This document shows, one piece after another, positions 1-64,000 of a stretch of 64,000 nucleotides of DNA. The DNA comes from Minisyncoccota bacterium (GTDB lineage Bacteria; Patescibacteriota; Minisyncoccia; Minisyncoccales; JAGOPM01). The notes below the pieces were generated by a model. It was not told the DNA's origin. It saw only the letters and a program-made list of their open reading frames with translations, and did not search any database. Within the stretch, counting starts at the first letter, position 1. The number at the start of each line of letters is the position of its first letter. Location of the stretch: the NCBI GenBank assembly GCA_041651395.1, contig JBAZJI010000001.1, positions 827,920 to 891,919 on the forward strand, written 5' to 3'. A program made the position numbers and the translations under genes.

Positions 1-1189
1 GCACCTCCCCTGCCTTTTGGCTCAAAACAAAAGCCAGAAAAATAAGTGCCAAAAGGGCTAATAAACCTAATAGCCCGGTGGTAACGGTTAGCTCAGCCAA
101 ATAATTTCCCGCCTCTGGCCAGCGCACCGCATAATACATTTCCTTATTATGCTCAGCGGGACGATATTTCAAAAAGGCATAAGAAAATGTTCCCGGGCCA
201 GAGCCAATGGCAAAATCTTTAGGCCCCGCCATCAAGGAATTTTTGGCTACAGCCAAAGAATAATTTTGCGGCAAGACCATTTCATTGGGCACTTGGCTCT
301 GCAGGGGGCTCGCAATTAACTTGGAAAATTGCGGGATAACAATCAAACCGGATATTAAAATAAATAACAACGGTAGGAATAATTTAGAAAACGACAAATT
401 GCCTTTCTGCCTCCAAGTCGTCCAAAAAATATAAATAAGTAAACAAAGAGCGAAAATAACATAGGTCCAAAAGTAATTAGCCAGCCAGATTATCGGCAAT
501 TGCAGCAGAATAAACACACTCAAAAAATATTTACCGTTTCCGGCAGTCGTTAACTTTTCCGAGAGTTTGAAAATACTTAGGGATAAGATAATAGCCGTAA
601 AGACTGCATAAGGAAAAACTACCCGACCTAAAGGCGAAAAAACATTTAGGGTTTTTAGGGAGGCTTTCATTATCTCCGGCAAAAAGGCCCCTTGCGGCGA
701 ATCGCAAAAACCACTCAAACACAAATAAAATGTTATAAGACAAAAAGTTTGCGAGATTCCCAGAGCCTTAAAAAAATCATTGGCGGAAAACCTTTTTTCT
801 TCGCTACCCCAATTAAAAGAAAAATAAACCAAACAAAAGGCGACGGTAGCTAAAAGCCCGCTGGAAAGTTTTCCGGCTAAGCCAATCATCCATTGGCTAT
901 AAGCCCCCAAGCCACCCAAAAGAGAGGAGATCTTGTCTTGAGAAAAAATAGCCGAAATTGCCAATATCAGGCAATAAAAAATTACCGCCGTATCCAAACT
1001 ACTAAGCGACCAATTTTGTTTTTCTTTATTTTTTTTGAAAATAAAAAGCAAAAAGAGAATCCCCGAGAAAAAAATAACAGCTAAGGTTTTAGGTAAGTCA
1101 AAAGCATCAAAAGATAATGGGGAGAAAACCAAAATAGGCACTATTACTGTCGCAAAAAATAATATCTTATATATATCAAACTTGGGCAT
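1..1189 (-). CDS. polytopic membrane protein, partial (runs off window start); O-antigen-ligase/Wzy-like is tentative
   Basis: My own reverse-strand translation from ATG 1189 is stop-free to position 1 (about 396 codons). It is absent from the ORF track because it leaves the window. It begins MPKFDIYKILFFATVIVPILVFSPLSFDAFDLPK... and has many hydrophobic helices. The family call is from memory only. Confidence 0.7.
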   Translation of the reverse strand, partial: MPKFDIYKILFFATVIVPILVFSPLSFDAFDLPKTLAVIFFSGILFLLFIFKKNKEKQNWSLSSLDTAVIFYCLILAISAIFSQDKISSLLGGLGAYSQWMIGLAGKLSSGLLATVAFCLVYFSFNWGSEEKRFSANDFFKALGISQTFCLITFYLCLSGFCDSPQGAFLPEIMKASLKTLNVFSPLGRVVFPYAVFTAIILSLSIFKLSEKLTTAGNGKYFLSVFILLQLPIIWLANYFWTYVIFALCLLIYIFWTTWRQKGNLSFSKLFLPLLFILISGLIVIPQFSKLIASPLQSQVPNEMVLPQNYSLAVAKNSLMAGPKDFAIGSGPGTFSYAFLKYRPAEHNKEMYYAVRWPEAGNYLAELTVTTGLLGLLALLALIFLAFVLSQKAGEV

Positions 1190-1217
1190 ATTTTATCCTA
1201 AAAATCTTTACAAATTA

Positions 1218-4200
1218 TTATTGGATTGGTGCTTCAACAGGCAAATCCGCTGGCAGAGTCACATTAATCGGATCGGGTGGTAGAACTTCCGGAGCTACAT
1301 CGGGGGGCGTAGGCGAAGCTTCAGTGACCGGTGGAACCTCGGCGGGTGGAGTTTCTATTGGCGCTGAAGAAGTAGCGGGATCGGCAAAGGGCACAACCGA
1401 ATCGGTTGTCGTTGCAGGAGAACCAACGGTAAGAGCATCAACATTAATAGACGATGATGCGGAAGAGGTATTGGCAATATTTTGTTCCGGTGACGGAGGG
1501 ATAATCACGTCCCCTCCCCCCAAAGGCAATACTGCCGCCGCAGTTCCCTGACAAGCGCCTGAAACTTTTTTCCAATCGCCATTTTCAATCCAGAGACAAT
1601 AAGTTTGACCCGTAGCTTTATCAATGGTTTCGAATTCATTAGTAATAACTTTTTGGGCCTTAAGTGCCTTAACCTCTAAAGTTCCATCTTCGCCAACTAT
1701 TAATCCGATGTCGGTTAATTGGTTGCGCAACGAAGAAACTGCCGGATTATTTATTATTTGACCGTCAATATTTGTCTGGATAGATAAATCATTACCGGAC
1801 CATTGCGGATTAATATACACCTCAATCAAACTTTGGCTGGATGTGCCCATATTTTCCAGAGCCATACCTAAAATTCTACCCGCCGAAGTAGCTTTTATAC
1901 CTATTCCTTCATTGATACCAGAGGTAATGTAATCTCCCTTTTTTATCTCCCCATTCTCGGCGCCAACTTTGACTTTCGCCCGGCCAAAAGGAACAATTTT
2001 CCCCCCCATCGCAGCTACACCAAAAATCTCAGTCTGATATGGCCTATTTGTTTTTATAACTTCTCCCGTACTGGTTGAAAAATAAACAATATCCCCCTCA
2101 CTTAGATTACTATTTACGATATCTGACTCAAACTTTTTTATTTGGTCCTGCTGTTCCTGAATAGCGGCAGTCAAAATGGCGTTCATACCCGGATCGACAA
2201 TCCACCTATAACCTTGTTTTTCAATTACAAATTGTGGAATTACATTTTGGAACTCATCAGCATAAAAACCGTAAAAACTGATATCTTTTTGCAATTTTAA
2301 CAAATCTTGTCCGGTTTTATTATATCGGAATTGGATTGGATGCAGGGCTTCTATAATTCCCATCGCCGAATCAGTCAAATTAGCCTCAAAAACCTTTAAG
2401 CGGGAATCTGAAGGGACCGGAACCCAAGGCCCGCCAACACCATTATCCCAATAAGGGGTACCGGAAACATAAATATCCCCATGAAAATAACTCGAACCCC
2501 AAACATCAAGCTGCCCCAAAATATTTGCCGAACCAGCGGTTAATAATCCGGTAATATTGGCTGTACTTGCAGAAATATTTCCCCCAACTAACAAATCACC
2601 CGTTACCCAGCCATCTCCATTAACTTTTAGTTCATAGGTAGTCGCATCCGGATCGCCATAAATACCCACAAAGCCATTTGCGACGCTAACATTAATCGAT
2701 TCGGCTGCTCCGGCCGTCGGCGATAATATTTTGCCCATCGCGTCAGTTGCATCATATAAAATCCTAAAAACATTTGCCCGTGGGGCTCCGGTATTAAAGT
2801 TTAGGGTTGGGCTATAAGTGCCACTAACATAAGCACTAATGGAAAGTGTCGGGTTTTTTGCCGTTTCTAAAATCTCCAAACTGCTAGTGGGCGAAGAGGT
2901 GCCAATGCCCAAACGCTTGCTGGTCGAATCCCAAAATAAAGAACTTTCCCCGGCAAAGTTGGTATCGCTTTTATATTGAATACTGCCGTCTACCCCCGCG
3001 GGCGTACCCGAACCACCGCCCAAGCCAAGAGTTGAGGTTGCTACCCACTTAAATCCCGAACCAGTTGTTTGCAAAACCATTCCATTAGCTCCCGATGTGC
3101 TGAAATTATCGTAAAACGCACCCGTGATGCCTAAGGTTCCGGAAACCGCAAAATTATAACTTGGCGAGGTAGTGCCGATACCAATATTGCCAGCGCTTAA
3201 AATGGAGAAGCGCTCCGAACCCGCCGGCGAGCTTAAAATAGAAAGACGGTTATCGCTTTGCTGCGATATTTGCCAAGTATTAGGCCCGATATAAGTAGTA
3301 CTAACCCATAAAGAATTCCACCGAGTTGTGCTGGCACCCAAATTATAAGTGGAAACATTGCCACTACTTCCGTTCATATCCGGAATAATATTCCAAGCAG
3401 TAGTAGTACCGACAATCTGCAATTTAGTTTCTGGGCTAGAAGTTCCAATACCAACTTTCCCATCAGCATTAGCAACTATGATATCCGCGAACCCGTCCGA
3501 ACCAACACTAAAAATACTGGTTGTTGGTGAAGTGCCAGAGGCCATAATACCCAATGACCCTTGAGAAAATATTCCACCGGGGCCAACCGATAATGATTTG
3601 CCAAGAACCAAATACCCGTCAAAATTTGCGTTCCCGGCCACATCCAAACCGCCAGTCAAAACAGCTCCGGCTTCCAGCTGTTGAAGAAAAGCTCCACCCA
3701 AGTCCAAAGACTTCAAATTTGTTCCATCACCAACAAAGGCATACCTTCCCTGCACCTTCACGCCTACACCACTAGTCAAAGATATTGAACCAGTTTTAAT
3801 AATATTGGATGGATTAGAAATATCATAAACAGAAAAACCAGTGCCCTCGTCAACATAAGCATATCTGCCCTGTACATCTAAAGACCATACATTACCTGCG
3901 CCAGCCTTTGAACCGATAAGATAAGGTGTAGTAGTGGCAATGTCATATATCTGTAATGTTCCTTGGCGCATCAAATAGGCATACCGGCCCTGAATTTTCA
4001 TATCTTCCGAGCCGTTACTCGTGTACGTAAAACCAGTCAAAGCCACTGGAGCTGAAGGATTAGAAATATCATAAATATGCAAAGCATCCCAATCGGTTAT
4101 ATAAAGCCTATCACCCTGAACACTGACATTAGACGCGTTGCTAAGCAATGATCCTGAAATATAAATCTGTTTCGGGCCATATACATTAGAAATATCATAA

Positions 4201-7200
4201 ACCGCGAATCCTTGATAACCCTGATTGGTTGTATACAAATATTTTCCGCCTACCGCCACTCTCGTATTGCTGCCACTTGGCCAAGTCCCTTCATTTACAA
4301 TTAAAACAGGATTGGCAGGATTAGAAATATCCACAATTTGAAAAGAATTGCTCGTGCCGATATAGGCGTATTTCCCTTGCACAACAATTTGACCGCCAGT
4401 AAAAGCATTCGAAGAGGTTACTACTGAAGTCGTAGCCGGGTTAGTAATATCAATGATGGTAAAATTCGTGCCGAGGGCGTATAGATAATTATTTTGAATA
4501 TAAAAATTTACTAAAGTGTCACCAATATCCCTGGATAAAGCAAGTGAAGGATTCCTGTCGCCTACAAAAAGCTGACCGTATCTTAAGGTTGAGGTGCCGA
4601 TACTTAAACTGCCCACGGAATTATCCCAATATAAAACACTGGTAGCGGCAAAAGCGCTGGCACTATTAAACTGAAGTTGCCCGGTATCTCCGGCGGCGGA
4701 GGCCGAACCACCTAAACCCAACGCCGAGGTAGCAATCCAACGGGTAGAGGTAGCTGTTGATTGAAGCAGCATACCAAAAGAACCAGTAGAACTAGCCGCA
4801 TCCAATAAAGCTCCTGATAAAGATAATTTAGTAATTGAGGTTGTAGCCAAGGTTGAGGTGGAGGCAAAAGTATTAGTGCCAGTGAAAGTATTGTTGGCAT
4901 TAAGGAGGGCAAGATTGGAATTGTCACGAAGGTCAGTGTAGCTGAGGCCAAGGGTGGAGGTGGCTTTCCAAGCTCCATCACCAAACAAAAGAGTATTGGC
5001 TGAGGGAGAGCCAGAGCCTAAGTAGGCGGCACCAATGATTGAACCATTCCAAGTGCCTGATTTGATGGTGCCAAGATAGGAATTGTTGGAAACAGTGAGA
5101 TTGGTGGTGGAGGCATTGCCCAAAGAAGTTTGGTCAGTGACATACAGAGCACCACCTATCCATTGGTTGCCAGTGAGGGTAATAGCTGTGCCTGAGGCAG
5201 TGGTGAAGTTGCTCTGCCCTGCCACATTGAGGTTGGAGGTAATGCCAAGGTTGGTGGCCGTGGCATTGGCCATGGTGGTAGTGCCATTGATGGTGGTGGA
5301 GGCAAAAGTATTAGTGCCAGTGAAAGTATTGTTGGCATTAAGGAGGGCAAGATTGGAATTGTCACGAAGGTCAGTGTAGCTCAAACCTAAAGTGGAGGTA
5401 TTAACCCAATGCCCTACCCCAGAACCATCTGAAGCCCAAAGTTGGCCAAGGGTTCCGGCGCTATCAATGAAAAATTGACTTAAATTATTCCCATTAATAA
5501 ATAGAGCGCCTGTTAAATTCAAATTTGTGCCGGTAGCATTAGCTAAAACCGTATTACCAGAAGCGGTGAAGTTGGTAGTAGAGACATTAGTAGCGCCAAT
5601 GATGTTGGTGGGATAAAGATCAGTAGTGGTAACCGAGGCAAAGGCTGGCGAGGTTGTAGGGATAAAATAACCCGAGGTCAATGAAAGGGTTTGGCCAGTG
5701 AGATCAATGCCTAAAATATTTTCAGTGACTGGATCGTGAAGCTGGGCGTGGGTGTGATTAGTAGTGGCATAAGTCGAGGAGCCATAGGAATAAGTTACGA
5801 AAGTCGACGTATTGTAAGCGTAAGTTGAAAAAACACTGGAGGCATAAGTATAGGGCACATACAAAGCTGAGGCATTACCAGTAGTCAAAAAATTAGCCGT
5901 AGAAGTAGCGCGAACTGCTCCGGAAACAGCTTCCAATAAACCGCTATTGGTTGACCAGGTCAAGGCTCCCGAAATTGTAACATTACTAGAGGAAACATTT
6001 CCCAAAGTGCTCTGCCCTGCCACATTGAGGTTGCCAGTTATGCCAAAACTAGTAGCTGTGGCATTGGCCATGGTGGTGGTGCCATTGATGGTGGTGGAGG
6101 CAAGTTGCGTCGGTCCAGTAACATTAAGAATATTTAATAAAGTGGTATTAGTAGCCTCCAAGTCGCTCGTCGTCACGCTTTCAGCCCTTAAATTTCCTTT
6201 GATATATGCATTACCAATAGTCTCAAAAATCGTATTTTGTGAAGACGTGACATTGCCGCCGATTATCACGATATGTGCAACGTTAGCCGGATAAAGTCTC
6301 TTGTTATCTGAAGTAGTTGCCCAACCCCCGCCAACACCGCCACCGCCCGAGACATCGGGGCGACAATTTAGTGTTCCGTCGGGATTAATACCATAAGCAT
6401 AATTATCCATCCCGCAATTAGCTCCAAAGAAACCGACAATGTTAGTGAAATGCGCATTGGTGGAAGTAAGGTTAGAAATAATCACATCACCAAAGGTGCT
6501 CGTTCCATTAAAAGTTGTTGAGGCAAAAATATTGTAACCGGTAAAAATATTATTCCCGGATAAATAAGCCAAACTGCTAGAACCGGAAATATAATCCATA
6601 CTCAAACCCAAGCTGCTCGTCGAAAGCCAGTCTCCCCTGCCCGCACCATCCGAAGACCATAATTGCCCGGATGTTCCGGCAGAATCAATAAAGTATTGGC
6701 TGAGATCAGACCCGGCTATTCTTAAGGCTCCGGAAATATTTATATCCCCAGCCACATCAAGATTATAAGAAGGAGTACTGGTATTAATTCCGACAAATCC
6801 AGAACTACTGGCAAAAAGCGCACTATTGCCCGCGGCAGTCAAAATCGAAACAAGGGCAGTCGTGGACGTTCCTTGGACTGTCAGCTGAGCGTTAGCCGTG
6901 CTCGTGGCAATGGCCACTTTACCCATAATCTCGGCCGCTGTGCCTGCACCATTTTGTGTAATAGTGAAAAGCGTCGCAGCCGTGGAAGAAGAAATAACAA
7001 GTGAATTTTGATGCGTCCAGCTACCGGTTATTGTTTCCCCTTCGGCTAAGGTGGCAAATTGCGTTTCGGTTTTTCCACCAAGCCTCTTGGCTTCAAATGC
7101 CGAAGCAACAGACCCCAAATGTTTGCGTGGAGACATTTCCCCATCCCAAGAAGGTATAGTCGTGGTGCCGCCAACATCAACACTCAAATATAAGTCTTGA

Positions 7201-7571
7201 TTAAATATCGTATCGGATAAAGAATTCACCGACCCTAACATGTGCGAAAATAATCCGCTGCGCACATTTACCCTATTAGTTGTCGTGCATTCTTCGGTCC
7301 ATATTGGCGAACCGCCAGAAGCAGCCGTATAAAGTCGAAAAGTAAAATTATAATCGCCATCTGCCACGGCTATCGAGGTAGAGCTAAAGAGTTTACCCTG
7401 ATAATTAATCTGTTCATTAAAAGCAGCCAAAGCCTCATTGGGCAAGCAAAAAGCAGATAAAAGAAGCAAAGAGAATATGAATAATATGCAAAAACTTACA
7501 GCACAGAAAATGCTTGGGTTTTGCCTTCCCTTAATATTCGGTTGTGCCTTGTAATTGCGGCCGCAACCCAT
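1218..7571 (-). CDS. giant secreted tail-fibre-like surface protein (LVIVD propeller plus peptidase-S74/intramolecular-chaperone motif)
   Basis: The ORF is open to 7700. ATG 7571 (AAGG 10-13 nt upstream) gives a signal peptide ..SLLLLSAFCLPNEALA/AF. The body is Thr/Ser/Asn/Gly-rich fibre repeats. There are 6-7 LVIVD-type repeats (QGRYAYV..FSVYDISNPSN, nt ~3700-4520). SDSRLKVFE.. plus ~90 aa forms an S74 chaperone motif (nt ~2150-2411). The C-terminus is Pro-rich. Confidence 0.9.
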   Translation of the reverse strand: MGCGRNYKAQPNIKGRQNPSIFCAVSFCILFIFSLLLLSAFCLPNEALAAFNEQINYQGKLFSSTSIAVADGDYNFTFRLYTAASGGSPIWTEECTTTNRVNVRSGLFSHMLGSVNSLSDTIFNQDLYLSVDVGGTTTIPSWDGEMSPRKHLGSVASAFEAKRLGGKTETQFATLAEGETITGSWTHQNSLVISSSTAATLFTITQNGAGTAAEIMGKVAIATSTANAQLTVQGTSTTALVSILTAAGNSALFASSSGFVGINTSTPSYNLDVAGDINISGALRIAGSDLSQYFIDSAGTSGQLWSSDGAGRGDWLSTSSLGLSMDYISGSSSLAYLSGNNIFTGYNIFASTTFNGTSTFGDVIISNLTSTNAHFTNIVGFFGANCGMDNYAYGINPDGTLNCRPDVSGGGGVGGGWATTSDNKRLYPANVAHIVIIGGNVTSSQNTIFETIGNAYIKGNLRAESVTTSDLEATNTTLLNILNVTGPTQLASTTINGTTTMANATATSFGITGNLNVAGQSTLGNVSSSNVTISGALTWSTNSGLLEAVSGAVRATSTANFLTTGNASALYVPYTYASSVFSTYAYNTSTFVTYSYGSSTYATTNHTHAQLHDPVTENILGIDLTGQTLSLTSGYFIPTTSPAFASVTTTDLYPTNIIGATNVSTTNFTASGNTVLANATGTNLNLTGALFINGNNLSQFFIDSAGTLGQLWASDGSGVGHWVNTSTLGLSYTDLRDNSNLALLNANNTFTGTNTFASTTINGTTTMANATATNLGITSNLNVAGQSNFTTASGTAITLTGNQWIGGALYVTDQTSLGNASTTNLTVSNNSYLGTIKSGTWNGSIIGAAYLGSGSPSANTLLFGDGAWKATSTLGLSYTDLRDNSNLALLNANNTFTGTNTFASTSTLATTSITKLSLSGALLDAASSTGSFGMLLQSTATSTRWIATSALGLGGSASAAGDTGQLQFNSASAFAATSVLYWDNSVGSLSIGTSTLRYGQLFVGDRNPSLALSRDIGDTLVNFYIQNNYLYALGTNFTIIDITNPATTSVVTSSNAFTGGQIVVQGKYAYIGTSNSFQIVDISNPANPVLIVNEGTWPSGSNTRVAVGGKYLYTTNQGYQGFAVYDISNVYGPKQIYISGSLLSNASNVSVQGDRLYITDWDALHIYDISNPSAPVALTGFTYTSNGSEDMKIQGRYAYLMRQGTLQIYDIATTTPYLIGSKAGAGNVWSLDVQGRYAYVDEGTGFSVYDISNPSNIIKTGSISLTSGVGVKVQGRYAFVGDGTNLKSLDLGGAFLQQLEAGAVLTGGLDVAGNANFDGYLVLGKSLSVGPGGIFSQGSLGIMASGTSPTTSIFSVGSDGFADIIVANADGKVGIGTSSPETKLQIVGTTTAWNIIPDMNGSSGNVSTYNLGASTTRWNSLWVSTTYIGPNTWQISQQSDNRLSILSSPAGSERFSILSAGNIGIGTTSPSYNFAVSGTLGITGAFYDNFSTSGANGMVLQTTGSGFKWVATSTLGLGGGSGTPAGVDGSIQYKSDTNFAGESSLFWDSTSKRLGIGTSSPTSSLEILETAKNPTLSISAYVSGTYSPTLNFNTGAPRANVFRILYDATDAMGKILSPTAGAAESINVSVANGFVGIYGDPDATTYELKVNGDGWVTGDLLVGGNISASTANITGLLTAGSANILGQLDVWGSSYFHGDIYVSGTPYWDNGVGGPWVPVPSDSRLKVFEANLTDSAMGIIEALHPIQFRYNKTGQDLLKLQKDISFYGFYADEFQNVIPQFVIEKQGYRWIVDPGMNAILTAAIQEQQDQIKKFESDIVNSNLSEGDIVYFSTSTGEVIKTNRPYQTEIFGVAAMGGKIVPFGRAKVKVGAENGEIKKGDYITSGINEGIGIKATSAGRILGMALENMGTSSQSLIEVYINPQWSGNDLSIQTNIDGQIINNPAVSSLRNQLTDIGLIVGEDGTLEVKALKAQKVITNEFETIDKATGQTYCLWIENGDWKKVSGACQGTAAAVLPLGGGDVIIPPSPEQNIANTSSASSSINVDALTVGSPATTTDSVVPFADPATSSAPIETPPAEVPPVTEASPTPPDVAPEVLPPDPINVTLPADLPVEAPIQ
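4857..4943. repeat. 87-bp perfect intragenic direct repeat, copy 1
   Basis: The sequence ggtggaggcaaaagtattagtgccagtgaaagtattgttggcattaaggagggcaagattggaattgtcacgaaggtcagtgtagct is identical at 5295-5381 (offset 438 bp = 146 codons). It encodes SYTDLRDNSNLALLNANNTFTGTNTFAST. Confidence 0.9.
5295..5381. repeat. 87-bp perfect intragenic direct repeat, copy 2
   Basis: Identical to 4857-4943. A second, partly diverged repeat pair (gctctgccctgccacattgaggttg...ccattgatggtggtggaggcaa) lies at ~5211-5305 and ~6010-6103. Confidence 0.9.
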
Positions 7572-7733
7572 ATAAATATTTGCCTTAATTATATTGCTTT
7601 TAGCTATCCTAACCAAAGATTTTTTCCACATCTGACAAGGTTTTTTTAATAAAAACCCTCCAACCTCCCTCCTAAAGTTTCTACTGATGGAAAAATGCAT
7701 TATTGGCTCAAAAAAATCCCCTCTAACGGGGGA

Positions 7734-9878
7734 TTATTTGGTAGTAATTATCTTTCCGTGGCTCTCTAAGGATATTTTTTTCTCCAAGCTTATGGAATAA
7801 ACCTTAACGACAAATTCTCCTTCCCGCCCCGGAGGCAAAAATAGTGAACAATGCATAATGTCTTTAATATTGCGGCCAAGGAGCAGAAAAGATTTTCTCC
7901 CACCGAAGAACAATTCCAAAATGACAGATTTGGTATTAACCGGAATATCTTTTTGGCTAGCCATAATCTCTAAAACCATAGAAGCCGAAGCAATCGGTCC
8001 CTTGGCGCTCTCAATATTTTGATCATTTTGAAAAAAAGAAAGATCGGAAAATCTTACCCCTGTCCCGCTATTTTGCAAAGAGGATTCCAAGAGTACCGGA
8101 TAATTTTTGATATAAGGAAGATCGGGGTTAGCGCCGATACTTTCTCCAGCCGACAACAAAGGCTTGGCCCAAGCCAAAGCCCCAGAGGACCATTGCTCCC
8201 CATCATCACAAACAAAGGCCGTATAAAATAACATAGCGGATTCTCGAGGAGTACTATCGATAAATTGCTCCGCCTCCCCGCTGATAGCCGCCTCATAAAC
8301 TAATTCTCCAGACAAAACATCAATGACATGTTCTCCGCGCCCCCTAACAATTTTAATTTTTTTGCCAAATTTAGCCGGAGGATTCTTCCATGTAAGCATA
8401 ATACTACCCACCAAACTAACCGCATTAAATTCCAAAACATTACAAGGCGCCAAAGCAATATTGGTGCCCGGCATTTTCGCGCCCCCACCCTCAATAGAAG
8501 TTCTCTTCATGCTCCGCAAAGCCCTCAATTGCATGGCTCTCCGATACAAAAATGACAAAATAGCCAAAACAATTAGGCTTGGCCAAAAAAGCGGATGATT
8601 AGAAAGATTAATAAGGAAAATCAAAGCTTTTTTCCAAAAATTGTCGGGAACTTTAATCCGTAAAAATCCCGGGTTTAAGACCTCCATCTCGCCTTGGATT
8701 TTTTTGACAATATTATTGTCTTTATCGATAAGAAAAATGGTAACCTTATAGGCGCCACGCTTATCTAGGGGCACCATTAAATCTGAACGTAATTTCCCTT
8801 GCGTATCTTTTTGCAATAAAAAAGTAAAACGCTTGTCATCCTTCTCAAACATCACCAAAACTGATTTGACGAAATCGGGGATTTGGGTCGAATCAATCTC
8901 TATCTCCAAACGATCTCCGGCTTTAATGTTGGAAATTTTTCCGGAGTTCAGATTGTCTTTCCCCTGCAAAAAGTCAAAATTCAAAAAATCCAAATCTTTT
9001 AACTTCTGCTCCTGCTCCTTTGTATATTTCGTTTCGCCGTCCAAAAACTTTGTCGAAGTGGCGCTTCCCGGGGACATTCCTCCCCCGCTTGAGCCGGGTC
9101 CCGCCGCGCCTTCAGAAGGAACTTCTGGCGTAGGAACTATCGGTTCAACCGGCTTTTCCTCGGGAGCGGCCAAAGGGATATCGTCGCCAACAGCCCCCGA
9201 AGAATTGGCATTAGTGGCATTAAAAGAAAAAGCCGTATAATAATATCTTTTACCGGCAGCTAAATTACTATCAGTATAAGAAAGCTCTAGTCCGTCCGAA
9301 TCAAAAATCAAAGACCCTTCGCTGGGATTTTGTGGATAAAAAGTACCGGATCGATAAATTTTTACCCTGACAATACTTGGATCTTGCGGCATCTGCCAAC
9401 TAATCGAAATTTTGTCTATGCCCGGAGCAGTAATAAGCCCAATAACATTTAAGGGTAGAATCGGCGGGGGTATCTCTAAAGTCGAAAAAGAGTAATCCGG
9501 GGAGGTTATAGCTTGGATATAAGAATCGGTGCAGCTTATTTGGAAGTGGTAGGTTTTGGAAGACGTTAAACCCGTCAAAGAAAGTGTATGCGAGCTCAGA
9601 GGCCCCGCTTCACTTACTACCCCTAATTCATAATTGGTTGTAGTGCCGTAAGAAATATAACAATTTGCAGAATTGCTAGTTTGCCAAGTTAAATCCGCCT
9701 TAGTGGTAGAAGCTGTAATAACAACATTGGAAATTGTCAGTACTGGCTTGGGTTCGATTGGGCCTGCCTCAGGAGGCGCAGTTACGGTTTGCGTAACGGT
9801 AAAAGAACTTGTCGCTGCCAAGGCGAAAAATGGAAATAGCAATAAAACAAAAATAATTTTAGGAAACGATTTTTTCAT
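7734..9878 (-). CDS. secreted/membrane protein with three FN3-like domains and a central TM segment
   Basis: 714 aa with signal peptide MKKSFPKIIFVLLLFPFFALAATSS. FN3-like blocks are present (..ADLTWQTSNSANCYISYGTTTNYE.., ..ISISWQMPQDPSIVRVKIYRS.., ..IMLTWKNPP..KIKIVRG..). A hydrophobic stretch WPSLIVLAILSFLY is present. The start overlaps the upstream stop. Confidence 0.85.
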   Translation of the reverse strand: MKKSFPKIIFVLLLFPFFALAATSSFTVTQTVTAPPEAGPIEPKPVLTISNVVITASTTKADLTWQTSNSANCYISYGTTTNYELGVVSEAGPLSSHTLSLTGLTSSKTYHFQISCTDSYIQAITSPDYSFSTLEIPPPILPLNVIGLITAPGIDKISISWQMPQDPSIVRVKIYRSGTFYPQNPSEGSLIFDSDGLELSYTDSNLAAGKRYYYTAFSFNATNANSSGAVGDDIPLAAPEEKPVEPIVPTPEVPSEGAAGPGSSGGGMSPGSATSTKFLDGETKYTKEQEQKLKDLDFLNFDFLQGKDNLNSGKISNIKAGDRLEIEIDSTQIPDFVKSVLVMFEKDDKRFTFLLQKDTQGKLRSDLMVPLDKRGAYKVTIFLIDKDNNIVKKIQGEMEVLNPGFLRIKVPDNFWKKALIFLINLSNHPLFWPSLIVLAILSFLYRRAMQLRALRSMKRTSIEGGGAKMPGTNIALAPCNVLEFNAVSLVGSIMLTWKNPPAKFGKKIKIVRGRGEHVIDVLSGELVYEAAISGEAEQFIDSTPRESAMLFYTAFVCDDGEQWSSGALAWAKPLLSAGESIGANPDLPYIKNYPVLLESSLQNSGTGVRFSDLSFFQNDQNIESAKGPIASASMVLEIMASQKDIPVNTKSVILELFFGGRKSFLLLGRNIKDIMHCSLFLPPGREGEFVVKVYSISLEKKISLESHGKIITTK

Positions 9879-10678
9879 TAATTGGCGATTGCGGTCACAA
9901 CTACCGTGGCCGAATAGCTGCCTGCCGACATGCTATGCCCAGCGGCTGATTCGGTCTTAAATTTAATTGTCGTGGTTGTATAATTTGGGCTATTGGGGCT
10001 GCTCGAATAAGCAATTAGTCGATTACTGTATAAAGAATAATTTAATCCGTACCAACAAACATCTATGCCATCATTTGACCCTGCATTGCAAACCGAACCA
10101 TTATCCTTGAAATAAGAAGAAATGTGGCTGCCATCAACCGTAAACCCAAAACTACTCGTGGCCACGGGCGAAATCCAAGCCAGATCCGGCACGCCCGAAA
10201 CCGCCGGGATATAATCTTTGAAATAGGTCGCCCCGGTGCCGCAGCCGCTTGAACAAGATAGGGCGGGGTTAGAGGGATTGGCCGCAATAGAAAGAGAATA
10301 GCCAATAGGGTTATCAGTAGAGATACCCACATCGATAGCCCCGCTAGCCGAACCGCCCGACGAGCCGCCAATAGCGGGAGATAAGGCTAAATTAGAGCTT
10401 GGCAGAGAAATAGAAATAAAATATTGATCTGCGGCCTGTTGATAGCCTGCGCGCAGTAAATAATTTGTACTCGAGACATAACCAGTGCCCGCCTCACCTA
10501 GAGTGTCCTGTAAACCAAAATTAGTGGAACTGGAATAATCTCCGGCCATATTCAAAGAATCCTGCATAAGCAAATAGTTAGTACTGCTGGCCACTTGAGC
10601 CAAAACCGGAGCTTGGAAGCAAACAAAAAATAAACAGAGAAAAAATAATATTTTATTGTTGAAATTTTTTTCTAGCAT
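9878..10678 (-). CDS. secreted beta-rich protein with three S-S-T-N-Y/F repeats (WxL/SCPU-like subunit, tentative)
   Basis: 266 aa with a Sec signal ..FQAPVLAQVASS. It carries SSTNYLL / SSSTNFGL / SSTNYLL repeats. The C-terminal GSYSATVVVTAIAN resembles the GxYxxT ending of WxL and spore-coat-U pilus subunits (from memory). It overlaps the upstream gene by 26 nt. Confidence 0.8.
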   Translation of the reverse strand: MLEKNFNNKILFFLCLFFVCFQAPVLAQVASSTNYLLMQDSLNMAGDYSSSTNFGLQDTLGEAGTGYVSSTNYLLRAGYQQAADQYFISISLPSSNLALSPAIGGSSGGSASGAIDVGISTDNPIGYSLSIAANPSNPALSCSSGCGTGATYFKDYIPAVSGVPDLAWISPVATSSFGFTVDGSHISSYFKDNGSVCNAGSNDGIDVCWYGLNYSLYSNRLIAYSSSPNSPNYTTTTIKFKTESAAGHSMSAGSYSATVVVTAIAN

Positions 10679-11600
10679 GCTTAATTTTCAAAAATAACAA
10701 AACCCCCACTACTAGGGCCAAAATCCCGATAAGCGTTATCTTAGCCCGTTGGCTTAAAATCCAAAAACTTCCCGAGAGCTGATCGCTTAATGGTAAACCA
10801 TCGGGCCCGGCATAACCCCTTTGCACTTTGGCCACTGCCCGGTAATAACCGACATCGGCCGTATTTTGCCAATCTGCCCGGACCATTTTATAAGAACCCG
10901 GTAAAGAATAAAATTGAGGAATATCTTTTTTGGCCACCAGGCGCCCAAAAATATCGGAAATCTCAATCTGGCCCTTGGGAGCTAAATAAATATTCCCATC
11001 ATTTTGAAAGTATATTTTTAACCCCACTCCCCTTTGGGCTAAAGCAGACAGATCTATTTTGAAGCTTTTAGTCGCTCCCGATTCTACCACTTTGCCCGGA
11101 ATTTTTACATAAATCGGAATACCAGCCTGCCCAATCATTTTTGCCTCCCCGGCAGAATCGCCAACGGAATGCTGACTGATTAAAATAATCGCATATAAAC
11201 CGCCCGGCGGCATTTCCTCAGGCAGGGATATCTCTAACTGCGCCCGGGCCAACTGGCCAGATCCGATAACAACCTGATTGTCGACCGTTCTAAGATATTT
11301 TTTCAAAGAATACGGATAAGACGCATAATCGCCAAACTCTAAACCATTTTCATTTTCTTGGCTGCCCTTTAGGTCATTTACCTCTAAAGTATATTCTTGG
11401 GCTTTTCCCGTGCGATTTAGAATAGAAATTTCCACTTTTTCCTGTGCTCCGCCAGCCATTATTATCTCTTTTTTAGCGGGAAAAACCAAAAAGTCGCCCG
11501 CCGCCGGCAAATCCGCGATAGTTTCCACTTGCCAAGCCAAGGCACTCCCGCCCCACATCAAACCAAAAATAATTATGGCCAAGAAAAATTTTTCTTTCAT
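10653..11600 (-). CDS. secreted protein with C-terminal TM anchor (DUF916/DUF3324-like, tentative)
   Basis: ATG 11600 lies 1 nt after the ATPase stop (TGAtATG); the ORF is open to GTG 11618. Signal peptide ..GGSALAWQ is followed by Ig-like content. The C-terminal anchor LIGILALVVGVLLFLKIKHARKK has the topology of WxL-cluster DUF916 proteins. Confidence 0.8.
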   Translation of the reverse strand: MKEKFFLAIIIFGLMWGGSALAWQVETIADLPAAGDFLVFPAKKEIIMAGGAQEKVEISILNRTGKAQEYTLEVNDLKGSQENENGLEFGDYASYPYSLKKYLRTVDNQVVIGSGQLARAQLEISLPEEMPPGGLYAIILISQHSVGDSAGEAKMIGQAGIPIYVKIPGKVVESGATKSFKIDLSALAQRGVGLKIYFQNDGNIYLAPKGQIEISDIFGRLVAKKDIPQFYSLPGSYKMVRADWQNTADVGYYRAVAKVQRGYAGPDGLPLSDQLSGSFWILSQRAKITLIGILALVVGVLLFLKIKHARKKFQQ

Positions 11601-11601
11601 A

Positions 11602-13347
11602 TCATTCACTGATAACACGATAAACCTCCTCGATACTGGTAATGCCTTGGGCAGCCTTGACCATACCGTCTTCCATCATTGTATCCATCCCCTCTTCCAT
11701 AGCCTTGTTCTGGATTTGCTCGGTCGTTGCGTTGTCATGTATGAGCTTTCTTATACTCTCGGTTACTTCCAAAACTTCATAAATACCCAACCGACCCTTA
11801 TAAGCAGATTTTTTATCCCCTCCTTCTTTGGGGCGGTAAAATGGGACTTCCCCTATCTTGGCCCCGGCTTTAATCACCTTTTCCTTTTCCAGAATTTTCA
11901 AAAATCTAGGAACGTCAAAATATTTTTCTAAACTCTCAATATCCTGTTTGGCAAGAAAATACTTTTCCTTTTCGCTTGTTAGCCGCCTGACCAAACGCTG
12001 AGCCATAACAAAATTAAGCGTTGAAGCTAACAAGAATGGTTCGATTTTCATATCCAAAAGCCTCGGAATGGCTCCCGCGGCCGTATTGGTATGCAAAGTG
12101 GAAAGCACCAAGTGTCCGGTTAAGGCCGCATTAGTTGCCAAGGAAGCCGTCTCGTTATCACGAATTTCTCCAACCATTATCACATTAGGATCTTGGCGCA
12201 GCAAAGAACGTAATGCATTAGCAAAAGTCAAACCGATTTTGGCGTCAATTTGCGTCTGGTTGATGCGCGGCATCTGGTATTCGACCGGGTCCTCAACGGT
12301 CGAAATATTGACGTTGGGCGTATTAAGGATATCCATCATGGTATACAAAGTCGTAGTCTTACCAGAACCGGTCGGACCAGTAATTAAGTTCATCCCTAAA
12401 GGTTTCTTTAAGGCTGTCTGAATTTTTTTCAGTGCCTCAGGGCGAAAGCCTAAATCTCCTAAAGTCGCTACTTTGGCCTGCTCGGGCAATAAACGCATGA
12501 CAATTTTTTCCCCGAAAAACACGGGTAAAATCGAAACACGGATAGAAATCTTTGAACCCTCGCTTTGGATTTTGAAACGCCCATCTTGAGGCAAGCGGTG
12601 CTCATCCAATTTCAAATTAGACAAAACTTTTATACGGGCCACAATACCCGAGGCAATCTGTTTGGGCAGCACCATGGCATCATGCAAAATACCATCAACT
12701 CGGTATCGCACTACTACCTCCTTTTCCGTAGGCTCGATATGGATATCAGAAGACTTTTCAATAACCGCATGCTTAAGCAGCGTATCGACGATCTTTATAA
12801 CTGGCAGCTCCTCGGCCGCCTTTTCCAAATCCTCGCCGGGCGCGCCGGCTTTTTCCTTCAAAGTTTCTACCCCACCAGTTTCCGACTTAATCAAATCGGA
12901 AAATTCTGATTCCAAAGATTTATTGTACTGGCCCAAAACCGCCTTAATGCTTTCTTCGTTTGTCAGCCGCGGTAAAATCTCTAAATTGGATTTTTTCTTA
13001 ATAAAATCAATCGTTTCCAGATCTTCCGGGTCAAGCATGGCCACCTCTAAATACCCGTCTTTTTTCCGAAAAGAAACAATATTGTGCGTACGAGACACGC
13101 TTTCGGGAATTATCTTTAGGGTCTCCTCGGGAATTTTTTCTTTCTGCAAATCCACGAAAGGCACGCCTAGAATATAGGCTTGCAGCTTGGCTAATTGGTC
13201 TTTGCTTAAAATTTTCTCCTCCACCAGCTGCTCGGTAAAACGCTTTTTGCCCTTTTTTGCTGCCTCCAAAGCGGTATCGAGTTTAGCTTCATCGGCCAAA
13301 CCGGCATCAATGATAAATTTTTTTAGCTGCTGGTTTTCTATTCGCAT
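11602..13347 (-). CDS. PilB/GspE-family (T2SSE) secretion/pilus assembly ATPase
   Basis: 581 aa with an N-terminal T2SSE_N/MshEN-like domain. It has Walker A GPTGSGKTTT, Walker B DPNVIMVGEIRD and His box TGHLVLSTLHTN. No tetracysteine Zn motif is present. Confidence 0.93.
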   Translation of the reverse strand: MRIENQQLKKFIIDAGLADEAKLDTALEAAKKGKKRFTEQLVEEKILSKDQLAKLQAYILGVPFVDLQKEKIPEETLKIIPESVSRTHNIVSFRKKDGYLEVAMLDPEDLETIDFIKKKSNLEILPRLTNEESIKAVLGQYNKSLESEFSDLIKSETGGVETLKEKAGAPGEDLEKAAEELPVIKIVDTLLKHAVIEKSSDIHIEPTEKEVVVRYRVDGILHDAMVLPKQIASGIVARIKVLSNLKLDEHRLPQDGRFKIQSEGSKISIRVSILPVFFGEKIVMRLLPEQAKVATLGDLGFRPEALKKIQTALKKPLGMNLITGPTGSGKTTTLYTMMDILNTPNVNISTVEDPVEYQMPRINQTQIDAKIGLTFANALRSLLRQDPNVIMVGEIRDNETASLATNAALTGHLVLSTLHTNTAAGAIPRLLDMKIEPFLLASTLNFVMAQRLVRRLTSEKEKYFLAKQDIESLEKYFDVPRFLKILEKEKVIKAGAKIGEVPFYRPKEGGDKKSAYKGRLGIYEVLEVTESIRKLIHDNATTEQIQNKAMEEGMDTMMEDGMVKAAQGITSIEEVYRVISE

Positions 13348-13348
13348 T

Positions 13349-13729
13349 TTATTTCTTGGCTAAAACCGCTTCTACTTTTTGCACCACTTCTTCCAAGGAA
13401 TAATTGGATTTGACCAAATAAGTGGTTGCCCCGGCATCGATAACTTTCTGGATATGTTCGGTGCTGTCCGAATTGGTCAAAACTATTACCGGCGTAGAAG
13501 CGATAGAAGAATTTTTTTTCATCGCGACCAAATAATCAAACCCGTTCATTTTAGGCATCATTAAATCGAGCAAAACCAAATCCGGCTTTTCGTTGACGGT
13601 TAATTCTAAACCAACTTCCCCGTCAAAAGCCGGCACAACGGCAAATCCCTTTTTTTCTAAAATCTTGCCCAAAGTCTCTTGGAGGGCTTTTTCGTCTTCA
13701 ATTATTAATATTTTTGCCATATTATTCAT
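13349..13729 (-). CDS. stand-alone response-regulator receiver (CheY/PilH-like)
   Basis: 126 aa with KILIIEDE...DLVLLDLMMPKMNGF...LTNS...K receiver motifs and no output domain. The stop lies 1 nt before the ATPase start. Confidence 0.93.
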   Translation of the reverse strand: MNNMAKILIIEDEKALQETLGKILEKKGFAVVPAFDGEVGLELTVNEKPDLVLLDLMMPKMNGFDYLVAMKKNSSIASTPVIVLTNSDSTEHIQKVIDAGATTYLVKSNYSLEEVVQKVEAVLAKK

Positions 13730-13771
13730 CGCGCGCCCCTGTTTCGCAGGTTTAGCGCATTATTTAATTTA

Positions 13772-14785
13772 TTATCCCTTCGCACACAAAAAACCTGCCC
13801 AAAAAATAGATCCTTTGCCCATTTGCGAGCTAAACCCCACTTCCCCACCCAGCTTTCGAGTGATAGAGGCAGCCAAATACAGACCCAGACCCGATCCTTC
13901 GGGGATATGATGGCGCACATTGGTGGCCCGATAAAATTTTTGAAAAATATATTTTTTATCTTCTTCGGGTATGCCATAACCGCTATCCTGCACAAAAACA
14001 AACACCTTATCTCCTTTCTTTTCCAAATATATCGTAACATCCTCGCCTTTGCGGCTGTAACGGATGGCGTTAGTAAAAAGATTTTCCAGAACAATATTTA
14101 TTTGGAATGAATCTCCGATAATTTTCGGGAGGCTTTCGTTGGGCGTATAAACAAATTTCACATTTTGGGTTTTGGCAAACCCACCGACATGTTCGATACA
14201 GTCCAATACAATTTTATTCAAATCAAGCTTTTCATTATTCGTTACTAACCGATTTGCCTCTAAACGGCTAGCGACAAGCAAATTAGATACCAAGTCCTTC
14301 ATCCTGTTAACATTATCCTCGAGAATAGAAAAATTCTTTATCCGGCCAGACTCTACCAAATCTTTATTTTCCATACGCATCGCATCCAAGGACCAGCGCA
14401 AATTAGTGATTGGTGAGCGCAGCTGATGAGAAACGATACTAATGAATTCTACTTTCATTTTGCTGGCTTCCGCCATCCTCTCAAAACTGTTCTGCAACAC
14501 GAAAGAAATTACTAAAAGCATTATTGTAATACTGCAAACCGCCAGAATAATATAAGAATAATCCTCAACAAACCTTATACTTATCAAATAAATCAGGATA
14601 TCCGTGACTATTATCAGCAAACCCATAAAGATAAAAAGGATTTGCGGATGCTGCCACAAGGGAATGCCCCATTCTTTAGCCTGATTGCGCAAATTAATAC
14701 CTGTAATAAGCATAAAGTGCGGAACTGCAAGTTCCTTAAAAATATTATAACAAAAAATACCAAAGCAGACCAAAAGGAAATGCAC
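13772..14785 (-). CDS. membrane sensor histidine kinase
   Basis: N-terminal TM helices. H-box FISIVSHQLRSPIT, N-box LFTNAIRYS, and G-boxes DSGYGIPEE and GSGLGLYLA are present. The exact start is uncertain (alternative ATG 14713). Confidence 0.88.
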   Translation of the reverse strand: MHFLLVCFGIFCYNIFKELAVPHFMLITGINLRNQAKEWGIPLWQHPQILFIFMGLLIIVTDILIYLISIRFVEDYSYIILAVCSITIMLLVISFVLQNSFERMAEASKMKVEFISIVSHQLRSPITNLRWSLDAMRMENKDLVESGRIKNFSILEDNVNRMKDLVSNLLVASRLEANRLVTNNEKLDLNKIVLDCIEHVGGFAKTQNVKFVYTPNESLPKIIGDSFQINIVLENLFTNAIRYSRKGEDVTIYLEKKGDKVFVFVQDSGYGIPEEDKKYIFQKFYRATNVRHHIPEGSGLGLYLAASITRKLGGEVGFSSQMGKGSIFWAGFLCAKG

Positions 14786-14809
14786 AGTTTTTGCGCAAAA
14801 TAAACTCCA

Positions 14810-14837
14810 TTGAAATATTTTGAAAATTCGCTATAAT
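14810..14837 (+). promoter_or_regulatory. sigma70-like promoter for the tRNA-Gly/tRNA-Pro pair
   Basis: TTGAAA (14810-15), 16-nt spacer, TATAAT (14832-37), about 22 nt upstream of tRNA-Gly. Confidence 0.6.
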
Positions 14838-14858
14838 ATCACTGTTCTAAAAAATAAC

Positions 14859-14930
14859 GCGGGTATCGTATAATGGCTATTACATCACCCTTCCAAGGTG
14901 AGGATACGGGTTCGATTCCCGTTACCCGCT
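14859..14930 (+). tRNA. tRNA-Gly (anticodon TCC)
   Basis: Hand-folded cloverleaf: acceptor GCGGGTA/TACCCGC, anticodon arm TCACC-CTTCCAA-GGTGA, T-arm ACGGG-TTCGATT-CCCGT. No CCA is encoded. Confidence 0.92.
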
Positions 14931-14969
14931 CATTCTATCCCCTTCCCGGAGGGAATATAATAACTAATA

Positions 14970-15040
14970 CGGGGTATAGTGCAACGGTAGCACGAGTCCT
15001 TTGGGAGGATTTAGTCTCGGTTCAAATCCGAGTACCCCGA
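14970..15040 (+). tRNA. tRNA-Pro (anticodon TGG)
   Basis: Acceptor CGGGGTA/TACCCCG, anticodon loop TTTGGGA, T-arm CTCGG-TTCAAAT-CCGAG. No CCA is encoded. Confidence 0.92.
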
Positions 15041-15046
15041 CAACAG

Positions 15047-15075
15047 AAAAACCCCTGCCTTGAAGCAGGGGTTTT
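15047..15075. terminator. bidirectional intrinsic terminator (tRNA operon / hup)
   Basis: aaaacccctgc-cttgaa-gcaggggtttt, a GC stem flanked by an A-run and a T-run, between convergent units. Confidence 0.75.
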
Positions 15076-15086
15076 CAAATATTGTT

Positions 15087-15359
15087 TTATTTGACGGCTT
15101 CTTTGAGAGCCTTTCCAGGGCGGAATTTCGGTACAGTCTTAGCCGGAATGGTAACAGTCTCGCCAGTCTTAGGATTGCGGCCCTCGCGAGCAGCTTTCTT
15201 AACGACGACAAACTTGCCAAAACCAGTAATAACAACCTCATCACCCTTAACCATAGCCTGAGTAATGGAATCAATAATGAAATTGACCATTTCTTCAGCC
15301 TTTGTTTTCGGCATGCCCTCTTTGGCAGCCAACTTCTCAATAAGTTCTTGTTTTGTCAT
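15087..15359 (-). CDS. hup: DNA-binding protein HU (DNABII)
   Basis: 90 aa: MTKQELIEKLA...GFGKFVVVKKAAREGRNPKTGETVTIPA. ATG 15359 is preferred over the upstream GTG 15380. Confidence 0.95.
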   Translation of the reverse strand: MTKQELIEKLAAKEGMPKTKAEEMVNFIIDSITQAMVKGDEVVITGFGKFVVVKKAAREGRNPKTGETVTIPAKTVPKFRPGKALKEAVK

Positions 15360-15473
15360 TGTTTTTTTTATTTTTTTCACCTTTATGGGGGCGAACCCTT
15401 GTTTTTATTATACTTTTTTAACAAATATTGCAAATTCGACCTTTAATAGTTATCCACAGCAGGTAGCAAGGGT

Positions 15474-17000
15474 TTATTTGGCGTATTCGATGACTCTTTT
15501 TTCTCTAATGATATTAACTTTTATTTCTCCGGGGTATCTTAGCTCCTCCTCTATCCTTGAGGCGATATTTTTAGCTAATTTATGCATACCCACATCGTCG
15601 ATTTCTTCAGGTTTTACAAAGACTCTGATTTCGCGGCCGGCTTGAATAGCATAAGCGCGCTCAATTCCTGGAAAAGCAGTAGCAATCTTTTCCAATTCCT
15701 CTAAGCGCTTGATATATTCTTCCAATGATTCCTTGCGCGCACCGGGCCTGGCTCCGGAAATTTGGTCAGCCGCCTGCACAATCAAAGCTTCAATGCTCTC
15801 AGGCTTATATTCTTCATGGTGGCTGCGCATAGCCACAATTACCTCGTTTTCTACCTTGAATTTCTCTAAAATCCTAATGCCGATGTCCACATGCGTACCC
15901 TCAATCTGAAAATCCACGGCTTTGCCGATATCATGCAATAAACCAGCCTTCTTGCATACTTTGACATTAGCTTTAAGCTCGGAGGCAATCAAGCCCGCCA
16001 AATGGCATACCTCAATAGAATGTAATAAAACATTTTGTCCATAAGAAGTACGGAATTTTAGCCTGCCCAAAATTTGCACTAGCTTAGGATCTAAATCGTA
16101 AATATCCGTATCATAAACGGCGATCTCCCCCGCTTTCTTGATTTCTTCAGCTATTTCTTCTTTGGCCTTGGTTACAGTATCTTCGATGCGGCTAGGCTGG
16201 ATGCGGCCATCAGATATTAATTTTTCTAAAGCATTTTTTGCAATGTGGCGCCTAATCGGGTCAAAACTGGAAATGATAACCGCCCCCGGAGTATCATCCA
16301 CTAAAAGCTCAACGCCGGTCATTTCCTCAAAGGTCCGGATATTACGACCCTCCTTACCGATAATACGCCCCTTAATCTCATCAGAAGGCAAAGAAACGGT
16401 TGTAGTAGTGATTTCCTGGGCTTGCGAAAGAGCGCAGCGCTGAATGGCCAAAGCTACTATTTCTTTGGCTTTTCTATCCAGCTTATCTTTGCCATCGCGC
16501 TCCAGTTTGATAACCCGCTGCATCACTTCCTCTTTGCTGTCTTGTTCTATTTTTTCAAAAAGCTTAGTTTTAGCTTCGGAGGCGGAAAGGCCGGCGAGGC
16601 TTTCTAATTTTTGCTTAGCCTCCTCCCCTATGGCCTGTATCTGCTCCCTGATTTTTTTTACCTCCTCTACTTTTTGTTGGAGTTTTTTGTTATCATCCTC
16701 AAAATCTAAAATCTTTTTTTCAAGCAAATTTTCACGCTTAAGCAGCAGTTGCTCCGTCTTAAGTATCTCCTGTTTTCTTTCGCGAAAATCCGCATCAGCC
16801 CTATCCATTACTTCTTGGCTCTTAGTATTGGCCGCATCCAAAATACGCCTAGCTTCTTCTTTGGCTTTTTGGAGATCGTTTTCTATTTTTTGTTCGGCGC
16901 TACCTAGGCGCTTTCTGGCTATATACTGCCTAATTAAATAGCCGATAAGGGTTCCTAGTACTGCGCTGAGCAAAATCCAGATCATTGTTTCATTTTCCAT
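15474..17000 (-). CDS. rny: ribonuclease Y
   Basis: 508 aa with an N-terminal TM helix, a coiled coil, a KH domain (GKEGRNIRTFE) and an HD domain (LLHDIGKA). Confidence 0.95.
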   Translation of the reverse strand: MENETMIWILLSAVLGTLIGYLIRQYIARKRLGSAEQKIENDLQKAKEEARRILDAANTKSQEVMDRADADFRERKQEILKTEQLLLKRENLLEKKILDFEDDNKKLQQKVEEVKKIREQIQAIGEEAKQKLESLAGLSASEAKTKLFEKIEQDSKEEVMQRVIKLERDGKDKLDRKAKEIVALAIQRCALSQAQEITTTTVSLPSDEIKGRIIGKEGRNIRTFEEMTGVELLVDDTPGAVIISSFDPIRRHIAKNALEKLISDGRIQPSRIEDTVTKAKEEIAEEIKKAGEIAVYDTDIYDLDPKLVQILGRLKFRTSYGQNVLLHSIEVCHLAGLIASELKANVKVCKKAGLLHDIGKAVDFQIEGTHVDIGIRILEKFKVENEVIVAMRSHHEEYKPESIEALIVQAADQISGARPGARKESLEEYIKRLEELEKIATAFPGIERAYAIQAGREIRVFVKPEEIDDVGMHKLAKNIASRIEEELRYPGEIKVNIIREKRVIEYAK

Positions 17001-17042
17001 GTTTTATCTGTTATTTTGTTCAGCCCAGCAATCCATTGCCCG

Positions 17043-17627
17043 TCAAGGTTTTTTCGTCCTAATCACCGCATCAATCATTCCGTAGGTTTTCGCTTCCTCG
17101 GGGTCTAGATAGAAGTCCCTATCAGTATCCCGAGAAATTTTCTCCAAATTCTGTCCCGTATGTTTCGCTAATAAATGATTCAATCTGTCCTTGATTTTAA
17201 GGATTTGCTTGGCTGTAATTTCAATGAGCGCCGCCTCTCCTTGCGCCCCACCAGCAACTTGGTGGAGCATGATTTCAGAGTTGGGCAACGCAAATCTTTT
17301 TCCTTTTGTGCCGCTAGCAAGCAAAACCGCGCCCATCGAAGCCGCCATGCCTACACAAACCGTAGAGATATCAGGTTTGATATATTGCATAGTGTCATAG
17401 ATAGCCAGACCGGCTGTCACCGACCCTCCGGGACTATTGATATAAATCTGGATGTCCTTTTTAGGGTCTTTTGCCGCCAGAAACAATAATTGCGCGATCA
17501 CGGAATTGGCGACCTGATCGGTGATTGGGCCGGCCAATAAAATAATCCTATCCTCCAATAAGCGACTATAAATATCATAGGCGCGCTCCCCGCGATGGCT
17601 TTTTTCAATTACTGTGGGTATTATCAT
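17043..17627 (-). CDS. clpP: ATP-dependent Clp protease proteolytic subunit
   Basis: 194 aa with [27 protein letters not shown] and MLHQ motifs. Confidence 0.96.
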
Positions 17628-17635
17628 ATTTTGCT

Positions 17636-18883
17636 TTATTTCCCGAGGTATTCCTCGAACTTTTTGAACGTTTTTTCGCTTTCAATCCTGTCTTTAGTAT
17701 ATTCTATGAGGTTCTGGCGGTCAACCGAAGTTTGGCTCTCCAATTCTGGATACCTCGAATATACTTTCATGAGCTCGGCCTCGATTTCATCATCAGTAGC
17801 CGAGATATTTTCCGCCTTTTGCACCTCTTTAAGGATAAAATATTCCTTAATTTTCTTTTCGGTGGCCGGGCGCATGGATTCCAAAATCTCCTTTTCGGTC
17901 TTTTTCACTTTGGCCAGATATTCTTCAAAAGTCATCTCGCCGTCTTGGGTAATTCGCTTCTTGGCCTCCTCCATCTGGGCGAGCATTTCTCTTTCAATTA
18001 GAATGCCGGGTATATCCATTTCTACATCTTTAGCGACCTCAGCCAAAACCTGCCCAACCGTCTTCTCTAACTCGGTGGCAGTTTTATTCTTTAGCAAATC
18101 ATTATGAATCTCCTCCTTGAGCTCAGCTAAACCTTTATAGGGCCCAACGCTTTGGGCAAATTCATCATTGGCCTCGGGCAAGGAAACACTTTTTAAGTCG
18201 TTAAGCACAACGTGGCACTTGGCCTTTTCACCGTTCTTAAAATCAAACTCAAATTCTTTGCTCTGGCCCTGCTGCATACCTTTGATTTGGTCTTCAATTT
18301 CCTTAAGGAGCCCGCCCTTGCCCAAAACAAAAGCATCTTTGCTTTCTTTTTCGTCATTTATCTTAATAGAGAGCTGTACCCAATCGCCCTCATCGGCTGT
18401 CCCGATTTTTTCCGTAAAGCGGGCCAAAGAATTCTGCAACCATTTAATAGAATCTTCTACTTCGTTTTCTTTGACTTCGACGGCGCCAAGCTTAGTCTTT
18501 GCCGCAACTTTTTTATAATCGGGTAGCTTGATAGATGGCAAAACGTAAGATTCGATTTCGAATTCAAAATCATTATTGCGGGCAACTTTTTTAATCTTCG
18601 CTTCTGGATCCCCAATTAAATCCAATTTATTTTCCTTTATTGCCTTCAGATAAGCCGCATTCATTACCAATTCGGCCGCCTCATCGAGAATATGATGCTC
18701 GCCTACTTGTTTTTCCACCATTTCTTTAGGTGCCTTGCCCTTGCGAAAACCCGGCAGCTCAGCCTGCTCAATAATTTTTTCTAAAGCTCTCTGATAATAA
18801 GCCTCAAAATCCGCAGCCAAAACCGTTGAGGATATTTTGATCTTGGATTTGGGGAGATTTTCAATTTTAATGTTTATTTCCAT
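17636..18883 (-). CDS. tig: trigger factor
   Basis: 415 aa. The N-terminal ribosome-binding motif GFRKGKAP is present. The position upstream of clpP is the classical synteny. Confidence 0.93.
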
Positions 18884-18942
18884 TCTGTTTTTCTTTCATT
18901 TAATTCGATAATCAGCCCCGCTTTCAAGCGGGGCGTGATTAT

Positions 18943-21039
18943 TTATTTGAATAACGCAACCATGGCCAAGCTTAAAGTTCCCAAAAGCTTGACTAAAACG
19001 TGAAGCGAAGGGCCGGCCGTATCTTTGAATGGATCGCCGACAGTATCCCCGGTCACAGCCGCACCATGAGTCTTGCTGCCTTTGCCGCCTTCATGACCAG
19101 CTTCAATAAATTTTTTGGCATTATCCCAAGCGCCTCCGGCATTGTTCATAACCGTGGCCAAAAGCACGCCCACGATTGTGCCAACCATAATAAAACCAGC
19201 TACCTCTTCCCTACCCATAACCACACCTACAAAAATTGGCAAGAGCACAGCCAAGAGTCCGGGCATAACCATTTCTTTGAGAGCTGCTGCAGTAGTAATG
19301 TCCACGCACTTAGCATAATCGGGTTTTTCTGTGCCGCTCATTATCCCGGGCTTTTCCTTAAACTGCCTGCGCACCTCCTCCACAATGGAACCAGCCGCAT
19401 TACCGACAGCCTTAAGGGCAAAAGCTGAGAACAAGAAAACAAGCATAGCCCCCAAGAAAGCACCGATAAAAACCGTGGGCTTTTGCAAGCCGACAGTTTC
19501 TAAACCGGCATCCTTTAAGAAGGCCGAAAATAATAAAAATGAAGCCAGGGCCGCCGAACCCATGGCATAGCCTTTAGTAATGGCTTTGGTAGTATTGCCA
19601 ACGGCGTCGAGCTTATCAGTCGATTTGCGAACCTCTTCAGGCAAATCAGACATTTCCACAATACCTCCAGCATTGTCAGTAATAGGGCCAAAAGTATCCA
19701 TGGCTAAAATATAAGCGGCCGTGGAGAGCATGCCCATAGTGGCAATAGCTGTGCCAAAAATACCGCCCCCGATCATGGCTTTTTCTCCCAGCCAAAAAGC
19801 CGAAAGTAAAGAGATGGCAATAATCATAACCGTAGAAGCGGTCGACTCATAACCGACAGAAAGACCGGCAATAATATTGGTAGCCCCGCCAGTGCGAGAA
19901 GCCTTAACGATATCCTTAATCGGCTGATAATCGCTAGAAGTAAAATATTGGGTAACTAAGACAAAGGCCCAACTGGCAATCAAACCGACATAACCGGCCG
20001 CTAACAGATACATCCAAGTAGTGGGCAAAATCGCCGAAAATGTATAAGAAATCGCAAAGTAGAAAACAATGGCGGATAAAACTGTAGAAATGATAAAACC
20101 CATATTCAAAGCCTTCATAGCATCGCCCTCATTATCAACTTTGGTCAAAGCAATGCCGATAATAGAGCACACTAAACCCAAAGCGCGGGCCACTAAGGGG
20201 AAAAATATTACCCCGATAGCCAAAGCTTCTTTGCCCACGAATAAATCGGGCCGAGAAGCAACTAGGGCGGCGCCCAAAATCATGGCACTGATATTCTCCG
20301 CCGCAGTGGATTCAAAAAGGTCAGCTCCGCGGCCGGCGCAATCCCCCACATTATCACCGACAAGGTCGGCAATAACCGCTGGGTTGCGAGGATCGTCCTC
20401 AGGAATATTCTGCTCGATTTTTCCCACTAAATCAGCGCCGACATCGGCAGCCTTGGTATAAATACCACCGCCTAACTGGGCGAACAAAGCCACCAAAGAA
20501 GCACCAAAACCAAAACCCGCAATTAAATTAGGAATATGCCCAATCTCAACTTTTCCAAAAGCCATATAAATGGACACCATAATACTAATGCCCAAAAGCG
20601 ACATGGCCGTAATAATAATTCCGGAAATTGCCCCACCCTTCATAGCCGCATCAAAAGCCCGGGAAAGGCCTTTTTGGGCGCCCGCCGCAGAGCGAATATT
20701 GGCGCGGACTGAAATCCACATACCAACATAGCCAGCCACCACTGAACATAAAGCCCCGAAAAGAAAAGCGGCGGCAATCTGCCAACCAGCGGCGCCGGCC
20801 GCTTCGCCACCCATACCAAAAATAGCCAAAACAGCCGCCAAAACAAGAGAAATCAAAACGATAGTTTTATTCTGCCTCTTAAGATAGGCATTAGCGCCTT
20901 CCTTAATAGCATCAGAAATAGCCTGCATCTTGGCAGTGCCCGTGTCGGCTTTTTTAAGCGACAAATAAAGCCACCAAACAAACCCTAAAGAAAGGAGAGA
21001 GATGGCAATCGGCAAAATGAGATGTATATCTAGACTCAT
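18943..21039 (-). CDS. hppA: membrane H+-translocating pyrophosphatase, K+-independent type
   Basis: 698 aa and polytopic, with GDNVGDCAGRGADLFES and DNAGG motifs. GNTTKAITKG has Lys at the known A/K determinant position, which predicts K+ independence. Confidence 0.93.
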   Translation of the reverse strand: MSLDIHLILPIAISLLSLGFVWWLYLSLKKADTGTAKMQAISDAIKEGANAYLKRQNKTIVLISLVLAAVLAIFGMGGEAAGAAGWQIAAAFLFGALCSVVAGYVGMWISVRANIRSAAGAQKGLSRAFDAAMKGGAISGIIITAMSLLGISIMVSIYMAFGKVEIGHIPNLIAGFGFGASLVALFAQLGGGIYTKAADVGADLVGKIEQNIPEDDPRNPAVIADLVGDNVGDCAGRGADLFESTAAENISAMILGAALVASRPDLFVGKEALAIGVIFFPLVARALGLVCSIIGIALTKVDNEGDAMKALNMGFIISTVLSAIVFYFAISYTFSAILPTTWMYLLAAGYVGLIASWAFVLVTQYFTSSDYQPIKDIVKASRTGGATNIIAGLSVGYESTASTVMIIAISLLSAFWLGEKAMIGGGIFGTAIATMGMLSTAAYILAMDTFGPITDNAGGIVEMSDLPEEVRKSTDKLDAVGNTTKAITKGYAMGSAALASFLLFSAFLKDAGLETVGLQKPTVFIGAFLGAMLVFLFSAFALKAVGNAAGSIVEEVRRQFKEKPGIMSGTEKPDYAKCVDITTAAALKEMVMPGLLAVLLPIFVGVVMGREEVAGFIMVGTIVGVLLATVMNNAGGAWDNAKKFIEAGHEGGKGSKTHGAAVTGDTVGDPFKDTAGPSLHVLVKLLGTLSLAMVALFK

Positions 21040-21080
21040 AGTGTTTTATTTTATTACTTTATTTTTTATTTATTAAATTA

Positions 21081-22304
21081 TCATTCCGCAGTTTCGCCGC
21101 CCATATCCCCTATCTTGATAGCGGACTCATCAATCTTTCCTTCTTCGTCCATCGTAATCACCTCGCTTTCATCTCCGCCTTCAACCTTAATATCAATTTT
21201 CCAACCAGTGAGCTTAGCTGCTAAACGCACATTCTGCCCTCCTTTACCAATAGCCAAAGAAAGCTGATCCTTGGGCACAATAGCCATGGCGGTATTTTTA
21301 GGCATGATACGCACTTCGTCCACCTTGGCCGGAGAAAGAGCGTTGGCAATGTATTTTTGCGGATCCTCATTCCATTCAATTACATCAATCTTCTCACCGC
21401 CCAATTCGTTGATGACTGCGGCGATACGGGTGCCGCGTTGGCCCACCATAGCGCCAATCGGGTCTACGCCCTCGGCTAAACTTTGCACGGCAATCTTGGA
21501 GCGAAAGCCTGCCTCCCTGGCAATAGACATAATTTTAATCTGCCCACCCATAATCTCGGGCACTTCCAATTCGAACAATTTAGAAATCAATTTGGGGTGA
21601 ATCCGAGAAACAAAAATCGTCGGGCCTTTGGGGCTATCTTCCACGCTCAAAACATAAACACGGAAGCGCTGCTCCGGCCTATAAAATTCCCCTTGAGTTT
21701 GCTCTTCCTTGGGCAATACGGCAAAGGCTTTACCCACATCCAAATAAATAGCCCGCGATTCTACCCTTTGCACAACACCGGAGACAATCTCACCTTCCCT
21801 AGTCTTAAACCGGCTCATCACTGATTCGCGTTCCACTTCTTTTATTTTTTGCAATAAAACCTGTTTGGCAGTTTGGGAAGCGATGCGGCCAAACTCAATC
21901 TTGCTTGGCAAGGAAATTTTTATCTCATCTCCCAAAACCAAATCAGGATTATCTTTTTTGGCATCTTCCAACAAAACATGGCGCTCCGGATTAAAAACAA
22001 TTTTCTTGTTTTCCGGATCCTCCATCTGCTCCATAGGCACACCCGCTTCATGCTTGGCCTGTAATTCGGCCAATTCTTTTTCGGTGTAGCACATCTCGGG
22101 GCTAACCACGGTTTTTACCTGCCAAAATCTCATATTGCCGGATTTTGGCTCAAACTCTGCCTTAATAACTTGGCCTTTCTGCCCGTATTCCTTTTTATAG
22201 GCAGCCGAGATGGCGGCTTCGGCCACTTCCAAAACCTTTTCAGGCGGAATGGCCTTTTCTTCCACTATCTGGCTGAGGGCTGAATTAAATACTTTAAGAT
22301 CCAT
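21081..22304 (-). CDS. nusA: transcription termination/antitermination factor NusA
   Basis: 407 aa with an N-terminal domain, an S1 domain and two KH domains (..GQRGTRIAAV.., ..AIGKGGQNVRLAAKLTGWKIDI..). Confidence 0.94.
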   Translation of the reverse strand: MDLKVFNSALSQIVEEKAIPPEKVLEVAEAAISAAYKKEYGQKGQVIKAEFEPKSGNMRFWQVKTVVSPEMCYTEKELAELQAKHEAGVPMEQMEDPENKKIVFNPERHVLLEDAKKDNPDLVLGDEIKISLPSKIEFGRIASQTAKQVLLQKIKEVERESVMSRFKTREGEIVSGVVQRVESRAIYLDVGKAFAVLPKEEQTQGEFYRPEQRFRVYVLSVEDSPKGPTIFVSRIHPKLISKLFELEVPEIMGGQIKIMSIAREAGFRSKIAVQSLAEGVDPIGAMVGQRGTRIAAVINELGGEKIDVIEWNEDPQKYIANALSPAKVDEVRIMPKNTAMAIVPKDQLSLAIGKGGQNVRLAAKLTGWKIDIKVEGGDESEVITMDEEGKIDESAIKIGDMGGETAE

Positions 22305-22343
22305 AAAATATGATTAAAACCCGTTTTTCATAACGGATCTATC

Positions 22344-23024
22344 TTATTGTAACCCCTTATCCTTGTTTGTCAACTGCTGAAATAATTTAATATAACGCAG
22401 CTCGTGCCATTGGTTGTCGTCAAAAACCAACCGAGCCTTAAAAAGTTCCCAAGGAGTTTTGGTATGAAAAAAATCCCGCAAAGGCGTCAATCTTTTGAAC
22501 AACAAAGGTAAAAATATTAAAGCGGTATAAATCCCAGCCGTTTCCCAAAAATCCATAACCGGAGAAACAAAAATAACCACTAATAAAGCAATAATAGTGC
22601 TAATTGAGCCGTCCAAAAGGGCGCCCAGCGCAAAATAAATTGTCACGCCCAAAATTGCTAAAGTCGGAGAAAAGGCCAGTAAAGCTCCGGCATAAGTGGC
22701 CAATCCCCTGCCCCCGGCAAAGGAAAGGAAAATGCTCCAATTATGCCCAAAGACCACGGCACAGGCAAAGGCAACCAACCACGGGTCAGAAAACCCAAAA
22801 TTATACATAGCTAAATAGACAATAAAAAAACCTTTGGCCGCATCCAATAAACCCGAAACTATCCCTTCAATAATTCCGACATTTTTATAGACATTGGAGG
22901 CAGAACTTTTTTTCCAGCCGACCTCCATCACATTAATTTTCTTAAAAAGTAATGGCACTAAAAACGAAAACGGAATAGAGCCGATTAAATAAGAATATAG
23001 TAAATATACCCAATGATTGAACAT
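22344..23024 (-). CDS. plsY: glycerol-3-phosphate acyltransferase PlsY, divergent paralog
   Basis: ATG 23024 lies 1 nt after the upstream stop (TAAtATG); the ORF is open to 23123. The PlsY motifs are diverged: LIGSIPFS, SSASNVYKN, LLDAAKG, FGHNWSIFLSFAGGRG. Confidence 0.8.
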   Translation of the reverse strand: MFNHWVYLLYSYLIGSIPFSFLVPLLFKKINVMEVGWKKSSASNVYKNVGIIEGIVSGLLDAAKGFFIVYLAMYNFGFSDPWLVAFACAVVFGHNWSIFLSFAGGRGLATYAGALLAFSPTLAILGVTIYFALGALLDGSISTIIALLVVIFVSPVMDFWETAGIYTALIFLPLLFKRLTPLRDFFHTKTPWELFKARLVFDDNQWHELRYIKLFQQLTNKDKGLQ

Positions 23025-23025
23025 A

Positions 23026-23652
23026 TTAGATCTTTTTTTCAAATGTCGTTTCTTCGCCCTTGATGAGTCTCCTAATATTCTCCCGCAAAGCAAAAGCGAT
23101 GATGAGGCCTTCCAACACGGCAAAAATTACAAAATCCAAACGGTGAAAATAAAACCAAGATACCAAGGCAAAAACCCAAGGGAATAATAAATTAGCAATA
23201 CTGGTTTTTTTCCAAGCCAAAACAATTAGCATAAAAACTACAAATATTCCCAGGAAAACCAAAAAGCCTTGCAGGCCAAATTGGCTGACGCAAAGCGCCA
23301 AGGCTCCCCCAATAAATGGAGCCCCACCCTTACCGCCCTTAAAATTAAACCAAATTGGGAAAATGTGCCCCAGAGTCGGAATAATAGCCAAAACCACCAT
23401 CCGATAGGGGTCACTAAAATAATGCGCGCAAATCAAAACCGGAATGAACACCTTAAAAAAATCGAGCAGGCCATTGCTTAAACCCCACCAAAATCCCAAA
23501 GCCCTGGCCACATTAGTGCTCGTAGCGGATTTGCTGCCAATGGCGGTTAAATCAACTTTTTTGAATTTGGCTACAATATAACCAAAACAAACCGAACCTA
23601 TTAAATAATTAGTGATGGCCCAGAACCAAAAATTAGAGAGGAATGTTTCCAT
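23026..23652 (-). CDS. plsY: glycerol-3-phosphate acyltransferase PlsY (acyl-phosphate dependent)
   Basis: 208 aa with LIGSVCFGY, GSKSATSTNVAR and LGHIFPIWFNFKGGKGGA. Confidence 0.88.
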   Translation of the reverse strand: METFLSNFWFWAITNYLIGSVCFGYIVAKFKKVDLTAIGSKSATSTNVARALGFWWGLSNGLLDFFKVFIPVLICAHYFSDPYRMVVLAIIPTLGHIFPIWFNFKGGKGGAPFIGGALALCVSQFGLQGFLVFLGIFVVFMLIVLAWKKTSIANLLFPWVFALVSWFYFHRLDFVIFAVLEGLIIAFALRENIRRLIKGEETTFEKKI

Positions 23653-25171
23653 GTTTTCTCATTATTTTTTCTTCGCTTTTATTTTTCATAGATTCTAAAA
23701 CCTTGCCCAAAGTGGCCCGCGTATCTTTGGGATTAATTATGGCATCGATTTGACCGGCTTGGGCCGCAGCAAAAGGATTTAAGAACCGTTCTTTTAACTC
23801 GGCAATCTTTTCTTTAACTAATTGTTTAGGGTCCTTGGCCTCAACAATATCCTTGCGATAAATTATTTCCACGGCCTGTTCCGGCCCCATAACTGCCAAT
23901 TGGGCGTCAGGCCAAGCAATAACCATGTCATAGGCTAAATGTTTGGAACATAAAGCAATATAAGCGCCGCCATAAGCTTTGCGCAAAATTAAAGAAATCT
24001 TCGGCACACTGGCGCGCGCGTAAGCATATAAAACCTTGGCGCCATGCCTAATAATACCTTTTTGCTCTTGATCCTTGCCGGGCAAATAGCCGGGAGTATC
24101 CACAAAGTTGATAATGGGAATATTGAAGGCGTCACAAAAGTTCACAAAGCGCGCAATCTTATCACTAGAATCAATATCCAAAACTCCGGCCAAAACTTTA
24201 GGCTGGTTGGCAACAAGGCCCACGCTCTGCCCAAAAAGCCGCGCGAAACCCACTACAGCATTACCGGCAAATTCGCTTTGCACCTCAAAAAAAGAAAACT
24301 TATCAAAAACCTCCGAGATAACTTCCTTGCAATCATAACCCTTCTTATCATCACTAGGCACAATATCAGCTAATTTGAGATTCTCCTCCTTTTCTAAAAC
24401 TTCATCAAGCAGCGTGCGCTGCATTGGCACATCCTCCAAATTATTCTGCGGCAAATAGGCTAAAAGCTTTTTCACGCCACGTAAACACTCCTCCTCCCCT
24501 TCAAAGCTAAAATGGGCACAACCACTCTGAGTATTGTGCACTTGGCAACCTCCCAAATCTTCCAAAGAAACCTCCTCGCCCTGTACTTTTTTAACTACCT
24601 CGGGACCAGTAATAAACATCATCGAAATTTTTTCGACCATAAAAACAAAATCCGAAAGCCCCGGCGAATAGGAAGCGCCTCCGGCCGAGGGTCCAAGTAA
24701 AACTGAAATTTGCGGAACTACACCCGAAGCTTTGATCATTTCCCTAAAAATCAAACCGTAACCATCTAAAGAATAAACTCCCTCTTGAATCCGGGCCCCA
24801 CCCGAATCAATCAAGCCGATAACTGGACAACCATTAAGACGCGCTAAAGAAATGCACTTGGCGATTTTTTTGGCATGCTGTTCGCCCAAAGAACCACCAG
24901 ACTGCGAAAAATCTTGTGCATAAACATAAACTTGCCGGCCGTTAATTTTTCCAAAACCAGCCACCACACCATCGCCGAAATATTTTTCCTTACCATCCTC
25001 GAAGCGCGATTTGACTAAAGCGTCCAGCTGCACGAAAGTGTTCGGATCCAAAAGAAGATTAAGTCTCTCCCCGACACTGAACTTGCCTTTCTTGTGCTGT
25101 TTTTCGGCACCGCCTTTATTTTTGGCCTCTTCGAGCATTTCGTTTAATTTGTCTAAATTATCTTTGGGCAT
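23633..25171 (-). CDS. acyl-CoA carboxylase carboxyltransferase subunit (PccB/AccD5-type, fused beta-alpha CT)
   Basis: 512 aa. It shows the typical carboxyl_trans family layout, with two crotonase-like halves (..GGARIQEG.., ..AYGGAYIA..). Confidence 0.9.
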   Translation of the reverse strand: MPKDNLDKLNEMLEEAKNKGGAEKQHKKGKFSVGERLNLLLDPNTFVQLDALVKSRFEDGKEKYFGDGVVAGFGKINGRQVYVYAQDFSQSGGSLGEQHAKKIAKCISLARLNGCPVIGLIDSGGARIQEGVYSLDGYGLIFREMIKASGVVPQISVLLGPSAGGASYSPGLSDFVFMVEKISMMFITGPEVVKKVQGEEVSLEDLGGCQVHNTQSGCAHFSFEGEEECLRGVKKLLAYLPQNNLEDVPMQRTLLDEVLEKEENLKLADIVPSDDKKGYDCKEVISEVFDKFSFFEVQSEFAGNAVVGFARLFGQSVGLVANQPKVLAGVLDIDSSDKIARFVNFCDAFNIPIINFVDTPGYLPGKDQEQKGIIRHGAKVLYAYARASVPKISLILRKAYGGAYIALCSKHLAYDMVIAWPDAQLAVMGPEQAVEIIYRKDIVEAKDPKQLVKEKIAELKERFLNPFAAAQAGQIDAIINPKDTRATLGKVLESMKNKSEEKIMRKHGNIPL

Positions 25172-25172
25172 A

Positions 25173-25709
25173 TTATTGGCTGATTATTTTCAAATTATTT
25201 TGCAGTTCCTTGACTAAATGTTCCAAAATTTCCTCATTGTTGGCTATCTTTTTAGCCTCGATTAAAACCGAGGTGGCAATATTCTCGACTTCCTTAGGCA
25301 TCCGCGAAATATTGGTATTCAGCCCAATACCAATAATAGAACAAAGCAAATCACCTCCGATAATATTTTCCGTCAGTACGCCACAAATTTTCTTGCCATT
25401 CACGTATACATCATTGGGCAATTTTATCATAGGCTCAATGGGAAAATGTTCCTTAAGTATTTTTGCCACCGAGAAAGCCGCCAAAATAGTAATGAGTTGC
25501 AAATCGACAATGTTGGCTTTGGGCAAAATGACAGAAAAATAGAGCCCACCATTAGGACTAGCCCAAAAACTTTTGGCCTTACCATAACCGCCACTCTGCT
25601 CCTCGCAAACCACGACGGTCCAGTCTGGCGCGCCCTCCAAAGCCAGCTGTTTAGCCACACTCTGCGTCGACTCGGTAATCGGAAATTTTTTGATATTAAA
25701 TCCTTTCAT
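25173..25709 (-). CDS. birA: biotin-[acetyl-CoA-carboxylase] ligase, catalytic domain only
   Basis: 178 aa with no HTH. QSGGYGKAKSFWASPNGGLYFSVIL aligns with the GRGRxGRxWxSPxGxLYxS biotin loop, but the Arg residues are replaced. The gene sits between the CT and BCCP genes. Confidence 0.8.
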   Translation of the reverse strand: MKGFNIKKFPITESTQSVAKQLALEGAPDWTVVVCEEQSGGYGKAKSFWASPNGGLYFSVILPKANIVDLQLITILAAFSVAKILKEHFPIEPMIKLPNDVYVNGKKICGVLTENIIGGDLLCSIIGIGLNTNISRMPKEVENIATSVLIEAKKIANNEEILEHLVKELQNNLKIISQ

Positions 25710-26128
25710 TAATTAAAAATAATTAAACTCTCATTTTTGGTGACGACCTTATCCTTTTGCGCCTTAACCTCTTTGATTACCATATCCCCTTCAGCTACTA
25801 GTTCGTTTTCCATTTTCATAGCTACAATAGTCACTAACTTTTGGCCTCTTTTGACATCTTCCCCATCTTTAACCCACACCACCGAAATTGTGCCTGAGAG
25901 CGGTGACTTCAAAATTTTCGAATCCACTTTTTTTGATTCCCGGCTAATATTGCCCTGCATCACCTCTTCTAAAGCCGAGGGGCCAACTAAATTCATAGAG
26001 CCATTATCACTGCTGAAAAAATAATCCTTATCATTGATTTCCACGCGCAAAATATTGCCCGGCATTTCCTCGATTTCGATTCGAAACTCATTTTCCCTGA
26101 TTTTGACATTCTTCTTAATCATAATCAT
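25709..26128 (-). CDS. accB: biotin carboxyl carrier protein
   Basis: 139 aa. The C-terminal biotinyl domain contains VAMKMENE (the biotinyl-Lys MKM motif). Confidence 0.9.
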   Translation of the reverse strand: MIMIKKNVKIRENEFRIEIEEMPGNILRVEINDKDYFFSSDNGSMNLVGPSALEEVMQGNISRESKKVDSKILKSPLSGTISVVWVKDGEDVKRGQKLVTIVAMKMENELVAEGDMVIKEVKAQKDKVVTKNESLIIFN

Positions 26129-27663
26129 TGCATCATTTTATACCGATTACTAATCTTCCAACCGCTTTTTATCTCCTTGCCCCCGGACATTTTGGCCATG
26201 CCTTTATAAACCTCGGCAATTATCTGAGCCAAATCATCTTGGTGGATTATTTCCTTTTCCTTGACCTTTTTAGGTGCCACGAATATGCAGCTCTTTTTTA
26301 TCGCATCAATAATTTTTTCTTTTTCAATAAAATCAGTAGAAAGATTTCCCTTTTGAAAATTTTCGTTTTCCAACATTACTTTGTGCATTTGCGCATTAGT
26401 AATAATCCCTTCAATCTTATATTCGCTTAAAGCCCGGGCGGCTTTTTTTAATAAAGCCTCCCGCTGGGGCGCAAAAACCACCAGTTTGGCAACCATACTA
26501 TCAAAAAATGGAAAAACTCTTTGGCCGGGCTGTAAAAAAGAATGTACCTCCACTCCCCGACCCTGCGGTATTAAATACTTGGCAACTGTGCCCGATTGCG
26601 GTTGAAAATTTTGGCAAGGATCTTCGGCGCAAATGCGAAATTCCATGGCATGGCCCCGGAAAAGCATCATATCGATTTGAGCCATTTTTAGTTTTTCCCC
26701 TCGGGCCATCTTTATCTGCTGTTCTACTAAATCAATACCGGTAATGGCCTCAGTAATAGGATGTTCTACCTGCAAACGGGGATTAACTTCGCCAAAATAA
26801 AAATTCTTTTTACTATCCATCAGGAACTCTACCGTTCCCACTCCTTCGTATTTAAGGTGCTTGCCCAAATTAGCCGCAGCAGCGCCCATGCGCAAACGGG
26901 TAATATGATCTAAAAATGGGCTAGGCGCCTCCTCAATTAGCTTCTGGTGCCGGCGTTGAATCGAACATTCGCGCTCAGGCAGCCAGACCACATTACCTTT
27001 ACCGTCCCCGATTATTTGAAATTCAATATGACGGGGCCCGACTAAATATTTTTCAATAAAAATCCTATTAGAGCCAAAAGCGTTCAATGCCAAACGCTGG
27101 AGCTTTTGAAAAATCTCTTTGAGATTTTTAATATTATTCTTATCGATTATCTCAATGCCAATCCCGCCACCGCCATCTACGGCCTTAAGCAGGCAAGGCA
27201 AACCAATTTTTTTTATAATTTTTTCCGCTTCCTTATCGTCTTTAACGGTCGAGGGGGAACTTGGTAGGATCGGCAAGCCGCATTTCCTGGCAATACGTTT
27301 GGCCTCAATTTTATCTCCCAATTTTCGGATAGTCTCGCCACTGGGCCCTAAAAACTTCAGGCCGTTGGCTTGGCATAAATCAGAAAAGTCCGCATTTTCA
27401 GCCAAGAAACCATAGCCGGGATGGATAGCCTGCGCCCCACATTGTCTGGCAATGGTAATGATTTTTTTCTGGTCCAAATAACCCAAAAGCCCATCCTTTT
27501 CCAAATAGTAAAATTCGTCGGCCAGCTGCGTTTCCAAAAAATCCTCCTCCATCCCCTTTTGCGGACACAAGGCTACGGTTTTAATTCCCATTTCCTTGGC
27601 TGTTCGGATAACGCGCAAAGCGATCTCCCCTCTATTGGCAATCAAAATTTTTTTGATTTCCAT
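26125..27663 (-). CDS. accC: biotin carboxylase
   Basis: 512 aa ATP-grasp protein. It has the KILIANRGEIALRVIRTAKEMGI N-terminus and the ..EVNPRLQVEHP.. motif, plus about 60 extra C-terminal residues. Confidence 0.94.
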   Translation of the reverse strand: MEIKKILIANRGEIALRVIRTAKEMGIKTVALCPQKGMEEDFLETQLADEFYYLEKDGLLGYLDQKKIITIARQCGAQAIHPGYGFLAENADFSDLCQANGLKFLGPSGETIRKLGDKIEAKRIARKCGLPILPSSPSTVKDDKEAEKIIKKIGLPCLLKAVDGGGGIGIEIIDKNNIKNLKEIFQKLQRLALNAFGSNRIFIEKYLVGPRHIEFQIIGDGKGNVVWLPERECSIQRRHQKLIEEAPSPFLDHITRLRMGAAAANLGKHLKYEGVGTVEFLMDSKKNFYFGEVNPRLQVEHPITEAITGIDLVEQQIKMARGEKLKMAQIDMMLFRGHAMEFRICAEDPCQNFQPQSGTVAKYLIPQGRGVEVHSFLQPGQRVFPFFDSMVAKLVVFAPQREALLKKAARALSEYKIEGIITNAQMHKVMLENENFQKGNLSTDFIEKEKIIDAIKKSCIFVAPKKVKEKEIIHQDDLAQIIAEVYKGMAKMSGGKEIKSGWKISNRYKMMQ

Positions 27664-27666
27664 AAA

Positions 27667-28359
27667 TCAAACTTCTTGTGGGCTGATATTATCCATTTTG
27701 GCCTTCAAAAGCCGAACCTCATACATGGCCTTATCGGCAATGTCCTGCAAAACTGCCCCATATTCTTCACTGCCGTATTTCAACATTTTAATTTTTTTCA
27801 TTTCTTCATGAAAATATAATGGCTTGCCAACCACCAACTTCACGGTCTTTTTCCATACCGGCTTTTCTCCTGGCGGCGCCAATTCATAAGTGCCCGAAAG
27901 ACACATAGGCAAAATCGGCAAGCCGGTATTCACAGCCAAAACCGCGCAACCTTTTTTGGCTGTGCCCATCTTGCCGCTGCGCGAACGCGTGCCCTCCGGA
28001 TACATAAGGATAATATCACCCTTGTTCAAATATTTTTCCGAGGCGGCTAAAACCTCCACCCCAGACTCTTTGGAATTGCGATCTAAAGGAATGGTGCCGG
28101 TTAAATAATAAATAAAATCCCTTAGTTTGGCCTTAAAGCCCGAATATTTATCCACTTGACCGATAAAGTGGAAAGGTCGCGGCGTGCAAACACTGCCACA
28201 AATCAGCTCATCTAAGTGACTCAAATGATTAGAAACCAAAATGTAATTGGTCGGTGGGATATTTTCCCAGCCGCCGGATTCTTTGATGAGCCGGCCAAAA
28301 ATTATCGGCCTGACGGTATAATTGCAAAACCAAGAAAGGAACCTATTCATATTATTCAA
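27667..28359 (-). CDS. plsC: 1-acyl-sn-glycerol-3-phosphate acyltransferase
   Basis: 230 aa with the HX4D motif NHLSHLDE and the YPEGTRS motif. Confidence 0.9.
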   Translation of the reverse strand: MNNMNRFLSWFCNYTVRPIIFGRLIKESGGWENIPPTNYILVSNHLSHLDELICGSVCTPRPFHFIGQVDKYSGFKAKLRDFIYYLTGTIPLDRNSKESGVEVLAASEKYLNKGDIILMYPEGTRSRSGKMGTAKKGCAVLAVNTGLPILPMCLSGTYELAPPGEKPVWKKTVKLVVGKPLYFHEEMKKIKMLKYGSEEYGAVLQDIADKAMYEVRLLKAKMDNISPQEV

Positions 28360-29296
28360 ATAAAGTTTGAGCTTTTCCGGCTAAGTTTTGAGCCTCGGCA
28401 ACAATCTCCTCGATTATTTCCGCACAACTTTTTATCTCCGAAATGCCCCCGGCAGCAATACCGCAAAGCAAAGGCGCCATATCCGTATTGCCCGCTGCGA
28501 TCTTGGAGCCGGCGATGCGCTCAGATTTCATTTCTTCCGGAAAGGGATTTTTTTCTTCGAATTTTTCCTGTATTTTATAGAGTTTGTTTTTGATAACTCT
28601 AATCGGGTGCCCGGAGAATCTGGATAAAACTCCGATTTCCTCGTCCGTGGCATTTAAGATTGCCTGCTTATAATTTTCGTGGACTTGGCATTCCTTAGAA
28701 GCCATAAAACGCGTACCGATTTGCACGGCCTGCGCACCTAAAGCCATAGCCGCCAAAAAAGTCCGGCCATCATAAATGCCTCCACCGGCCACAATCGGGA
28801 TATTTTTTACAACATTGGCAGTTTGGGGCACCAAACACATGGTGGTATTTTCCCCAATATGTCCGCCTGACTCCAACCCTTCCACTACCACGGCATCGGC
28901 CCCATTTTGTTCCATCTTGGCAGCCAAGCGCACCGTGGGCACCACGGCAATTAGTTTGATACCCGCTTGTTTCAAATAAGGTATCAAAGGTAAGGGATTG
29001 CCTCCCCCGGTGCAGGCCACGGCCACTTTTTCTTCAATAAGCACCTTAACCAACTCCGCCACTTTAGGGTTTTGCATTAATAAATTTACACCAAAAGGTT
29101 TATCGGTCAGAGCTTTGGTCTTTTTAACTTCCTCACGCACCCACTCTGGTGTGGCAAAACCTGAACCGATTACCCCTAAGCCTCCGGCATTGGAAACTGC
29201 CGCTACCAAATTAGCTTCCGAAACTCCGGCCATGCCTCCCTGGATTATCGGATATTTGACGCCTATTGCTTTGCAAAATCTATTATGTTCAAACAT
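28352..29296 (-). CDS. fabK: FMN enoyl reductase of the FabK / nitronate monooxygenase family
   Basis: 314 aa with YPIIQGGMAGVS.. and ..GGGIYDGR.. TIM-barrel NMO motifs, in a lipid-gene context. Confidence 0.8.
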   Translation of the reverse strand: MFEHNRFCKAIGVKYPIIQGGMAGVSEANLVAAVSNAGGLGVIGSGFATPEWVREEVKKTKALTDKPFGVNLLMQNPKVAELVKVLIEEKVAVACTGGGNPLPLIPYLKQAGIKLIAVVPTVRLAAKMEQNGADAVVVEGLESGGHIGENTTMCLVPQTANVVKNIPIVAGGGIYDGRTFLAAMALGAQAVQIGTRFMASKECQVHENYKQAILNATDEEIGVLSRFSGHPIRVIKNKLYKIQEKFEEKNPFPEEMKSERIAGSKIAAGNTDMAPLLCGIAAGGISEIKSCAEIIEEIVAEAQNLAGKAQTLFE

Positions 29297-29300
29297 GATA

Positions 29301-30806
29301 TTAGACGGTTACTTTAGCCAAGAGCGGCTCTTTTTCCAAGAGAGCATTAGCCTCGCCAACAAGCTCATTAATTAATTCTTTAACGCTGACAATTTTATCT
29401 ATTTTCCAAACGTTAGAACCGGCAAAAAATAATCCATTTTCAATATCACCATTGCGCGCATCCTCTAAGGCTTTCAAAATGCAATATTTTTTGCTGCAAA
29501 CCGGACCCATACAATTCTGGCACCACTTCGGGTCTGGCCCGGGCTGTGTCCCTGCCAGCAATCTCTCTACCAAAGCTGTTTTGACTGCCCGGCCCGGCAA
29601 ACCCACCGGAGAAGGAATAATCACCACATCATCTTTACCGGCCTTAACATAAATTTGCTTGAAATTTTCGTGAGCATCGCATTCTTTAGTAGCGACAAAA
29701 CGCGTAGCCATTTGCACGCCACTGGCACCGGCCCGAAGCATTTCTACAATATCTTTACCGTCAAAAACTCCTCCGGCGGCAATAACCGGAATTTTAACCG
29801 CCTGCACCACCTCTTTAAGAATATCGATAGTTTTTCTCATTTCGTGCCCGGGCGGAAAACCCAAATGCCCACCCGCATCCATACCCTCGACTACAACAGC
29901 TGAAGCACCCAAAGATTCGGCTTTGGTCGCCACTTTAGCTGAAGAAGCCATAGCCACCATAGGCGTATTAAATTGCTTACAGAGATCATAAGTTTCAGGT
30001 CGGAAGCCCGCTCCTTGGATAACCAAGTCAACACCCTCTTCCAAAGCCGCGGTCAGCAATTTTACAAAACTGAAAGCCACGCCCATAATATTGACCCCGA
30101 TAATCCCGCCTTGGCCAGCCAAGGCTCGCGCCTTTTTAATCTCTTCCTTAACCTCGCTAGTCTCACGCATGCCCGAAATGGAAATTATCCCTACCCCGCC
30201 CTCTTTAGCTACGGCCCCAGCCAAGTTATGCAAAGAAACGCGCACGCCCATACCGCCTTGGATAATGGGCAGCCGAGAAATGGTTTTGCCGATTTTAAGG
30301 CTAGGCAGCTTAAATATTTTTTCCACCAGACTTTCACTTTTTTGTCCCAAGAATTTTTCTTTCATTTCCTCTTTGTCCATAATCACCACCGAAAATCTCG
30401 ATTCGCATTTTTTATCATTGCCCACAAAAGCTTCGCCTAAAAAATTGGCATACTTTTGCTGATAAAAACCCAAAAGCTGCACCCGATACGTAATTTTGTC
30501 CCCGGGCAAAATAGGCGCTAAAAATTGGGCGCTCCTGATCTGATAAGCTAGCAAATGTTTCTTTTCATTGCCCGGCCCCATTAGGTGGCGCAAAAGGATT
30601 GTTCCGGTTTGGGCTAAACCCTCCACAGTTAAAGCTCCCGGCATGATAGGAAAGTCTGTAAAATGTCCTCGGAAAAACGCCTCATCTTTGGAGGTTTGCT
30701 TGTAGGCGATTATCAAATCGCTTTCCATGAGCTCCACGCTGTCCACCCAAATAAACGGATCGTCATAGGGTATCAGTTTTTTGATTTGCTCTTTGTCGTA
30801 CAACAT
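29301..30806 (-). CDS. fusion protein: FabZ-like hot-dog dehydratase (N) plus FabK/NMO enoyl reductase (C)
   Basis: 501 aa. The N-terminal ~145 aa carry the FabZ/FabA motif FFRGHFTDFPIMPGALTVEGLAQ. The C-terminal ~340 aa carry LPIIQGGMGVRVS..AGGVFDGK.. NMO motifs. Confidence 0.85.
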   Translation of the reverse strand: MLYDKEQIKKLIPYDDPFIWVDSVELMESDLIIAYKQTSKDEAFFRGHFTDFPIMPGALTVEGLAQTGTILLRHLMGPGNEKKHLLAYQIRSAQFLAPILPGDKITYRVQLLGFYQQKYANFLGEAFVGNDKKCESRFSVVIMDKEEMKEKFLGQKSESLVEKIFKLPSLKIGKTISRLPIIQGGMGVRVSLHNLAGAVAKEGGVGIISISGMRETSEVKEEIKKARALAGQGGIIGVNIMGVAFSFVKLLTAALEEGVDLVIQGAGFRPETYDLCKQFNTPMVAMASSAKVATKAESLGASAVVVEGMDAGGHLGFPPGHEMRKTIDILKEVVQAVKIPVIAAGGVFDGKDIVEMLRAGASGVQMATRFVATKECDAHENFKQIYVKAGKDDVVIIPSPVGLPGRAVKTALVERLLAGTQPGPDPKWCQNCMGPVCSKKYCILKALEDARNGDIENGLFFAGSNVWKIDKIVSVKELINELVGEANALLEKEPLLAKVTV

Positions 30807-30852
30807 AAATTAAATGAATATCTAACGCCTAATGATTCTAAGAGATTGCTTA

Positions 30853-31833
30853 TTATATTATCTCCACTCTCTTACCAATCTTCTTACTCTTGGCCAATTT
30901 ATAGACCAAAACGGCAGTATAAAGATCCTGCACACCCAAACCAGTCGAATCAAAAATCGTAATGTCTTTCTCGTTCTGGCGTCCGGGTTTTTTACCACAG
31001 ACGATATCGCCTAACATAGCATAAATGTCCTGTTCTTGAATAAGACCTTTAGCCACAGGCACATTGATTTCTCCGCTGTGGCTGGCCTGCGCCCAATCAT
31101 CAATGACAATCTTGCCATCTTTTAATATCTGGGGGTCGAGCTCTTCCTTACCTTCAGCGTCTGCGCCAATGGCATTGATATGAGTCCCGGGCTTTATCCA
31201 TTCGCGCTTGATAATGGGATTGCGCACGGGAGTAGTAGTCACCAAAATATCGCAGTCGCAAACATCGGGCAAATCTTTAGCCTTTTCAATTTTAATCCCC
31301 AAACCCTTCATGGTTTTCTGCAAAGCCAAAAAGACTTTTTCATTCAAATCAAAAACTTTAACGGTTTTAATTTTAATAACCGCCAGAGTGGCCATTATCT
31401 GGGTCACAGCCTGCGCGCCCGCGCCCACCACGCCCAAAACTTTAGAGTCTTTGCGGGCCAAAAATTTGGCGGCCACTGCTCCAGCGGCGCCAGTCCTAAC
31501 TGCTGTAATATAAGTAGCATCCATTAAAGCAATTGGAAGTCCAGTCTTAGGATCATTGAGTAAAATTGAAGCCATGACGGTTTTCAACCCTTTTTTCGGA
31601 TTGTCAGGGTGCACATTGACGATCTTGGTGCCAGCCATATCCAAATTCTTGGAATAGCTAGGCATAATGCGCAAGTCGCCATTGTATTTATCAAAAAGCA
31701 AATATTTTTTGGGCGGCATTTGCACGCTGCCCGTGCCATAATCGCCAAAGGCTTTTTCGACTGCGTCAACGACTTTTTTTATTCCCTTCAGAGGAATGAG
31801 TTTTTGGACTTCCTTTTGATTTAATACTATCAT
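30853..31833 (-). CDS. ornithine cyclodeaminase / mu-crystallin family NAD(P) oxidoreductase
   Basis: 326 aa with ..MPSY...GTKIVNVHPDNP...ITAVRTGAAGAVAAKFLA...GVVGAGAQA.. family motifs. Confidence 0.85.
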   Translation of the reverse strand: MIVLNQKEVQKLIPLKGIKKVVDAVEKAFGDYGTGSVQMPPKKYLLFDKYNGDLRIMPSYSKNLDMAGTKIVNVHPDNPKKGLKTVMASILLNDPKTGLPIALMDATYITAVRTGAAGAVAAKFLARKDSKVLGVVGAGAQAVTQIMATLAVIKIKTVKVFDLNEKVFLALQKTMKGLGIKIEKAKDLPDVCDCDILVTTTPVRNPIIKREWIKPGTHINAIGADAEGKEELDPQILKDGKIVIDDWAQASHSGEINVPVAKGLIQEQDIYAMLGDIVCGKKPGRQNEKDITIFDSTGLGVQDLYTAVLVYKLAKSKKIGKRVEII

Positions 31834-31864
31834 CGGTTTTTTTAAGTTAAAATTTTATTAATTT

Positions 31865-32602
31865 TTAAGCCATCAAACATCCATCAATGGAAAGAATTTC
31901 GCCAGTGATAAAAGAGGCGTCATCGCTGGCCAAAAAGGCTACGGCTGTTGCCACTTCCTGAGGCTTGCCAAATCTTCCTAAGGCCGTAATCATCTTAACC
32001 TGCTCCTTTAGTAGCATTGGTAAATCCTTGGTCATGGGCGTTTCAATAAAGCCCGGGGCAATCGCATTGACTCTCACCCCGCTTTTGCCCACTTCTTTGG
32101 CCAGAGATCGGGTAAAAGCCGCCACCCCGCCCTTGGAAGCGGCATAGTTTGTCTGCCCGAAATTTCCGCGCAAACCGACAATAGAAGACACATTGACTAT
32201 ATTTCCCTTGGAGGCGGAAATCAGCTCGATTAAATTGCGCGTCACATTAAATACTCCGGTTAAGTTAATATCAATAACTCTCTGCCATTCCTCTGGGCTC
32301 ATTTTTGCCAAAGTCCTATCCTTGGCAATGCCGGCATTATTAACCAGCACATCAAGTTTGCCGAATTTTTCCTTGACCTGGGCGGCCATTTTTGTCCCCT
32401 CCTCGAATTTGGAAACATCAGCCATAAAGTATTCGCAGCGCACCCCCAAAGCCTCAATTTCAGCTTTAGTCTTTTTCAAATTTTCTTCCTGCATGGCAAT
32501 ATCGTTTAAGGCGATATCGCTGCCCCTTTTGGCAAATTCCAAAGCAATTTCTTTGCCAATCCCCTGCGAACTGCCAGTGATTAATGATATTTTTCCTTTC
32601 AT
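31865..32602 (-). CDS. fabG: 3-oxoacyl reductase (classical SDR, FabG-like)
   Basis: 245 aa with TGSSQGIG, NNAG and the S...YAASK catalytic motifs. Confidence 0.9.
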   Translation of the reverse strand: MKGKISLITGSSQGIGKEIALEFAKRGSDIALNDIAMQEENLKKTKAEIEALGVRCEYFMADVSKFEEGTKMAAQVKEKFGKLDVLVNNAGIAKDRTLAKMSPEEWQRVIDINLTGVFNVTRNLIELISASKGNIVNVSSIVGLRGNFGQTNYAASKGGVAAFTRSLAKEVGKSGVRVNAIAPGFIETPMTKDLPMLLKEQVKMITALGRFGKPQEVATAVAFLASDDASFITGEILSIDGCLMA

Positions 32603-32605
32603 ATT

Positions 32606-33556
32606 TTATATTTTTTGTCTGGCTTCCCTAATCAGACAGCCAACATTTTTAATTTCCTCCTCTTTAGCCGAAGAGAGCGTTTCATCATCGCCCAATATAA
32701 GTGCTACAGCTTTATCAATTAAAGCCGACTCATATCCAGCCAAATACAATCCATAAAAATTAGTAAACTCCTCTTTGTCTTGGGCAAATTCCATTTCTGC
32801 AAAACAAACCATTGGCGGCAAGCTACCTAAATCGCCCTGAGTATCTTTAGCAAAAAGTTTTTTAGCATTATCCGTCAAGCTGCACGCAGCCTCCTTGGCC
32901 GTGCCCAAATTAAAAATCAAATCGCACTCCGAAATATCAGAAAATCCCTTGGCTGCCATATCGATGGGCATTATCTTGTGTTTGGCGCAAACAGCCAATA
33001 AACCGGATTTTTGCGCCATAATTTCTAAAGGCTTAGAAAAACTTTGGGTGCCGATTTTAATCTCGGAAACGCCTTCCCCCTTCAGCCAATTAATAATGGT
33101 ATCTAAAAACTCTGGTGTGGTGTTGTCATGAAAATACGGATGGCTGGCAGAATTGAGACTCGGGAGTAAAAATATTTTTTTGCGCGCAAGATCTTTAAGT
33201 CCAATTAGCTTAGTGAGCTTAAGCAAGGTTTCGGGCAAATCATATTTGTGCCGGACAATGGCCACGGTATTCTTGGCATTGCTTATTTCCCACTCAAAAT
33301 TCTCACCGATTTGGTACTCTTTGCTGCTTTTCTGCGCCCAAATATTTCCCTGTTCGTCTTGCAAAACTAAAACAAAATACGGCACTTTCATCTGCGAAAT
33401 GCAAGGCATGGTAACTGTGGAAATTCCTATCACCTTAGCGTTTTGGCTTTCCATCTTCTCGAGGGGCGCAAAACACTGCGCGCACTGCGTGAGCGGGAAT
33501 TGCCATCTCTTTTTACATTTTGGACATTGATAGAACATAAATATAAAATAATTCAA
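32606..33556 (-). CDS. DUF35 (Zn-ribbon plus OB-fold, thiolase-associated) protein with extra ~200-aa C-terminal domain
   Basis: 316 aa. It has CPKCKKRW-x8-CAQC followed by an OB-like segment (AKVIGISTV..VPYFVLVLQDEQG). The C-terminal part (KKIFLLPSLNSASHPYF..) resembles DUF362 from memory only. The start is uncertain (TTG 33556 or ATG 33538). Confidence 0.7.
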   Translation of the reverse strand: MNYFIFMFYQCPKCKKRWQFPLTQCAQCFAPLEKMESQNAKVIGISTVTMPCISQMKVPYFVLVLQDEQGNIWAQKSSKEYQIGENFEWEISNAKNTVAIVRHKYDLPETLLKLTKLIGLKDLARKKIFLLPSLNSASHPYFHDNTTPEFLDTIINWLKGEGVSEIKIGTQSFSKPLEIMAQKSGLLAVCAKHKIMPIDMAAKGFSDISECDLIFNLGTAKEAACSLTDNAKKLFAKDTQGDLGSLPPMVCFAEMEFAQDKEEFTNFYGLYLAGYESALIDKAVALILGDDETLSSAKEEEIKNVGCLIREARQKI

Positions 33557-33591
33557 AAGTTAAAAATCAAAATTACTATGTTGTCTCCCAA

Positions 33592-34725
33592 CTATTTTGC
33601 TTTTTTGAAGATATGCACTGTCACTGAGCCCCCTGCCCCGCCGATATTATGCGTCAGACCGATTTGCGGATTGGTTTTCACTTGGCGCTCGCCGCACTTG
33701 CCGCGCAATTGGTTGGCTACTTCATAAATCTGCGCCAAACCGGTGGCAGAAATCGGATGGCCCTTGGCTTTTAGCCCGCCCGAAGGACTGATAGGAAAAT
33801 TCCCATCAAGGGCTGTGCGCCCGGAGCGCACTAATTCATGGGCCTTACCATAAGGAGCGAATCCCAAGTCTTCGTAGCTCAACAGCTCCACGGAAGTAAA
33901 AGCATCGTGCACTTCGGCCACTCCAATGTCGCTTGGCTTGATATTAGCCTGTTTATAAGCCTGCTCGGCCGCCAAGCGCGTCGCGCGGAAATTAGTAATC
34001 TCCTCCCGACCGAAAGTCATAATATAATCAGTGGCAAAGCCAGAACCAACAATTTCAATATCAGAAAGCTCTTGCGAAATCACAGCCGCAGCCCCACCAT
34101 TAACAGAAAGAGAGCAATCAAAGGCGCGCAAAGGACTAGCCACCACTGGAGCTGATTTTATCTGCTCCAAAGCCACTGGCCGTTTATAATAGTAAGCCTT
34201 GGGATTTAAGGCCGCATTCTGGTGATTCTTAAAAGCGATTAAAGCCAAATCATCAAGCGTGGCGCCCTGGGGGTACTTCTGCTGATATTGCTGGAAAACT
34301 AAAGCATTTTGCGCCGGGAAGAGCATTCCCTCCCTTTGTTCCAAATAACGCTCCGCGGCTGAAAGAATAAGTTCTGAAGTAGCCTCCATTCGATTATCCA
34401 CTAATTTCTCGCCAGCCACAACTAAAATATTTTTGAATCCTTTAAGCCTGTTGGCGGTCCAAAAAGCCACACCACCGCCGCCACACACACTTGGTGTTTC
34501 GATTATAGGGATATTAACTTTGAATAAATCCGAGAGCACAGAAACTTTATGCGTCTGGTGCTCGCCCCCGGCCGCCGAACTCATACCCGAAAATACGATA
34601 CAATCGATATCGCTAATGGTTAACCCCGAATCTTTTAAGGCCTCCAAAGCTGCTTCGTGGGCATATTGCCACCAAGCTTTCTGCGAATAATCGAATTTGG
34701 TCATTCCTACTCCTCTTAGATACAT
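33592..34725 (-). CDS. thiolase-fold condensing enzyme, archaeal/SCP-x-like type
   Basis: 377 aa with MYLRGVGMTKFDY.., ..GGLKAKGHPISATG.. and ..THNIGGAGGS.. It lies directly upstream of the DUF35 gene, which is the characteristic archaeal pairing. Confidence 0.85.
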   Translation of the reverse strand: MYLRGVGMTKFDYSQKAWWQYAHEAALEALKDSGLTISDIDCIVFSGMSSAAGGEHQTHKVSVLSDLFKVNIPIIETPSVCGGGGVAFWTANRLKGFKNILVVAGEKLVDNRMEATSELILSAAERYLEQREGMLFPAQNALVFQQYQQKYPQGATLDDLALIAFKNHQNAALNPKAYYYKRPVALEQIKSAPVVASPLRAFDCSLSVNGGAAAVISQELSDIEIVGSGFATDYIMTFGREEITNFRATRLAAEQAYKQANIKPSDIGVAEVHDAFTSVELLSYEDLGFAPYGKAHELVRSGRTALDGNFPISPSGGLKAKGHPISATGLAQIYEVANQLRGKCGERQVKTNPQIGLTHNIGGAGGSVTVHIFKKAK

Positions 34726-34742
34726 ATTGTTTCCTAATTAAT

Positions 34743-35636
34743 TTAGGAATCAAGGGGCTCTTCCCAGGCGAGGAGGACAGCGTCGGGGCCGGCATGGGCA
34801 CCCAAAACTTCTGTCAGCATTGTCATAAACTCCACTTTGGCCAAATTCGCCCCTTCGATCATGTTCTTTAGTCTCTGTGCTTCGGCCAAATTATCGCCAT
34901 GGGTAATAAAAGCTCTAACCTTTATTCCCTTTTCTTGATATTTTTTTACCTTATCCCTGAAATTGTTTACCAGCGCCTCGATATTATCATGGGCATTTTT
35001 TTGCACGCCCAAGGGCACTAGCCAACCCAAGGCTGTCCCCAAAATCGGCCAAATATTTTTTTTCTGCGCCATGCGGATGCCATTGGCCACCCAGTGGGGC
35101 ACGCGCCCGCCTGCTTCAACATAATCCACGTTGGGCAAGGCAAGACTTAAATGATATTTAGCAACTTGTTTTTGGACTTTTTCAAAAGCAGATTTTACAT
35201 CAAATCCGCTCTTGAGCAGATCCACAATACGAAAAACTTGGAGTCCCTCCCCCGCGCTCCCGTTTTGGCTATCTAAGATATAAATTTTTTCCCGTAACTG
35301 AGCCTCCAAAAATTTCTTTGCCTGAGTTGCGGCATTAAAAGTGCCAGAAAGTTTAGAGGTTATGGTAATGCAGACTATCTCTTCATATTTATTGAGAGAT
35401 TCCTTAAAAGCTGCCAAAAAATCTCCAATGGAGGGTTGGCTGGTCTTGCCCCGAGAAGCATCGCCAGCCTTAATGGCTTGGCGCATCTTCTCATAAATGT
35501 TGCCCGAGTATTTGACTAGCCCACCCAAGTCCATTTTGAAAGGCACAACAATAATATCGTTTGCTCTCAAAAATTCTTCCGGCAGATCACTGGACCCATC
35601 TATAACTATTCCGATTTTTTTATTATTTTCGGACAT
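34743..35636 (-). CDS. DegV-family fatty-acid-binding protein (FakB-like)
   Basis: 297 aa. It has the IGIVIDGSSDLPEE N-terminus and ..TSQPS.. and ..SGT.. DegV motifs. Confidence 0.88.
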   Translation of the reverse strand: MSENNKKIGIVIDGSSDLPEEFLRANDIIVVPFKMDLGGLVKYSGNIYEKMRQAIKAGDASRGKTSQPSIGDFLAAFKESLNKYEEIVCITITSKLSGTFNAATQAKKFLEAQLREKIYILDSQNGSAGEGLQVFRIVDLLKSGFDVKSAFEKVQKQVAKYHLSLALPNVDYVEAGGRVPHWVANGIRMAQKKNIWPILGTALGWLVPLGVQKNAHDNIEALVNNFRDKVKKYQEKGIKVRAFITHGDNLAEAQRLKNMIEGANLAKVEFMTMLTEVLGAHAGPDAVLLAWEEPLDS

Positions 35637-35641
35637 AATTA

Positions 35642-37447
35642 TTAATCCAAAACCATATAAGATAAAGTGAGAGTTCCCGGGCCCAAATGTGAGCCCACTA
35701 TCGGATACATCAAATTCGTAAAAGACACTTCCGCGCCTGCCTCTTTAACCATTATTTTTAATTTTTGGGCAGCTTCAAAATTATCGCAATGCGTAATGAC
35801 AACGCGCACTTTATGCCCTGCTTTCAGCTTAGAACCAATTTCGGATAAAAATTTAGAATAAAGAATCTTGGCTTGATCTTTGGTGCCAAAAGACATGCCG
35901 AATTGCTCAATAAGACCGTGTTTCATAGTCAAAATCGGAGTAATGCTGAGCTTTTGCAAAAACTTAAGCAATGCTGCCTTACGGGAATTAATCCGGCCGC
36001 CAAATTCCAACCAAACCGGACTTTCTACCACGGCCATAACGCGAACTCGGCTCTCTTGATGAATTTTTTCTAATTCGGCAATAACCTCTTGGATATCGAA
36101 TTGACTTTGAATAAGCTCAATGGCGCGCAACACCATTAAGGCCTGTGCCCCAGTGCCCTCCTGCGTATCGAGCACATAAATGCGGGAGCGCTCGCCATTA
36201 ATCAAATGTTCCTTGGCTTGAATACCGGAATTATAAGAACCGGAAAGTTTTTTAGAAAAAGACAAATATAAAACGTGCTGAAATTTTTGTAGCTGCCGTT
36301 TGTAAGCATCAACATATTCCCGGGGCGTCGGTTGGGAAGTCTTGGGGCTATTGGCGGGAGTTAACTGCGAAAAGGCGTTGCGCATTTTCTGGTATAGATT
36401 CTCGCCTTCCACCTTTTTATCTAAGGCCCACTCCCATTTGAGATTAACCATCTCAATGGAATAACGCTCCATGATTTTGTCGGTCAAATCCGCCAAAGAA
36501 TCGGTAACAATTCCGATATCTTGACGGCGCAACGACGGTTGGCCGGTAGTTTCTTTGAGCAGATCTTCTTCACGAATACTGACAATATCGCCCAATTTAG
36601 CCATCTCACGCTTGCAGTCCCTGAGCTCGTTGGTATGGATATGAATTTTGACCCTATCCCCAATTTGCACAATATCAATACTGGTTCCCAGTTCCTTAAG
36701 TTTTTCGCGAATTTTTTCGGTATTCTGCTTAACCTTATCTATCAAAACAACCAACTCATATTTTTCAGCCAAAGTCTGGATGAATTTTTTTACTTCGGTG
36801 GAAGCCGATTCTTCAACAATCCCCGAAACGCTTGTGGCGTTTCCGGCAATCACATCATAATAAGCCTCCAATATAATAAGGAAGGCCATGCCGCCGGCAT
36901 CAACCACTCCAGCCTTTTTAAGCAATGGCATTTTTTCTTGGGTATCGAGCAGGGCCTGTTTGCAAACCGTAATTATTTCCTGGAAAATATCCTTCATCTC
37001 TGGCAAATCCTGCTTGCTCTGACAAGCAATAGCGGCCGCATCAGTAACATCAAGCATGGTACCCTCTTTAGGTTCAGCAATAGAGGCCCGGGCTTTGTCT
37101 GAGCCGGCTCTCAAAGCCCGGCACAAAAGCTCCCCGCTGACAGAGGGGGTATTATTGATTTCGCCGAAGAAGCCCACGAGAAAACCGGCATAAATTATGC
37201 CGGAATTGCCCTGAGCTGAATTAAGCAGGGCCTCTAAAGTATCCTTTTTTAGTTCTTCAATATCCTTATAACTCTTTTTGGCTACCGCCTCTTTTATCCC
37301 TTCTAGCGTTTTGGCAATATTGGTTCCCGTGTCCTGATCGGGCACCGGGAAGACATTTATCTTGTTTATAGCTTCCTTTTGAGCTTCTATCCTTTCGTAA
37401 GAGAGCAGAAGCATCTGCTTTATCTCCTTTTGGGTAAGATGCTGCAT
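35642..37447 (-). CDS. fatty acid kinase FakA-like protein (DAK2/DhaL domain plus C-terminal DegV-like domain)
   Basis: NVFPVPDQDTGTN is the DhaL/Dak2 motif. The C-terminal half is DegV-like (IGIVTDSLADL..TSQPT..). ATG 37447 is preferred; the ORF is open to TTG 37483. Confidence 0.85.
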   Translation of the reverse strand: MQHLTQKEIKQMLLLSYERIEAQKEAINKINVFPVPDQDTGTNIAKTLEGIKEAVAKKSYKDIEELKKDTLEALLNSAQGNSGIIYAGFLVGFFGEINNTPSVSGELLCRALRAGSDKARASIAEPKEGTMLDVTDAAAIACQSKQDLPEMKDIFQEIITVCKQALLDTQEKMPLLKKAGVVDAGGMAFLIILEAYYDVIAGNATSVSGIVEESASTEVKKFIQTLAEKYELVVLIDKVKQNTEKIREKLKELGTSIDIVQIGDRVKIHIHTNELRDCKREMAKLGDIVSIREEDLLKETTGQPSLRRQDIGIVTDSLADLTDKIMERYSIEMVNLKWEWALDKKVEGENLYQKMRNAFSQLTPANSPKTSQPTPREYVDAYKRQLQKFQHVLYLSFSKKLSGSYNSGIQAKEHLINGERSRIYVLDTQEGTGAQALMVLRAIELIQSQFDIQEVIAELEKIHQESRVRVMAVVESPVWLEFGGRINSRKAALLKFLQKLSITPILTMKHGLIEQFGMSFGTKDQAKILYSKFLSEIGSKLKAGHKVRVVITHCDNFEAAQKLKIMVKEAGAEVSFTNLMYPIVGSHLGPGTLTLSYMVLD

Positions 37448-37522
37448 AAATGATAATATACCTGAATTTAGCGGTTCGGGCAAGGCGATTTATCCGCAGT
37501 TCCCGATAATTTGTTGATTTTA

Positions 37523-37927
37523 TTACACATTTTGGAAGTGCTCGACTTGGCAATTTGGCCCATTTTGGGGGTTAATGAGGGAAACAACGTCTATGCGCCA
37601 AGGCGACTCCAAAGGCACCCCATGCTCAGCCAGCCAGGCCTCGGCTAGCCGGGCAATCTTGCCTCTTTTCTGGGTATTAACCCTGACTTCGGGGGAAAAT
37701 TCGGGATTTTCCGATCTCCCGGCCTTAACTTCAACGAAAACCGTAACAGCCGGCCGGCCCAAAAACCGGTCCATGGTGCTGCGCTTGGCCTGGGCAATTA
37801 TATCGATCTCGGCCAAACGCAAGCCGCCGGCCTCGCGATGATAATTGCGGGAAAGGACCTTATATCCCCTTTTTTCCAAAAATTTCACGGCAAAATCCTC
37901 ACCGGCTTTTCCGATAATGCTATTCAT
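37523..37927 (-). CDS. yraN: YraN/UPF0102 family endonuclease-like protein
   Basis: 134 aa with GEDFAVKFLEKRGYKVLSRNY...EIDIIA...VFVEVK. Its start overlaps the upstream stop (TAATG). Confidence 0.85.
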   Translation of the reverse strand: MNSIIGKAGEDFAVKFLEKRGYKVLSRNYHREAGGLRLAEIDIIAQAKRSTMDRFLGRPAVTVFVEVKAGRSENPEFSPEVRVNTQKRGKIARLAEAWLAEHGVPLESPWRIDVVSLINPQNGPNCQVEHFQNV

Positions 37928-38436
37928 TAAATTCTCTTGATGAATTTCAAAAAGCTGAAAGCTATGATAGCGCCCAGCAAGGCTGTATATAATTGCGGCA
38001 AAGAAAACATATTAGCCACCAGCTTAGCTTGCGGACCGGAAATAAAATAACTGGTCAAAATAAAACTGGCGCCATATAAAAAAATAAATTTGGCCAAAGA
38101 TGAAGAAATGGCACCAAGCCAATAGCCTTTTTGGCGCAATTTATCAAAAATAAAAAGCAACACCCAGTTGCTTACTATAATATAGGGCAAAAACGGCGCG
38201 GCTAAAGCGGGCAACAAACCCACCGCTAAAGCCACAACGCTTGGTAGCATAGCCAAAAGCATTGAGTCCCGCAGCCCCAAAAAAAACGGCATGATAAAAA
38301 GCACAGCATTAACCATGGGCCCGGCCATAAACTGGTTATGGAAAAGTGGGAATATTATCATGGGCGCCAAAAAAATTACCAACTTTTTCCAGCTTGTCAG
38401 CCCTTCACTTAAAGCTTCTGTTTTAATAGCTTCCAT
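37927..38436 (-). CDS. small polytopic membrane protein (5-6 TM), function unknown
   Basis: 169 aa and hydrophobic throughout. It starts 2 nt after the hydA stop, so it is in the same operon. Confidence 0.8.
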   Translation of the reverse strand: MEAIKTEALSEGLTSWKKLVIFLAPMIIFPLFHNQFMAGPMVNAVLFIMPFFLGLRDSMLLAMLPSVVALAVGLLPALAAPFLPYIIVSNWVLLFIFDKLRQKGYWLGAISSSLAKFIFLYGASFILTSYFISGPQAKLVANMFSLPQLYTALLGAIIAFSFLKFIKRI

Positions 38437-38438
38437 AA

Positions 38439-40163
38439 TTATTTTATTTTCGTTTCCCTTTCTTTTTTAGCGTAATGGGTATGCAAAATCTTTTTACGGT
38501 TGGCTTCTTCTTTCAAATACCCATCATAGAGCGCTTGCACATCGGGATTTTTATGAGCCGAGCGCACTGGGCAAGTATTATCCGCCAATTTCAAAGCCTC
38601 AATCCGCGCTTTGCGGATTTTGGGGCTAACGGGCAGCGGATTGCCCCCCCCGCCAATACAGCCGTCATGGCAAGCCATAAACTCCACGTAATGATATAAT
38701 CCCGGATTATTTTTTATCTCCTCTAAAACCTGCACTGCGCTTTCCATGGTATTGACTGCACAGGCCCGCAGCTCAACTTTGCCGGCCTTGGCCTTGCACA
38801 CATAACAGTTTTTAATTTTGGCGTGAGGCACAAACTTAAAATCTTTCAACTCCTTGCCAGCCAAAATCTCATAAGCAGTCCGGAAAGCTGATTCGGTCAC
38901 ACCTCCGGAGCGGCCATAAATTACACCCGCCCCCGACGGCCGACAAAGTTCAGAAAGCGCCTCATCCGGGGCAATCTTGCGCAAATCAACATGATTTTTC
39001 TTAAAAACCCACGCCAATTCCCGGGTAGTCAGAACATAATCAACCGGCGCAATCCCATCAACGGCCAATTCGGGTCTTTTAATCTCATATTTTTTGGCCA
39101 CACAAGGCATAACTGTAACCACGCTCACCGCCTTAGGGCTTAAACCATTTTTGGTCGCCCAATAATTTTTCAAAAGCCCTCCCAACATTATTTGCGGACT
39201 GCGTGCACTGGTAAAATTTGGTATCCATTGTGGCGCGTAAAATTCCACCCACTTAACCCACGCCGGGCAGCAGGAGGAAAACATGGGCAAATTTTTATTT
39301 TCTTTGATGCGCCCCACCAGTTCATTAACCTCTTCGATCGTGGTCACATCCGCTCCCGAGCTTACATCAAAAACATTTTTAATGCCCATCTTTTTTAAGC
39401 CAGAAATTATATGGCCGGTTACTAGGCTGCCATGGGGCAGATTAAAAAGTTCTCCGATAGTGGCCCTAATGGCTGGGGCAAAAGCCACCAAAACAACTTT
39501 GTCTTTTTCTTTCAAAAAATCTTCGCTGTTTTCAAATTCCCCTCCCCCTTCAATAGCGCCCACCGGGCAATGAACAATGCACTGGCCGCAATAAATGCAA
39601 TCGCGTTTGCTGTCTTTAGTGGGGCAAACTTCAAAAAAATCTTCCCGCTTTTCGATATCATAAAAGCCGACCTGCTGGCGTTGGCACATTTCTACGCAAT
39701 TATGGCAATCTATACACTTATCTTGGTCAAAATGGATACTGGGACCAAAATCATAAATCGTATTTTTTTTCTTGCGCAGCGGATATTTGTTTATCTTGGC
39801 CCCAAATTGCTTGGCATAATTCAATAAGGCGCAACGGCCGCGCAAAATGCAATCATGGCATTCGATTTTATGTTGGCCTAAAATCAATTCCAAATTTTGA
39901 CGGCGCAAATGGTAAACTTGGGGTGTCTGGTAATGCACCACCATACCCTCTTTTGCCTCAACCGAGCAGGAAGTATGCACGCCTTTTTGCCCTTCAATTT
40001 CCACCAAACAAAGCCGGCAATTAGCCTTTACGCATAAATCATCGTGCTGGCAAAGCCCGGGAATATTAATGCCATTATCTCGCGCCACCTCAAAAATAGT
40101 CCGGCCGGGGGCGGTTTCGATTACTTTCTTGCCTATTGTGATTTTTATCTTGTCCTTACTCAT
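38439..40163 (-). CDS. hydA: [FeFe]-hydrogenase catalytic subunit, CpI-like M3 architecture
   Basis: 574 aa. An N-terminal 2Fe-2S domain, a His-ligated 4Fe-4S and two ferredoxin CxxCxxCxxxC motifs are present. The H-cluster motifs are SSCCPAW, MPCVAKKYE and EFMACHDGCIGGGGNP. Confidence 0.93.
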   Translation of the reverse strand: MSKDKIKITIGKKVIETAPGRTIFEVARDNGINIPGLCQHDDLCVKANCRLCLVEIEGQKGVHTSCSVEAKEGMVVHYQTPQVYHLRRQNLELILGQHKIECHDCILRGRCALLNYAKQFGAKINKYPLRKKKNTIYDFGPSIHFDQDKCIDCHNCVEMCQRQQVGFYDIEKREDFFEVCPTKDSKRDCIYCGQCIVHCPVGAIEGGGEFENSEDFLKEKDKVVLVAFAPAIRATIGELFNLPHGSLVTGHIISGLKKMGIKNVFDVSSGADVTTIEEVNELVGRIKENKNLPMFSSCCPAWVKWVEFYAPQWIPNFTSARSPQIMLGGLLKNYWATKNGLSPKAVSVVTVMPCVAKKYEIKRPELAVDGIAPVDYVLTTRELAWVFKKNHVDLRKIAPDEALSELCRPSGAGVIYGRSGGVTESAFRTAYEILAGKELKDFKFVPHAKIKNCYVCKAKAGKVELRACAVNTMESAVQVLEEIKNNPGLYHYVEFMACHDGCIGGGGNPLPVSPKIRKARIEALKLADNTCPVRSAHKNPDVQALYDGYLKEEANRKKILHTHYAKKERETKIK

Positions 40164-42309
40164 TTATTTGTTGTTCATTCTTAGGGGCTGGCCAAATTTT
40201 GCCTAGTTCGGCGGCTGCACTTTGAATATTCCGTAAATTAATCCCATCACTGAGCTTTTCTTTAGCTACTTCCCAAACTGCCCGCCCTTTTTGTAAATTT
40301 TCCCCCAATGCATTACCCTTTAAGGCCTCTATTTTTGCCAAAAATGCGCGATATTGAGCATTTTTAGACTTGTCTTTAGATACGCTTATAGCCAAATCAA
40401 TCCCAATTTTAGCCTTATCGGCGTCGCCTTCTTTTAAGAAAAAATCAGCGACTTTTTTATAAATGTCTTCAGAAAAAATTGTTCCCGCATGTAAAACATC
40501 ATCATAATATTTTTTCGCAGATGCAATATCTCCACTTTTCTCTGATGCATTGGCTGCAAGCAATACAGCTCTGTAATTGTCAGGGTCAGCTTCTAAAGAT
40601 TTTTCCAAAATCTCTTTTGCCCTTACTGTTTGCCCAAAACTATCAGCCACTTGGGCAAAAATGGAATTGGCCTGCGGATCTTTTCCAAACTTAATTAAAG
40701 CACTATCAAGCATCTCTCTGGCCTTATCCGGACTCTCGTAGTCATTCGTGCCCACTATCAAGCGTGCGGCAAGAACAGGGTCGCTCGGGTCTGCATCCGA
40801 AGCCCTTTTTCTCAGGGCAAGAGCTCTTGTGGTATCTATGCTTAAATATTCAACAGCCACATTATTTGCCACGGCCGAGAGCAAACTATTCTCCGCCGGA
40901 GCTACATGAAGGAATTCCTGCCCATATCGAAAACTAACACCTTGTTTGGATTTACCCGAAGCAATATTGATAATATCCTGCAATTCTACTTTACTGCCAT
41001 CGGGTTTTGTTCCAAATATTCGTCCACCACTAAGCTGAGAAGGAAGAGAAGTATCTGTATTTTCAACCAACCAAACTCGCCCCTCTTTGGTAGATATAAT
41101 GGAAAGAACATGACCCGGAATATGCACGAGAGCATTATCAATTCCGGCCTCTTTCATTATTTGGCCAAAAAGTGCAGTTTTACCAAGACAATTTTGCGCC
41201 CTTAACTCACTAATTTTTTGCGGGGTATCGCTTTGGGGCTCAAAATCTAAAGTCCCGATTAATTTTTTGATATTACTCGCAAAGTCCAATTCGTCTGCGC
41301 CGGCGATATCTTCGGGAAAAGAGGACCTTTTCAAATCTTGTTTGATACGCTCGCGGAAATTTTTTACATCCACCAACTCCTCTATAGGGGCTCGGCGTTC
41401 AAAATAATATTCAAGCACATTAGCGGTTTCTGAATTATTCCCGCCAATTCCGGCCAATTCCTTTTTAAGCAACCCCTTATAGCCACCCTCTTGAATGGCT
41501 ATTTCTAAATCCTGATAAGCGCGTTCCACTTCCCTGCCCAAATTACCCTGCGCCTTGGCATAAAAACGCTGCGCAACGGAGGGCGCTTCTTTCGAGTTAA
41601 TTCTTTCTGAATTTTGGCGGCCGCCTTTTTCGGCCAAATGGAAATACTGTGCTAAAGTTTCCAAACGCTTCACCTCCAAAGCCTCCTCTTGTAACTCTTT
41701 GGGCAGAACCTCAATGGCTGCTGTACGCTTTTTATAGAGATCCTCTCCGGCTAGCCATTTATCAAGATGCTTAGTTTCCTGGTCGCTTAAGGGTATCTCG
41801 GCAATAATCTTAAGCCACTCGTTATTATCTTCGGCAGAAAGCGGCCGAACCATTTCCTCCCCCAGAGCCTTCTGTCCGTATTCAAAAAACTCTTCCGCCG
41901 TCTTTTCGGCCATGCCGCGGCCATTGCCGATATTTTCCGCGCGCTTAGCGATATAAACTCCAGCATTGCGGAAATTCTCGCCATATTCACGAACTTGTTC
42001 CTGCCACTGCTCCTGCATTTCGGGATCGCCTTCATAAACATCTAAAGCGACCTTCCCGGTGATTTTGGGCATTTCGTAAAACTTCATGTCGCGAGGCACA
42101 TGCAAAACTTTTTTCTCGTCCTTCAGTGAAAGAGGCTGTTCTTTATATTCTTTTTCCCATTGGGGCCGCTCCAAAACATCCAGTTCTATATAGCTGTTTA
42201 TCCTGCACCAATCCTCCATCAAATAGCGGGAAAATGGCTGGGATAATAACTCCCTTTCAGCCATCTTCTCCATTCCCAAACCGATTTTTTGTTCGGGTTT
42301 TTTTTCCAT
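40156..42309 (-). CDS. cytosolic 717-aa protein: transglutaminase-like Cys-His-Asp core (tentative) plus C-terminal TPR-like repeats
   Basis: No signal peptide. ..AQNCLGKTALF..x25..IPGHVLSII..x10..WLVENTD has C/H/D spacing like the transglutaminase-like fold. The C-terminal ~230 aa are helical repeats. The start abuts the upstream stop, and the 3' end overlaps the hydA start by 8 nt. Confidence 0.8.
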   Translation of the reverse strand: MEKKPEQKIGLGMEKMAERELLSQPFSRYLMEDWCRINSYIELDVLERPQWEKEYKEQPLSLKDEKKVLHVPRDMKFYEMPKITGKVALDVYEGDPEMQEQWQEQVREYGENFRNAGVYIAKRAENIGNGRGMAEKTAEEFFEYGQKALGEEMVRPLSAEDNNEWLKIIAEIPLSDQETKHLDKWLAGEDLYKKRTAAIEVLPKELQEEALEVKRLETLAQYFHLAEKGGRQNSERINSKEAPSVAQRFYAKAQGNLGREVERAYQDLEIAIQEGGYKGLLKKELAGIGGNNSETANVLEYYFERRAPIEELVDVKNFRERIKQDLKRSSFPEDIAGADELDFASNIKKLIGTLDFEPQSDTPQKISELRAQNCLGKTALFGQIMKEAGIDNALVHIPGHVLSIISTKEGRVWLVENTDTSLPSQLSGGRIFGTKPDGSKVELQDIINIASGKSKQGVSFRYGQEFLHVAPAENSLLSAVANNVAVEYLSIDTTRALALRKRASDADPSDPVLAARLIVGTNDYESPDKAREMLDSALIKFGKDPQANSIFAQVADSFGQTVRAKEILEKSLEADPDNYRAVLLAANASEKSGDIASAKKYYDDVLHAGTIFSEDIYKKVADFFLKEGDADKAKIGIDLAISVSKDKSKNAQYRAFLAKIEALKGNALGENLQKGRAVWEVAKEKLSDGINLRNIQSAAAELGKIWPAPKNEQQINE

Positions 42310-43296
42310 TTACTTTTTCATCACCTTGCGCAATAGCCCGCGAAAAGGTAAAGGTATACCCTTACCCAACGGGCAGAAACTGGCCTTTTCTAAAGTGTCC
42401 AACATTTTATAAAGCTCCGGATAATCGATTTTATTGTTTAGAACCATTTCTAAAATCCGGTGCGCGACCTCACGACAAGGCGTGCATTTATCGCAATTTT
42501 CGTTGGTGAAAAACTGCGCCCACTCCTGCATTAAAAATATCGGATCAGTCTTTTGCTTATTAAAAACCACTATAGCCCCGGCGCCCTCTACCAATTTATT
42601 AACCAATTCCTCTTTAAGATAAATTGCCCCGCTGGCCCCGCCGCCGCACTGGATAAAAAAGTCTTCGTCCAACCAATTACCCGTCTGGCTTAAAATTTGC
42701 TTAATGGGCATATTCAACTCCACTTCATAAACGCCGGGGTTGGGAATGTCTCCGGAAATTGTGGCAAAACGCGTATTTTTATATTCGCCTTTGGCAATTT
42801 TAGAAACGCAATAAAATGTCTCGATATTATTTATCAAAGTTGGCTGCCCAAAAAGACCGCAAGTGGTCGGATAAGGCGGTTTAAGCCTGGGTTCTTGGAA
42901 CTTGCCCTCAATAGTATTGAGCATGGCCGTCTCCTCTCCCCCGATATAGTAACCTTCTTTGCGGAATTGCTTAATAGGCAAATTGCCGATATAGCGATGC
43001 AGATGCTGGGAATAGGAATGGAAGTAATCGTGATTCAAATAAATATAAGCTTCGCTCTTGCCCAAAAATTCCAAAGCGATTTTAAGACCATTTATCAAAT
43101 CTTCCGGATGGTTTTCGATGATGAATTTATCTTTGGCTACTTTTGGTTCGCCTTCGCTGCCATTAGCGACAATATATTTATAATCAGCCTTGGCTTCTTT
43201 AACCATCTGCCATTTTTGCCAAACAGGAAAACCCGCCCCTCCCCGGCCGCGTAAATCCGCTTTCTTTAATTTTTCGATAATTGAGCCTCCAAACAT
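42310..43296 (-). CDS. short NuoF/HndC-like NAD(P)H-FMN-[4Fe-4S] subunit
   Basis: 328 aa. It has RGRGGAGFPVWQKW (the FMN/NADH site) and CDKCTPCREV...FCPLGKG (an N3-type cluster). It lacks the extra Trx-like and ferredoxin domains of HydB/HndC. Confidence 0.85.
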   Translation of the reverse strand: MFGGSIIEKLKKADLRGRGGAGFPVWQKWQMVKEAKADYKYIVANGSEGEPKVAKDKFIIENHPEDLINGLKIALEFLGKSEAYIYLNHDYFHSYSQHLHRYIGNLPIKQFRKEGYYIGGEETAMLNTIEGKFQEPRLKPPYPTTCGLFGQPTLINNIETFYCVSKIAKGEYKNTRFATISGDIPNPGVYEVELNMPIKQILSQTGNWLDEDFFIQCGGGASGAIYLKEELVNKLVEGAGAIVVFNKQKTDPIFLMQEWAQFFTNENCDKCTPCREVAHRILEMVLNNKIDYPELYKMLDTLEKASFCPLGKGIPLPFRGLLRKVMKK

Positions 43297-43332
43297 ACAA
43301 AATAAAATGTCTGATATCTAATTATTGTTGCT

Positions 43333-44028
43333 TCATTCGCCTTCACTGATTGATTGCTCTGCCTCCTCCAACTGCTTCTTTTTTTCTTTTTCCTCCTTTT
43401 CCTTTTTTTTCTTGAGGTCGCCTTCCCTATCTTCTACCTGCTTACCTTGCGCAATTTCTTTGGCCACGGTTTCGAATAGTTTGGCCCGCGACATTATTTG
43501 GCCCTTATAGAGCGGGGCCGTGGCATCAGCCCACTCCAAATGCCGGCTTAAAATCGGATTGATTTTATTCTTCAAATCATTATTAGTTGTCTGGCTACCA
43601 TAATAGCTAGCTACCCCCTCCTTGATTGACGAAGCCAAATCTATTTGCCCCTCAGGGCCTCGCGCCAAGCTGGAACCGATACTGTGTGAAATTTCACGAA
43701 TAAGCCTATCGTCTGGCACAAAATTTTTGGCTTCTTCGGGCGAGATCTTCTTTGCCTCAGCAAAAAATTCCAACATAAATTTGCGCACAGCTTTAGCCGC
43801 CTCTTTTTTGACAATGGGCGCGCCAAGCATCTCATTTCCCGGCTCTTTGGCTAGCGAATCCAGATGGTCGGAAAAGGCCCTTTTATTCATGGACTTCATC
43901 TCGATATAGGAAAAATCCAATTTCTCTGGTTTCTCCATTACGGCCCCTCCTTCCTCAGTTGCCGGGACCGCTGATTCCTTTTTATTAACATTAGGCTCCA
44001 TGGTTTTTCTGATTAAATTCCAAAACAC
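43333..44028 (-). CDS. hypothetical protein with poly-Lys/Glu C-terminus
   Basis: 231-aa ORF (GTG 44028, alternative ATG 44001) that is the first gene of the minus-strand block. I recognise no motifs. Confidence 0.65.
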   Translation of the reverse strand: MFWNLIRKTMEPNVNKKESAVPATEEGGAVMEKPEKLDFSYIEMKSMNKRAFSDHLDSLAKEPGNEMLGAPIVKKEAAKAVRKFMLEFFAEAKKISPEEAKNFVPDDRLIREISHSIGSSLARGPEGQIDLASSIKEGVASYYGSQTTNNDLKNKINPILSRHLEWADATAPLYKGQIMSRAKLFETVAKEIAQGKQVEDREGDLKKKKEKEEKEKKKQLEEAEQSISEGE

Positions 44029-44129
44029 GCAAACCTTTTGCGCTTTCTTCTAAATTATACAAAAATTGCCCATGCTCTGCTAATTTTTTTTCAACAGTTA
44101 ATAAGCCAAAAGTCAGAAATAATATTTTA

Positions 44130-44158
44130 TTGACAAATTTACGAAAAAATATTATAAT
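44130..44158 (+). promoter_or_regulatory. consensus sigma70 promoter
   Basis: TTGACA (44130-35), 17-nt spacer, TATAAT (44153-58), 32 nt upstream of the TTG start. Confidence 0.75.
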
Positions 44159-44190
44159 TTTTTACATTAAAAACTGCAAGGAGGATAAAT

Positions 44191-45036
44191 TTGATAAAAG
44201 AGATAGTCGAAAAAACACTCTTAGCTGCCCATGCCAGCCTGGCAAGATTGGGGCCAACTGGGCTAACACCCAAAGAAAAAAATCGATTCGGCGAAACATG
44301 CCTGCAGGCCGATTGGGAGTGCGAAGAAGCCGTTATCAGTTATTTGAGGCGAGAAAATTTTGCCGCCCGAATCATTAGCGAAGAACACGGCGCCATTGAT
44401 CTTACGCCTAACCCTTTTTATACCTGCATACTCGATGGGCTGGATGGCACGCGCCAATACCAGGCCGATCGCAAAAAAGGAATTTATGGCACTATCTTAG
44501 GCATTTTCCACGGCCTTGACCCCCACTACAATGATTACGCAGCCGGCGGAGCAATAATCCATAGCCAAAATACCCTTATTACATATGTAAAAAACGAGGG
44601 CGTGGACGTTTGCCGCCAAATGCTTACCAAAAACCATTACAATATTCCCCCGCTTATTGTCGATTCCCTCAGTGAATTGGTCAGCCGACAGAGGCCAATT
44701 TTTGTCGATGAGCCATGGGAGGCCAACCAAATTGCTTTTGTCAAACCACTTGAAAAAAGAGGATACACGATTAGTGATCTGGGGAGCTCCACCGCTTCTT
44801 ACACTGCTATTGCCTTAGGCGAGGCTGACCTGGTGCTGGAATGCACGCGCAAAGATAACCTCGAAATCGCGGCATTTTACGGCCTTATTACCGAACTTCA
44901 AGGCCTAATGGTTACCCTAGATGGCCAACCGCTCGGCGAACAAAAATACACAAAATTCGGACAAAAAGACCATATTCCGGTTATCACCTGCACTAATAAA
45001 AGCCTCTTATATGACCTCCTTTGGACGATCACCTAA
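44191..45036 (+). CDS. inositol monophosphatase / FBPase-family phosphatase
   Basis: 281 aa. The TTG start lies 6 nt after AAGGAGG. The metal motifs are ISEEHG and LDGLDGT, with a C-terminal ..GSSTASYTAIALGEADL.. motif. Confidence 0.88.
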   Translation: MIKEIVEKTLLAAHASLARLGPTGLTPKEKNRFGETCLQADWECEEAVISYLRRENFAARIISEEHGAIDLTPNPFYTCILDGLDGTRQYQADRKKGIYGTILGIFHGLDPHYNDYAAGGAIIHSQNTLITYVKNEGVDVCRQMLTKNHYNIPPLIVDSLSELVSRQRPIFVDEPWEANQIAFVKPLEKRGYTISDLGSSTASYTAIALGEADLVLECTRKDNLEIAAFYGLITELQGLMVTLDGQPLGEQKYTKFGQKDHIPVITCTNKSLLYDLLWTIT

Positions 45037-45061
45037 TCCACAATATAGCTGTGGATTTTTT
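45035..45061 (+). terminator. intrinsic terminator
   Basis: aatccaca-atatagc-tgtggatt followed by a T-run. The stop codon lies inside the stem. Confidence 0.75.
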
Positions 45062-45063
45062 AG

Positions 45064-45091
45064 TTGACGGCCTATTTTACGGTGGTAAAAT
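45064..45091 (+). promoter_or_regulatory. sigma70 promoter with extended -10
   Basis: TTGACG (45064-69), 16-nt spacer, TGgTAAAAT (45083-91). Confidence 0.65.
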
Positions 45092-45128
45092 AGTTTAGCT
45101 CTCAAAAAATCTTTATAAGGAGGTAAAG

Positions 45129-45749
45129 ATGGAAAGAATTTTAGATTTTAATACCAAGAAGGTCGTCTGTTCCAAAAATGGACACGATCTGTTTGACATG
45201 GTTTTTACTGCTGAGAATGGCGAAACGTTCGAATATACCGGCATCAACCAAAAACCCTGGTCAGTAATCTTTGCCCTTAAAGAAACGCGTATTTCCCGGA
45301 GGACAGAATTCGACGTTGTTGTGGTGGAAAGCTTTGTTCCTTTTGCCCAGAAAAGAATGATGAGGTTGCCAGCTATTAGTTTTAGCTCTAAAAATCTTGG
45401 CCCGATCAAGGCCGCGGCCAAAGCCTTAAGAAAAAGAACTGGATATGAGTGCGATGAAAAAAACATCATTCCCCTCTCTCCGGTCCTCATGTCCTCTACC
45501 CATTCCGAAACGCAAATCTATTGTTTTTTGGCTGAAAGATGCGTGAAGCGCGAAGAAATTGTCTCGGAGTTCCCCTTTTACCCAACAGTCCACTGGATGT
45601 CATTTAATTTGTGGCTAGACATGATCAAATTGAACAAGATTATTGAATCCTCTTCGATTATGGCCACCCATCTTGCCATGGAAAACAAGCCCGAGCTTTA
45701 CGAATATCGCCTCGAATACCTCGACAACAAAAAAAATATGCGGGATTGA
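45129..45749 (+). CDS. Nudix-fold (ADP-ribose pyrophosphatase-like) protein with degenerate Nudix box
   Basis: 206 aa with AAGGAGG upstream. The NudF-like layout is ..VVVVESFVPFAQKRMMRLPAISFSS..GPIKAAAKALRKRTGYEC.. Here the REx2EE Glu residues are replaced (KALRKRTG). Confidence 0.8.
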   Translation: MERILDFNTKKVVCSKNGHDLFDMVFTAENGETFEYTGINQKPWSVIFALKETRISRRTEFDVVVVESFVPFAQKRMMRLPAISFSSKNLGPIKAAAKALRKRTGYECDEKNIIPLSPVLMSSTHSETQIYCFLAERCVKREEIVSEFPFYPTVHWMSFNLWLDMIKLNKIIESSSIMATHLAMENKPELYEYRLEYLDNKKNMRD

Positions 45750-45765
45750 TTTATTATTCCCGCTC

Positions 45766-45790
45766 AGCTCCACATAAAATGGAGCTTTTT
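45766..45790 (+). terminator. intrinsic terminator
   Basis: agctcc-acataaaat-ggagct followed by TTTT. Confidence 0.65.
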
Positions 45791-45791
45791 A

Positions 45792-45820
45792 TTGCTAAAT
45801 TTTCATGGTTATGCTATGAT
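45792..45820 (+). promoter_or_regulatory. sigma70-like promoter for tRNA-Pro(CGG)
   Basis: TTGCTA, 17-nt spacer, TATGAT (45815-20), 38 nt upstream of the tRNA. Confidence 0.5.
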
Positions 45821-45858
45821 GTTTTACCCGCAAAATCATTTCCCGTTAGTAATTCTAG

Positions 45859-45929
45859 CGGGGCGTCGTACAGTGGTAGTACACACGTTTCGGGTGCGTG
45901 AGGTCCGAGTTCGATTCTCGGCGCCCCGA
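45859..45929 (+). tRNA. tRNA-Pro (anticodon CGG)
   Basis: Acceptor CGGGGCG/CGCCCCG, D-arm GTAC-AGTGGTA-GTAC, anticodon arm CACGT-TTCGGGT-GCGTG, T-arm CCGAG-TTCGATT-CTCGG. No CCA is encoded. Confidence 0.9.
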
Positions 45930-45936
45930 CAAAGAC

Positions 45937-45960
45937 AACAGGCATTATTGCCTGTTTTTG
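45937..45960 (+). terminator. intrinsic terminator
   Basis: aacaggca-ttat-tgcctgtt followed by a T-run. Confidence 0.75.
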
Positions 45961-46044
45961 TTTTCATCTTCGCCAAGGCAACGGCGGATGGCCAAAAAAA
46001 TCAAAAAGCCGAAAAACCATTCATTTTATTAGACATTTCGTTTA

Positions 46045-46073
46045 TTGATTTTTGAGCATTTTTATACTATAAT
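46045..46073 (+). promoter_or_regulatory. sigma70 promoter
   Basis: TTGATT (46045-50), 17-nt spacer, TATAAT (46068-73). Confidence 0.7.
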
Positions 46074-46122
46074 ATATATTGTAGTTATCAGCTACAATTT
46101 CACAATCAAATAAGGAGGATAA

Positions 46123-46371
46123 ATGAATATGTTAAAAATCTTTAGCGGATTGGCCATAGCAGCGCTCGCCAGCATACTGTTTTACAGCATTCGCTGTATG
46201 GTTCTTATCATAGCGCACTGGTCACAATTTCCGGCAGAAGTCACAAGGAGTCTCCCCGGCCTGTTGTTGGGGCTAACAGCCATTAGCATCTGCACCATCT
46301 TGATGATCTACTTGTTTTTATACCTTGGCTTTGATGTTAATCTTATAAAATCTAGACCAAAAAATAACTAG
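46123..46371 (+). CDS. small membrane protein, 2 TM, orphan
   Basis: 82 aa. AAGGAGG is upstream (the second ATG, 46129, is also possible). There are two hydrophobic helices. Confidence 0.75.
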   Translation: MNMLKIFSGLAIAALASILFYSIRCMVLIIAHWSQFPAEVTRSLPGLLLGLTAISICTILMIYLFLYLGFDVNLIKSRPKNN

Positions 46372-46408
46372 CAACAATATTCAAGAAAGGCATCACTAAG
46401 GAGGAAAA

Positions 46409-46840
46409 ATGAACGAACTGCTCAAAAAAGTGATTTCCGGCCCCGCGCTTGTCGCGGCAGTCGGCCAGGCGATTTCCGAATTTAATTTGCAGGTAAGCTC
46501 TACCTTCCCTTCCAACTCCAATACTCGCTATATTGTAAAAGCAGTAATTGAGGCTGATAAGAAGGAATCTGCCCATGTATTTACTATATATAGGCAGACT
46601 AAAGCCAGTAATGGCAAAATAACATCTCAAGCATATGCTTCTTGCATTGTAATGCAGGGCGAGCTAGAGATAAACCCAGAAGATGAAATCCACCAAGTAA
46701 CACTTGCACTTCATACGGGTCCTAAAACGGCCTGCCACTGGGAAAGACTTACGCAATATGTCTGGGAGGAGATTGCGGCCAAATACTCAAACGTCGAAGT
46801 TGTCAAAACCATTGATAAAGGTGCTGATTACGAAGCGTAG
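46409..46840 (+). CDS. hypothetical cytosolic protein, orphan
   Basis: 143 aa. AAGGAGG is 5 nt upstream of the ATG. I recognise no motif. Confidence 0.75.
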   Translation: MNELLKKVISGPALVAAVGQAISEFNLQVSSTFPSNSNTRYIVKAVIEADKKESAHVFTIYRQTKASNGKITSQAYASCIVMQGELEINPEDEIHQVTLALHTGPKTACHWERLTQYVWEEIAAKYSNVEVVKTIDKGADYEA

Positions 46841-46872
46841 CTGTCCCCTATCCTTTGTCCTCTGTTCCTTAT

Positions 46873-46891
46873 GCGCCCACAATGTGGGCGC
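46873..46891 (+). terminator. GC hairpin, probable terminator
   Basis: gcgcccac-aat-gtgggcgc followed by cTTTacgTTT (a weak U-tract). Confidence 0.45.
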
Positions 46892-46892
46892 C

Positions 46893-46921
46893 TTTACGTT
46901 TATGCAATATTGGGCTAAAAT
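46893..46921 (+). promoter_or_regulatory. sigma70-like promoter
   Basis: TTTACG, 17-nt spacer, TAAAAT (46916-21). Confidence 0.45.
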
Positions 46922-47072
46922 GCCACATTTAGTATTATTTACAATATATTGTGGCGAAAGACGAAAGCATAGAAAACCTAGTGTTAATTTTGGTCTGAAT
47001 GTAATTGGCAGTAGTTTAGCCTTTATTTTGCATATTTTTTGGCCAAATTTTTCATGGGAAAAAAGGAGGAAA

Positions 47073-47348
47073 ATGTATAATCCAGAAAATCGCGAACGAC
47101 GCAAATATTTGATTGTCCCTCTTGTTATCCTTGCTGTTTCTTTAGCAATAAGCTTGTTTGCCAAATACAGCGCAGAAATTCCAGCTTGGAAAATATTCTA
47201 TGTTTCGAGTGGAAATTTCTGGTATTTGTTTTGGGTAATCGTTGGGACAATCGCTTTTTCGCTAAGCTTTGTTTCGGCCCTAACCATTGTTGGTTATTTG
47301 GTCTACAAATTGTCCTGCTGGCTTTTTCTCAAAAAAGAGAAAATATAA
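47073..47348 (+). CDS. small membrane protein, 2 TM, orphan
   Basis: 91 aa from ATG 47073, with AAGGAGG 4 nt upstream. The track ORF 46704-47348 has an implausible 123-aa leader running through the terminator and promoter. Confidence 0.75.
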   Translation: MYNPENRERRKYLIVPLVILAVSLAISLFAKYSAEIPAWKIFYVSSGNFWYLFWVIVGTIAFSLSFVSALTIVGYLVYKLSCWLFLKKEKI

Positions 47349-47351
47349 CAC

Positions 47352-47374
47352 ACCTCGCAAAGCGAGGTTTTTTG
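47352..47374 (+). terminator. intrinsic terminator
   Basis: acctcgc-aaa-gcgaggt followed by TTTTTT. Confidence 0.8.
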
Positions 47375-47556
47375 TTGTGCGAGAAAGATTGATTAAGGAC
47401 AAATAGCGGACATGGCGAACCAACTAAAATTATCAGAAAAATAATTCCGAAAATAAACCCAAGCGACAAACTAAATCATAGAGTATTAAAGCAAAAAATA
47501 TTAATAATTTTTAATCTAGAAAAACCCAAAATTTCCTATGAAACAAAACACTCAAG

Positions 47557-47584
47557 TTGACATGAAAAATTTTACATGTATAAT
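47557..47584 (+). promoter_or_regulatory. sigma70 promoter
   Basis: TTGACA (47557-62), 16-nt spacer, TATAAT (47579-84). Confidence 0.7.
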
Positions 47585-47643
47585 ATTTAATACAAAATAG
47601 TCCTTAAAAAACCTAGAAAAACAGGACAGAAAGGAATAAGACC

Positions 47644-48279
47644 GTGATCAGAATAGCCTTTGCTGGACCGCCATCTGTTGGTAAAACAATGCTGGCTCGC
47701 GAGCTCTCAGTAATTTTGAAAAAAATCAACTGCTGGGCAGATATGGTTAATGAGGCGCACCGGCCTTATCTTGTCCGCAATGTTTGGCCCCAGAATAGGG
47801 ACATCACTGCCAAAGACGAGTATGAAATGTTTTGCCGACAAATGGAAAACGAGCAAGACTTTGCTCAAGTCCAATCAGACTATGTTTTCCATGAAATGCC
47901 GCTTTTCCAAGATCTTATCTGGTTTCAACACAAAAAACTGGACAAAACTGCTGAAGGAAAACCATATTTCAACTTGATGGAGAAAGAATGCAATAGGGAC
48001 ACGCACAAATACGACCTCATTTTTCTTTGCAATCCAAAGAATGTCCCCAATGTCCGTCAGCGAGTAAGCAATGATGATAGGGAAGTCCTCTATAGGCTTA
48101 TTAAACAATATGTGGCCAATAAAAAGCCATATATTACCAATGTTTATGAGCTGAACGAAGGGGATTTTGATGAAAAGGTGAATAAAGTGTTGGAAAAACT
48201 TGCTTTTCACTATCCGGAAGTCTCAAGCAAGCTCGCAACTTATCGGACAAAGCATGGGAAAATAATGGAAATCATATAA
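47644..48279 (+). CDS. P-loop NTPase/kinase (AAA_28 / NadR-C-terminal-like, tentative)
   Basis: 211 aa with a GTG start and Walker A GPPSVGKT at residues 8-15. The size and N-terminal P-loop are typical of small-molecule kinases. Confidence 0.75.
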   Translation: MIRIAFAGPPSVGKTMLARELSVILKKINCWADMVNEAHRPYLVRNVWPQNRDITAKDEYEMFCRQMENEQDFAQVQSDYVFHEMPLFQDLIWFQHKKLDKTAEGKPYFNLMEKECNRDTHKYDLIFLCNPKNVPNVRQRVSNDDREVLYRLIKQYVANKKPYITNVYELNEGDFDEKVNKVLEKLAFHYPEVSSKLATYRTKHGKIMEII

Positions 48280-48289
48280 GAGGAGGAAA

Positions 48290-49354
48290 ATGGCAAAGCC
48301 ATATGTTAAACCGTTCAGGGTAATCAATGCGATTACCATTGATATTGGAGGGACAAATGTCCGCGTCAGCGCTGCGAGGTGTAACTATAATGCCAAAACC
48401 TGGAAATCATTGGCCAGAACCGTAATTTTCCGATCGCCAGCCAATCAAGAAGAACTGGAAAGGCAAATAGGGGACAGCATGGTTGCAATCAGAGATGAAT
48501 GCAAGGAGAAACTCGAAGTTGTTGCAGTTTGCGCTGCCGGGATATTGGACAGTCACAAATCGACTTTGATTTCATTGTGCAATCAGCCTGGCTGGGAAAG
48601 CATTAACTTCGAAGACATTACCAGAAAGTATTGCCCGGAGATCATGGTCACAGACGGATATTTCCCATATCCCGTTTATGTAGAAAACGATGCCAAATCA
48701 GCCGCTCTTGCACAGTATTATTTTGCCAAATATCCAAACAAGGAAAATCTCCTATACCTGACATGCTCAACAGGCATGGGTGCCGGCATTATTCAAGATG
48801 GCCTGCCATTACTTGGCGGACAGGGCTTGGCAGGGGAAGTAGGACACATGATTATCAGCACAGACCCAACTGCGCCGCTTTGCGGCTGCGGGCAACGGGG
48901 CTGCTGGGAAGCTTTTGTCGGTCTAAATAACTTTGCACGCAATGCCCGAATTTGGTTGGATTTTATTGAGCTTGATGAACCTTGGTATATGACGGCCAAA
49001 AATAGCGAGCAGGGCCTGCGCGCTGAGGATATTTTCCGAGCCGCTATTAAGGACAACGATGCCTCAGCTTATTATCTGGTTAAAAACTGGGTTGAGTACA
49101 TGGCTATTGGTTTAGGAAACTTAATCATGGCCTATAATCCATTGACCATTGTCTTGGGCACGGTTGTCCAATATTGGGGAGAGCCATTACTGCAAATGAT
49201 CCGCCAAGAACTGGAATATCGTTTTTATGGCATGCCAAGACAAATAGAACACTGCCTGCTTACAGCCAATCAGCTACCACGTCTCGAGGTCTTAGCGCCG
49301 CTAGCCGCTGCGCTCCGACACCATTCCTTGATCTATGGTTGGGAGATAAAATAA
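48290..49354 (+). CDS. ROK-family sugar kinase (no HTH domain)
   Basis: 354 aa with GAGGAGG upstream. It has DIGGTNVRV (the ATP-binding motif) and CGCGQRGCWEAF (the ROK Zn motif). It lies 10 nt after the P-loop gene. Confidence 0.9.
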   Translation: MAKPYVKPFRVINAITIDIGGTNVRVSAARCNYNAKTWKSLARTVIFRSPANQEELERQIGDSMVAIRDECKEKLEVVAVCAAGILDSHKSTLISLCNQPGWESINFEDITRKYCPEIMVTDGYFPYPVYVENDAKSAALAQYYFAKYPNKENLLYLTCSTGMGAGIIQDGLPLLGGQGLAGEVGHMIISTDPTAPLCGCGQRGCWEAFVGLNNFARNARIWLDFIELDEPWYMTAKNSEQGLRAEDIFRAAIKDNDASAYYLVKNWVEYMAIGLGNLIMAYNPLTIVLGTVVQYWGEPLLQMIRQELEYRFYGMPRQIEHCLLTANQLPRLEVLAPLAAALRHHSLIYGWEIK

Positions 49355-49367
49355 ACAGAATTAATAC

Positions 49368-49389
49368 CCGCGCCTTGCGCGGTTTTTTT
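49368..49389 (+). terminator. intrinsic terminator
   Basis: ccgcgc-ctt-gcgcgg followed by TTTTTTT. Confidence 0.8.
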
Positions 49390-49413
49390 ATCCCTTAAAC
49401 AAGAGATATGCGA

Positions 49414-49442
49414 TTGACAAAATATAGCTTTTATTTTACCAT
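49414..49442 (+). promoter_or_regulatory. sigma70-like promoter
   Basis: TTGACA (49414-19), 17-nt spacer, TACCAT (a weak -10). Confidence 0.4.
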
Positions 49443-49497
49443 ATATTTGCTTAGCAAAAAGGAGCTAAGCAAATTCATTTGCCAAAAAGGAGGCAAA

Positions 49498-50364
49498 ATG
49501 AGCAATATTAACAATCAAGGCGACACAAGGAGACATGCTTTTTACAGAAATCTCCGCAACTTTGGGGCTTGTGCTGGCATCTCTGCCATCATCTGCACCC
49601 TTATTTTGTCTGGCTTTGTTTTCAGCCAAAATGGGGAAATCTCCAAACTAGACACAATTATTTCCGCCATAGTTCAGGGCCAAGGCGATAGCAAGGATGA
49701 AATCGACACTGCCAAAAGGCTGATATTTGAAAAGGACAACGGAATTTTCATCCAATCAATCAGCCGGCTGGATGGCAGCGCTTGGAACACGGAAATCGTC
49801 GATGCGCTCATCAAAAAGCTTGACCCATCCAGGGTCAAGGTATTGCGCAATTACCGCAAGGTAAGCGTCATGCCTTTTGCCCACCTAATTTCCTACTACA
49901 CTAGTGAAAAGGACTTTGTAGCTGAAGTTATGCCAGTGCCACAAATAATGATCGTTATCCCGGCCAGCTACACAGTCAACGCAGAATTAGTAAACAACTA
50001 TAATTCTTTGGATCTATACCAGCCAGAAACAATCAAACGATTTGAAAATCTTTGGAAGGATTTAGGAATAAAAGTTGTTAGCATTAGCCAGATTGCTGAT
50101 GATGGCTACCAACATGGTGCACTAAGCGGTATCGAATCCTGCATTGTCGGCAGGGAAGAATGGGAAAATGCGCCACCACAAATAAGGATAGCAGAGGACC
50201 CAATTATCCGCGGATACTATAAAGGCCATTTACCAGAACTTAAAGAACAAAATCTTACCAAATTCTTGGATATCAACAGCGGAACAATAATGGTTGCCTA
50301 CAAAAAGCAGTCCTCCGACGAGATATTCCTGATGTTTTTTCAGCGCCCTTGGGGTCTAGGCTAA
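49498..50364 (+). CDS. N-terminally membrane-anchored protein, orphan
   Basis: 288 aa from ATG 49498, with AAGGAGG 5 nt upstream; the track ORF starts at 49408. The TM helix is ACAGISAIICTLILSGFVF. Confidence 0.75.
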   Translation: MSNINNQGDTRRHAFYRNLRNFGACAGISAIICTLILSGFVFSQNGEISKLDTIISAIVQGQGDSKDEIDTAKRLIFEKDNGIFIQSISRLDGSAWNTEIVDALIKKLDPSRVKVLRNYRKVSVMPFAHLISYYTSEKDFVAEVMPVPQIMIVIPASYTVNAELVNNYNSLDLYQPETIKRFENLWKDLGIKVVSISQIADDGYQHGALSGIESCIVGREEWENAPPQIRIAEDPIIRGYYKGHLPELKEQNLTKFLDINSGTIMVAYKKQSSDEIFLMFFQRPWGLG

Positions 50365-50378
50365 AATAAGGAGAAAAA

Positions 50379-50558
50379 ATGGTAAAAATTGAAATATTAT
50401 CAAAAAAAGACATGTCTGATCTGCATGAAGCCATCAAAAAGTGGCTCGAAAACAATAAAAGAGCCAAGATCATCTCACTGAGCCATTCTGAAGGAAATGA
50501 TGAGTTCAGGCAGCACAGGGCAACAGCGCTCATTCTTTATAAAGGGGATGCTTCATAA
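50379..50558 (+). CDS. 59-aa protein, Cse60-like (tentative); not in the ORF track
   Basis: AAGGAG is 6 nt upstream. The product is MVKIEILSKKDMSDLHEAIKKWLENNKRAKIISLSHSEGNDEFRQHRATALILYKGDAS. The pattern resembles small Cse60-family proteins, from memory. Confidence 0.6.
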   Translation: MVKIEILSKKDMSDLHEAIKKWLENNKRAKIISLSHSEGNDEFRQHRATALILYKGDAS

Positions 50559-50624
50559 AAAGGGAGACTTGGCCGGCAGTTAATTAAGACTAATAACCCA
50601 TCATAGCCCGCAATAGTGAGCTTT

Positions 50625-50650
50625 GCCGCGTAATAACACGCGGCTTTTTT
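50625..50650 (+). terminator. intrinsic terminator
   Basis: gccgcg-taataaca-cgcggc followed by TTTTTT. Confidence 0.8.
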
Positions 50651-50654
50651 ATAC

Positions 50655-50678
50655 AAAAATATCCGCTTTTGGCGGATA
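50655..50678 (-). terminator. intrinsic terminator of cca (minus strand)
   Basis: Read on the minus strand: tatccgcc-aaaa-gcggata followed by TTTTT. It is convergent with the previous terminator. Confidence 0.7.
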
Positions 50679-50702
50679 CTTCTTAATTTGAAATTGGTAT
50701 CT

Positions 50703-52148
50703 TTATACTCTATGCCTTTTCTTGATACTCTTATCTGCCTGTTCATTGGCGCTATCAATGCCTTTGCTGGCCTGCGCTCGCATAGAAAGTAATTCCTTTT
50801 CCGGCAACTGCGCCAACTGTTTGGCCATTTCCGCTAGTTTGTCTTTACCATTTAAGCTTGGGTCGTCGATTACGCGTTCCAACAATACATCTAAAATTTG
50901 GCCAATTTTTGGCCCCGGAGCCACACCTAAAAGCTGCATTAAATCATTGCCATTAAGCTTAAGCATTTTGGGGCTAATAGGGTCTTGGGATACTTTGTCT
51001 ATAATGTAGCGCAAGTGCCTGAGCTTGTAGGGCTCGGCCTTGGGGCAACCAGAACCAATGCGATCTGCTTGGCGCACCAACAAAAGGTCTTCCACATTTT
51101 GTGTGCCCACATTGCGAATGAGGCGGCGCACCGAGCTTTCAGTTACTTCGCCGGCATTGTAATAAAAGAGGTGGTAACGCACCAAAGAGACAACCTTTTC
51201 AGAATCTTTTTTGGAGAACCTTAAGCGCTCCATAATTTTGGCTGCCATGCGGCCGCCAACCACTTCATGTCCATAAAAAGTAGAATTAATTCCTTGGCCG
51301 CGCTTGGTCTTGGGCTTGCCGATATCGTGCAAAAGGGAGGCCAGTTTTACCAGGGCAGGGAAGTCTTTTTTATCCGCATATTCCAAACTTTTCAGCGAAT
51401 GTTCATAGACATCAAACTTGTGATGCTTGTTCTGGCCAACCTTATATCCCTCTAAAAGTTCGGGCAAAACAATTTGCAACAGGCCGGTTTCGCGCATCAG
51501 CTCAATGCCTTTATGGGCACGCGGGCAGGCCACTATTTTCACCAACTCGTCGCGCACGCGCTCGGCGGAAACATCTTTCAAATTTTTAGCCTTTTGGCAA
51601 ATGGCCTCAAAGGTTTTTTCTTCCAGCCTAAAACCCAAAACCGTGGTAAAGCGCACTGCGCGCATTAAGCGCAGAGCATCTTCTTCAAAGCGCTCAGAGG
51701 GTTCGCGCACTGCGCGCACCAGCTTGGCTTCCAAATCTTTTTGCCCTTCAAAAGGGTCAATGATATTTTTAGCCAAATCCAAAGCCATGGCATTGATGGT
51801 GAAATCGCGGCGGCTCAAATCCTCTTCAATGGTTTGGGCCCATTCCACCTTGCCCGGGTGGCGCCTATCCTCATACATGCTTTCAGTGCGAAAAGGGGTA
51901 ATCTCGATATTTTGTAAGAGGGGGTTTTTACTATTAGCCAAAACCGTGACCGTGCCAAAATTATTGGCATAAAAATTCTTAGGGAAAATTTCCTGTATTT
52001 GAACCGGGTTGGCATCAGTGGTAATATCCCAATCTTTAGGCTCCACACCCAAAAGCAGGTCGCGCACGCACCCGCCCACCGCATAGGCCTTAAAGCCCTT
52101 GCTCCCTAAAGTTTCCAAAATAGTTTTAACTTCTTGGGGTATATCCAT
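50703..52148 (-). CDS. cca: CCA-adding tRNA nucleotidyltransferase with HD domain
   Basis: 481 aa with AYAVGGCVRDLLLG...DWDITT (the PolyA_pol head) and LLHDIGKP (HD). None of the 6 tRNAs in this window encodes CCA. Confidence 0.92.
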   Translation of the reverse strand: MDIPQEVKTILETLGSKGFKAYAVGGCVRDLLLGVEPKDWDITTDANPVQIQEIFPKNFYANNFGTVTVLANSKNPLLQNIEITPFRTESMYEDRRHPGKVEWAQTIEEDLSRRDFTINAMALDLAKNIIDPFEGQKDLEAKLVRAVREPSERFEEDALRLMRAVRFTTVLGFRLEEKTFEAICQKAKNLKDVSAERVRDELVKIVACPRAHKGIELMRETGLLQIVLPELLEGYKVGQNKHHKFDVYEHSLKSLEYADKKDFPALVKLASLLHDIGKPKTKRGQGINSTFYGHEVVGGRMAAKIMERLRFSKKDSEKVVSLVRYHLFYYNAGEVTESSVRRLIRNVGTQNVEDLLLVRQADRIGSGCPKAEPYKLRHLRYIIDKVSQDPISPKMLKLNGNDLMQLLGVAPGPKIGQILDVLLERVIDDPSLNGKDKLAEMAKQLAQLPEKELLSMRAQASKGIDSANEQADKSIKKRHRV

Positions 52149-52185
52149 TGTTTGAATTATACAAAACTCTGACTTTTTTTATACC

Positions 52186-52214
52186 TTGACATATAATAAA
52201 AACAATATTATAAT
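52186..52214 (+). promoter_or_regulatory. consensus sigma70 promoter
   Basis: TTGACA (52186-91), 17-nt spacer, TATAAT (52209-14). Confidence 0.75.
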
Positions 52215-52282
52215 ATTAATGAACTTTTAGCAAGACTTTTGCTAAAAATGCTCGCGAAAAATCAAAGGAAGGAGATTATTGA

Positions 52283-52939
52283 ATGAAAAACAAAAAAGGA
52301 TTATTGGCGCCGCTGATTGCCTTGTCAATCGGCTTAGGGTTTTGGGGTGCTATCGGTTGGCAGTTGGTCCAAAACGGGCCGGGTGCACCACCCCAACAAG
52401 CAATCTCGCAAATGTTTCGCCTCCATGAGGCGGCAGTTAAGGAGGGTAAGAATATGTCTTTTGCCAAAAACGAACAGATACATCTGGAAACTTTTTGGCA
52501 GCCCACCCAAAATGTCGGCAGTGGGGAAGAGTGCCTCCTGGGCGCTTTTCGCATTGCCTCCAACATTAAGGGCAACACCAAAATTTTAGCTCTTTGCCCT
52601 TCATTTAGCCACTTCCCGCTGGATCTTTTCAGCGGCTTGCGCCTCTATTTTATTAATACTCAAGGGCTGCAAACCAGCCCCGTCTATACCTTGGAGTCTT
52701 ACAAATTCAGCTATGACCAAAACACTGGTTATAATGTTGTCCTTAACGACATCAAAAATTTTGTGCTCGTCGGAGGAGCTTCAGAAAGCGTAATCGCTAT
52801 CTCAGGGATTTGTAAAAAAACTGCTCCGGTAGTCGATTCAATATTGAGCATCGCGCCCGGAGGCACAGACGCTCTGACGCCTACCGGAAAAATAATCACC
52901 AATGAGTCCATGGCCCGAGTGCCATTTTTTGTACGATAA
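52283..52939 (+). CDS. secreted or N-anchored protein, orphan
   Basis: 218 aa with GGAAGGAG upstream and N-terminal hydrophobic segment LLAPLIALSIGLGFWGAIGW. Confidence 0.78.
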   Translation: MKNKKGLLAPLIALSIGLGFWGAIGWQLVQNGPGAPPQQAISQMFRLHEAAVKEGKNMSFAKNEQIHLETFWQPTQNVGSGEECLLGAFRIASNIKGNTKILALCPSFSHFPLDLFSGLRLYFINTQGLQTSPVYTLESYKFSYDQNTGYNVVLNDIKNFVLVGGASESVIAISGICKKTAPVVDSILSIAPGGTDALTPTGKIITNESMARVPFFVR

Positions 52940-52951
52940 GAAAGGAGGAAA

Positions 52952-53143
52952 ATGCTGAGCAAAACTTTTCGCCAAAGGCAAAGATTGAGTTCTGTGAGCT
53001 TTCGCCCTTTTGAATTGATGACTGAGGGGCAATACAAAACCATCTGTTGTAACCAACGCCGAAAAAATGCCGGCAAGGACCAAAAATATCTCCCCAAAAG
53101 CCAGCCCAAAACCCGCCACTACAAGGCTGCCTATTACTGCTAA
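52952..53143 (+). CDS. 63-aa very basic protein, orphan
   Basis: AAGGAGG is 4 nt upstream and a terminator follows directly. It is Lys/Arg/Gln-rich with CC and a C-terminal YYC. See the rejected antisense ORF. Confidence 0.55.
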   Translation: MLSKTFRQRQRLSSVSFRPFELMTEGQYKTICCNQRRKNAGKDQKYLPKSQPKTRHYKAAYYC

Positions 53144-53149
53144 AAACAT

Positions 53150-53184
53150 AGCCGCATCAATTAAGACCCGATGCGGCTCTTTTT
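53150..53184 (+). terminator. intrinsic terminator
   Basis: agccgcatc-(11-nt loop)-gatgcggct followed by cTTTTT. Confidence 0.75.
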
Positions 53185-53320
53185 ATATTCCACGACTTAA
53201 AAATTATTTTCCCATTCCCTCGGGCCTTGGGAAAACGCCAACCATCCTTCCTTAAGGCGGCAGGTGGCATTAATAAAATTTAAGCCAATTCGGGCTTGAT
53301 TTTATTAGTGACTTCGTGCA

Positions 53321-53349
53321 TTGATTTTTTGCCATTTTTATGGTATAAT
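53321..53349 (+). promoter_or_regulatory. sigma70 promoter with extended -10
   Basis: TTGATT (53321-26), 17-nt spacer ending in TGg, TATAAT (53344-49). Confidence 0.75.
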
Positions 53350-53385
53350 ATATTATGTTCTAGAAAAACCAAATAGGAGGATTAC

Positions 53386-54540
53386 ATGGCTGAAAAGACC
53401 GAAAAATTTTCACCGTTTTTTAAGACCGCTTCCGGCTTAGCTCTTTTAGGCTTGACGCTTTATGCGCTGGTAATCATCGTCTCTGGTCTTCTCAGATCTC
53501 TTGCCACCGGCATTACGATCTTCGAAACCATTAGAGGCGATATTCTCATTGTCACGGGCCTACCTATATATTTTGCCGCCATCTTTATTATCAAGATTGT
53601 GGACAAATTTATGCCTCAGCCCGTGCCAGAGCCCATTGCCAAAGTTGAGCCGGAAATTCTGGATATTCCCGAAGCCTCATTGCTTGCGGATTTCCAGAAT
53701 TATCAAAGCGACCCTGGCCCGCAAGCCAGTGCCAACACCATCCTGACTTTTCAAATCGCGCAAAGCCACATCAAGAGAATCTCTGGTCAGTTGGCTAAAG
53801 TGGCCGCCTGCACCAAGGCTAAAGATTTGAAAAAGGAAAGGACTGTTTTGCTGGAATACGTAAACACGGCCTTTGGCGATATGCGCCAAGACCGCCCACC
53901 ACTGCAGGCCGTCGATCTCATCGAAAGGCTTTGCCACACTCTACTCAAGCTCCCGCTGGAAGCCATCAACCGCTATAAGCATTGGCAAAATGAAAGGAAT
54001 ATTCTACTGGGATTTTGCCGCCTTTATGCCGATGACAGCGTCCGCCTCGCCAAGCTCAAAGATATTATTTCCCTTTATGCGCCCGAGGATGACATTGTCT
54101 GGATCTTGGAAGAAATCAACAGTCAGCGTTGCTTAAAAGACGAGCAGGCCGAAATTAAAGAAATCTGGGCCACGTTTTGCAAAAACAAAAGCCTTTGCCC
54201 GGATAAACTTTGGGCCATGGAACAGATGCTTGATTTACGCCGACAGCTTCTCCGCTGGCGCTACGCCAAGGATGTTCGCGATGTTCCACCGCCGCTGGTG
54301 GCTCTTGCCGGGATAATGGAAATTGCCGGGCCACTTAACCCCAGTGATGCGGAAAGATTCAAAACTCTTTTCAATTCACTTTTCTTCAGGCAACCCAGCT
54401 ATCAAGAAGTGGCAAAAATCACCCCGCTCATCGACATTGAAGCCCCGCTAGCCGTCTGCCACAGACGCCACAAAGTTCTTAGGCATCCGCAAGATCCGAT
54501 TCCCGGAAACAAGAAGAAAAAGAAAAAAGGGAAAAAGTAA
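53386..54540 (+). CDS. 2-TM-anchored protein with large helical cytosolic domain and poly-Lys tail, orphan
   Basis: 384 aa. TAGGAGG is 6 nt upstream. There are two N-terminal TM helices. The C-terminus is GNKKKKKKGKK. Confidence 0.8.
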   Translation: MAEKTEKFSPFFKTASGLALLGLTLYALVIIVSGLLRSLATGITIFETIRGDILIVTGLPIYFAAIFIIKIVDKFMPQPVPEPIAKVEPEILDIPEASLLADFQNYQSDPGPQASANTILTFQIAQSHIKRISGQLAKVAACTKAKDLKKERTVLLEYVNTAFGDMRQDRPPLQAVDLIERLCHTLLKLPLEAINRYKHWQNERNILLGFCRLYADDSVRLAKLKDIISLYAPEDDIVWILEEINSQRCLKDEQAEIKEIWATFCKNKSLCPDKLWAMEQMLDLRRQLLRWRYAKDVRDVPPPLVALAGIMEIAGPLNPSDAERFKTLFNSLFFRQPSYQEVAKITPLIDIEAPLAVCHRRHKVLRHPQDPIPGNKKKKKKGKK

Positions 54541-54598
54541 ATCAGGTCTAAATAATCACTCCAAGACAACCGTAAATAAAGGCCGCCAAGGCCTAAAA

Positions 54599-54628
54599 AG
54601 CCCCCTCCCAAAGGGGGCTTGTTTTTTT
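54599..54628 (+). terminator. intrinsic terminator
   Basis: agccccct-cccaa-agggggct followed by tgTTTTTTT. Confidence 0.8.
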
Positions 54629-54682
54629 GAAAACTGATGGTATGTTGCATTGCGCATCTTTAATAACAAAAGGAGGCCCTAG

Positions 54683-55054
54683 ATGGCCGAAGACCAAACG
54701 CAACAACGCAAGAAAAAACTGTTGGCGGATTTCAGGCGTGCCATTGGGCGCCTGCGACGGAAACTACGGTGGTGGTTTTTATACACTATAAAACCTTTGG
54801 GCAATGGGATGGGCTATGTTATCGAAAAATTATTCGGAGACGATTCTCTGCTTTTTCTGGCCCTACTCACTAAGGAAGATAAGCTAAACTATGAAACCAA
54901 CCGCGAAGAAATCAGAGAAAAAGCCGAGGAAGAATTAGGAAAATTTTCTCGGGAAGATGGTGTCGAAGTTTGGGAGTCAAAACGCTGCAAAGAAAATTAT
55001 TTCGATTCCCAAAACCACGAAAGGAGAGGGGAATATCATGAGCAAAACAAATGA
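54683..55054 (+). CDS. highly charged 123-aa protein, orphan
   Basis: AAGGAGG is 8 nt upstream. It has a basic N-terminus (RKKKLLADFRRAIGRLRRKLRWW) and an acidic C-terminal half. Confidence 0.75.
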   Translation: MAEDQTQQRKKKLLADFRRAIGRLRRKLRWWFLYTIKPLGNGMGYVIEKLFGDDSLLFLALLTKEDKLNYETNREEIREKAEEELGKFSREDGVEVWESKRCKENYFDSQNHERRGEYHEQNK

Positions 55055-55313
55055 CGATAAACCCAAGCAAAAACTCCGGCAAGAACGTAAAAACGTTTTA
55101 ACCGGAGCTGTCATTTTCACTATCTTATTTCTGCTGGCGACCTGGTATCTGGTGAGCGTTACCTTGCCCGAAGAGCTGATTGTCAGTATCATCGGCACTG
55201 TTATTTGTTTAGTCATGGTGGTAGCCATTATCCTTACCGCTATCCGGCAGTTAGCAAAGCTCAAGGCAGAAGAAAAAGAACTCCAACAAAGCCAAATAGC
55301 GGCTCAAAATTAA
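55038..55313 (+). CDS. small membrane protein, 2 TM, orphan
   Basis: 91 aa from ATG 55038 with AAGGAGAGGGG upstream. It overlaps the 3' end of the previous gene by 17 nt. The track ORF starts at 54957. Confidence 0.72.
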   Translation: MSKTNDDKPKQKLRQERKNVLTGAVIFTILFLLATWYLVSVTLPEELIVSIIGTVICLVMVVAIILTAIRQLAKLKAEEKELQQSQIAAQN

Positions 55314-55322
55314 AAAATTACA

Positions 55323-55345
55323 AATGGGTTTAAGGCCCATTTTTG
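55323..55345 (+). terminator. intrinsic terminator
   Basis: aatggg-tttaagg-cccatt followed by a T-run. Confidence 0.7.
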
Positions 55346-55351
55346 TTTTCC

Positions 55352-55379
55352 TTGATTTTTTTGAAAATAATGATATAAT
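55352..55379 (+). promoter_or_regulatory. sigma70 promoter with extended -10
   Basis: TTGATT (55352-57), 16-nt spacer ending in TGa, TATAAT (55374-79). Confidence 0.72.
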
Positions 55380-55417
55380 ATAATCATCAAATTAAAAACT
55401 ACATAAGGAGGTAGAGC

Positions 55418-56272
55418 TTGAACAATAAAACTCAAAAAGTATTGATTTTTGGCGCCTCGTCGGGCTTTGGCTTGGCTACAGCCAAATTCCTTGATAAGCG
55501 AGATTATCAAGTCATCGGTACCAGCCGCAAAAATTTTTTCTGTTCTAACCCATTCGGGTTTGAAATGCTAAGTTGCGATATCAGCATCCCGCATACCGTG
55601 GCTTGGGCTATCAAGGAAGCGCATAACAAACTCGGAGGGCTTGATGCCATCATCAACTGCGCCGGGCACGGGCTATCAGGAACCAGCGAAACGGCCACGC
55701 GGGAACAAGCGCAAGGGCAATTTGATGCTAACTACTTTGGCGCCGTTAATGTGCTTAATTGCGCCCTGCAACTGGTTGCAGGCCAAAAAGAGCCGCCGCT
55801 CAAGCTGATCCAGATTAGTTCGATTGCCGCTGCAGTGGGCGTCCCTTTCCAGCCTTATTACTCTGCCAGTAAAGCAGCCATTGAAATGCATTTTGAATCG
55901 GTAGATCGCGAACTTCTGGGCCAAGCTCTGCAGCTTGTACTTATAGAGCCGGGGGATTTTGCAACCAATTTCACAATCAACAGGAAAAAAACAGCATGCT
56001 TAAAAACAACCTCTCGAGATGAAAAATCAATCTACAATTCCTTGCGCAACCTCGCCTGTGAAAGGGCCATAGGGGAAATGGAGCGCTCAGAACAAAACGG
56101 CAGCAACCCGCAGGACCTCGCCCGGCTTATCGCCCGCATTTTGCAAATGCGCCAACCAAAACTCCGCTACCATATCGGCAAACCCCTGGAAATTCTCGCC
56201 CTCTACCTCAAACCCTTGTTGCCCCAAAACACTTTTCGCAGCCTTATCCGCGACAATTACAAAATTAAATAG
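55418..56272 (+). CDS. short-chain dehydrogenase/reductase (SDR)
   Basis: 284 aa with a TTG start 6 nt after AAGGAGG. It has GASSGFG, NCAG and S..YSASK catalytic motifs. Confidence 0.9.
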   Translation: MNNKTQKVLIFGASSGFGLATAKFLDKRDYQVIGTSRKNFFCSNPFGFEMLSCDISIPHTVAWAIKEAHNKLGGLDAIINCAGHGLSGTSETATREQAQGQFDANYFGAVNVLNCALQLVAGQKEPPLKLIQISSIAAAVGVPFQPYYSASKAAIEMHFESVDRELLGQALQLVLIEPGDFATNFTINRKKTACLKTTSRDEKSIYNSLRNLACERAIGEMERSEQNGSNPQDLARLIARILQMRQPKLRYHIGKPLEILALYLKPLLPQNTFRSLIRDNYKIK

Positions 56273-56292
56273 CTTCCTTTGGAGGCTTTTTT
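56271..56292 (+). terminator. intrinsic terminator
   Basis: agcttcc-ttt-ggaggct followed by TTTTT. Confidence 0.65.
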
Positions 56293-56333
56293 CTTTATGG
56301 AAATTGTTTACTTAATTTGCTACCCTTACTTAT

Positions 56334-56405
56334 GCCCCTGTAGCTTAATGGATAGAGCACTGGTCTTCGGAACCGGTGATGCGGGTTCGATTCCTGCCAG
56401 GGGCA
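56334..56405 (+). tRNA. tRNA-Arg (anticodon TCG)
   Basis: Acceptor GCCCCTG/CAGGGGC, D-arm GCTT-AATGGATA-GAGC, anticodon arm CTGGT-CTTCGGA-ACCGG, T-arm GCGGG-TTCGATT-CCTGC. No CCA is encoded. Confidence 0.92.
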
Positions 56406-56419
56406 CTAATAAAAATAAT

Positions 56420-56680
56420 ATGACTACATTAACGGTAGTTAATATAAAATGCGGGGGATGCGAAAAAAGCATCACCTCGGCCGTAGAAAAACTTGGCGGC
56501 AAAAATATTGCAGTTGATGTCGCCAAACAGCAGATATCTTTTGAAGGAGGGGATATTGGCAAAATAAAAAAAGAGTTGGCTAAAATGGGCTACCCGGAGG
56601 CCAATAGCCCTGAAGCCAAAAGTCTTCTCAAAAAAGCCACCTCTTATGCCTCCTGCATGGTGGGAAGGTTGAAAAAATGA
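56420..56680 (+). CDS. heavy-metal-associated (HMA) domain protein, CopZ-like
   Basis: 86 aa from ATG 56420: MTTLTVVNIKCGGCEKSITSAVEKLGG.., with a CxxC metal site in a ferredoxin-like HMA layout. The track ORF (from 56279) runs through the tRNA. There is no SD, and the start is 14 nt after the tRNA. Confidence 0.85.
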   Translation: MTTLTVVNIKCGGCEKSITSAVEKLGGKNIAVDVAKQQISFEGGDIGKIKKELAKMGYPEANSPEAKSLLKKATSYASCMVGRLKK

Positions 56681-56689
56681 ACAAATAAA

Positions 56690-56716
56690 ACAGGCCTTAA
56701 GTAGGGCCTGTTTTAT
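56690..56716 (+). terminator. intrinsic terminator
   Basis: acaggcc-ttaagtag-ggcctgt followed by TTT. Confidence 0.75.
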
Positions 56717-56752
56717 TTGCTTTGGAATAAATTATTGTTATCATACTTTACA

Positions 56753-56809
56753 CTCCCGTAGTTGAATGGATACAACGAGGCCTGGCAAGCTGCAAGTGCA
56801 GGTTCGATT
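56753..56809 (+). pseudogene. 5' three-quarters copy of tRNA-Arg(CCG), ending at the T-loop, with an altered anticodon arm
   Basis: 56753-76 equals 56920-43 (24/24). 56789-809 equals 56957-77 (21/21). The 12-13 nt between them differ by 4 substitutions plus a 1-nt deletion (loop CTGGCAA versus CTCCGAA). No matching 3' acceptor strand is present. Confidence 0.8.
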
Positions 56810-56895
56810 ATTAGAAATACAAAATAAGCACAGCGAATTTTAATATTTCTCGTATGCCGGGTAATCCCGGCGCCTGCTGGAAACAGGAAGAGAAC
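56810..56895 (+). repeat. T-loop insert element, copy C (63-nt two-hairpin insert plus CCTGC plus aggaagagaac motif)
   Basis: It starts directly after TTCGATT. Hairpin 1 is agaaata(56813-19)/tatttct(56844-50). tatGCCGGG-taat-CCCGGC lies at 56853-71. CCTGC (56873-77) is complementary to the T-stem GCAGG. It is homologous to copies A and B at 61.75 kb. Confidence 0.75.
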
Positions 56896-56918
56896 ATGAC
56901 AACCAAATAGGTAAATAT

Positions 56919-56990
56919 GCTCCCGTAGTTGAATGGATACAACAGTGGCCTCCGAAGCTGCAAGTGCAGGTTCGATTCCTGCCGGGAGCA
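56919..56990 (+). tRNA. tRNA-Arg (anticodon CCG)
   Basis: Acceptor GCTCCCG/CGGGAGC, D-arm GTTG-AATGGATA-CAAC, anticodon arm GTGGC-CTCCGAA-GCTGC, T-arm GCAGG-TTCGATT-CCTGC. No CCA is encoded. Confidence 0.92.
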
Positions 56991-56996
56991 CAAACG

Positions 56997-57015
56997 ACCG
57001 GCAATTGCCGGTTTT
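56997..57015 (+). terminator. intrinsic terminator
   Basis: accggca-at-tgccggt followed by TTT. Confidence 0.7.
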
Positions 57016-57022
57016 GTCTTCC

Positions 57023-57051
57023 TTGACGCTTCACTCTTTTTATACAATAAT
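57023..57051 (+). promoter_or_regulatory. sigma70-like promoter
   Basis: TTGACG (57023-28), 17-nt spacer, AATAAT (57046-51). Confidence 0.4.
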
Positions 57052-57082
57052 GCCTCACTTAACAATTATATAAAGGAGGTTT

Positions 57083-57220
57083 ATGGCGGAGGATAAAACA
57101 GAAAGAACCTGTTACGTGAACAATGATTGCCAGAAATGCGAACAAAACAAATTTTGTTCTTGGGCCTTCCGGGAAGACTTAAACATAAAGAAACTTAGAC
57201 CTAAAAGGGATGATTCTTAG
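57083..57220 (+). CDS. 45-aa four-cysteine mini-protein; not in the ORF track
   Basis: AAGGAGG is 4 nt upstream. The product is MAEDKTERTCYVNNDCQKCEQNKFCSWAFREDLNIKKLRPKRDDS (C-x5-C-x2-C-x5-C). The stop lies 12 nt before the next gene. Confidence 0.6.
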   Translation: MAEDKTERTCYVNNDCQKCEQNKFCSWAFREDLNIKKLRPKRDDS

Positions 57221-57232
57221 AAAGGAGGAAAA

Positions 57233-57625
57233 ATGCCCTATATCACAAAAAGCGCCAGGGATAAGCTCGACCCTCATATCGAAGCTATTGCCCAAGCCAT
57301 CAGCGAGCAAACAAAAGAAACAAAAGACGAACTATCTCTGGCGGGCATGGTTAACTATGTCTGCACGCGCATCGCTCTTTTAAGCTTCCGAAAAGTACTG
57401 GGCAAATTCCGCTACAAATGGATAGCCCTATTCACGGGAATTCTTGAAAACATCAAACAAGAATTCCACGATAGGGTAGTTAAACCATACGAAGCGGAAG
57501 CCAACTGGAAGCATGGAGATCTGCCCGAGTTTATCCAAGCAGCAAAAGATCTAAACGAGGAAATAGAATTTTCCAGAAATTCCAAAGCCAAAACACGCCC
57601 CAGGCCCCCCAAAAATAGCCCCTAA
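57233..57625 (+). CDS. conserved hypothetical protein (family I recall from phage and bacterial genomes; PYE..GD motif)
   Basis: 130 aa. AAGGAGG is 5 nt upstream. It begins MPYITKSARDKLDP...GMVNYVCTRI...GILENIKQEFHDRVVKPYEAEANWKHGDL. The family memory is unverified. Confidence 0.8.
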   Translation: MPYITKSARDKLDPHIEAIAQAISEQTKETKDELSLAGMVNYVCTRIALLSFRKVLGKFRYKWIALFTGILENIKQEFHDRVVKPYEAEANWKHGDLPEFIQAAKDLNEEIEFSRNSKAKTRPRPPKNSP

Positions 57626-57637
57626 AAGGGCTTTTTT
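57617..57637 (+). terminator. intrinsic terminator
   Basis: agccc-ctaaaa-gggct followed by TTTTT. The stop codon lies in the loop. Confidence 0.65.
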
Positions 57638-57653
57638 CTTTAGTCGCCCCCCC

Positions 57654-57681
57654 TTGATTTATATTAGAATTTCAGTATAAT
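57654..57681 (+). promoter_or_regulatory. sigma70 promoter
   Basis: TTGATT (57654-59), 16-nt spacer, TATAAT (57676-81). Confidence 0.7.
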
Positions 57682-57747
57682 ATAACCAGATGTTTTATAG
57701 CAAAATACACTGATCGGCACACATAAAAATTACTCAAGGAGGTAAGT

Positions 57748-60700
57748 ATGAATAAGAACAAGATCGCCGCGGCTATCACTGGGATTCTTTGTTTGGCTCA
57801 AATGCTGCAATTTGCTCCGGTGCGAGCGCTTACAGTTTGCCCTAGCGGCAACTGCAGCATTTTGATCGAAGAAGTGTTGTTAAAAGTGGATGGGCAAGTC
57901 ATTTCTGATAATGACAAGTCCGCGATGATGACTAATGTTCCTTTTGAACGGGTTTTTCTCCCCGGGACGCAGATGGAGATATCCGTGAAAGCTTCCGGTC
58001 CGATTAATGATGTCGCTTATTGGTCCCTCTATTGGGGCACTAATGACACGCCATCGTTGATAAACAGCGACCGGACAATCTGCGCAAAATGCCCAGGAGA
58101 AAAATATGTTCCCGAAGGCGCACCGGTTTTTAATGTTAAATGGGCTGTCCCTAAGGATGCCAAAAAGTATTCCAAAATTTGGATTCAGTCCTTTGACCAA
58201 ACCGGGAAAACCATGGGCGGAGCTAATACTCGCCCGCTGGTGCACAGCCAAACAATCATCAAACCGAACTGCTATGTTTCAGAAATAAAAGATGTAACAG
58301 AGAGTAGCGCTACGGCCATTATTCACTTTGCAAGGCCGGGGAGTGTTTGGCCCTTAAACTCTTGGCTGGAGCTAAGAAGTGATTCGGGACAATATTTTCC
58401 CAACCACAGCCAACCGCTGGGAATGAAAACATTCCAAAATGCCCAAGGGCTTACTGAAAACCAAAATAAGCTTGCCGTTGTTTTGAAAGATCTTCTCCCT
58501 AATTCCAAATATTGGGTAAAAGCCATTGCGGCTAGTGAGGGAGGATATTGTGAGAGCAGGGAAGTAGAGCTAATAACTCTTTGCGCCTTGCCGCAGCTTA
58601 AAACTTTACGCTGCTCCAAAATCGATTGGAACCAAAACAGTTGGAATCAAACCGACAATTCAGCCTACTTAACTTGCGAGATAACATCCTTTGGCGGAGA
58701 TAACTATATGGAAGTTATGGTACAGGGGTTCAATATCAATGCACCCCGGGAACGCTTTGGCACAACTTGGCAGCGTCTTGAATGCAGCCAATTTGACCAA
58801 CTGCCAAGTGAATTTACATTGCAAGCCGGCAAAGGATTTACAGCGGAGGAAGTTTATGACTTCGAATTCTTAGCGCGCAACAGCCGTGGAGAGATTGCTA
58901 GTGGAGGACATAAATACTTTCCGCCACCCTTTCCCGGATACAAACCAGAAATTGTTACGGGCGGGGTTAAAAAAGTAACTCCAGACTCAGTCGAGTTGGT
59001 CATTAAAGTTGTCTCCATTTCTCATCCAACAAAAATTTGGCTGGAAATCACTGACCAAAAATTTGGAGATACTTGGGATAGAGGGAAGTATACTCCCGAC
59101 CCCAATGGCAAATCCATACTCAGCGATTCGCTGGAAGTGGACTTGCCCGGAGAATACACCATTACTGTCAAAAATCTGGAACACAATAGAGGCATGGAAA
59201 AACCACCCTCCTGGGTCAGAAAAGAATACCCTCATCTCAAATACACACCAGGCTATTTATTCAAAGCCCATGCCCTAGACTTAACCACTAACGAAACGGA
59301 CAAGGGCACTGACTGGTCAAGATTGGAAACTTATCGCACTCTCCAAAAACCCAAGGTCACCACCAAGCAACCCATAAACATCACTTACAAAAGTGCGGAT
59401 TTGGGGGCAATGGTTGATTTCTCAGGTTTTAGCAGTAAATGCGTAATCTTCTTCAAGTATTGGCAAAAAGGCAAAATAGCCCAAACCATTCAAGAAACAT
59501 TCCCCCGAATCCAAGTCGAAACTCGCTATGATTACGTAGATTTTGAGCTCATGGAAGCCACACGCTTTACGGTTGAAAATCTCGAGCCATACACTGTTTA
59601 CTGTTTCCAAGCCTATGTAATCAATGGCCTAACAAACAGCACGGGAGAGCAAATTGAAACGCCAGCGGCCAATATTCAAGAATTCCGGACCTTGTGGGGA
59701 GATAAAAATTCTATTTACGATACTCCCTTAATCCAGACAACCGGAGTTTCCCAAACTGGGCCAAACACCTTTTGCCTGCAAGGAAAGCTCTTAGACTTTG
59801 GCGGGTCAGATTGGGTCGAAGTCACGATTGAATTTTGGGGTTTAAGCACACACTTTGAAGGAGAACAATCCTTTATTTATGTAGGCCTATACCGCAAAGA
59901 AAATTGGCAAGACAGATACCCGACATTCGATGTTTATCGCAGTAATCTGGTCTTTGGCAAATCGTTCGTCTTCCGCTTCACCGCGCGCTCTAGCGCGGGT
60001 ACCACCAAGGGATTTTTAATCGATTCCTCCGGCCAAAAAGTTGAGGGGGGATTCTGGAAATTCCAAACCGACCCTCTGCCTGGAGATCAGGTTAAACCAG
60101 AAATATTTCTGAAAGGCATTAAAATTCTAATGCCCGACCAAACTGAAGAAAACCCCACGCCCCAAGCCATCATCACTATCAATGTCCAGAATATGGGCAC
60201 ACCACCACTTCCTTGGTTGGATCTCCAATACCTTTGGACTCGATATAGTGGTTCGGTAATCGCAGCTTGGCCTAATACTTGGCAATACAAATCAGAAAAG
60301 ATCCGAATAACTAAAGCTGGCGAATATTCCTTCCTAATAAATAAAGGTTTGGAATTTGGCCGAAGTTTCTTTATAAGCGTGAATGCGGAAAATGGAAGTA
60401 TGTTAACCTGGATGGTGCCAGAAAGTAAATTTTTCCCGCACTATTTCACCACTGACCACCTTCCGCCGCTTATCAAAGCCACTAACCCCACCTTCATCAA
60501 TAAACAAAACACCCTGGCTAATACTCAAGTAATACACCCGGGGACCAACGAATGGGGAACTTTCTTTAGTTGGTTTGAAGTCGTAACTTTCCGCGGATCT
60601 GTCGATGCAATAAATAAAGAAATTACGGTCTTGCCCGACACTCTAAACCCTAACAACCAATTGCTCACCCGCACACTCTTTATGACCCCCAAAATATCCA

Positions 60701-60912
60701 GAAAAGGCACTAAGCCGTATTCCTTCAGTATCAATGCCGATCCAGGACTCTTAAATCTACCCGACGAACAATCCGGAAGTAAAATAATTTCCACTTACTA
60801 TGCTTACCGCGCATGGGCTCAAAACCAAGGCGGGCAATACCATACAAGCTGGATAGTGGTTACTGATGATACATTCCAAAGGATGGATAAGATGCCTTGG
60901 GAAAAACCCTAA
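57748..60912 (+). CDS. large secreted multi-Ig/FN3-like repeat protein
   Basis: 1054 aa. AAGGAGG is 6 nt upstream. The signal peptide is ..LQFAPVRA/LT. Beta-sandwich-type modules recur (..LTCEITSFGGDNYMEVMVQGF.., ..CLQGKLLDFGGSDWVEVTIEFWG.., ..GAMVDFSGFSSKCVIFFKYW..). There is no C-terminal anchor. Confidence 0.88.
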   Translation: MNKNKIAAAITGILCLAQMLQFAPVRALTVCPSGNCSILIEEVLLKVDGQVISDNDKSAMMTNVPFERVFLPGTQMEISVKASGPINDVAYWSLYWGTNDTPSLINSDRTICAKCPGEKYVPEGAPVFNVKWAVPKDAKKYSKIWIQSFDQTGKTMGGANTRPLVHSQTIIKPNCYVSEIKDVTESSATAIIHFARPGSVWPLNSWLELRSDSGQYFPNHSQPLGMKTFQNAQGLTENQNKLAVVLKDLLPNSKYWVKAIAASEGGYCESREVELITLCALPQLKTLRCSKIDWNQNSWNQTDNSAYLTCEITSFGGDNYMEVMVQGFNINAPRERFGTTWQRLECSQFDQLPSEFTLQAGKGFTAEEVYDFEFLARNSRGEIASGGHKYFPPPFPGYKPEIVTGGVKKVTPDSVELVIKVVSISHPTKIWLEITDQKFGDTWDRGKYTPDPNGKSILSDSLEVDLPGEYTITVKNLEHNRGMEKPPSWVRKEYPHLKYTPGYLFKAHALDLTTNETDKGTDWSRLETYRTLQKPKVTTKQPINITYKSADLGAMVDFSGFSSKCVIFFKYWQKGKIAQTIQETFPRIQVETRYDYVDFELMEATRFTVENLEPYTVYCFQAYVINGLTNSTGEQIETPAANIQEFRTLWGDKNSIYDTPLIQTTGVSQTGPNTFCLQGKLLDFGGSDWVEVTIEFWGLSTHFEGEQSFIYVGLYRKENWQDRYPTFDVYRSNLVFGKSFVFRFTARSSAGTTKGFLIDSSGQKVEGGFWKFQTDPLPGDQVKPEIFLKGIKILMPDQTEENPTPQAIITINVQNMGTPPLPWLDLQYLWTRYSGSVIAAWPNTWQYKSEKIRITKAGEYSFLINKGLEFGRSFFISVNAENGSMLTWMVPESKFFPHYFTTDHLPPLIKATNPTFINKQNTLANTQVIHPGTNEWGTFFSWFEVVTFRGSVDAINKEITVLPDTLNPNNQLLTRTLFMTPKISRKGTKPYSFSINADPGLLNLPDEQSGSKIISTYYAYRAWAQNQGGQYHTSWIVVTDDTFQRMDKMPWEKP

Positions 60913-60923
60913 ACCAAATAAAT

Positions 60924-60949
60924 GCGAAGACTTATGTCTTCGCTTTTTT
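60924..60949 (+). terminator. intrinsic terminator
   Basis: gcgaagac-ttat-gtcttcgc followed by TTTTTT. Confidence 0.85.
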
Positions 60950-60951
60950 AT

Positions 60952-60979
60952 TTGCAGGGCAGGGGACGCATGGTATAAT
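60952..60979 (+). promoter_or_regulatory. sigma70 promoter with extended -10 driving a probable leaderless mRNA
   Basis: TTGCAG (60952-57), 16-nt spacer ending in TGg, TATAAT (60974-79). The ATG at 60987 is only 7 nt downstream. Confidence 0.65.
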
Positions 60980-60986
60980 ATTTTTA

Positions 60987-61529
60987 ATGAAAAATAAATC
61001 TGCCTATTTTTTTACCGCGCTTTTAGCCACCTTCTTTTTATTTTCTATAGCCTATGGAGCTACGAGCACCCCCAAAGATTTGGATTTTGATTTGCCCAAA
61101 CCTTCCGCCCAGACACCGATAGCCTGCGAGGCTTGGAAAGGCGGCCTGCTGGAGGGTGTTTGCAAAGATCCCAGCAAATTAGAATTTTGCCACCTTTTTG
61201 TTTTGCTGGACAATATTATCAACTGGATAATGTTTGTGGCTATGCCCATAGCAGCCTTTCTCCTTTTGGTTTGGGGAGGGTTTAATTATATTATTTATCT
61301 GGAAAACCCCGCCAATGCCAAAAAATTCTGGGATACGGCCAAAGCTCTTTTGTGGGGCGCTATCGTAGTTTATGCCGCCTATGCCGTGGTTAATCTCTTC
61401 CTGATTATTGTCGGCGCCAAAATTTTCTCACCGGAAGCCGGATTGGGACAATGGTTCAAATTCCCTTGCGGAACCGGCGCGCCGCCGGCTAGCACTTCCA
61501 CCCCGCCAACCGGAGTTAGTGAATTCTAA
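60987..61529 (+). CDS. T4SS-pilin-like (TrbC/VirB2-type) membrane protein, tentative
   Basis: 180 aa from ATG 60987. It has a signal peptide ..FSIAYGA and two TM helices flanking GGFNYIIYLENPANAKKFWDTAK, a pattern I recall from CPR type IV secretion system pilin proteins. The C-terminus is Pro/Thr-rich. Confidence 0.7.
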   Translation: MKNKSAYFFTALLATFFLFSIAYGATSTPKDLDFDLPKPSAQTPIACEAWKGGLLEGVCKDPSKLEFCHLFVLLDNIINWIMFVAMPIAAFLLLVWGGFNYIIYLENPANAKKFWDTAKALLWGAIVVYAAYAVVNLFLIIVGAKIFSPEAGLGQWFKFPCGTGAPPASTSTPPTGVSEF

Positions 61530-61551
61530 ATTCTCCGATTAATAATGCATT

Positions 61552-61577
61552 AGCCAAAGTTTTCACTTTGGCTTTTT
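61552..61577 (+). terminator. intrinsic terminator
   Basis: agccaaagt-tttc-actttggct followed by TTTT. Confidence 0.8.
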
Positions 61578-61590
61578 GTTTAATAGTGCC

Positions 61591-61619
61591 TTGCCAAAAT
61601 ATCAAAAAAATGCTATTGT
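61591..61619 (+). promoter_or_regulatory. sigma70-like promoter for tRNA-Lys
   Basis: TTGCCA (61591-96), 17-nt spacer ending in TGc, TATTGT (61614-19). Confidence 0.5.
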
Positions 61620-61632
61620 CTTTTTTGTTCTA

Positions 61633-61703
61633 GCCTCCGTAGTTCAACGGTAGAACAGAGGACTCTTAATCCTTTAACGAGGGTTCGATTCCTTCCGGAG
61701 GCA
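61633..61703 (+). tRNA. tRNA-Lys (anticodon CTT)
   Basis: Acceptor GCCTCCG/CGGAGGC, D-arm GTTC-AACGGTA-GAAC, anticodon arm GAGGA-CTCTTAA-TCCTT, T-arm GAGGG-TTCGATT-CCTTC. No CCA is encoded. Confidence 0.92.
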
Positions 61704-61707
61704 CATA

Positions 61708-61746
61708 CAAAGTAAAAGACGCCACATGTTGGCGTCTTTTACTTTG
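61708..61746 (+). other. 17-bp perfect hairpin immediately 3' of tRNA-Lys
   Basis: caaagtaaaagacgcca-catgt-tggcgtcttttactttg. There is no U-tract after the stem, so its role (terminator or processing site) is unclear. Confidence 0.7.
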
Positions 61747-61749
61747 TGT

Positions 61750-61851
61750 CTCCGAAAGGAGAGAACGAAGTTCGATTTAATAGATTTTCTTGGCGAGCAA
61801 GGCGAACCTAAGAAAATCATGTATGCCGAGTAATCTCGGCCCTTCCGGAGG
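61750..61851 (+). repeat. T-loop insert element, copy A (tRNA-Lys-derived mini acceptor/T-arm plus 63-nt two-hairpin insert)
   Basis: ctccg..aggagagaac-gaag-TTCGATT(61771-77) is followed by a 63-nt insert. The insert contains gattttctt(61783-91)/aagaaaatc(61810-18) and tatGCCGAG-taat-CTCGGC (61822-40). It ends in CCTTC-CGGAGG, which equals the 3' end of tRNA-Lys. Confidence 0.75.
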
Positions 61852-61950
61852 AAAAAGGAGAGAACACAGTGTGATTTATTAGACTTTCAAGCGAACAACG
61901 TGAGCTTAGAAAATCTTATATGCCGCGTATCGCGGCGGCTACCGGAGAAG
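61852..61950 (+). repeat. T-loop insert element, copy B (more diverged)
   Basis: aaggagagaac-acag-TGTGATT is followed by a 62-nt insert. The insert contains agactttc/gaaaatct and tatGCCGCG-tat-CGCGGC (61919-36). It ends in ct-ac-CGGAGA. Confidence 0.7.
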
Positions 61951-61967
61951 GAAAATAATACCAGCCA

Positions 61968-61991
61968 GAAGGGCTTAAAGCCTTCGTTTTT
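61968..61991 (+). terminator. intrinsic terminator
   Basis: gaagggc-ttaaa-gccttc followed by gTTTTT. Confidence 0.7.
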
Positions 61992-62007
61992 GCTATCAAA
62001 AGCCCTC

Positions 62008-62036
62008 TTGCAAAAGATAGAAAAATCAGGTATAAT
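62008..62036 (+). promoter_or_regulatory. sigma70 promoter of rpsO
   Basis: TTGCAA (62008-13), 17-nt spacer, TATAAT (62031-36). This leaves a ~65-nt leader before ATG 62105. Confidence 0.72.
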
Positions 62037-62104
62037 TAAATACCTTCGAAACAGCTGGAATGGGGCCTGCTCGCCCTAGGAAAGCACAAGTTTTTATAGA
62101 AAAT

Positions 62105-62368
62105 ATGCTTAAAACAGAAAAGAAGCAAAAAATCATTAAAGGCGTTCAGACGCACGATACGGATACCGGCTCGCCCGAAGTCCAAATCGCTGTTCTTACC
62201 GAACAGATAGAAAAGCTTTTGCAGCACTTGGATTCACATAAAAAAGATTTCCACTCCAAGCGCGGTCTCCTGAAGATGGTTATGAAGCGCAAAAAACTTC
62301 TGAATTATCTTAAGAGCGAAAGCGTTGAACGGTTTGAAAAGATCTCCAAAAAGATCGGCCTTAAATAA
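62105..62368 (+). CDS. rpsO: 30S ribosomal protein S15
   Basis: 87 aa from ATG 62105: ..[50 protein letters not shown].. The length matches S15. The upstream ATG 62060 would add 15 non-conserved residues. Confidence 0.93.
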
Positions 62369-62374
62369 AACCTT

Positions 62375-62406
62375 AAGCCCCGCTTAAACGCGGGGCTTGG
62401 ATTTTT
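62375..62406 (+). terminator. intrinsic terminator/attenuator after rpsO
   Basis: aagccccgc-ttaaac-gcggggctt followed by ggaTTTTT. Confidence 0.7.
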
Positions 62407-62428
62407 CAAAATGTTAACTTAAAAAATT

Positions 62429-62977
62429 ATGGATGCCAAACACAAAAACCAAAGGGTGGCGGTATTTATAGACGTGCAAAACCTCTATTATTCCGCAAAA
62501 AACCTTTTTGGTAAGAAAGTTGATTTTGGCTCAATTGTCAAAACCGCAGTAGCGGGGAGGCAATTAGTCCGCGCATTTGCCTATGTGGTGCGCACTGAAG
62601 GCGGGGCTGAAAAGCCTTTCCACGAAGCGCTCCAAAAACTAGGCATTGAAATCCGCGTGCGTGACCTTCAGGAATATCCCGGAGGGCTAAAAAAAGCGGA
62701 TTGGGATGTCGGCATTACGGTAGATGCTATCCGCATCGCTAATAATGTCGATACTATTATTTTAGTCTCGGGAGATGGGGATTTTCTCCAATTGGTGGAA
62801 TACCTGCAAAACCAAGGCAAGAGAGTGGAAGTTATTGCCTTTGGCCGAACAGGTTCCTCCCGCCTCAAAGATATTTGCGATGACTTTACCGATTTAGAAA
62901 AGGAACAAGATAAATATCTGCTTGATTACGAGAGCGCGGCCAAAGTTCCCAAACCGAAAAGATTTAACAAACAATAA
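62429..62977 (+). CDS. NYN-domain (LabA/DUF88-like) predicted RNase
   Basis: 182 aa with RVAVFIDVQNLYYS...VSGDGDFLQLVEYLQNQGKRVEVIAF, the typical LabA/NYN layout. Confidence 0.85.
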   Translation: MDAKHKNQRVAVFIDVQNLYYSAKNLFGKKVDFGSIVKTAVAGRQLVRAFAYVVRTEGGAEKPFHEALQKLGIEIRVRDLQEYPGGLKKADWDVGITVDAIRIANNVDTIILVSGDGDFLQLVEYLQNQGKRVEVIAFGRTGSSRLKDICDDFTDLEKEQDKYLLDYESAAKVPKPKRFNKQ

Positions 62978-62986
62978 AATTAATTT

Positions 62987-63013
62987 AGCCTCCCGGCCGG
63001 GCCGGGTAAGGCT
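62987..63013 (+). other. GC-rich hairpin without U-tract in the NYN-pnp spacer
   Basis: agcc-t-cccggc-cgg-gccggg-taa-ggct, 26 nt upstream of the pnp start. Confidence 0.55.
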
Positions 63014-63038
63014 GTCAACAAACCAAACGTAAAAATAT

Positions 63039-64000
63039 ATGTTCTACGATAAAGAATACTCAATGGATTTTGCCGGACGCCAATTAAAAGTCCGCACCAA
63101 TGTAGCGCAACAGGCGCACGGCTCATGCTGGATAGAATACGGGGAAACCTCCACAATGGCGGCTTCTACAATGAGCACTAACGAAACTGTCCAAGATTTT
63201 TTTCCTCTTACTGTAGAGTATCAGGAAAGATTTTATGCCGCGGGCAAAATTTTAGGCTCGCGCTTCACTCGCCGCGAGGGCAGGGGAACCAATAAGATGA
63301 TTTTAACCGGCCGCTTGATAGACCGCATTATCAGGCCGCTTTTCCCTGAGAGTTTTACCCAAGAGACTCAAGTAATTTTAACCACTCTTTCTTGGGATGC
63401 GCAGAACGCCCCGGTTTTCACCGGTGCGCTTTCCGCCTCTCTTTCTTTGGGAATTTCTAAAATTCCGTGGAATGGTCCGATTGCCTGCGTGCAAGTCGGC
63501 AATGTGGAGGGCCAATTTATTTTGAACCCCTCTTACGAACAACTGGAAAAATCCAATATTAAGCTGACTTTGGGCGGATACGAAAAGAATGGCCAGCTTC
63601 TTATTAATATGATCGAATGCATCTCTGATGAAGTTTCTGAGGAGGTAGTATCAGAAGCCTGTAAATTCGCCAGCCCATACTTGAAACAGCTGATTGATTT
63701 CCAAAAACAAATAATCGCTGATTGCGGGCAAGAAAAATATATTCCCGCCAATGTTTTCCCGGAAGCGGAAATGGAACAAAAGATCCATGAATTTTTGGGA
63801 GATAAACTTGGTTCCACGATGGAATCTTTTGTGGGCAAGGAACTGATGGCTAAACTTGAAGAGTTAAAAGAGCAAACTATTGCGGCCATGAAGCAGCAAT
63901 ACCCCGATGAAGATTGCAAAAAACTTTTAACTAACTGGTTTGAGCGCGAGTTAGATTACGCTTTTCATAAATTAGCGTTAGAAAAAGGTAAAAGGGCCGA
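63039..64000 (+). CDS. pnp: polyribonucleotide nucleotidyltransferase (PNPase), 5' part (runs off window end)
   Basis: My translation from ATG 63039 is open to 64000 and is not in the ORF track. It reads MFYDKEYSMDFAGRQLKVRTNVAQQAHGSCWIEYGETS...DFFPLTVEYQERFYAAGKILGSRFTRREGR...LIDRIIRPLFP, the PNPase N-terminal RNase PH domain motifs. Confidence 0.9.
   Translation, partial: MFYDKEYSMDFAGRQLKVRTNVAQQAHGSCWIEYGETSTMAASTMSTNETVQDFFPLTVEYQERFYAAGKILGSRFTRREGRGTNKMILTGRLIDRIIRPLFPESFTQETQVILTTLSWDAQNAPVFTGALSASLSLGISKIPWNGPIACVQVGNVEGQFILNPSYEQLEKSNIKLTLGGYEKNGQLLINMIECISDEVSEEVVSEACKFASPYLKQLIDFQKQIIADCGQEKYIPANVFPEAEMEQKIHEFLGDKLGSTMESFVGKELMAKLEELKEQTIAAMKQQYPDEDCKKLLTNWFERELDYAFHKLALEKGKRA

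Follow-up and report, generated by a model that had tools for sequence, protein, structure and literature searches.

In the window analyzed here, a 64-kb stretch from the genome of a tiny, uncultured bacterium of the CPR/Patescibacteria, a single block of genes is set apart by Shine-Dalgarno (SD) sequences. Of the 20 plus-strand protein genes between 44.13 and 61.6 kb, 17 have a strong SD (dG <= -8 kcal/mol), as against only 1 of 53 neighbouring genes in the window and in flanking sequence totalling 20 kb (17 genes) of the same 951,739-bp contig (Fisher p=1.1e-12). With moderate confidence, we interpret the block as a clade-specific, vertically maintained and rapidly turning-over array of expression cassettes, in which SD-dependent initiation is under selection. 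Since the SD signals are kept under selection in relatives, the cell seems to use two translation initiation modes, one for core genes and the other for flexible genes. The sharp dichotomy proposed in the first-pass annotation is even stronger than claimed, and SDs were not common among the core genes of the window and flanks. The survey covered about 84 kb of the 952-kb genome, and therefore SD-led genes may also be common outside the surveyed part.

The SDs of the 17 block genes are AAGGAGG (12 genes), AGGAGG (two) or AAGGAG (three), and the spacer to the start codon is 3 to 8 nt, or 11 nt in one gene. The dG values were calculated with the canonical anti-SD, which was assumed for this genome. 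On this scale, the core genes of the window are at background (mean -2.0, versus -2.2 at random positions, 3.1% of which reach -8). The lack of GGAGG noted earlier for a set of core genes extends, as a lack of strong SDs, to 52 of the 53 neighbours, including all 17 flank genes; the exception is the gene at 10653-11618, the sole SD-bearing core gene in the window (GAGGAGGT). An apparent SD upstream of ATG 43938 (g43333) was rejected because it is not conserved, and this ATG is ATA in the assembly L003. The core leaders consist of 50-70% A and 2-10% G at -14 to -1, and core intergenic gaps are mostly from -26 to +59 nt. Internal SD-like motifs were not depleted in core coding sequences, which speaks against the preferred interpretation in that a strongly engaging anti-SD might have caused such a depletion.

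The block opens with a divergent promoter region (44029..44190) between SD-free g43333 (minus strand) and the first SD-led gene; a predicted TTAGCA-18-TATAAT promoter faces g43333 (44083-44054, minus strand) and TTGACA-17-TATAAT (44130-44158) faces the block. The features that follow are on the plus strand unless stated otherwise. Transcription unit (TU) 1 (44178..45057) contains an IMPase-like gene with a TTG start (44191-45036), preceded by AAGGAGG at 44178-44184 and ended by a terminator at 45035-45057. TU2 (45064..45786; promoter 45064-45091, SD 45117-45123, terminator 45766-45786) encodes the orphan 206-aa protein g45129 (45129-45749). The tRNA-Pro(CGG) gene (45859-45930), which is 100% identical in L003, forms its own unit (45792..45956) with a promoter at 45792-45820 and a terminator at 45937-45956; ORF 45792-46055 overlaps this tRNA and is spurious. 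TU3 (46045..46891) starts with TTGATT-17-TATAAT (46045-46073) and a 5' hairpin, and carries the 82-aa 2-TM gene g46123 (46123-46371, SD 46112-46118) and a 143-aa gene (46409-46840, SD 46398-46404) before the terminator at 46873-46891. TU4 (46893..47368), with a weak promoter (46893-46921) and a terminator at 47352-47368, contains a 91-aa 2-TM gene (47073-47348, SD 47063-47069), whose start we moved from 46704 to 47073; the starts at 49498, 55038, 56420 and 60987 are also corrected ones. In TU5 (47557..49382; perfect promoter 47557-47584, terminator 49368-49382), the AAA_28 gene with a GTG start (47644-48279) is followed by a ROK kinase gene (48290-49354, SD AGGAGG 48281-48286). TU6 (49414..50678; promoter 49414-49442) has a double-hairpin leader (z=-6.6), the variable allele g49498 for a membrane-anchored 288-aa protein (49498-50364, SD 49487-49493), a 59-aa gene (50379-50558, SD 50368-50373) and two terminators (50625-50644 and 50660-50678). 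The CCA-adding enzyme gene (50703-52148, minus strand; feature 50703..52161) has no SD, and is predicted to be leaderless because its -10 box TATAAT (52161-52156) is only 7 nt upstream of the ATG.

Beyond this gene, TU7 (52186..53178), with a perfect promoter (52186-52214) and a hairpin terminator (53150-53178), encodes a secreted 218-aa protein (52283-52939, SD 52269-52274) and a basic 63-aa protein (52952-53143, SD 52942-52948). TU8 (53321..54620; TTGATT-17-TATAAT 53321-53349, terminator 54598-54620) encodes a 384-aa 2-TM protein (53386-54540, SD 53375-53380), and its promoter is 79% identical to that of TU3 across 63 nt (family D2). TU9 (54670..55342, terminator 55322-55342) contains a 123-aa gene (54683-55054, SD 54670-54676) and a 91-aa TM gene (55038-55313, AAGGAG 55021-55026). 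In TU10 (55352..56287; promoter 55352-55379, SD 55405-55411, terminator 56271-56287), a short-chain dehydrogenase gene has a TTG start (55418-56272). The next unit (56334..56721) begins with tRNA-Arg(TCG) (56334-56406), and the SD-free HMA-domain gene (56420-56680) starts 13 nt past it and is followed by a hairpin (56680-56721); the 5' part of ORF 56279-56680 overlaps the tRNA and is spurious. The segment 56750..57013 (families D5 and D10) contains a degenerate tRNA-Arg copy (about 56750-56815), tRNA-Arg(CCG) (56919-56991, terminator 56996-57013) and one copy of a repeat element of about 100 nt. TU11 (57023..57632; promoter 57023-57051, terminator 57617-57632) comprises a 45-aa Cys-rich ORF (57083-57220, SD 57073-57079) and a DUF6899 gene (57233-57625, SD 57222-57228), both called in sister strains. 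TU12 (57654..60943; TTGATT-16-TATAAT 57654-57681, SD 57736-57742, terminator 60924-60943) encodes a 1054-aa secreted protein (57748-60912) with sub-threshold fn3 matches. TU13 (60951..61573, terminator 61552-61573) carries the gene for a T4SS-pilin-like membrane protein (60987-61529); its promoter (60951-60979, TG-extended TATAAT) ends only 7 nt upstream of ATG 60987, which predicts a leaderless mRNA. The homologues of this protein are 176-178 aa long, consistent with the 180-aa product from this start. At the right boundary (61591..61950; family D7), tRNA-Lys(CTT) (61633-61704, promoter 61591-61619) and two tandem copies of the repeat of about 100 nt (61735-61950) precede SD-free rpsO at 62060. 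Besides the HMA and pilin-like genes, only the AAA_28 gene at 47644 has no strong SD among the plus-strand protein genes of the block; it has a weak AAGGA (47631-47635; AAAGGAAT).

Nineteen plus-strand genes in about 12 units had been described. Many short autonomous units are indeed present, with 20 protein genes in about 13 units, each led by a predicted σ70-consensus promoter (except TU9, where no such promoter was identified) and closed by a terminator, and the block also includes the four tRNA genes and the minus-strand CCA-adding enzyme gene. The near-consensus promoters were borne out, as three match TTGACA-N16/17-TATAAT at 12/12 positions, four are TTGATT-N16/17-TATAAT, and all 15 plus-strand sites scoring at least 10/12 are intergenic. 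Two 20-kb core stretches are at the level of shuffled sequence (35 versus 36.2 and 43 versus 39.4 sites) and have no 12/12 site. Likewise, the block is rich in terminators (49 versus 23.9±5.8 expected), and no excess was found in the core at 24-44 kb (27 versus 27.3). The promoter type is common to block and core units (rpsO, CCA, g43333); the density of signals alone differs.

An abrupt change that coincides with a strand switch might come from a chimeric assembly of an SD-using organism and a CPR contig, or from mis-called starts and chance motifs. Evidence for the right junction comes solely from this assembly and its NCBI twin. However, the left junction is crossed in at least four independent assemblies (L002, L003/L152, L153 and L154, from Logan, NCBI and JGI), so that the contig is not chimeric there. 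The boundary proposed at 44.03-44.19 kb is real. Furthermore, the CCA gene in the middle of the block is SD-free and predicted to be leaderless in L003, L068 and many relatives, as is typical of the lineage, and a control with multiple starts, together with p≈1e-12, excludes chance and start-calling errors as the source of the SDs. An artefact is therefore hardly conceivable.

Most of the products are orphan-like, as had been noted: for g45129, 1.84 billion cluster representatives yielded only 19 relatives, and the DUF6899 and pilin-like proteins have two or three among 5.8 billion. By prediction, nine of the 20 products are membrane or secreted proteins, including the 1054-aa and pilin-like proteins. 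These proportions, the near-consensus signals across the whole block and C-ending two-fold codons that are slightly more frequent than in same-strand core genes would fit a regulon in which consensus signals maximise the output of abundant surface or host-interaction envelope proteins. However, 11 of the 20 products are predicted to be cytoplasmic (among them the ROK kinase, IMPase-like, SDR, AAA_28 and DUF6899 proteins), the pilin-like gene has no SD, and SDs are likewise missing from surface and pilus genes of the core, namely the one for the 2160-aa LVIVD protein and those of the pilB cluster. High expression of the block is itself a prediction, and we consider such a regulon unlikely.

Synteny of the block extends to five sister-strain assemblies and to L068, a relative with a 69% identical ROK kinase. 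Among the sister strains, only 3 of 70 SD bases have changed versus 10.7 expected (p=0.004; 95.7% identical) and 3 of 96 promoter-hexamer bases (p=1e-4; 96.9% identical), compared with 84.7% identity at other intergenic sites and 81.8% at third codon positions. Conservation above the neutral rate supports selection on these bases and a dedicated functional regime, although the surface-protein role suggested for it earlier applies to only 9 of the 20 products. In L068, AAGGAGG-type SDs precede 19 of the 21 block genes, and the AAA_28 gene bears the full AAAGGAGG. More than 10 of its block genes have no counterpart in the window, and they are SD-led too; the identity to window proteins is 69% for the ROK kinase, 78% for CCA and 24-60% for the other orthologues. 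The proteins diverge fast, whereas the signals in front of them persist: the promoter and leader of g46123 match their L068 counterparts at 94% identity, with the ORFs at random-level identity, and the body of g49498 is swapped or diverged among sister strains behind a conserved 5' region. In L068, a promoter/leader of about 110 nt is duplicated ahead of two unrelated ORFs. In the sister strain L152, segment 56750..57013 is inverted and a gene of 273 aa is added; the sister strains vary by a gene insertion, an inversion and inserted repeat elements, and one allele is swapped.

Another explanation is that the block, or single genes in it, came from SD-using donors, so that the SDs were imported instead of evolving as a regime of the host, and stay since these genes have no other initiation route. 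The SD-led genes are clustered in one region and limited to a narrow clade, and this clustering is equally expected after a single en-bloc acquisition, which counts against the cassette-array interpretation. The relatives in which CCA is 49-62% identical have no SD-rich flanks, the NuoF-anchored relatives lack the block's genes, and the genes newly present in L068 also have SDs. All ROK kinase homologues outside the clade are non-CPR and at most 35% identical, the next matches after the 69% relative being from Lentisphaerae, Eisenbacteria, Armatimonadota and Firmicutes, and tRNA genes, together with a degenerate copy of one and repeats resembling the tRNA T arm, occur in the block. Against such a legacy, codon usage departs strongly from that of the adjacent core, but mostly through strand asymmetry, and the difference is marginal against same-strand core genes (p=0.03), with a GC content of 0.45 versus 0.44; neither mobility or phage families nor IMG/VR relatives were found, and synteny extends over about 30% protein divergence with host tRNA and CCA genes interleaved. 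Moreover, the expression modules are conserved and duplicated independently of the ORFs, which argues that the signals are resident rather than imported, and the conservation of the SDs points to current function, so that transfer would explain at most their origin and not their maintenance. The four tRNA genes and the SD-free minus-strand CCA gene inside the block contradict a clean foreign island. We thus regard a transfer legacy as possible but doubtful; some genes, such as that of the ROK kinase, may be of more ancient foreign origin, whereas a recent import, as one form of the horizontal origin considered in the first-pass annotation, is not supported by the clade-wide inheritance or the codon usage.

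The tRNA-adjacent scars, the inversion, the T4SS-pilin-like gene and the cassette-like layout might also suggest a degraded prophage, an ICE or an integron-like array. However, searches of the block gave no integrase, transposase, relaxase or phage family, its proteins have no relatives in IMG/VR, and the only PHROG match was a generic one to an NMN-adenylyltransferase or kinase. No attC-like repeat was found, the cassettes have their own promoters, and the candidate junction motif TTTTATTAG is no commoner than chance. An integrated element is thus very improbable.

In about 1.9 Mb of sequence from related lineages of the CPR, SDs are essentially lacking; the exceptions are small singleton genes that occur sporadically and have a promoter and terminator to themselves. 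In about 1 Mb of it, SDs precede 7 of 417 conserved genes (17 in the control) and 20 of 225 small singletons (one in the control). In 80 further loci, 52 of 1007 genes have an SD versus 26 in the control, and the SD-led genes have their own promoter (26% versus 8%) or terminator (32% versus 10%) about three times as often. The 16S 3' end on the related CPR contig L128 is GGATCACCTCCTTTCT, a canonical anti-SD. Selection on the SDs argues that the clade retains a working anti-SD, and we infer that the 16S of this genome keeps an accessible canonical one.

According to the cassette-array interpretation, each cassette would begin with a σ70-type promoter and a short leader, in many cases with a hairpin at its start; a canonical SD and the ORF would follow, and an intrinsic terminator would close the unit. 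The array would share its place in the genome with tRNA genes of housekeeping function and the gene for the CCA enzyme. Conserved genes, with their A-rich and G-poor leaders, would be initiated independently of SDs, through overlapping or nearly abutting stop and start codons in long operons, through leaderless mRNAs or through the short leaders remaining after tRNA processing, and SD:anti-SD pairing would probably drive the initiation of cassette genes. The motifs, their positions and conservation and the turnover of the ORFs are seen directly. The promoter-leader-SD module may serve as a platform that is resident and conserved and can be duplicated, while the ORF downstream of it diverges, is exchanged for another or is a new insertion. 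Strong ribosome recruitment by the SD, independent of the ORF sequence, would suit fast-turnover genes, and such plug-and-play initiation may be the benefit.

Like an integron cassette array, the block is a linear row of short, swappable ORFs, mostly of unknown function and many SD-led, but IntI, attI and attC are absent and the units have their own promoter and terminator. It resembles a genomic island or flexible-genome hotspot near tRNA genes in its clade-restricted content, strain indels, inversion, allele swap, tRNA genes and fragments and many orphan genes; however, mobility genes are absent, the composition is not clearly anomalous, synteny is kept across deep divergence, and a block defined by its class of translation signal falls outside the island concept. 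Operons with a leaderless first gene and SD-led internal genes occur in archaea and some bacteria. Leaderless and SD-dependent initiation likewise appear to coexist here, but the SD follows region and gene class instead of operon position, as operon-internal core genes are SD-free and promoter-proximal cassette genes are SD-led. In the same superphylum, only 48% of the Parcubacteria 16S genes studied by Tsurumaki et al. (2022, PMC9297842) were found to have the anti-SD motif, which counts against the anti-SD inferred here; loss in about half agrees with the SD-free core here and in the 1.9 Mb from relatives, but that study addressed the rRNA side only and reported no SD-keeping gene sets, whereas here SDs appear to be selected. 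Another similar system is initiation of the Bacteroidetes type, in which an SD-poor genome retains the anti-SD and has strong SDs on a few genes, those of bS21 and bS18 (Jha et al. 2021, PMC7797042); any sequestration of the anti-SD by bS21/bS18/bS6 would be hypothetical here, and rpsU and rpsR are absent from the 64-kb window. Here also, most genes are SD-free with A-rich leaders, the canonical anti-SD is kept at least in the related contig L128, and a small minority of genes has very strong, conserved SDs. Unlike the Bacteroidetes case, however, this minority does not consist of autoregulated ribosomal-protein genes; it is a single contiguous array of about 17 accessory genes that evolve fast.

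Strong Shine-Dalgarno (SD) motifs in the window are concentrated in the block of short plus-strand transcription units at about 44.13 to 61.6 kb (TU1 to TU13). The SD motif was taken as the purine-rich sequence complementary to the 16S 3' tail (CCUCCU); we re-derived gene starts from the sequence, and the 17 to 20 nt upstream of each start were scored against the canonical anti-SD. With a cut-off of dG <= -8 kcal/mol, a strong SD precedes 17 of the 20 plus-strand protein genes of the block, as AAGGAGG (12 genes), AGGAGG (two) or AAGGAG (three), and the spacer to the start is 3 to 8 nt in 16 of these 17 genes and 11 nt in one. In contrast, the mean score of the window genes outside the block was -2.0, compared with -2.2 at random positions, and SD was found on none of the 17 genes in the flanking 20 kb of the same contig, which brings the sequence covered to 84 kb (block versus neighbours, Fisher's test, p = 1.1e-12). 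Thus, the first-pass annotation, which had described an SD-rich accessory island next to an SD-free core, was correct with these amendments. In its gene list, two ORFs that overlap tRNAs were spurious and five starts were moved; several starts in the block had been mis-set by the longest-ORF rule. When all in-frame starts were allowed to compete and were compared with an internal decoy position, no SD excess was observed on core genes, and therefore mis-called starts are not the cause of the contrast. Internal SD-like motifs in core genes are not depleted and are even slightly in excess, and are uninformative as a proxy for an active anti-SD.

The lone SD-led gene of the window core (10653-11618, minus strand) lies downstream of pilB, overlaps its end and encodes a function-unassigned protein of 321 aa, with the SD GAGGAGGT, a 6-nt gap and a GTG start. 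A candidate SD on a minus-strand gene at the left edge of the block (g43333, ATG at 43938) was rejected, because the same ATG is ATA in the sister strain L003. From 1 to 44 kb, the genes are on the minus strand and tightly packed in long operons; they include pilus genes, those for HU, RNase Y, ClpP and trigger factor, a fatty-acid and phospholipid synthesis cluster, a fatty-acid kinase, an FeFe hydrogenase and a NuoF-like gene. At 62 kb and beyond are rpsO, an NYN-domain gene, pnp and more plus-strand housekeeping genes. For proteins encoded near the boundary, the relatives are in MAGs of Parcubacteria, Komeilibacteria, Falkowbacteria and other Patescibacteria. Overlapping or abutting genes are the rule in the core, where leaders from -14 to -1 contain 50-70% A and 2-10% G. 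The cluster for fatty-acid and phospholipid synthesis and fatty-acid kinase (23026-37483, minus strand) is SD-free throughout and encodes carboxyltransferase, BCCP, biotin carboxylase, biotin ligase, FabG, two NMO/FabK-like proteins (one fused to FabA/Z), PlsY, PlsC, a thiolase-like protein, FakA-DegV and DegV; such a cluster is unusual in Patescibacteria. Within the gene for a 2160-aa LVIVD-repeat surface protein, the 40-nt sequence GTTGGCATTAAGGAGGGCAAGATTGGAATTGTCACGAAGG (plus strand) occurs twice in identical form, at 4893-4932 and 5331-5370 (438 nt apart), which points to an internal repeat.

Promoter-like and terminator-like sites are also more numerous in the block than expected. We found 44 promoter-like sites compared with 31.3±5.6 expected, three of them perfect (12/12), and 49 terminator-like sites compared with 23.9±5.8; the 15 plus-strand promoter sites of the block scoring at least 10/12 are all intergenic. 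In the core, promoter-like sites were at the shuffle level in both 20-kb stretches, as were terminator-like sites in 24-44 kb. The same type of promoter as in the block precedes rpsO, g43333 and the gene for the CCA-adding enzyme (CCA), so that the difference lies in the number of units and not in the kind of signal. The block also holds four tRNA genes, which were its only matches in an Rfam E-value scan, and the SD-free CCA gene itself (50703-52148, minus strand). The latter has TATAAT 7 nt before the ATG, an arrangement kept in L003 and in L068, a more distant relative with a syntenic block. The pilin-like gene at 60987 likewise lacks an SD and has the same layout of -10 element and start. 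With a -10 element about 6 to 8 nt upstream and no SD as the criterion, the mRNAs of both genes look leaderless, as predicted from sequence. Furthermore, the HMA gene (56420) starts 13 nt after a tRNA. Protein genes beginning 5 to 15 nt past a tRNA 3' end, namely HMA (56406-56420) and CCA in seven related loci (L078, L087, L092, L094, L100, L101 and L119), could acquire near-leaderless mRNAs through processing of the upstream tRNA. In relatives with CCA identities of 49-62%, many CCA genes likewise look leaderless or begin within a few nt of an upstream tRNA.

Comparison with related strains bears on the function of these SDs. The sister-strain assemblies L003/L152, L153 and L154 belong to one species-level cluster, with hydrogenase and TPR genes 98-99% identical at the nucleotide level, and carry the entire block at 84-94% nucleotide identity. 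Between strains, the SD bases are 95.7% identical (3 of 70 changed versus 10.7 expected, p = 0.004) and the promoter hexamers 96.9% identical (3 of 96 changed, p = 1e-4), compared with 84.7% for other intergenic sequence and 81.8% for third codon positions. The SD motif is thus kept by purifying selection, which we use as a proxy for function. In L068, the gene order is as in the window (small TM genes, AAA_28, the ROK kinase gene, CCA on the opposite strand, and SDR), at identities of 69% for ROK, 78% for CCA and 24-60% for other orthologues. The architecture of terminator, promoter and SD is also kept at each gene, and an AAGGAGG-type SD is present on 19 of 21 genes, more than 10 of which are without a counterpart in the window. 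Since unselected motifs would decay at such divergence, their retention argues that the SDs are functional in this clade, and the possibility that they are non-functional relics of a recent import was rejected.

Conservation extends to the leaders, to the exclusion of some of the ORFs that follow them. The 78 nt upstream of g46123, the 82-aa 2-TM gene of TU3, comprise the promoter and 5' UTR (46045-46122) and are 94% identical to L068:1-78, but the two 82-aa ORFs behind this type of leader show no detectable similarity (CDS identity 57% versus 56% for random). Within the window, the promoters of TU3 and TU8 are 79% identical over 63 nt. In L068, a promoter and a leader of about 110 nt with two SD-like motifs are duplicated (7300-7480 and 7990-8172), and the ORFs behind the two copies are unrelated, encoding an 80-aa lipoprotein-like product and a 183-aa WG-repeat protein. 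The gene that follows ROK keeps its promoter, leader, SD and first codons in the sister strains but is otherwise another allele. In several leaders of the block, the SD sits in the loop of a short stem. The leader of g49498, a 288-aa membrane-anchored gene of TU6 (leader at 49449-49497), forms two hairpins (z = -6.6) with an SD-like AAAAAGGAG in the first loop and the real SD presented by the second; this layout is conserved in L003, L153 and L068 and could be a regulatory or mRNA-stabilising element. Because conserved or duplicated modules stand before unrelated ORFs, we regard the promoter-leader-SD unit as a likely resident platform behind which the ORFs turn over.

The content of the block varies between strains. 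The window lacks a 273-aa gene that the sisters carry. About 170 nt upstream of the intact tRNA-Arg(CCG) gene (56919-56991) there is a degenerate partial copy (56750-56815), and the segment with both copies is inverted in the sister L152 (19500-19800), with the 273-aa gene beside it. A repeat of about 100 nt occurs three times in the window (56790-56900, 61735-61850 and 61834-61950), always adjoining tRNA genes; it begins with the T-arm-like GGTTCGATT, continues with (T)TATTAGA and ends in the hairpin TATGCCGnGTAATCnCGGC. Its relatives are found at other intergenic sites in the sisters, for example in an L003 insert opposite window position ~49390, and it may thus be a small mobile element or a recombination scar.

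The first-pass annotation had proposed horizontal import of the block from an SD-using donor as one explanation. The GC content is 0.453 in the block and 0.442 in the core. The codon usage of the block is strongly unlike that of the adjacent core, but compared with core genes on the same strand the difference was marginal (p = 0.03). Enrichment of C and A at third positions is shared by the plus-strand housekeeping genes beyond 62 kb and the plus-oriented genes of the other flank, so that the codon difference mostly reflects strand (replication) asymmetry, and codon usage gives no clear sign of foreign origin. Throughout the 84 kb, the plus strand is rich in C at third positions, irrespective of the direction in which a gene points. 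In the window and the L065/L067 flanks, the GC3 skews are about +0.09 to +0.18 (minus-strand genes) and -0.13 to -0.32 (plus-strand genes). A single direction of replication is therefore suggested for this stretch, in which the cassette block and rpsO-pnp lie on the C-rich strand. The 44-kb strand switch was considered as a replication origin and rejected, because the asymmetry keeps its sign across it.

When all products were scanned against Pfam and PHROG, no integrase, transposase, relaxase or phage families were found, the sole PHROG match being that of AAA_28 to generic kinase families, and two scans of IMG/VR found no relatives. A prophage or mobile element was rejected on the negative PHROG and IMG/VR scans. 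An integron was likewise rejected, as an integrase is absent, every unit carries a promoter of its own and no junction repeat recurs; TTATTAGA or TTTTATTAG after terminators occurred only at chance frequency. No repeat pair bracketing the block was found, despite the four tRNA genes, the degenerate tRNA-Arg copy and the T-arm-like repeats. An assembly chimera is excluded at the left junction, since this junction recurs in independent Logan, NCBI and JGI assemblies. As for its distribution, L068 and each of the five sister-strain assemblies carry the block, with variation in content, and relatives located through NuoF or CCA at 33-62% identity lack it. The import from an SD-using donor proposed at first has no clear support from composition and none from mobility or phage families. 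An old foreign origin is compatible with the data: the relatives of ROK are 92, 72 and 69% identical, and then none exceeds 35%, the next matches being in non-CPR phyla, which may be a hint of an older transfer. In a metagenome scan, ROK alone gave no match, and DUF6899 and the pilin-like protein retrieved only two to three proteins by word index. However, an old transfer would account only for the source of the signals and not for their retention. The other explanation proposed at first was a dedicated high-expression regime for surface and host-interaction genes. A pure surface regulon of this kind fits only about half of the block products, and it is contradicted by surface genes of the core that are without SD.

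In related genomes, SDs were called with a simple ORF caller and a measured false-positive control. In about 1 Mb around NuoF homologues of related Patescibacteria, SD was found on 7 of 417 conserved genes versus 17 of 417 in the internal control, and on 20 of 225 small singleton genes (60-200 aa) versus 1 of 225. At 80 loci around CCA homologues (49-62% identity), the count was 52 of 1007 versus 26 in the control, and no SD-rich cluster was found at these loci. SD-led genes of the relatives had a strong promoter of their own (26% versus 8% of other genes) and a terminator (32% versus 10%) about three times more frequently. There is no rRNA gene in the window, its ±10 kb flanks or the first 67 loci. 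In L128, a related CPR contig, the 16S gene (1-1000) has an insertion of about 500 nt that separates the region around position 1400 from the 3' terminal helix. The Rfam alignment ends before this CPR-type insertion, but the true 3' end after it, GGATCACCTCCTTTCT, still carries the canonical anti-SD. An anti-SD motif was detected in only 48% of Parcubacteria 16S genes and was missing in 52% (Tsurumaki et al. 2022, PMC9297842), and thus its presence in the genome of the window is not to be assumed.

The best-supported interpretation of these sequence comparisons is that the clade runs two modes of initiation. Conserved genes would start independently of SD, through A-rich leaders, coupling, leaderless mRNAs and tRNA-processed leaders, and the plastic array of self-contained cassettes would be initiated by a strong, selected SD. 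We favour the explanation that the SD serves as a generic initiation signal, independent of the ORF sequence, and would hence suit genes that turn over. A broader and rather doubtful extension is that SD-poor CPR lineages keep the anti-SD to serve a separate translation tier, a promoter-leader-SD platform for the flexible genome. The core genome would then have moved over to SD-independent initiation, and the conserved, duplicable platform would express newly gained, swapped or fast-evolving genes. If the two tiers were separately regulated, for example by anti-SD accessibility, the whole cassette array would be a translational regulon. Should the pattern hold genome-wide, the SD would be a sequence-readable marker splitting flexible from core genes in CPR genomes, would offer a testable model in which an ORF-independent signal allows the translation of new genes, and would be a warning for gene callers that train one RBS model per genome. 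The units are also candidate portable expression signals for genetic work in Patescibacteria.

These results bear on the question of why lineages that largely abandoned the SD still keep the anti-SD. In the literature searched, SD-led gene clusters in CPR are not described, and the closest known situation is that of Bacteroidetes, whose SD-poor genomes still encode the anti-SD and have strong SDs on the genes for bS21 and bS18, with autoregulation as their proposed role (PMC7797042). In that regime the anti-SD is sequestered by bS21/bS18/bS6; none of rpsU, rpsR and rpsF lies in the sequence covered here. The likeness is in the conserved genes, which here are also nearly SD-free, with A-rich and G-poor leaders. 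However, the regulatory logic of bS21 and bS18 does not explain the SD-led genes of the block, which form a different class: they are accessory, fast-evolving and clustered, and they occur in a phylum for which loss of the anti-SD is reported in half of one major group.

Follow-up and report, generated by a model that had tools for sequence, protein, structure and literature searches.

The DNA analysed here (the window) is a 64,000-nt stretch from the genome of an ultra-small bacterium of the CPR, and genes for a CCA-adding enzyme, S15, PNPase and a T4SS-pilin-like protein lie near the locus under study. An intact tRNA-Arg(CCG) gene is preceded on the same strand by a full-length pseudo-copy of itself (56752-56885), which is split by a 63-nt insert, hereafter the cassette. 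The features of this module are as follows.

56717..56744, plus strand: promoter-like site upstream of pseudo-tRNA-Arg (TTGCTT, 16-nt spacer, TGT-TATCAT with an extended -10), read from sequence
56752..56809, plus strand: 5' part of pseudo-tRNA-Arg (tRNA nt 1-60), from sequence alignment
56810..56872, plus strand: 63-nt cassette between T-loop nt 60 and T-stem nt 61, from fold, covariation and CM R1 (73 bits)
56873..56885, plus strand: 3' part of pseudo-tRNA-Arg (T-stem 3' strand, acceptor 3' strand, discriminator), cctgcTggAaAca
56886..56918, plus strand: spacer between pseudo-copy and intact tRNA-Arg, beginning GGAAGAGAAC, which resembles the GGAGAGAAC head of the units at tRNA-Lys
56919..56991, plus strand: intact tRNA-Arg(CCG), called by ARAGORN and the Rfam tRNA model (63.8 bits), with no CCA encoded
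56996..57013, plus strand: intrinsic-terminator-like hairpin after the intact tRNA-Arg, from the terminator scan

A 330-nt stretch around the module is identical in the ENA assembly (a 951-kb contig) and in a Logan assembly with a different accession, and orthologous modules were found in more than 10 contigs from other samples. An assembly chimera or other artefact, which the original prediction had named as something that would undo it, is refuted by this identity of independent assemblies together with the orthologues in many samples.

Anatomy of the pseudo-tRNA and its transcription context

The 5' part of the pseudo-copy contains the acceptor 5' strand, D-arm, variable loop, T-stem 5' strand and T-loop of the intact gene, identical except at position 1, which is A (56752) in place of G. 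Alignment confirmed the coordinates given in the original prediction, along with its two blocks of identity (56753-56776 against 56920-56943, 24/24 nt; 56789-56809 against 56957-56977, 21/21 nt), its four substitutions and one deletion in the anticodon arm, and the 63-nt, two-hairpin nature of the insert. In the anticodon arm, CAAC-AGTGGCCTCCGAA of the intact gene has become CAAC-GAGGCCTGGCAA: A26 is deleted, T28 is replaced by A and the anticodon CCG by GGC, while C32, U33, A37 and A38 of the loop are unchanged. The copy had also been described as a 5' fragment (the first 57 nt of the tRNA) followed by a tggaaac unable to pair with the acceptor strand, and here the alignment disagrees. The copy is full length, as the sequence beyond the cassette (cctgctggaaaca, 56873-56885) matches the 3' end of the intact tRNA (cctgccgggagca) at 10 of 13 positions, with three transitions, and the 3' end of the tRNA in relatives (cctgctgggagca) at 11 of 13. 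The supposedly unpairable heptamer is the tRNA's own 3' strand with transitions, and it still pairs at four of seven acceptor positions (five to six of seven in relatives). The acceptor pairs that are kept number 4/7 in the window, 5/7 in the related lineage L010 and 6/7 in lineages L019 and L020, and the losses are uncompensated; the 3' strands of the relatives' pseudo-copies have decayed to cctgctggaagca (L019, L020) and cctgctgggaaag (L010).

ARAGORN made no call at 56752-56885, including with its intron and pseudogene options, and the Rfam tRNA model (RF00005) did not match the pseudo-copy at E ≤ 10. When the cassette was removed in silico, ARAGORN at default settings called a tRNA-Ala(GGC) in L010, L019 and L020 and left the window copy uncalled; the cloverleaf is only partly decayed. 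The pseudo-copy carries an A.G mismatch at 28-42 and lacks nt 26. Alanine identity requires G3.U70 and arginine identity requires C35. Since the pseudo-copy has U3-A70 and G at position 35, neither alanine nor arginine identity is expected of it. RNAalifold on the 5' half prefers a non-cloverleaf fold in which CGAGGCCUG is paired with CAGGUUCG, so that the T-loop of the pseudo-copy may not behave as a T-loop. No bulge-helix-bulge complementarity was seen between the two cassette junctions and the insert has no Rfam intron match; its 63 nt fall well short of the size of a group I intron. From its sequence, the pseudo-copy does not appear to be a working tRNA.

The promoter-like site upstream of the pseudo-copy was not listed by the consensus promoter scan (its first hexamer matches at 3/6), and its predicted start lies at about 56751-56752. 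An equivalent block (TTGAA..AAATTGC.TAATATGGTTTAC) lies before the pseudo-copy in L010, L019 and L020; in lineage L021 it stands ahead of a single tRNA-Arg(CCG). A scan of the spacer between the pseudo-copy and the intact tRNA-Arg (56886..56918) found neither promoter nor terminator. If the promoter call is right, the pseudo-copy would thus be the 5' leader of the tRNA transcript.

The two-hairpin cassette and the tRNA-Lys array

The cassette, which begins ATTAGA and ends CGGCG, is flanked by TTCGATT on its 5' side and CCTGC on its 3' side, and consists in order of an ATTAG junction, hairpin 1, a CGTATG linker and hairpin 2. Hairpin 1 (56813-56850) is long and AT-rich, with 13+2 bp and an apical A/GA..GA bracket, and hairpin 2 (56856-56871) is a short GC stem (GCCGGG/CCCGGC) with the loop TAAT; the fold of the Arg cassette has z = -3.25. 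Across 12 distinct units from five lineages, 94.8% of cells in hairpin 1 are paired and both sides change in 11 of the 15 pairs, a result that none of 500 shuffles equalled and for which slid controls reached at most 50%. The stem of hairpin 2 occurs as GCCGGG, GCCGCC, GCCGCGC, GCCGAG, GCCGCG, GCTGC and GTCGGG, and all seven variants are complementary. Conservation across units resides in the junction strands, GTTCGATT-ATTAG and TGTATG (GTTCGA.TTATTAG, TTGTATG), and in the apical GA..GA bracket. Together these patterns make it very likely that selection maintains the hairpin shape of the cassette. Mobile elements that depend on a hairpin should show covariation among their paralogous copies as well. 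Closed by the T-stem, the predicted structure has the look of a three-way-junction RNA. The stems of hairpin 1 are almost purely Watson-Crick (163/174 cells), and the two G.U against four A.C on the tRNA strand mean that wobble statistics favour neither RNA nor one strand; a role as a single-stranded DNA hairpin is not separable from an RNA role by wobble asymmetry. Nested extra hairpins are inserted in hairpin 2 or the linker in L019 and in unit B' of L010.

The only matches in Rfam 15 (cmscan of window region 54000-64000 at E ≤ 10 and of the L010 and L019 loci at E ≤ 1) were tRNAs. These scans gave no match to RtT RNA (RF00391) at either threshold and no tmRNA or YrlA, and ARAGORN found no tmRNA at the locus or at the related loci scanned. 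A hammerhead or other small ribozyme was considered and rejected, there being no core motifs and no Rfam match. A blastn search of the cassette against phages and plasmids returned nothing relevant, and a pattern scan of viral contigs returned only matches that, read individually, were due to chance (all ≤21 bits by CM R1). The same kind of scan found one true relative (CAZQSQ010000004.1) and one chance match among genome contigs, and two chance matches among metagenome contigs, the latter scan being non-exhaustive, as it missed element-bearing JGI contigs such as L009. Run with filters off over the 64-kb window (∼7% of the genome), CM R1 found three copies, all at tRNA-Arg(CCG) or tRNA-Lys(CTT), and no cassette at the four other window tRNAs that share the GTTCGATT T-loop. 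No description of the cassette or the pseudo-tRNA element was found in the literature on CPR tRNA-like elements, T-loop introns and RtT.

The two copies at tRNA-Lys(CTT) form a short array between that gene and rpsO.

61633..61704, plus strand: intact tRNA-Lys(CTT), called by ARAGORN and the Rfam tRNA model
61708..61746, plus strand: palindromic, terminator-like hairpin with an A-tract and a T-tract, between tRNA-Lys and the array, read from sequence and unlisted by the terminator scan
61748..61851, plus strand: Lys unit 1, a pseudo-tRNA-Lys whose anticodon arm is missing (R1, 76.5 bits)
61852..61947, plus strand: Lys unit 2, a more degenerate copy (R1, 62.8 bits; cassette at about 61876-61937)
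61968..61985, plus strand: terminator-like hairpin closing the array, from the terminator scan, upstream of the rpsO promoter (62008-62036)

Lys unit 1 is made up of gtctccg (acceptor 5' strand), ggagagaac (a D-arm remnant), gaag-ttcgatt (T-stem and T-loop), the cassette (61778-61840) and ccttccggagg, which is identical to the 3' strand of tRNA-Lys; its fold (z = -3.87) has an acceptor/T-like stem that closes the unit. Lys unit 2 has a T-loop-like gtgtgattt and the 3' strand ggctaccggag. The units at tRNA-Lys repeat the architecture of the Arg unit: an acceptor-like stem closes them and their T-loop carries the cassette, with the anticodon arm removed. A counterpart of the palindrome after tRNA-Lys, with compensatory changes, is found in every lineage, and as the Lys units lie downstream of this strong terminator-like structure, their transcription is doubtful. 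Among strains with near-identical flanking genes, the arrays hold four units (A-B-A-B'), three, two, two and one, and L023 has truncated units. This variation from one to four units, some of them truncated, suggests that the Lys arrays behave like dispensable repeats. In the next clade out (NYN protein 76% identical), tRNA-Lys is present without any units.

Three other readings of the repeats were rejected. An autoregulatory leader of S15 (rpsO) does not fit an array that is set off from rpsO by a terminator and a promoter, with another gene lying between in L021. A type III toxin-antitoxin RNA array fares no better, given that the array ends in a terminator and the next gene is rpsO with its own promoter. 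Against a coding repeat, the Arg module overlaps no called gene and the repeats of L010 recur every 197 nt, a length not divisible by three.

Probable duplication and gene conversion at the Arg locus

Syntenic loci of relatives were retrieved via neighbouring proteins. The Arg module was found in four lineages: the window, L010 (with eight other contigs), L019 and L020. It lies on the minus strand in the L010 group and in L020, and as in the window in L019; the L010 lineage has an extra 275-aa open reading frame (ORF) beside it. The cassette sits at the identical position in all four. The loop CTGGCAA is the same in 4/4 lineages and 16 of 17 anticodon-arm positions are invariant, against only about a quarter of the promoter and spacer columns. 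In L019 there is, in addition, an unrelated GC-rich insertion, ∼100 nt long, that comes with a 19-20-nt duplicate of the 3' end of tRNA-Arg(TCG).

The tRNA-Arg(CCG) of a fifth lineage, L021, stands alone, between the promoter block ..AAATTGCGTAAGATGGTTTAC and the terminator CAATAATAAAAGAGCC. Its promoter block matches the block before the pseudo-copy in L020 and L010, and its terminator matches the one that follows the intact gene in L020. From these shared ends it would follow that the ancestral gene's 5' end now belongs to the pseudo-copy and its 3' end to the intact gene, and the Arg locus would then amount to an internal tandem duplication plus the cassette.

The intact tRNA-Arg genes of the four lineages differ at five positions, and the pseudo-copy agrees with the gene beside it in 4/4 lineages at positions 7, 45 and 46 and in 3/4 at position 16. 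Such lineage-specific substitutions, common to a pseudo-copy and its neighbour, point to concerted evolution by gene conversion. The tRNA-Arg of the window has a compensated G7-C66 pair; the pseudo-copy has G7 but the ancestral T66, and its 3' part would hence lie outside the conversion tract. Duplication followed by gene conversion is very probably the correct account of the locus, and conversion with the adjacent intact tRNA would be the reason why 45 nt (24/24 and 21/21) were spared. The altered anticodon arm lies within the converted tract yet persists in all four lineages. Conversions that restored CCG in the copy, or destroyed CCG in the gene, may have been selected against; alternatively, conversion tracts may be very short. 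Selection on the altered anticodon arm seems likely. With two 57-nt direct repeats 110 nt apart, the module should be easily deleted, and we take its persistence in four lineages as retention.

These comparisons bear on several parts of the original prediction. Its argument that random decay would not leave such a pattern was borne out, gene conversion explaining the spared 45 nt, and so was its proposal that the insert belongs to a family also present at tRNA-Lys, where there are two copies. A very recent recombination product, or an engineered one, is not supported: four diverged lineages share the GGC loop and the cassette, and in L020 the neighbouring DUF6899 protein is only 57% identical to that of the window. 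A plain tandem duplication without an insert, which would have spoken against the prediction, was not seen, and the relatives carrying the duplication have the insert. The suggestion of a selected tRNA-like module survives in part: selection is plausible for the anticodon arm and the cassette, given their conservation and covariation, but function as a tRNA or intron-bearing tRNA is not supported, with acceptor decay uncompensated and no ARAGORN or Rfam call.

Possible structured RNA or mobile DNA, and known systems

The best explanation, to which we give about an even chance, is a clade-specific family of tRNA-derived structured repeats whose Arg copy is transcribed as a leader of tRNA-Arg. 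An ancestral promoter-tRNA-Arg(CCG)-terminator gene would have been partly duplicated in tandem, giving rise to the pseudo-copy, and the upstream copy is disabled as a tRNA by the change from CCG to GGC, the loss of nt 26 and the continuing decay of its acceptor stem. Lying between the sole recognizable promoter and the functional tRNA, it would be transcribed as a leader of ∼167 nt, which 5' maturation of the tRNA, presumably by RNase P, would remove. The 57 nt upstream of the cassette would have been repeatedly homogenized with the functional gene by short-tract conversion, with the altered arm and the cassette kept. The cassette may then serve as a structured RNA module, made from tRNA transcripts, in protein binding, processing or stability. 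That the cassette acts as RNA at all we rate at slightly below an even chance; no partner protein or target for it was identified. A stronger version, with less in its favour, is that the module represents a new class of element, either a tRNA-scaffolded three-way-junction non-coding RNA cut from tRNA transcripts or a cassette homing to the T-loop/T-stem junction, in which, either way, a decoding-dead pseudo-tRNA is kept and its anticodon protected from conversion; we regard this as tentative and on balance rather unlikely.

The main rival is a non-autonomous mobile DNA cassette that inserts at the tRNA T-loop/T-stem junction, its single-stranded hairpins being recognized by an enzyme of the HUH or tyrosine recombinase type encoded elsewhere; the pseudo-tRNAs would be disrupted targets and the intact genes surviving duplicates. 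Its strongest support is insertion at the identical position (60/61) in the Arg and Lys backbones, with flanks that match the local tRNA. Also consistent with it are the retention of hairpin shape while stem sequence varies in near-pure Watson-Crick pairing, as in REP or attC-like DNA hairpins, the copy-number dynamics between near-identical strains, the nested extra hairpins of L019 and L010 unit B', and the insertion at tRNA-Arg(TCG) in L019, which marks tRNA T-loops and 3' ends as insertion targets in this clade. However, with only three copies at two tRNA genes in 64 kb, and none at the four tRNAs with the GTTCGATT T-loop, the cassette is sparse for a mobile element. No terminal inverted repeats or target-site duplication surround it, and its two hairpins are dissimilar, whereas the ends of IS200/IS605 elements are alike. 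No transposase, integrase or recombinase was found among the neighbouring genes of the window or the relatives' neighbourhoods; Pfam and PHROGs gave no recombinase or nuclease signal for the 275-aa ORF of the L010 lineage, a 45-aa ORF or the DUF6899 protein, and no family match at all for the 275-aa ORF. The Arg insertion, moreover, is orthologous in four lineages, as expected of one old event and not of ongoing activity. We therefore consider a mobile cassette unlikely, if the most credible of the alternatives.

Less probable still is that the repeats are scars of site-specific integration. On this reading, integrative elements that recombined within the T-loop would have left behind partial tRNA copies of the att type; the cassette would be what an internal deletion spared of an element arm, and the units, multiplied by unequal crossing-over, would have no function. 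The partial copies do run from the T-loop and adjoin their parent tRNA, as in attL/attR pairs, and the duplicated 3' end of tRNA-Arg(TCG) in L019 resembles such a scar; modules occur in both orientations, and a 275-aa ORF was gained beside the module in the L010 lineage. Yet the cassette does not have a copy of the T-loop core at each end, the Arg locus duplicates the 5' part of the tRNA (57 nt), including a promoter-proximal copy, and there is no integrase among the neighbouring genes. A neutral scar would also not keep covarying helices, junctions and an invariant altered arm while spacers diverged.

For a pseudogene in neutral decay, or an assembly artefact, the probability is smaller again. 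The acceptor 3' strand decays differently in each lineage and the Lys arrays contain truncated units, as neutral decay would predict, but the anticodon arm and cassette are much better conserved than the spacers around them; an artefact is contradicted by the independent assemblies and the orthologues noted above. That the pseudo-copy is a working tRNA(GGC), recruited by an anticodon switch and bearing a new bacterial T-loop intron or a retained extra arm, is very unlikely: the tRNA-Ala(GGC) calls after in silico removal of the cassette in 3/4 lineages, the change of all three anticodon bases within an otherwise kept loop and the intact D-arm, T-stem and T-loop stand against the window copy that stays uncalled even when spliced, the uncompensated acceptor losses, the missing identity elements, the 28-42 mismatch and absent nt 26, an insert without bulge-helix-bulge pairing, group I size or Rfam match, and Lys units that have no anticodon arm whatever.

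Several known systems resemble the tRNA-derived repeats in part, and a conserved cassette at the T-loop junction is absent from all of the nearest ones compared. The E. coli tyrT-linked repeats and RtT RNA (Rfam RF00391), reportedly described by Bosl and Kersten in 1991, are likewise tandem units directly downstream of a tRNA gene, each with the 3' end of that tRNA, as the Lys units carry the 3' strand of tRNA-Lys in one to four units per lineage. The tyrT repeats are said to be co-transcribed, released by tRNA processing, variable in copy number and poorly understood in function, which we count as a likeness. In contrast to them, the units described here have no sequence or structure match to RtT and hold a two-hairpin cassette within the T-loop, one unit lies upstream of its own tRNA as a near-full-length pseudo-tRNA, and the host is a CPR bacterium. 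Archaeal tRNAs have non-canonical T-arm introns that are spliced at bulge-helix-bulge motifs, and these too interrupt the tRNA at or near position 59/60-61; here, however, the host is bacterial, bulge-helix-bulge pairing is missing, the exons make no sound tRNA and the Lys units lack an anticodon arm. tmRNA and YrlA similarly combine an acceptor/T-arm-like minihelix with extra structured domains and a loss of decoding, but in the present units the extra domain lies in the T-loop and does not replace the anticodon arm, and the acceptor stem is unconserved.

Remnants of att sites, arranged in tandem, are known from tRNA and tmRNA genes, the ssrA repeats of Dehalococcoides (PMC3146451) being one instance. 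Those of the T-loop crossover class resemble the units at hand in that partial copies from the T-loop adjoin the parent gene, sometimes in tandem; they differ from them in that neither an integrase nor an element body is present here, the cassette splits the T-arm and the Arg duplicate is the 5' part. REP, MITE and IS200-IS605 palindromes share with the cassette short hairpins, covarying stems and a GTAT motif 5' of a GC-rich palindrome. The cassette copies, unlike these, are undispersed (three in 64 kb, at two tRNAs) and have no inverted terminal repeats or target duplications, and the window with up to 10 kb of flanking sequence showed neither RAYT nor TnpA. As in the concerted evolution of duplicated tRNA and rRNA genes and their pseudogenes, the pseudo-copy shares lineage-specific substitutions with its neighbour; what differs is that conversion here does not reach beyond the 57 nt preceding the cassette and consistently spares the 12-nt altered anticodon region, which lies inside that tract.

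To our knowledge, few non-coding RNAs have been described in CPR bacteria. Should the cassette prove to be a functional RNA, these genome-reduced cells would have a novel route to small RNAs, with a tRNA as the frame; if it is mobile, the T-loop junction of tRNA genes would be a new insertion specificity. Either way, the locus offers a clean natural case of short-tract conversion between a tRNA gene and an adjacent pseudo-copy, a conversion that ends where an insertion begins and leaves an altered anticodon untouched. For annotation, the units are missed by ARAGORN and the Rfam models, yet their long exact tRNA matches may mislead analyses of att sites or tRNA copy number.

Predicted alternative pairing and a mini-ORF in the Arg module

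Through the changes in its anticodon arm, the pseudo-tRNA-Arg (window positions 56775-56809, and orthologous positions in the relatives) has acquired CGAGGCCUG. This sequence can pair with its complement CAGGUUCG, comprising the T-stem 5' strand and T-loop of the same pseudo-copy. RNAalifold predictions favour a CGAGGCCUG/CAGGUUCG helix over the cloverleaf; covariation for this helix was not observed because all positions are invariant. With two CCUG and two CAGG motifs, two mutually exclusive pairing schemes are possible. The spacer between the pseudo-copy and the intact tRNA-Arg(CCG) (56886-56918) contains a Shine-Dalgarno-like GGAAGAG followed by a four-codon mini-ORF (ATG ACA ACC AAA TAG). 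This mini-ORF was found only in the window and is not conserved in the three relatives' lineages with an Arg module (L010, L019 and L020), and on this sequence comparison is therefore probably fortuitous.

Orientation of the tRNA modules

Orientation of the Arg and Lys tRNA modules (promoter, tRNA and terminator) was compared at the following loci:

Window 56919-56991, intact tRNA-Arg(CCG)
Window 61633-61704, tRNA-Lys(CTT)
L021:35-109, locus in a lineage with a single tRNA-Arg(CCG)
L021:5218-5289, second locus in that lineage
L024:6353-6424, further locus compared

Although the flanking genes are the same, both modules point one way in some lineages and the opposite way in others; these small modules have therefore flipped in place on more than one occasion. 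Inverted repeats bordering the modules were looked for in vain. The Arg module is inverted in the L010 lineage, where it adjoins an extra ORF of 275 amino acids (4649-5476) without matches in Pfam or PHROG. Between 56681 and 56750, the window lacks the block containing this ORF (L010:4475-5500). Upstream, the ORF has a TTGACA/-10 promoter and a 5' UTR of ∼110 nt that is rich in GC and may be structured; the UTR has no match in Rfam.

Insertions in cassettes and behind tRNA-Arg(TCG)

Single cassettes (the two-hairpin inserts) have gained additional, nested hairpins: in L010, the linker of unit B' in the Lys array holds cctgcctgccggtaggcagg (L010:10871-10890), and in L019, hairpin 2 of the Arg cassette holds atcccgacttggcgggat (L019:1672-1706). 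In the Lys unit of L019, hairpin 2 is replaced by cacctgcctgcc, a fragment of the nested cctgcctgccggtaggcagg hairpin of L010 unit B'. Elsewhere in L019, the stretch directly behind tRNA-Arg(TCG) (1024-1096), L019:1097-1218, holds a GC-rich insert of ∼100 nt, foreign in base composition to this AT-rich genome, and beyond the insert a second copy of the tRNA T-arm and 3' end (gagggcgaatccctcagggcgcac). The insert has no counterpart at window 56407-56420 and, judged from sequence, looks like a separate insertion or an att-type scar at the tRNA T-loop/3' end.

Other repeats in the window

A 63-nt intergenic block (TTSATTTTATTAG...TTGATTTTT...TATAATATAT) occurs twice (46020-46082 and 53296-53358; 79% identity), each time upstream of a gene, the two genes being unrelated; it resembles a shared promoter or upstream element. 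Direct repeats of 96-128 nt (87-89% identity), a few hundred bases apart at 4834-6103, probably reflect repetition within a single large gene for a repetitive protein.

Follow-up and report, generated by a model that had tools for sequence, protein, structure and literature searches.

A single module of about 60 nt that holds no ORF, and not a tRNA-derived gene, is the object that is repeated beside the tRNA-Lys(CTT) and tRNA-Arg(CCG) genes, and it is a new small mobile or structured-RNA element. In all copies of the window (the whole stretch of 64 kb that was analyzed) it lies in a single orientation exactly between T-loop nt 60 and T-stem nt 61, and its host sequences are disabled spare copies of the adjacent tRNA-Lys-CTT and tRNA-Arg-CCG, both of which are C34 isoacceptors. 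Two hairpins joined by the linker TGTAT make up the module: hairpin 1 is long (13 bp) and AT-rich, contains a bulged A, and is capped at its tip by GA/AG, and hairpin 2 is a GC hairpin of 6 bp. We tentatively propose, at somewhat less than an even chance, that it is a structure-dependent, non-autonomous insertion and recombination module which is aimed at the T-arm and has spread locally by unequal crossover.

Three Copies of the Module Lie Beside Two tRNA Genes

The window was searched with the covariance model R1, with filters off, which found exactly three copies (94.8, 87.5, and 76.0 bits; next best match, 12.4 bits), so that the three-copy family of the original prediction is real. The same three copies were present in an independent ENA assembly of the same genome, and an extension of 10 kb on each side (about 83 kb in all) contained no more units and no more tRNAs. 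Two of the copies, the tandem units A and B, are derivatives of tRNA-Lys(CTT) located downstream of that gene:

61633–61704 (+), intact tRNA-Lys(CTT), called by ARAGORN; 71.5 bits with the Rfam tRNA model
61707–61747 (+), perfect 18-bp terminator-type hairpin, haplotype "T3", directly 3' of tRNA-Lys (inverted repeat I6, 100% complementary)
61748–61851 (+), unit A, whole (R1 match 61770–61848, 94.8 bits)
61750–61759 (+), 5' closing strand of unit A, CTCCGAAAGG, followed by the linker AGAGAACGAAG
61771–61777 (+), T-loop relic TTCGATT of unit A, read from the sequence
61778–61840 (+), insert of unit A, 63 nt, read from the sequence
61782–61818 (+), hairpin 1 of unit A, AGATTTTCTTGG ... CCTAAGAAAATC with apical GAGC-AAG-GCGA, from folding and the covariation table
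61825–61840 (+), hairpin 2 of unit A, GCCGAG-TAAT-CTCGGC, preceded by the conserved TGTATG
61841–61851 (+), 3' end of unit A, CCTTCCGGAGG, identical to tRNA-Lys nt 61–71
61852–61947 (+), unit B, a degenerate copy (R1 match 61869–61945, 76.0 bits)
61870–61876 (+), T-loop relic TGTGATT of unit B; the unit also has the linker AAAAAGGAGAGAACACAG
61877–61936/7 (+), insert of unit B, 60–61 nt, with a blurred 3' border (flank GGCTACCGGAG)
61881–61916 (+), hairpin 1 of unit B, with one C.A mismatch
61922–61936 (+), hairpin 2 of unit B, GCCGCG-TAT-CGCGGC
61968–61985 (+), terminator-like hairpin and T-run 3' of the array, in the window haplotype only and not in other haplotypes
62008–62036 (+), rpsO promoter-like site TTGCAA-17-TATAAT, the right-hand limit of the variable spacer
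62105–62368 (+), rpsO

The D and anticodon arms are missing from the Lys units, the 5' strand of the acceptor is also lacking from internal units, and the GTTC in the T-loop of alpha-type units pairs elsewhere. Unit A has a predicted fold of −37.3 kcal/mol (z = −3.9 on the + strand), in which a closing helix is formed by CTCCG-AAAGG and CCTTCCGGAG. The fold of unit B is weak (z = −0.5 on the + strand, −2.4 on the − strand), and this unit is visibly decaying. The 3' tRNA-like ends had been described as a regular part of the layout; that of unit A does equal tRNA-Lys nt 61–71, but these ends are decaying relics which are not conserved as such. Likewise, the aggaGagaac motif (AGGAGAGAAC) is better seen as the linker behind each unit.

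The third copy, copy C, lies at the tRNA-Arg(CCG) locus:

56752–56897 (+), copy C, a full-length disabled paralogue of tRNA-Arg (R1 match 56802–56880, 87.5 bits)
56782–56788 (+), anticodon loop of copy C, CTGGCAA
56803–56809 (+), T-loop of copy C, TTCGATT
56810–56872 (+), insert of copy C, 63 nt, after which comes CCTGCTGG
56813–56850 (+), hairpin 1 of copy C, AGAAATA-C-AAAAT ... ATTTT-A-A-TATTTCT
56856–56871 (+), hairpin 2 of copy C, GCCGGG-TAAT-CCCGGC
56886–56895 (+), linker GGAAGAGAAC, the copy C form of the motif, after the 3' flank CCTGCTGGAAAC
56919–56991 (+), intact tRNA-Arg(CCG), which starts 46 nt past the insert of copy C and 21 nt past the linker

Direct repeats D2 and D7 link copy C with the intact tRNA-Arg, from which it differs mainly at the anticodon, at nt 26–28, and at the acceptor end. 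Its D arm, anticodon stem, and T stem are intact and its acceptor stem is paired at 4–5 of 7 positions. The remainder of the copy evolves in concert with its neighbour, G7 and A45 being common to both within the window and A7 and G45 within L035. An orthologue of copy C, with compensatory changes, is found in L035 and L039. Neither copy C nor the Lys units qualify as functional tRNAs: ARAGORN calls only the 6 intact tRNAs, copy C was called neither by ARAGORN nor by the Rfam tRNA model, and with an E-value limit of ≤1 that model matched neither copy C nor the units.

As no promoter was found in a scan of the spacer between copy C and tRNA-Arg(CCG), the two are transcribed from a promoter upstream of copy C. 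Its homologue in the outgroup L087 is the promoter of a single tRNA-Arg, which is uninterrupted there; the Arg insertion is therefore derived.

Both Hairpins Are Preserved by Compensatory Changes

Pairing statistics were calculated for 10 distinct units from three related lineages. Among these, 95.1% of the cells were paired and 13 of 19 pairs had changed on both sides (14 of 24 in the extended structure), which bears out the claim that two hairpins are preserved. None of 500 shuffled controls reached the observed pairing and covariation, and in slid controls 36–50% of the cells were paired. The covariation proposed for hairpin 2 was also correct: its fifth pair is A-T, C-G, and G-C in A, B, and C, respectively, and relatives add the variants GCCGCC/GGCGGC and GTCGGG/CCCGAC. 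First units of different lineages differ at 7–8 stem pairs, none of which is lost. The fixed insert length of 62–63 nt, in contrast, holds for A and C (63 nt) but not for unit B (60–61 nt), and the length across the family is 60–83 nt.

Apart from the stems, a bulged A and an apical GA...GA motif with 1–2 covarying pairs and a triloop are conserved across units, and a U.G stands at columns 11–52 in 8 of the 10. On the + strand each of the three window copies has one C.A mismatch, which would read as G.U on the other strand; units of the L035, L044, and L087 lineages fold equally well or better on the + strand, where alone they form G.U pairs. An active − strand, at which the window copies hint, was discarded given that the other lineages disagree and that a minus-strand promoter was not found.

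The closing helix claimed for unit A was confirmed and is also seen in the first unit of every haplotype, where it closes a four-way junction with 7–9 bp that include a compensatory change. This change lies outside the insert, as seen in L044 (TTTGGAAGG / CCTTCCGAAA).

The borders confirm that one position, 60/61, is occupied in derivatives of two different tRNAs. On the left, Lys- and Arg-derived copies share the border GGTTCGATT, and on the right the border is tRNA-specific (CCTTCCGGAG for Lys, CCTGCTGGGA for Arg); in the L035 orthologue, copy C', the right flank equals tRNA-Arg nt 61–70 at 10 of 10 positions. At every junction the insert comes directly after ...GATT, with no target duplication at the right border, and even degenerate copies retain this ...GATT (TGTGATT, TGAGATT). 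The insert borders are complementary over short stretches (GTTC...GAAC, and 8 bp, GTTCGATT...AATCGAAC, in copy C'). While the tRNA parts decay, with D and anticodon arms deleted and acceptor ends broken, the insert stays intact.

Such structure-preserving variation shows selection on single-strand folding. Selection of this kind is equally expected for a folded-DNA substrate of recombination or transposition, and a functional RNA is not thereby proved.

The Family Is Confined to One Small Clade

Members of the family were found only in a small "Paceibacterota" clade of ultra-small (CPR) bacteria whose S15 is at least 90% identical, and the family was absent from relatives with S15 identity of 86% or less. 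A scan of genome contigs with sequence anchors gave 32 loci, among which only the syntenic MAG L026 was a real match; those in the 23S group I intron of L004 and L032 share an identity of only 19–20 nt, which falls in a P6 extension of this CPR intron and is compatible with chance. All 40 loci from the metagenome contigs and all matches in two scans of viral contigs were due to chance, and blastn of the insert against phages and plasmids retrieved nothing. A weak and unproven R1 match (20.6 bits) was located in a Gottesmanbacteria 5' UTR (L008).

No promoter of the unit's own was found on either strand. Transposase, integrase, and HUH domains were not seen by Pfam in ten ORFs between 44 and 61 kb or in precomputed Pfam assignments for about 20 related loci. 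The Rfam 15 scans (the window at gathering thresholds, both loci and relatives at E ≤1–10) returned intact tRNAs only, in agreement with the initial impression that no known RNA family has this layout. A small ribozyme was excluded by the lack of matches to Rfam ribozyme families, a leader of rpsO (S15) by the position of the units upstream of the rpsO promoter and by the location of copy C at another locus, and small ORFs by frames that differ between units and stems that vary in a paired fashion.

The tRNA-Lys to rpsO Spacer Differs Between Near-Identical Strains

From the gene upstream of tRNA-Lys to the start of rpsO, the spacer measures 315, 576, 585, 616, 717, or 813 nt and carries 0, 2, 2, 2, 3, or 4 units, respectively. 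The flanks of strains with differing arrays differ by 0–1 nt in 2.2 kb; some differences in copy number (4 vs. 2 units) could be due to short-read collapse of tandem repeats. Of 10 contigs, which represent three lineages, 9 have one intact unit or more. The only "empty" haplotype is L038, in which the whole array is gone and a G1.A72 tRNA is left. It differs from L044 by exactly the DNA between two CCTTCCGGAGG direct repeats, one at tRNA-Lys and the other after the last unit.

Three unrelated terminator hairpins (T1, T2, and T3) occur 3' of tRNA-Lys among these near-identical strains, and T1 and T2 were not found elsewhere in the related loci examined. The arrays are mosaic: hairpin 1 of the window unit A matches beta' of L035 and its hairpin 2 matches alpha, and hairpin 1 of unit B matches unit 2 of L044. 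An inversion in L087 has one breakpoint inside a unit. In the related species L085, an 18-nt 5' fragment of tRNA-Lys and 87 nt with a new promoter are placed upstream of the intact gene. The gain, loss, and reshuffling of arrays and the narrow clade are explained by a housekeeping ncRNA no better than by a selfish or recombinogenic element. On either of these readings the spacer provides a natural strain marker, which changes while the surrounding 2 kb are identical.

A Proposed Mobile Module Aimed at the T-Arm

In the tentative mechanism that we propose, the module would fold as a single strand and be acted upon by a factor encoded elsewhere, which supposes a single-stranded intermediate and a trans-acting enzyme. 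It would enter the T-arm at the loop/stem junction, after ...GATT and with no target duplication, the T-arm target being itself a hairpin in single-stranded DNA. The insertion would survive only if the tRNA is redundant or exists in a further, intact copy. Afterwards, unequal crossing-over and gene conversion among units would multiply and shuffle them locally, and the unit would be transcribed passively along with the tRNA.

A mobile module would account for one junction used in two tRNA backgrounds with a fixed orientation and no duplication, for an Arg insertion that is derived relative to the outgroup, and for both hairpins being kept by compensatory change. It also agrees with the rapid turnover of the array, the mosaic exchange of hairpin modules between units, the inversion breakpoint inside a unit, and the intact insert in decaying tRNA parts; furthermore, the narrow phylogenetic range and the units' lack of a promoter argue against a conserved gene. 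Against mobility, the copies are just three in about 83 kb and each is beside its cognate tRNA, whereas a mobile family is defined by dispersal. A transposase, integrase, or HUH gene was not seen in the ORFs scanned, and the haplotypes compared contained no empty-versus-filled pair for the insert alone. In addition, no known transposition chemistry fits well, because the hairpins are dissimilar, hairpin 2 stops within 0–1 nt of the border, and the insert has neither terminal inverted repeats nor a target duplication. The structure is moreover conserved at an orthologous locus in lineages whose S15 is just 90% identical, and a conserved structure with closing-helix compensation at so few copies is easier to obtain by selection at the level of the host.

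The closest parallels to a mobile module are the small hairpin-forming selfish repeats, namely the mitochondrial double-hairpin elements of Allomyces and other fungi, GC clusters, repetitive hairpin elements, Rickettsia palindromic elements, and REP/BIME (PMC4478555, PMC2800124). Like them, the module is short, free of ORFs, conserved in fold rather than in sequence, located inside or beside structural RNA genes, and variable between strains. Mobility of these repeats, like that proposed for the module, has no known mechanism or acts in trans. The module departs from them in being bacterial (CPR), in using one precise site and orientation, in having 3 copies in about 83 kb, none of them dispersed, and in that its two hairpins are not alike. 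With the miniature elements derived from IS200/IS605 (PATE) and the REP-type elements it shares an orientation-specific position 3' of a short motif, with neither duplication nor terminal inverted repeats. The subterminal hairpins of these elements are similar and set back from the cleavage sites; here the hairpins are unrelated and hairpin 2 lies 0–1 nt from the border. Such elements also come in many dispersed copies with a TnpA or RAYT gene in the genome; the stretch covered here, about 83 kb of a 0.95-Mb genome, showed three copies and no such gene. A MITE was discarded, given that the insert borders vary by compensation, unlike transposase-binding repeats, and that there is no duplication.

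Folded single-strand recombination sites (integron attC arrays, CTX-phage attP) resemble the units in the precedence of structure over sequence, an extrahelical base, and strain-variable arrays, and the GTTCGAT of the units agrees with the GTTRRRY core of attC at 6 of 7 positions. Unlike attC arrays, the units have no R''-L''...L'-R' layout (the GAAC/GTTC boxes are adjacent or wrongly ordered), no cassette ORFs, and no integron integrase among the genes scanned, and they are tied to tRNA relics. If mobile, the module would be the first demonstrated case among small bacterial elements of targeting to the junction of loop and stem in the tRNA T-arm, and would offer a rare view of selfish DNA in the streamlined CPR genomes.

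A Structured RNA, Integration Scars, or an Intron as Alternative Readings

It is possible, though on the whole doubtful, that the units are a functional structured RNA, in which a double hairpin that evolves fast is carried on a scaffold, either a "disarmed" copy of the tRNA or a mini acceptor/T-arm helix. Such an RNA would be made within a tRNA precursor (the 5' leader of tRNA-Arg, or a 3' trailer of tRNA-Lys produced by read-through), released by tRNA-processing enzymes, and active in trans; it could, for instance, sequester a tRNA-binding factor as its decoy or sponge. A more specific proposal, which we regard as unlikely, is that the host keeps the units as a family of tRNA-mimic RNAs, cut from tRNA precursors to serve as decoy or sponge for some tRNA-directed factor (a modification enzyme, a nuclease toxin, or an integrase, for instance), while an arms race would diversify the arrays.

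Copy C, being placed between the ancestral tRNA-Arg promoter and the intact tRNA, must be transcribed, and its pattern of differences looks like that of a deliberately inactivated tRNA fold. RNA-like non-Watson-Crick features (GA...GA, bulged A, U.G) are conserved on the tRNA-sense strand, the + strand is favoured by units of the L035, L044, and L087 lineages, and every haplotype has a four-way junction with a compensated closing helix in its first unit; the retention of an intact unit in 9 of 10 contigs is also in line with a function. Set against a functional RNA are the change from 0 to 4 copies between near-identical strains, with one haplotype having none, and the absence of the family from close relatives. 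The Lys units stand behind a strong terminator hairpin and without a promoter, internal units have lost the closing acceptor strand, and unit B decays. The strand evidence is mixed, given the C.A mismatches of the window copies, and the arrival at the same junction in a second tRNA is left unexplained.

The tRNA-mimic ncRNAs (the tRNA-like domain of tmRNA, the bacterial Y-RNA YrlA, and mascRNA) have an acceptor/T-arm-like scaffold and are processed by the tRNA machinery, both of which are possible for the units too. In these mimics the extra domain stands in place of the anticodon arm; that of the units occupies the T-loop, their acceptor ends are broken, and they match no Rfam model. A functional RNA would thus represent a new re-use of the tRNA fold, by expansion of the T-loop, and a fast-evolving RNA locus added in host-dependent organisms.

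We consider it improbable that the units are scars of integrase-mediated (Campbell-type) integration, by which a replacement tRNA end with its own terminator was delivered, the old end was displaced downstream, the interior was later deleted, and the hairpins are leftover arms. With the tRNA fragments of integrative elements (P4-like islands, SSV1-type) the units share partial copies beside an intact tRNA, the direct repeat of nt 61–71, a replaced 3' end with terminator, and a strain-variable region. The CCTTCCGGAGG repeat brackets exactly the DNA that is absent from L038 as compared with L044, the tRNA 3' end comes with a different terminator (T1, T2, T3) per strain, and L085 has a 5' fragment of tRNA-Lys, along with a new promoter, ahead of its intact gene. 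If the crossover fell 3' of the insert, the order intact tRNA–insert copy would result, as seen at Lys; a crossover on the 5' side would give the reverse order seen at Arg.

In attL and attR, however, the tRNA segment is contiguous, whereas in every unit it is split at 60/61; the units are about 100 nt long, tandem, and interrupted by a structured module, with one copy upstream of the intact gene. Integrase and cargo are absent at about 20 loci, where the arrays are of 270–500 nt and free of ORFs. The same precise internal deletion would be needed repeatedly, and relic arms would not keep two hairpins through at least 13 compensatory pair changes. Partial tRNA copies beside tRNA genes are thus not always integrase scars, which should be borne in mind in annotation.

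That the insert is a tRNA intron (archaeal-type or other) whose excision from the T-loop would yield a mature tRNA, as the original prediction had considered, is hardly credible, and on the sequence this reading is effectively refuted. Non-canonical archaeal tRNA introns occupy several positions outside the anticodon loop and move between tRNA genes, and those of Thermoproteales are, like the insert, short and found at one defined position off the anticodon loop in different tRNA species; the common position in two tRNA backgrounds would be in keeping with this. Unlike them, the insert has no bulge-helix-bulge or sign of splicing, its 5' junction running into the helix of hairpin 1 with a distal partner and its 3' junction being the foot of hairpin 2, and the joined flanks cannot yield a functional tRNA. 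Each host copy is non-functional and has an intact cognate tRNA next to it, and the organism is a bacterium. A group I intron, which would have the catalytic core P3–P9, is likewise excluded by the insert length of 60–83 nt and the lack of a match to RF00028.

Three insert-bearing units at two tRNA loci

Six tRNA genes were called in the window by ARAGORN and Rfam. The tRNA-Lys(CTT) gene is followed by a terminator-type hairpin and then by two tandem units of about 100 nucleotides each, and a third, insert-bearing copy is found at the tRNA-Arg locus:

56752-56897, copy C, a full-length paralogue of the tRNA-Arg(CCG) gene at 56919-56991
61633-61704, tRNA-Lys(CTT), called by ARAGORN and Rfam
61707-61747, perfect 18-bp terminator-type hairpin directly 3' of tRNA-Lys
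61748-61851, unit A, CTCCGAAAGG-AGAGAACGAAG-TTCGATT-(63 nt)-CCTTCCGGAGG
61852-61947, unit B, TGTGATT, a 60-61-nt insert, then GGCTACCGGAG; a poorer copy than A

The final 11 nucleotides of unit A (CCTTCCGGAGG) are those of tRNA-Lys nucleotides 61-71. Copy C is 100% identical to tRNA-Arg(CCG) over its first 24 nucleotides and 90% identical over the 31 nucleotides up to the T-loop, where TTCGATT is followed by a 63-nt insert and CCTGCTGG. As the original prediction held, derivatives of two tRNAs carry the insert at an identical site, which in A, B and C lies between T-loop nucleotide 60 and T-stem nucleotide 61.

The tRNA-derived parts are relics. The Lys units lack the D and anticodon arms, internal units also lack the acceptor 5' strand, and units of the alpha type (alpha and beta' being names of unit types, both present in L035) pair their T-stem only out of register. 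Copy C retains the D arm, anticodon stem and T-stem; in the window and in its orthologue in L035, a related contig, it has a broken acceptor end and the anticodon loop CTGGCAA. ARAGORN and the Rfam tRNA model passed over the Lys units and copy C alike.

Copy C sits at the ancestral position of tRNA-Arg. The promoter and leader before it (...TAATATggtttac in L035) are homologous to their counterparts at the one tRNA-Arg gene of the outgroup L087 (...TAAGATggtttac), and a promoter scan found no promoter in the spacer of about 20-30 nucleotides before the intact tRNA-Arg, so that copy C would be transcribed as a tRNA-Arg leader. No promoter-like site was found inside the arrays on either strand, and the Lys units, located behind a strong terminator hairpin, would be reached solely by read-through.

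Both unit-bearing tRNAs are C34 isoacceptors (Lys-CTT, 61633-61704; Arg-CCG, 56919-56991). The U34 tRNA-Arg(TCG) at 56334-56406, about 500 nucleotides upstream of tRNA-Arg(CCG), has the same TTCGATT T-loop and is untouched. A terminator-like hairpin with a T-run 3' of unit B (61968-61985) is restricted to the window haplotype; other haplotypes have different sequence there, including, in L035, an apparent further degraded unit end (GCGGC-CCTTGCGGAAG). Directly upstream of tRNA-Lys (57748-61529), two proteins are encoded, one of 1054 aa with a faint fn3 match and the other small and T4SS-pilin-like, in a synteny kept in all relatives examined.

Distribution of the family

A covariance model of the insert family (R1), built from nine distinct units, was run over the whole window with filters off. 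It recovered exactly A, B and C, at 76-95 bits, everything else scoring 12.4 bits or less, and an independent ENA assembly of the same genome contained the same three copies. On these grounds the original three-copy observation is genuine and lies well outside anything that chance would give.

When one genome per species was scanned with fixed patterns, the element turned up in a single syntenic MAG (L026). The organism carries the label Candidatus Paceibacterota in one source. Look-up of the window S15 protein (the rpsO product) returned ten contigs, from strains near-identical or about 95% identical, and more distant relatives were obtained through S15 homologues. Units were present in three lineages: the window genome, the L035-L044 group (flanks 94-95% identical to the window) and the L087-L090 group (S15 90% identical). 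Relatives with S15 at 76-86% identity had tRNA-Lys and a terminator with no unit, and searches of metagenome, viral, phage and plasmid sequences gave no further copies. The element is confined to one small clade, and any function is putative.

R1 also scored weakly (20.6 bits, E 0.005) on the minus strand of L008 (7365-7423), a Gottesmanbacteria chromosome, within a gene's 5' UTR and with no tRNA nearby. This candidate, of unproven homology, combines a closing helix and a long hairpin with TATG and a CCGTG-TAAT-CACGG hairpin.

A fold conserved by covariation

Ten distinct units align to a single structure. Its long hairpin (3 + 8 + 5 bp) has a conserved bulged A on the 3' side and a tip made of G-A, one or two covarying pairs, a triloop and G-A; the linker T(T/C)GTAT and a 6-bp GC hairpin, closed mostly by TAAT, follow. 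Pairing held in 95.1% of cells, and both sides had changed in 13 of 19 pairs (14 of 24 in the extended structure). None of 500 shuffles reached the observed pairing and covariation values and slid controls paired at 35-50%, in agreement with the structure-preserving variation first noticed in three copies. The insert length proved less constant than the proposed 62-63 nucleotides, ranging from 60 to 83 across the family.

Between the L087 unit and L035 alpha, 7-8 stem pairs differ and none is lost. About 20% of insert positions differ between copy C and its L035 orthologue, compared with about 5% in the flanks, with compensatory changes in hairpin 1 (AGAAATA/TATTTCT versus AGGAATAC/GTATTCCT) and hairpin 2 (GCCGGG/CCCGGC versus GCCGCC/GGCGGC). 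The first unit of each array has a closing helix of 7-9 bp, pairing CTCCGGAAGG-like with CCTTCCGGAG-like flanks and compensated in L044 (TTTGGAAGG with CCTTCCGAAA). A short segment 3' of every unit is complementary to the T-loop-derived left border (GAAC with GTTC; AATCG with CGATT; in the L035 copy of C, 8 bp of AATCGAAC with GTTCGATT).

For the window copies the minus strand gives the slightly better fold; on the plus strand each has one C.A mismatch. In the other lineages, the plus-strand fold of 7 of 7 units equals or betters that of the minus strand, and G.U pairs occur on the plus strand alone; the GA...GA cap is likewise a plus-strand feature, as is a U.G pair that 8 of 10 units share. 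It is firmly established that single-strand folding is maintained by selection; we lean weakly towards the tRNA-sense strand, the same pattern being expected from single-stranded DNA.

Between their hairpins 1 and 2, beta' units hold a nested, perfect hairpin of 20 nucleotides (CCTGCCTGCCGGTAGGCAGG; L035 5778-5797, also L037 and L039-L044), with no other occurrence in the window or the 104 loci compared. A 19-mer of hairpin 2 (TATGCCGAGTAATCTCGGC) is also found antisense in the P6 extension of a 23S rRNA group I intron, at 1418-1436 of L004, a Zambryskiibacteria MAG (intron 1325-1598, minus strand), and at 1573-1591 of a second MAG, L032; identity ends at 20 nucleotides and about 28 random hits arose in the scan, making the match compatible with chance.

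Turnover among strains

The spacer from the gene upstream of tRNA-Lys to the rpsO start measured 315 nucleotides in L038 (no unit), 576 in the window and 585 in L044 (two units each), 616 in L039 and L042 (two), 717 in L037 and L040 (three) and 813 in L035 and L036 (four). L035 and L037 differ by 1 nucleotide in 2203 nucleotides of flanks, yet their terminator hairpins are unrelated and their first units differ. Between L035 and L039 the flanks are identical, with four versus two units; L038 and L044 are 1 nucleotide apart with none versus two. In L038 the tRNA T-loop is fused to the flank of L044's last unit, a deletion between both CCTTCCGGAGG repeats that left a G1.A72 tRNA. Hairpin modules were swapped between units: window A is a mosaic of a beta' hairpin 1 and an alpha hairpin 2, and window B shares hairpin 1 with L044 unit 2. 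Short-read assemblers may collapse identical tandem units, which makes the four-versus-two difference the least secure; the differing terminators, unit types and mosaics are not explicable by such collapse.

The block of tRNA-Lys plus unit is inverted in L087, with one breakpoint within a second unit, and the tRNA-Arg pair is inverted in L035. Blocks of tRNA plus unit coincide with rearrangement breakpoints (L087 5030-5300 and L035 399-640, versus window 56750-56991 and 61633-61950). The L087 inversion places pyrF before rpsO, and the L035 lineage lacks the HMA gene and tRNA-Arg(TCG), both upstream in the window. In a related species tRNA-Lys is partly duplicated in another way (L085 1858-1960; cf. 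L086 1700-1784): the first 18 nucleotides of the tRNA (GCCTCCGTAGTTCAACGG) precede 87 unrelated nucleotides, which carry a promoter-like site (TTAAGA-17-TATAAT) and lead into the intact tRNA-Lys. In a sister contig from the same sample, tRNA-Lys is uninterrupted.

Origin of the insert

The element is real and moves fast, with unusually good support from covariation and an odd site specificity. It is firmly shown that the module arrived at one and the same junction in two unrelated tRNA backgrounds; the insertion at Arg is derived because the outgroup lacks it. Fixed orientation, absence of target duplication, fast turnover, narrow range and decay of the tRNA parts make a non-autonomous module for insertion and recombination, dependent on its structure and targeting the T-arm, the most likely explanation, which we favour tentatively. 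Insertions would be tolerated solely where an intact or redundant tRNA remains, and unequal crossover would lengthen and shorten the arrays. Against such a module, copies are few (three in about 83 kb), no enzyme was seen among the genes scanned, known chemistry fits poorly, with none matching, and the fold, including the closing helix outside the insert, is conserved at the orthologous locus across lineages. The last of these objections speak for the main rival, a functional RNA on a tRNA scaffold, which is possible at a lower probability. Integrase scars at tRNA genes would account for the direct repeat, the replaced terminators and both gene orders, but leave the interrupted tRNA segment, the missing cargo and the maintained hairpins unexplained, and are improbable. 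The intron-like option of the original prediction is effectively excluded, because the host copies are disabled, uncalled relics and the insert junctions have no bulge-helix-bulge. The remaining probability falls to other mechanisms.

A literature search found no description of such an element in CPR bacteria, and on their defining tests the unit fell outside every known family compared. Closest in behaviour are small hairpin-forming selfish repeats (mitochondrial double-hairpin elements, GC clusters and Rickettsia palindromic elements); closest in layout are the tRNA-fragment scars of integrative elements.
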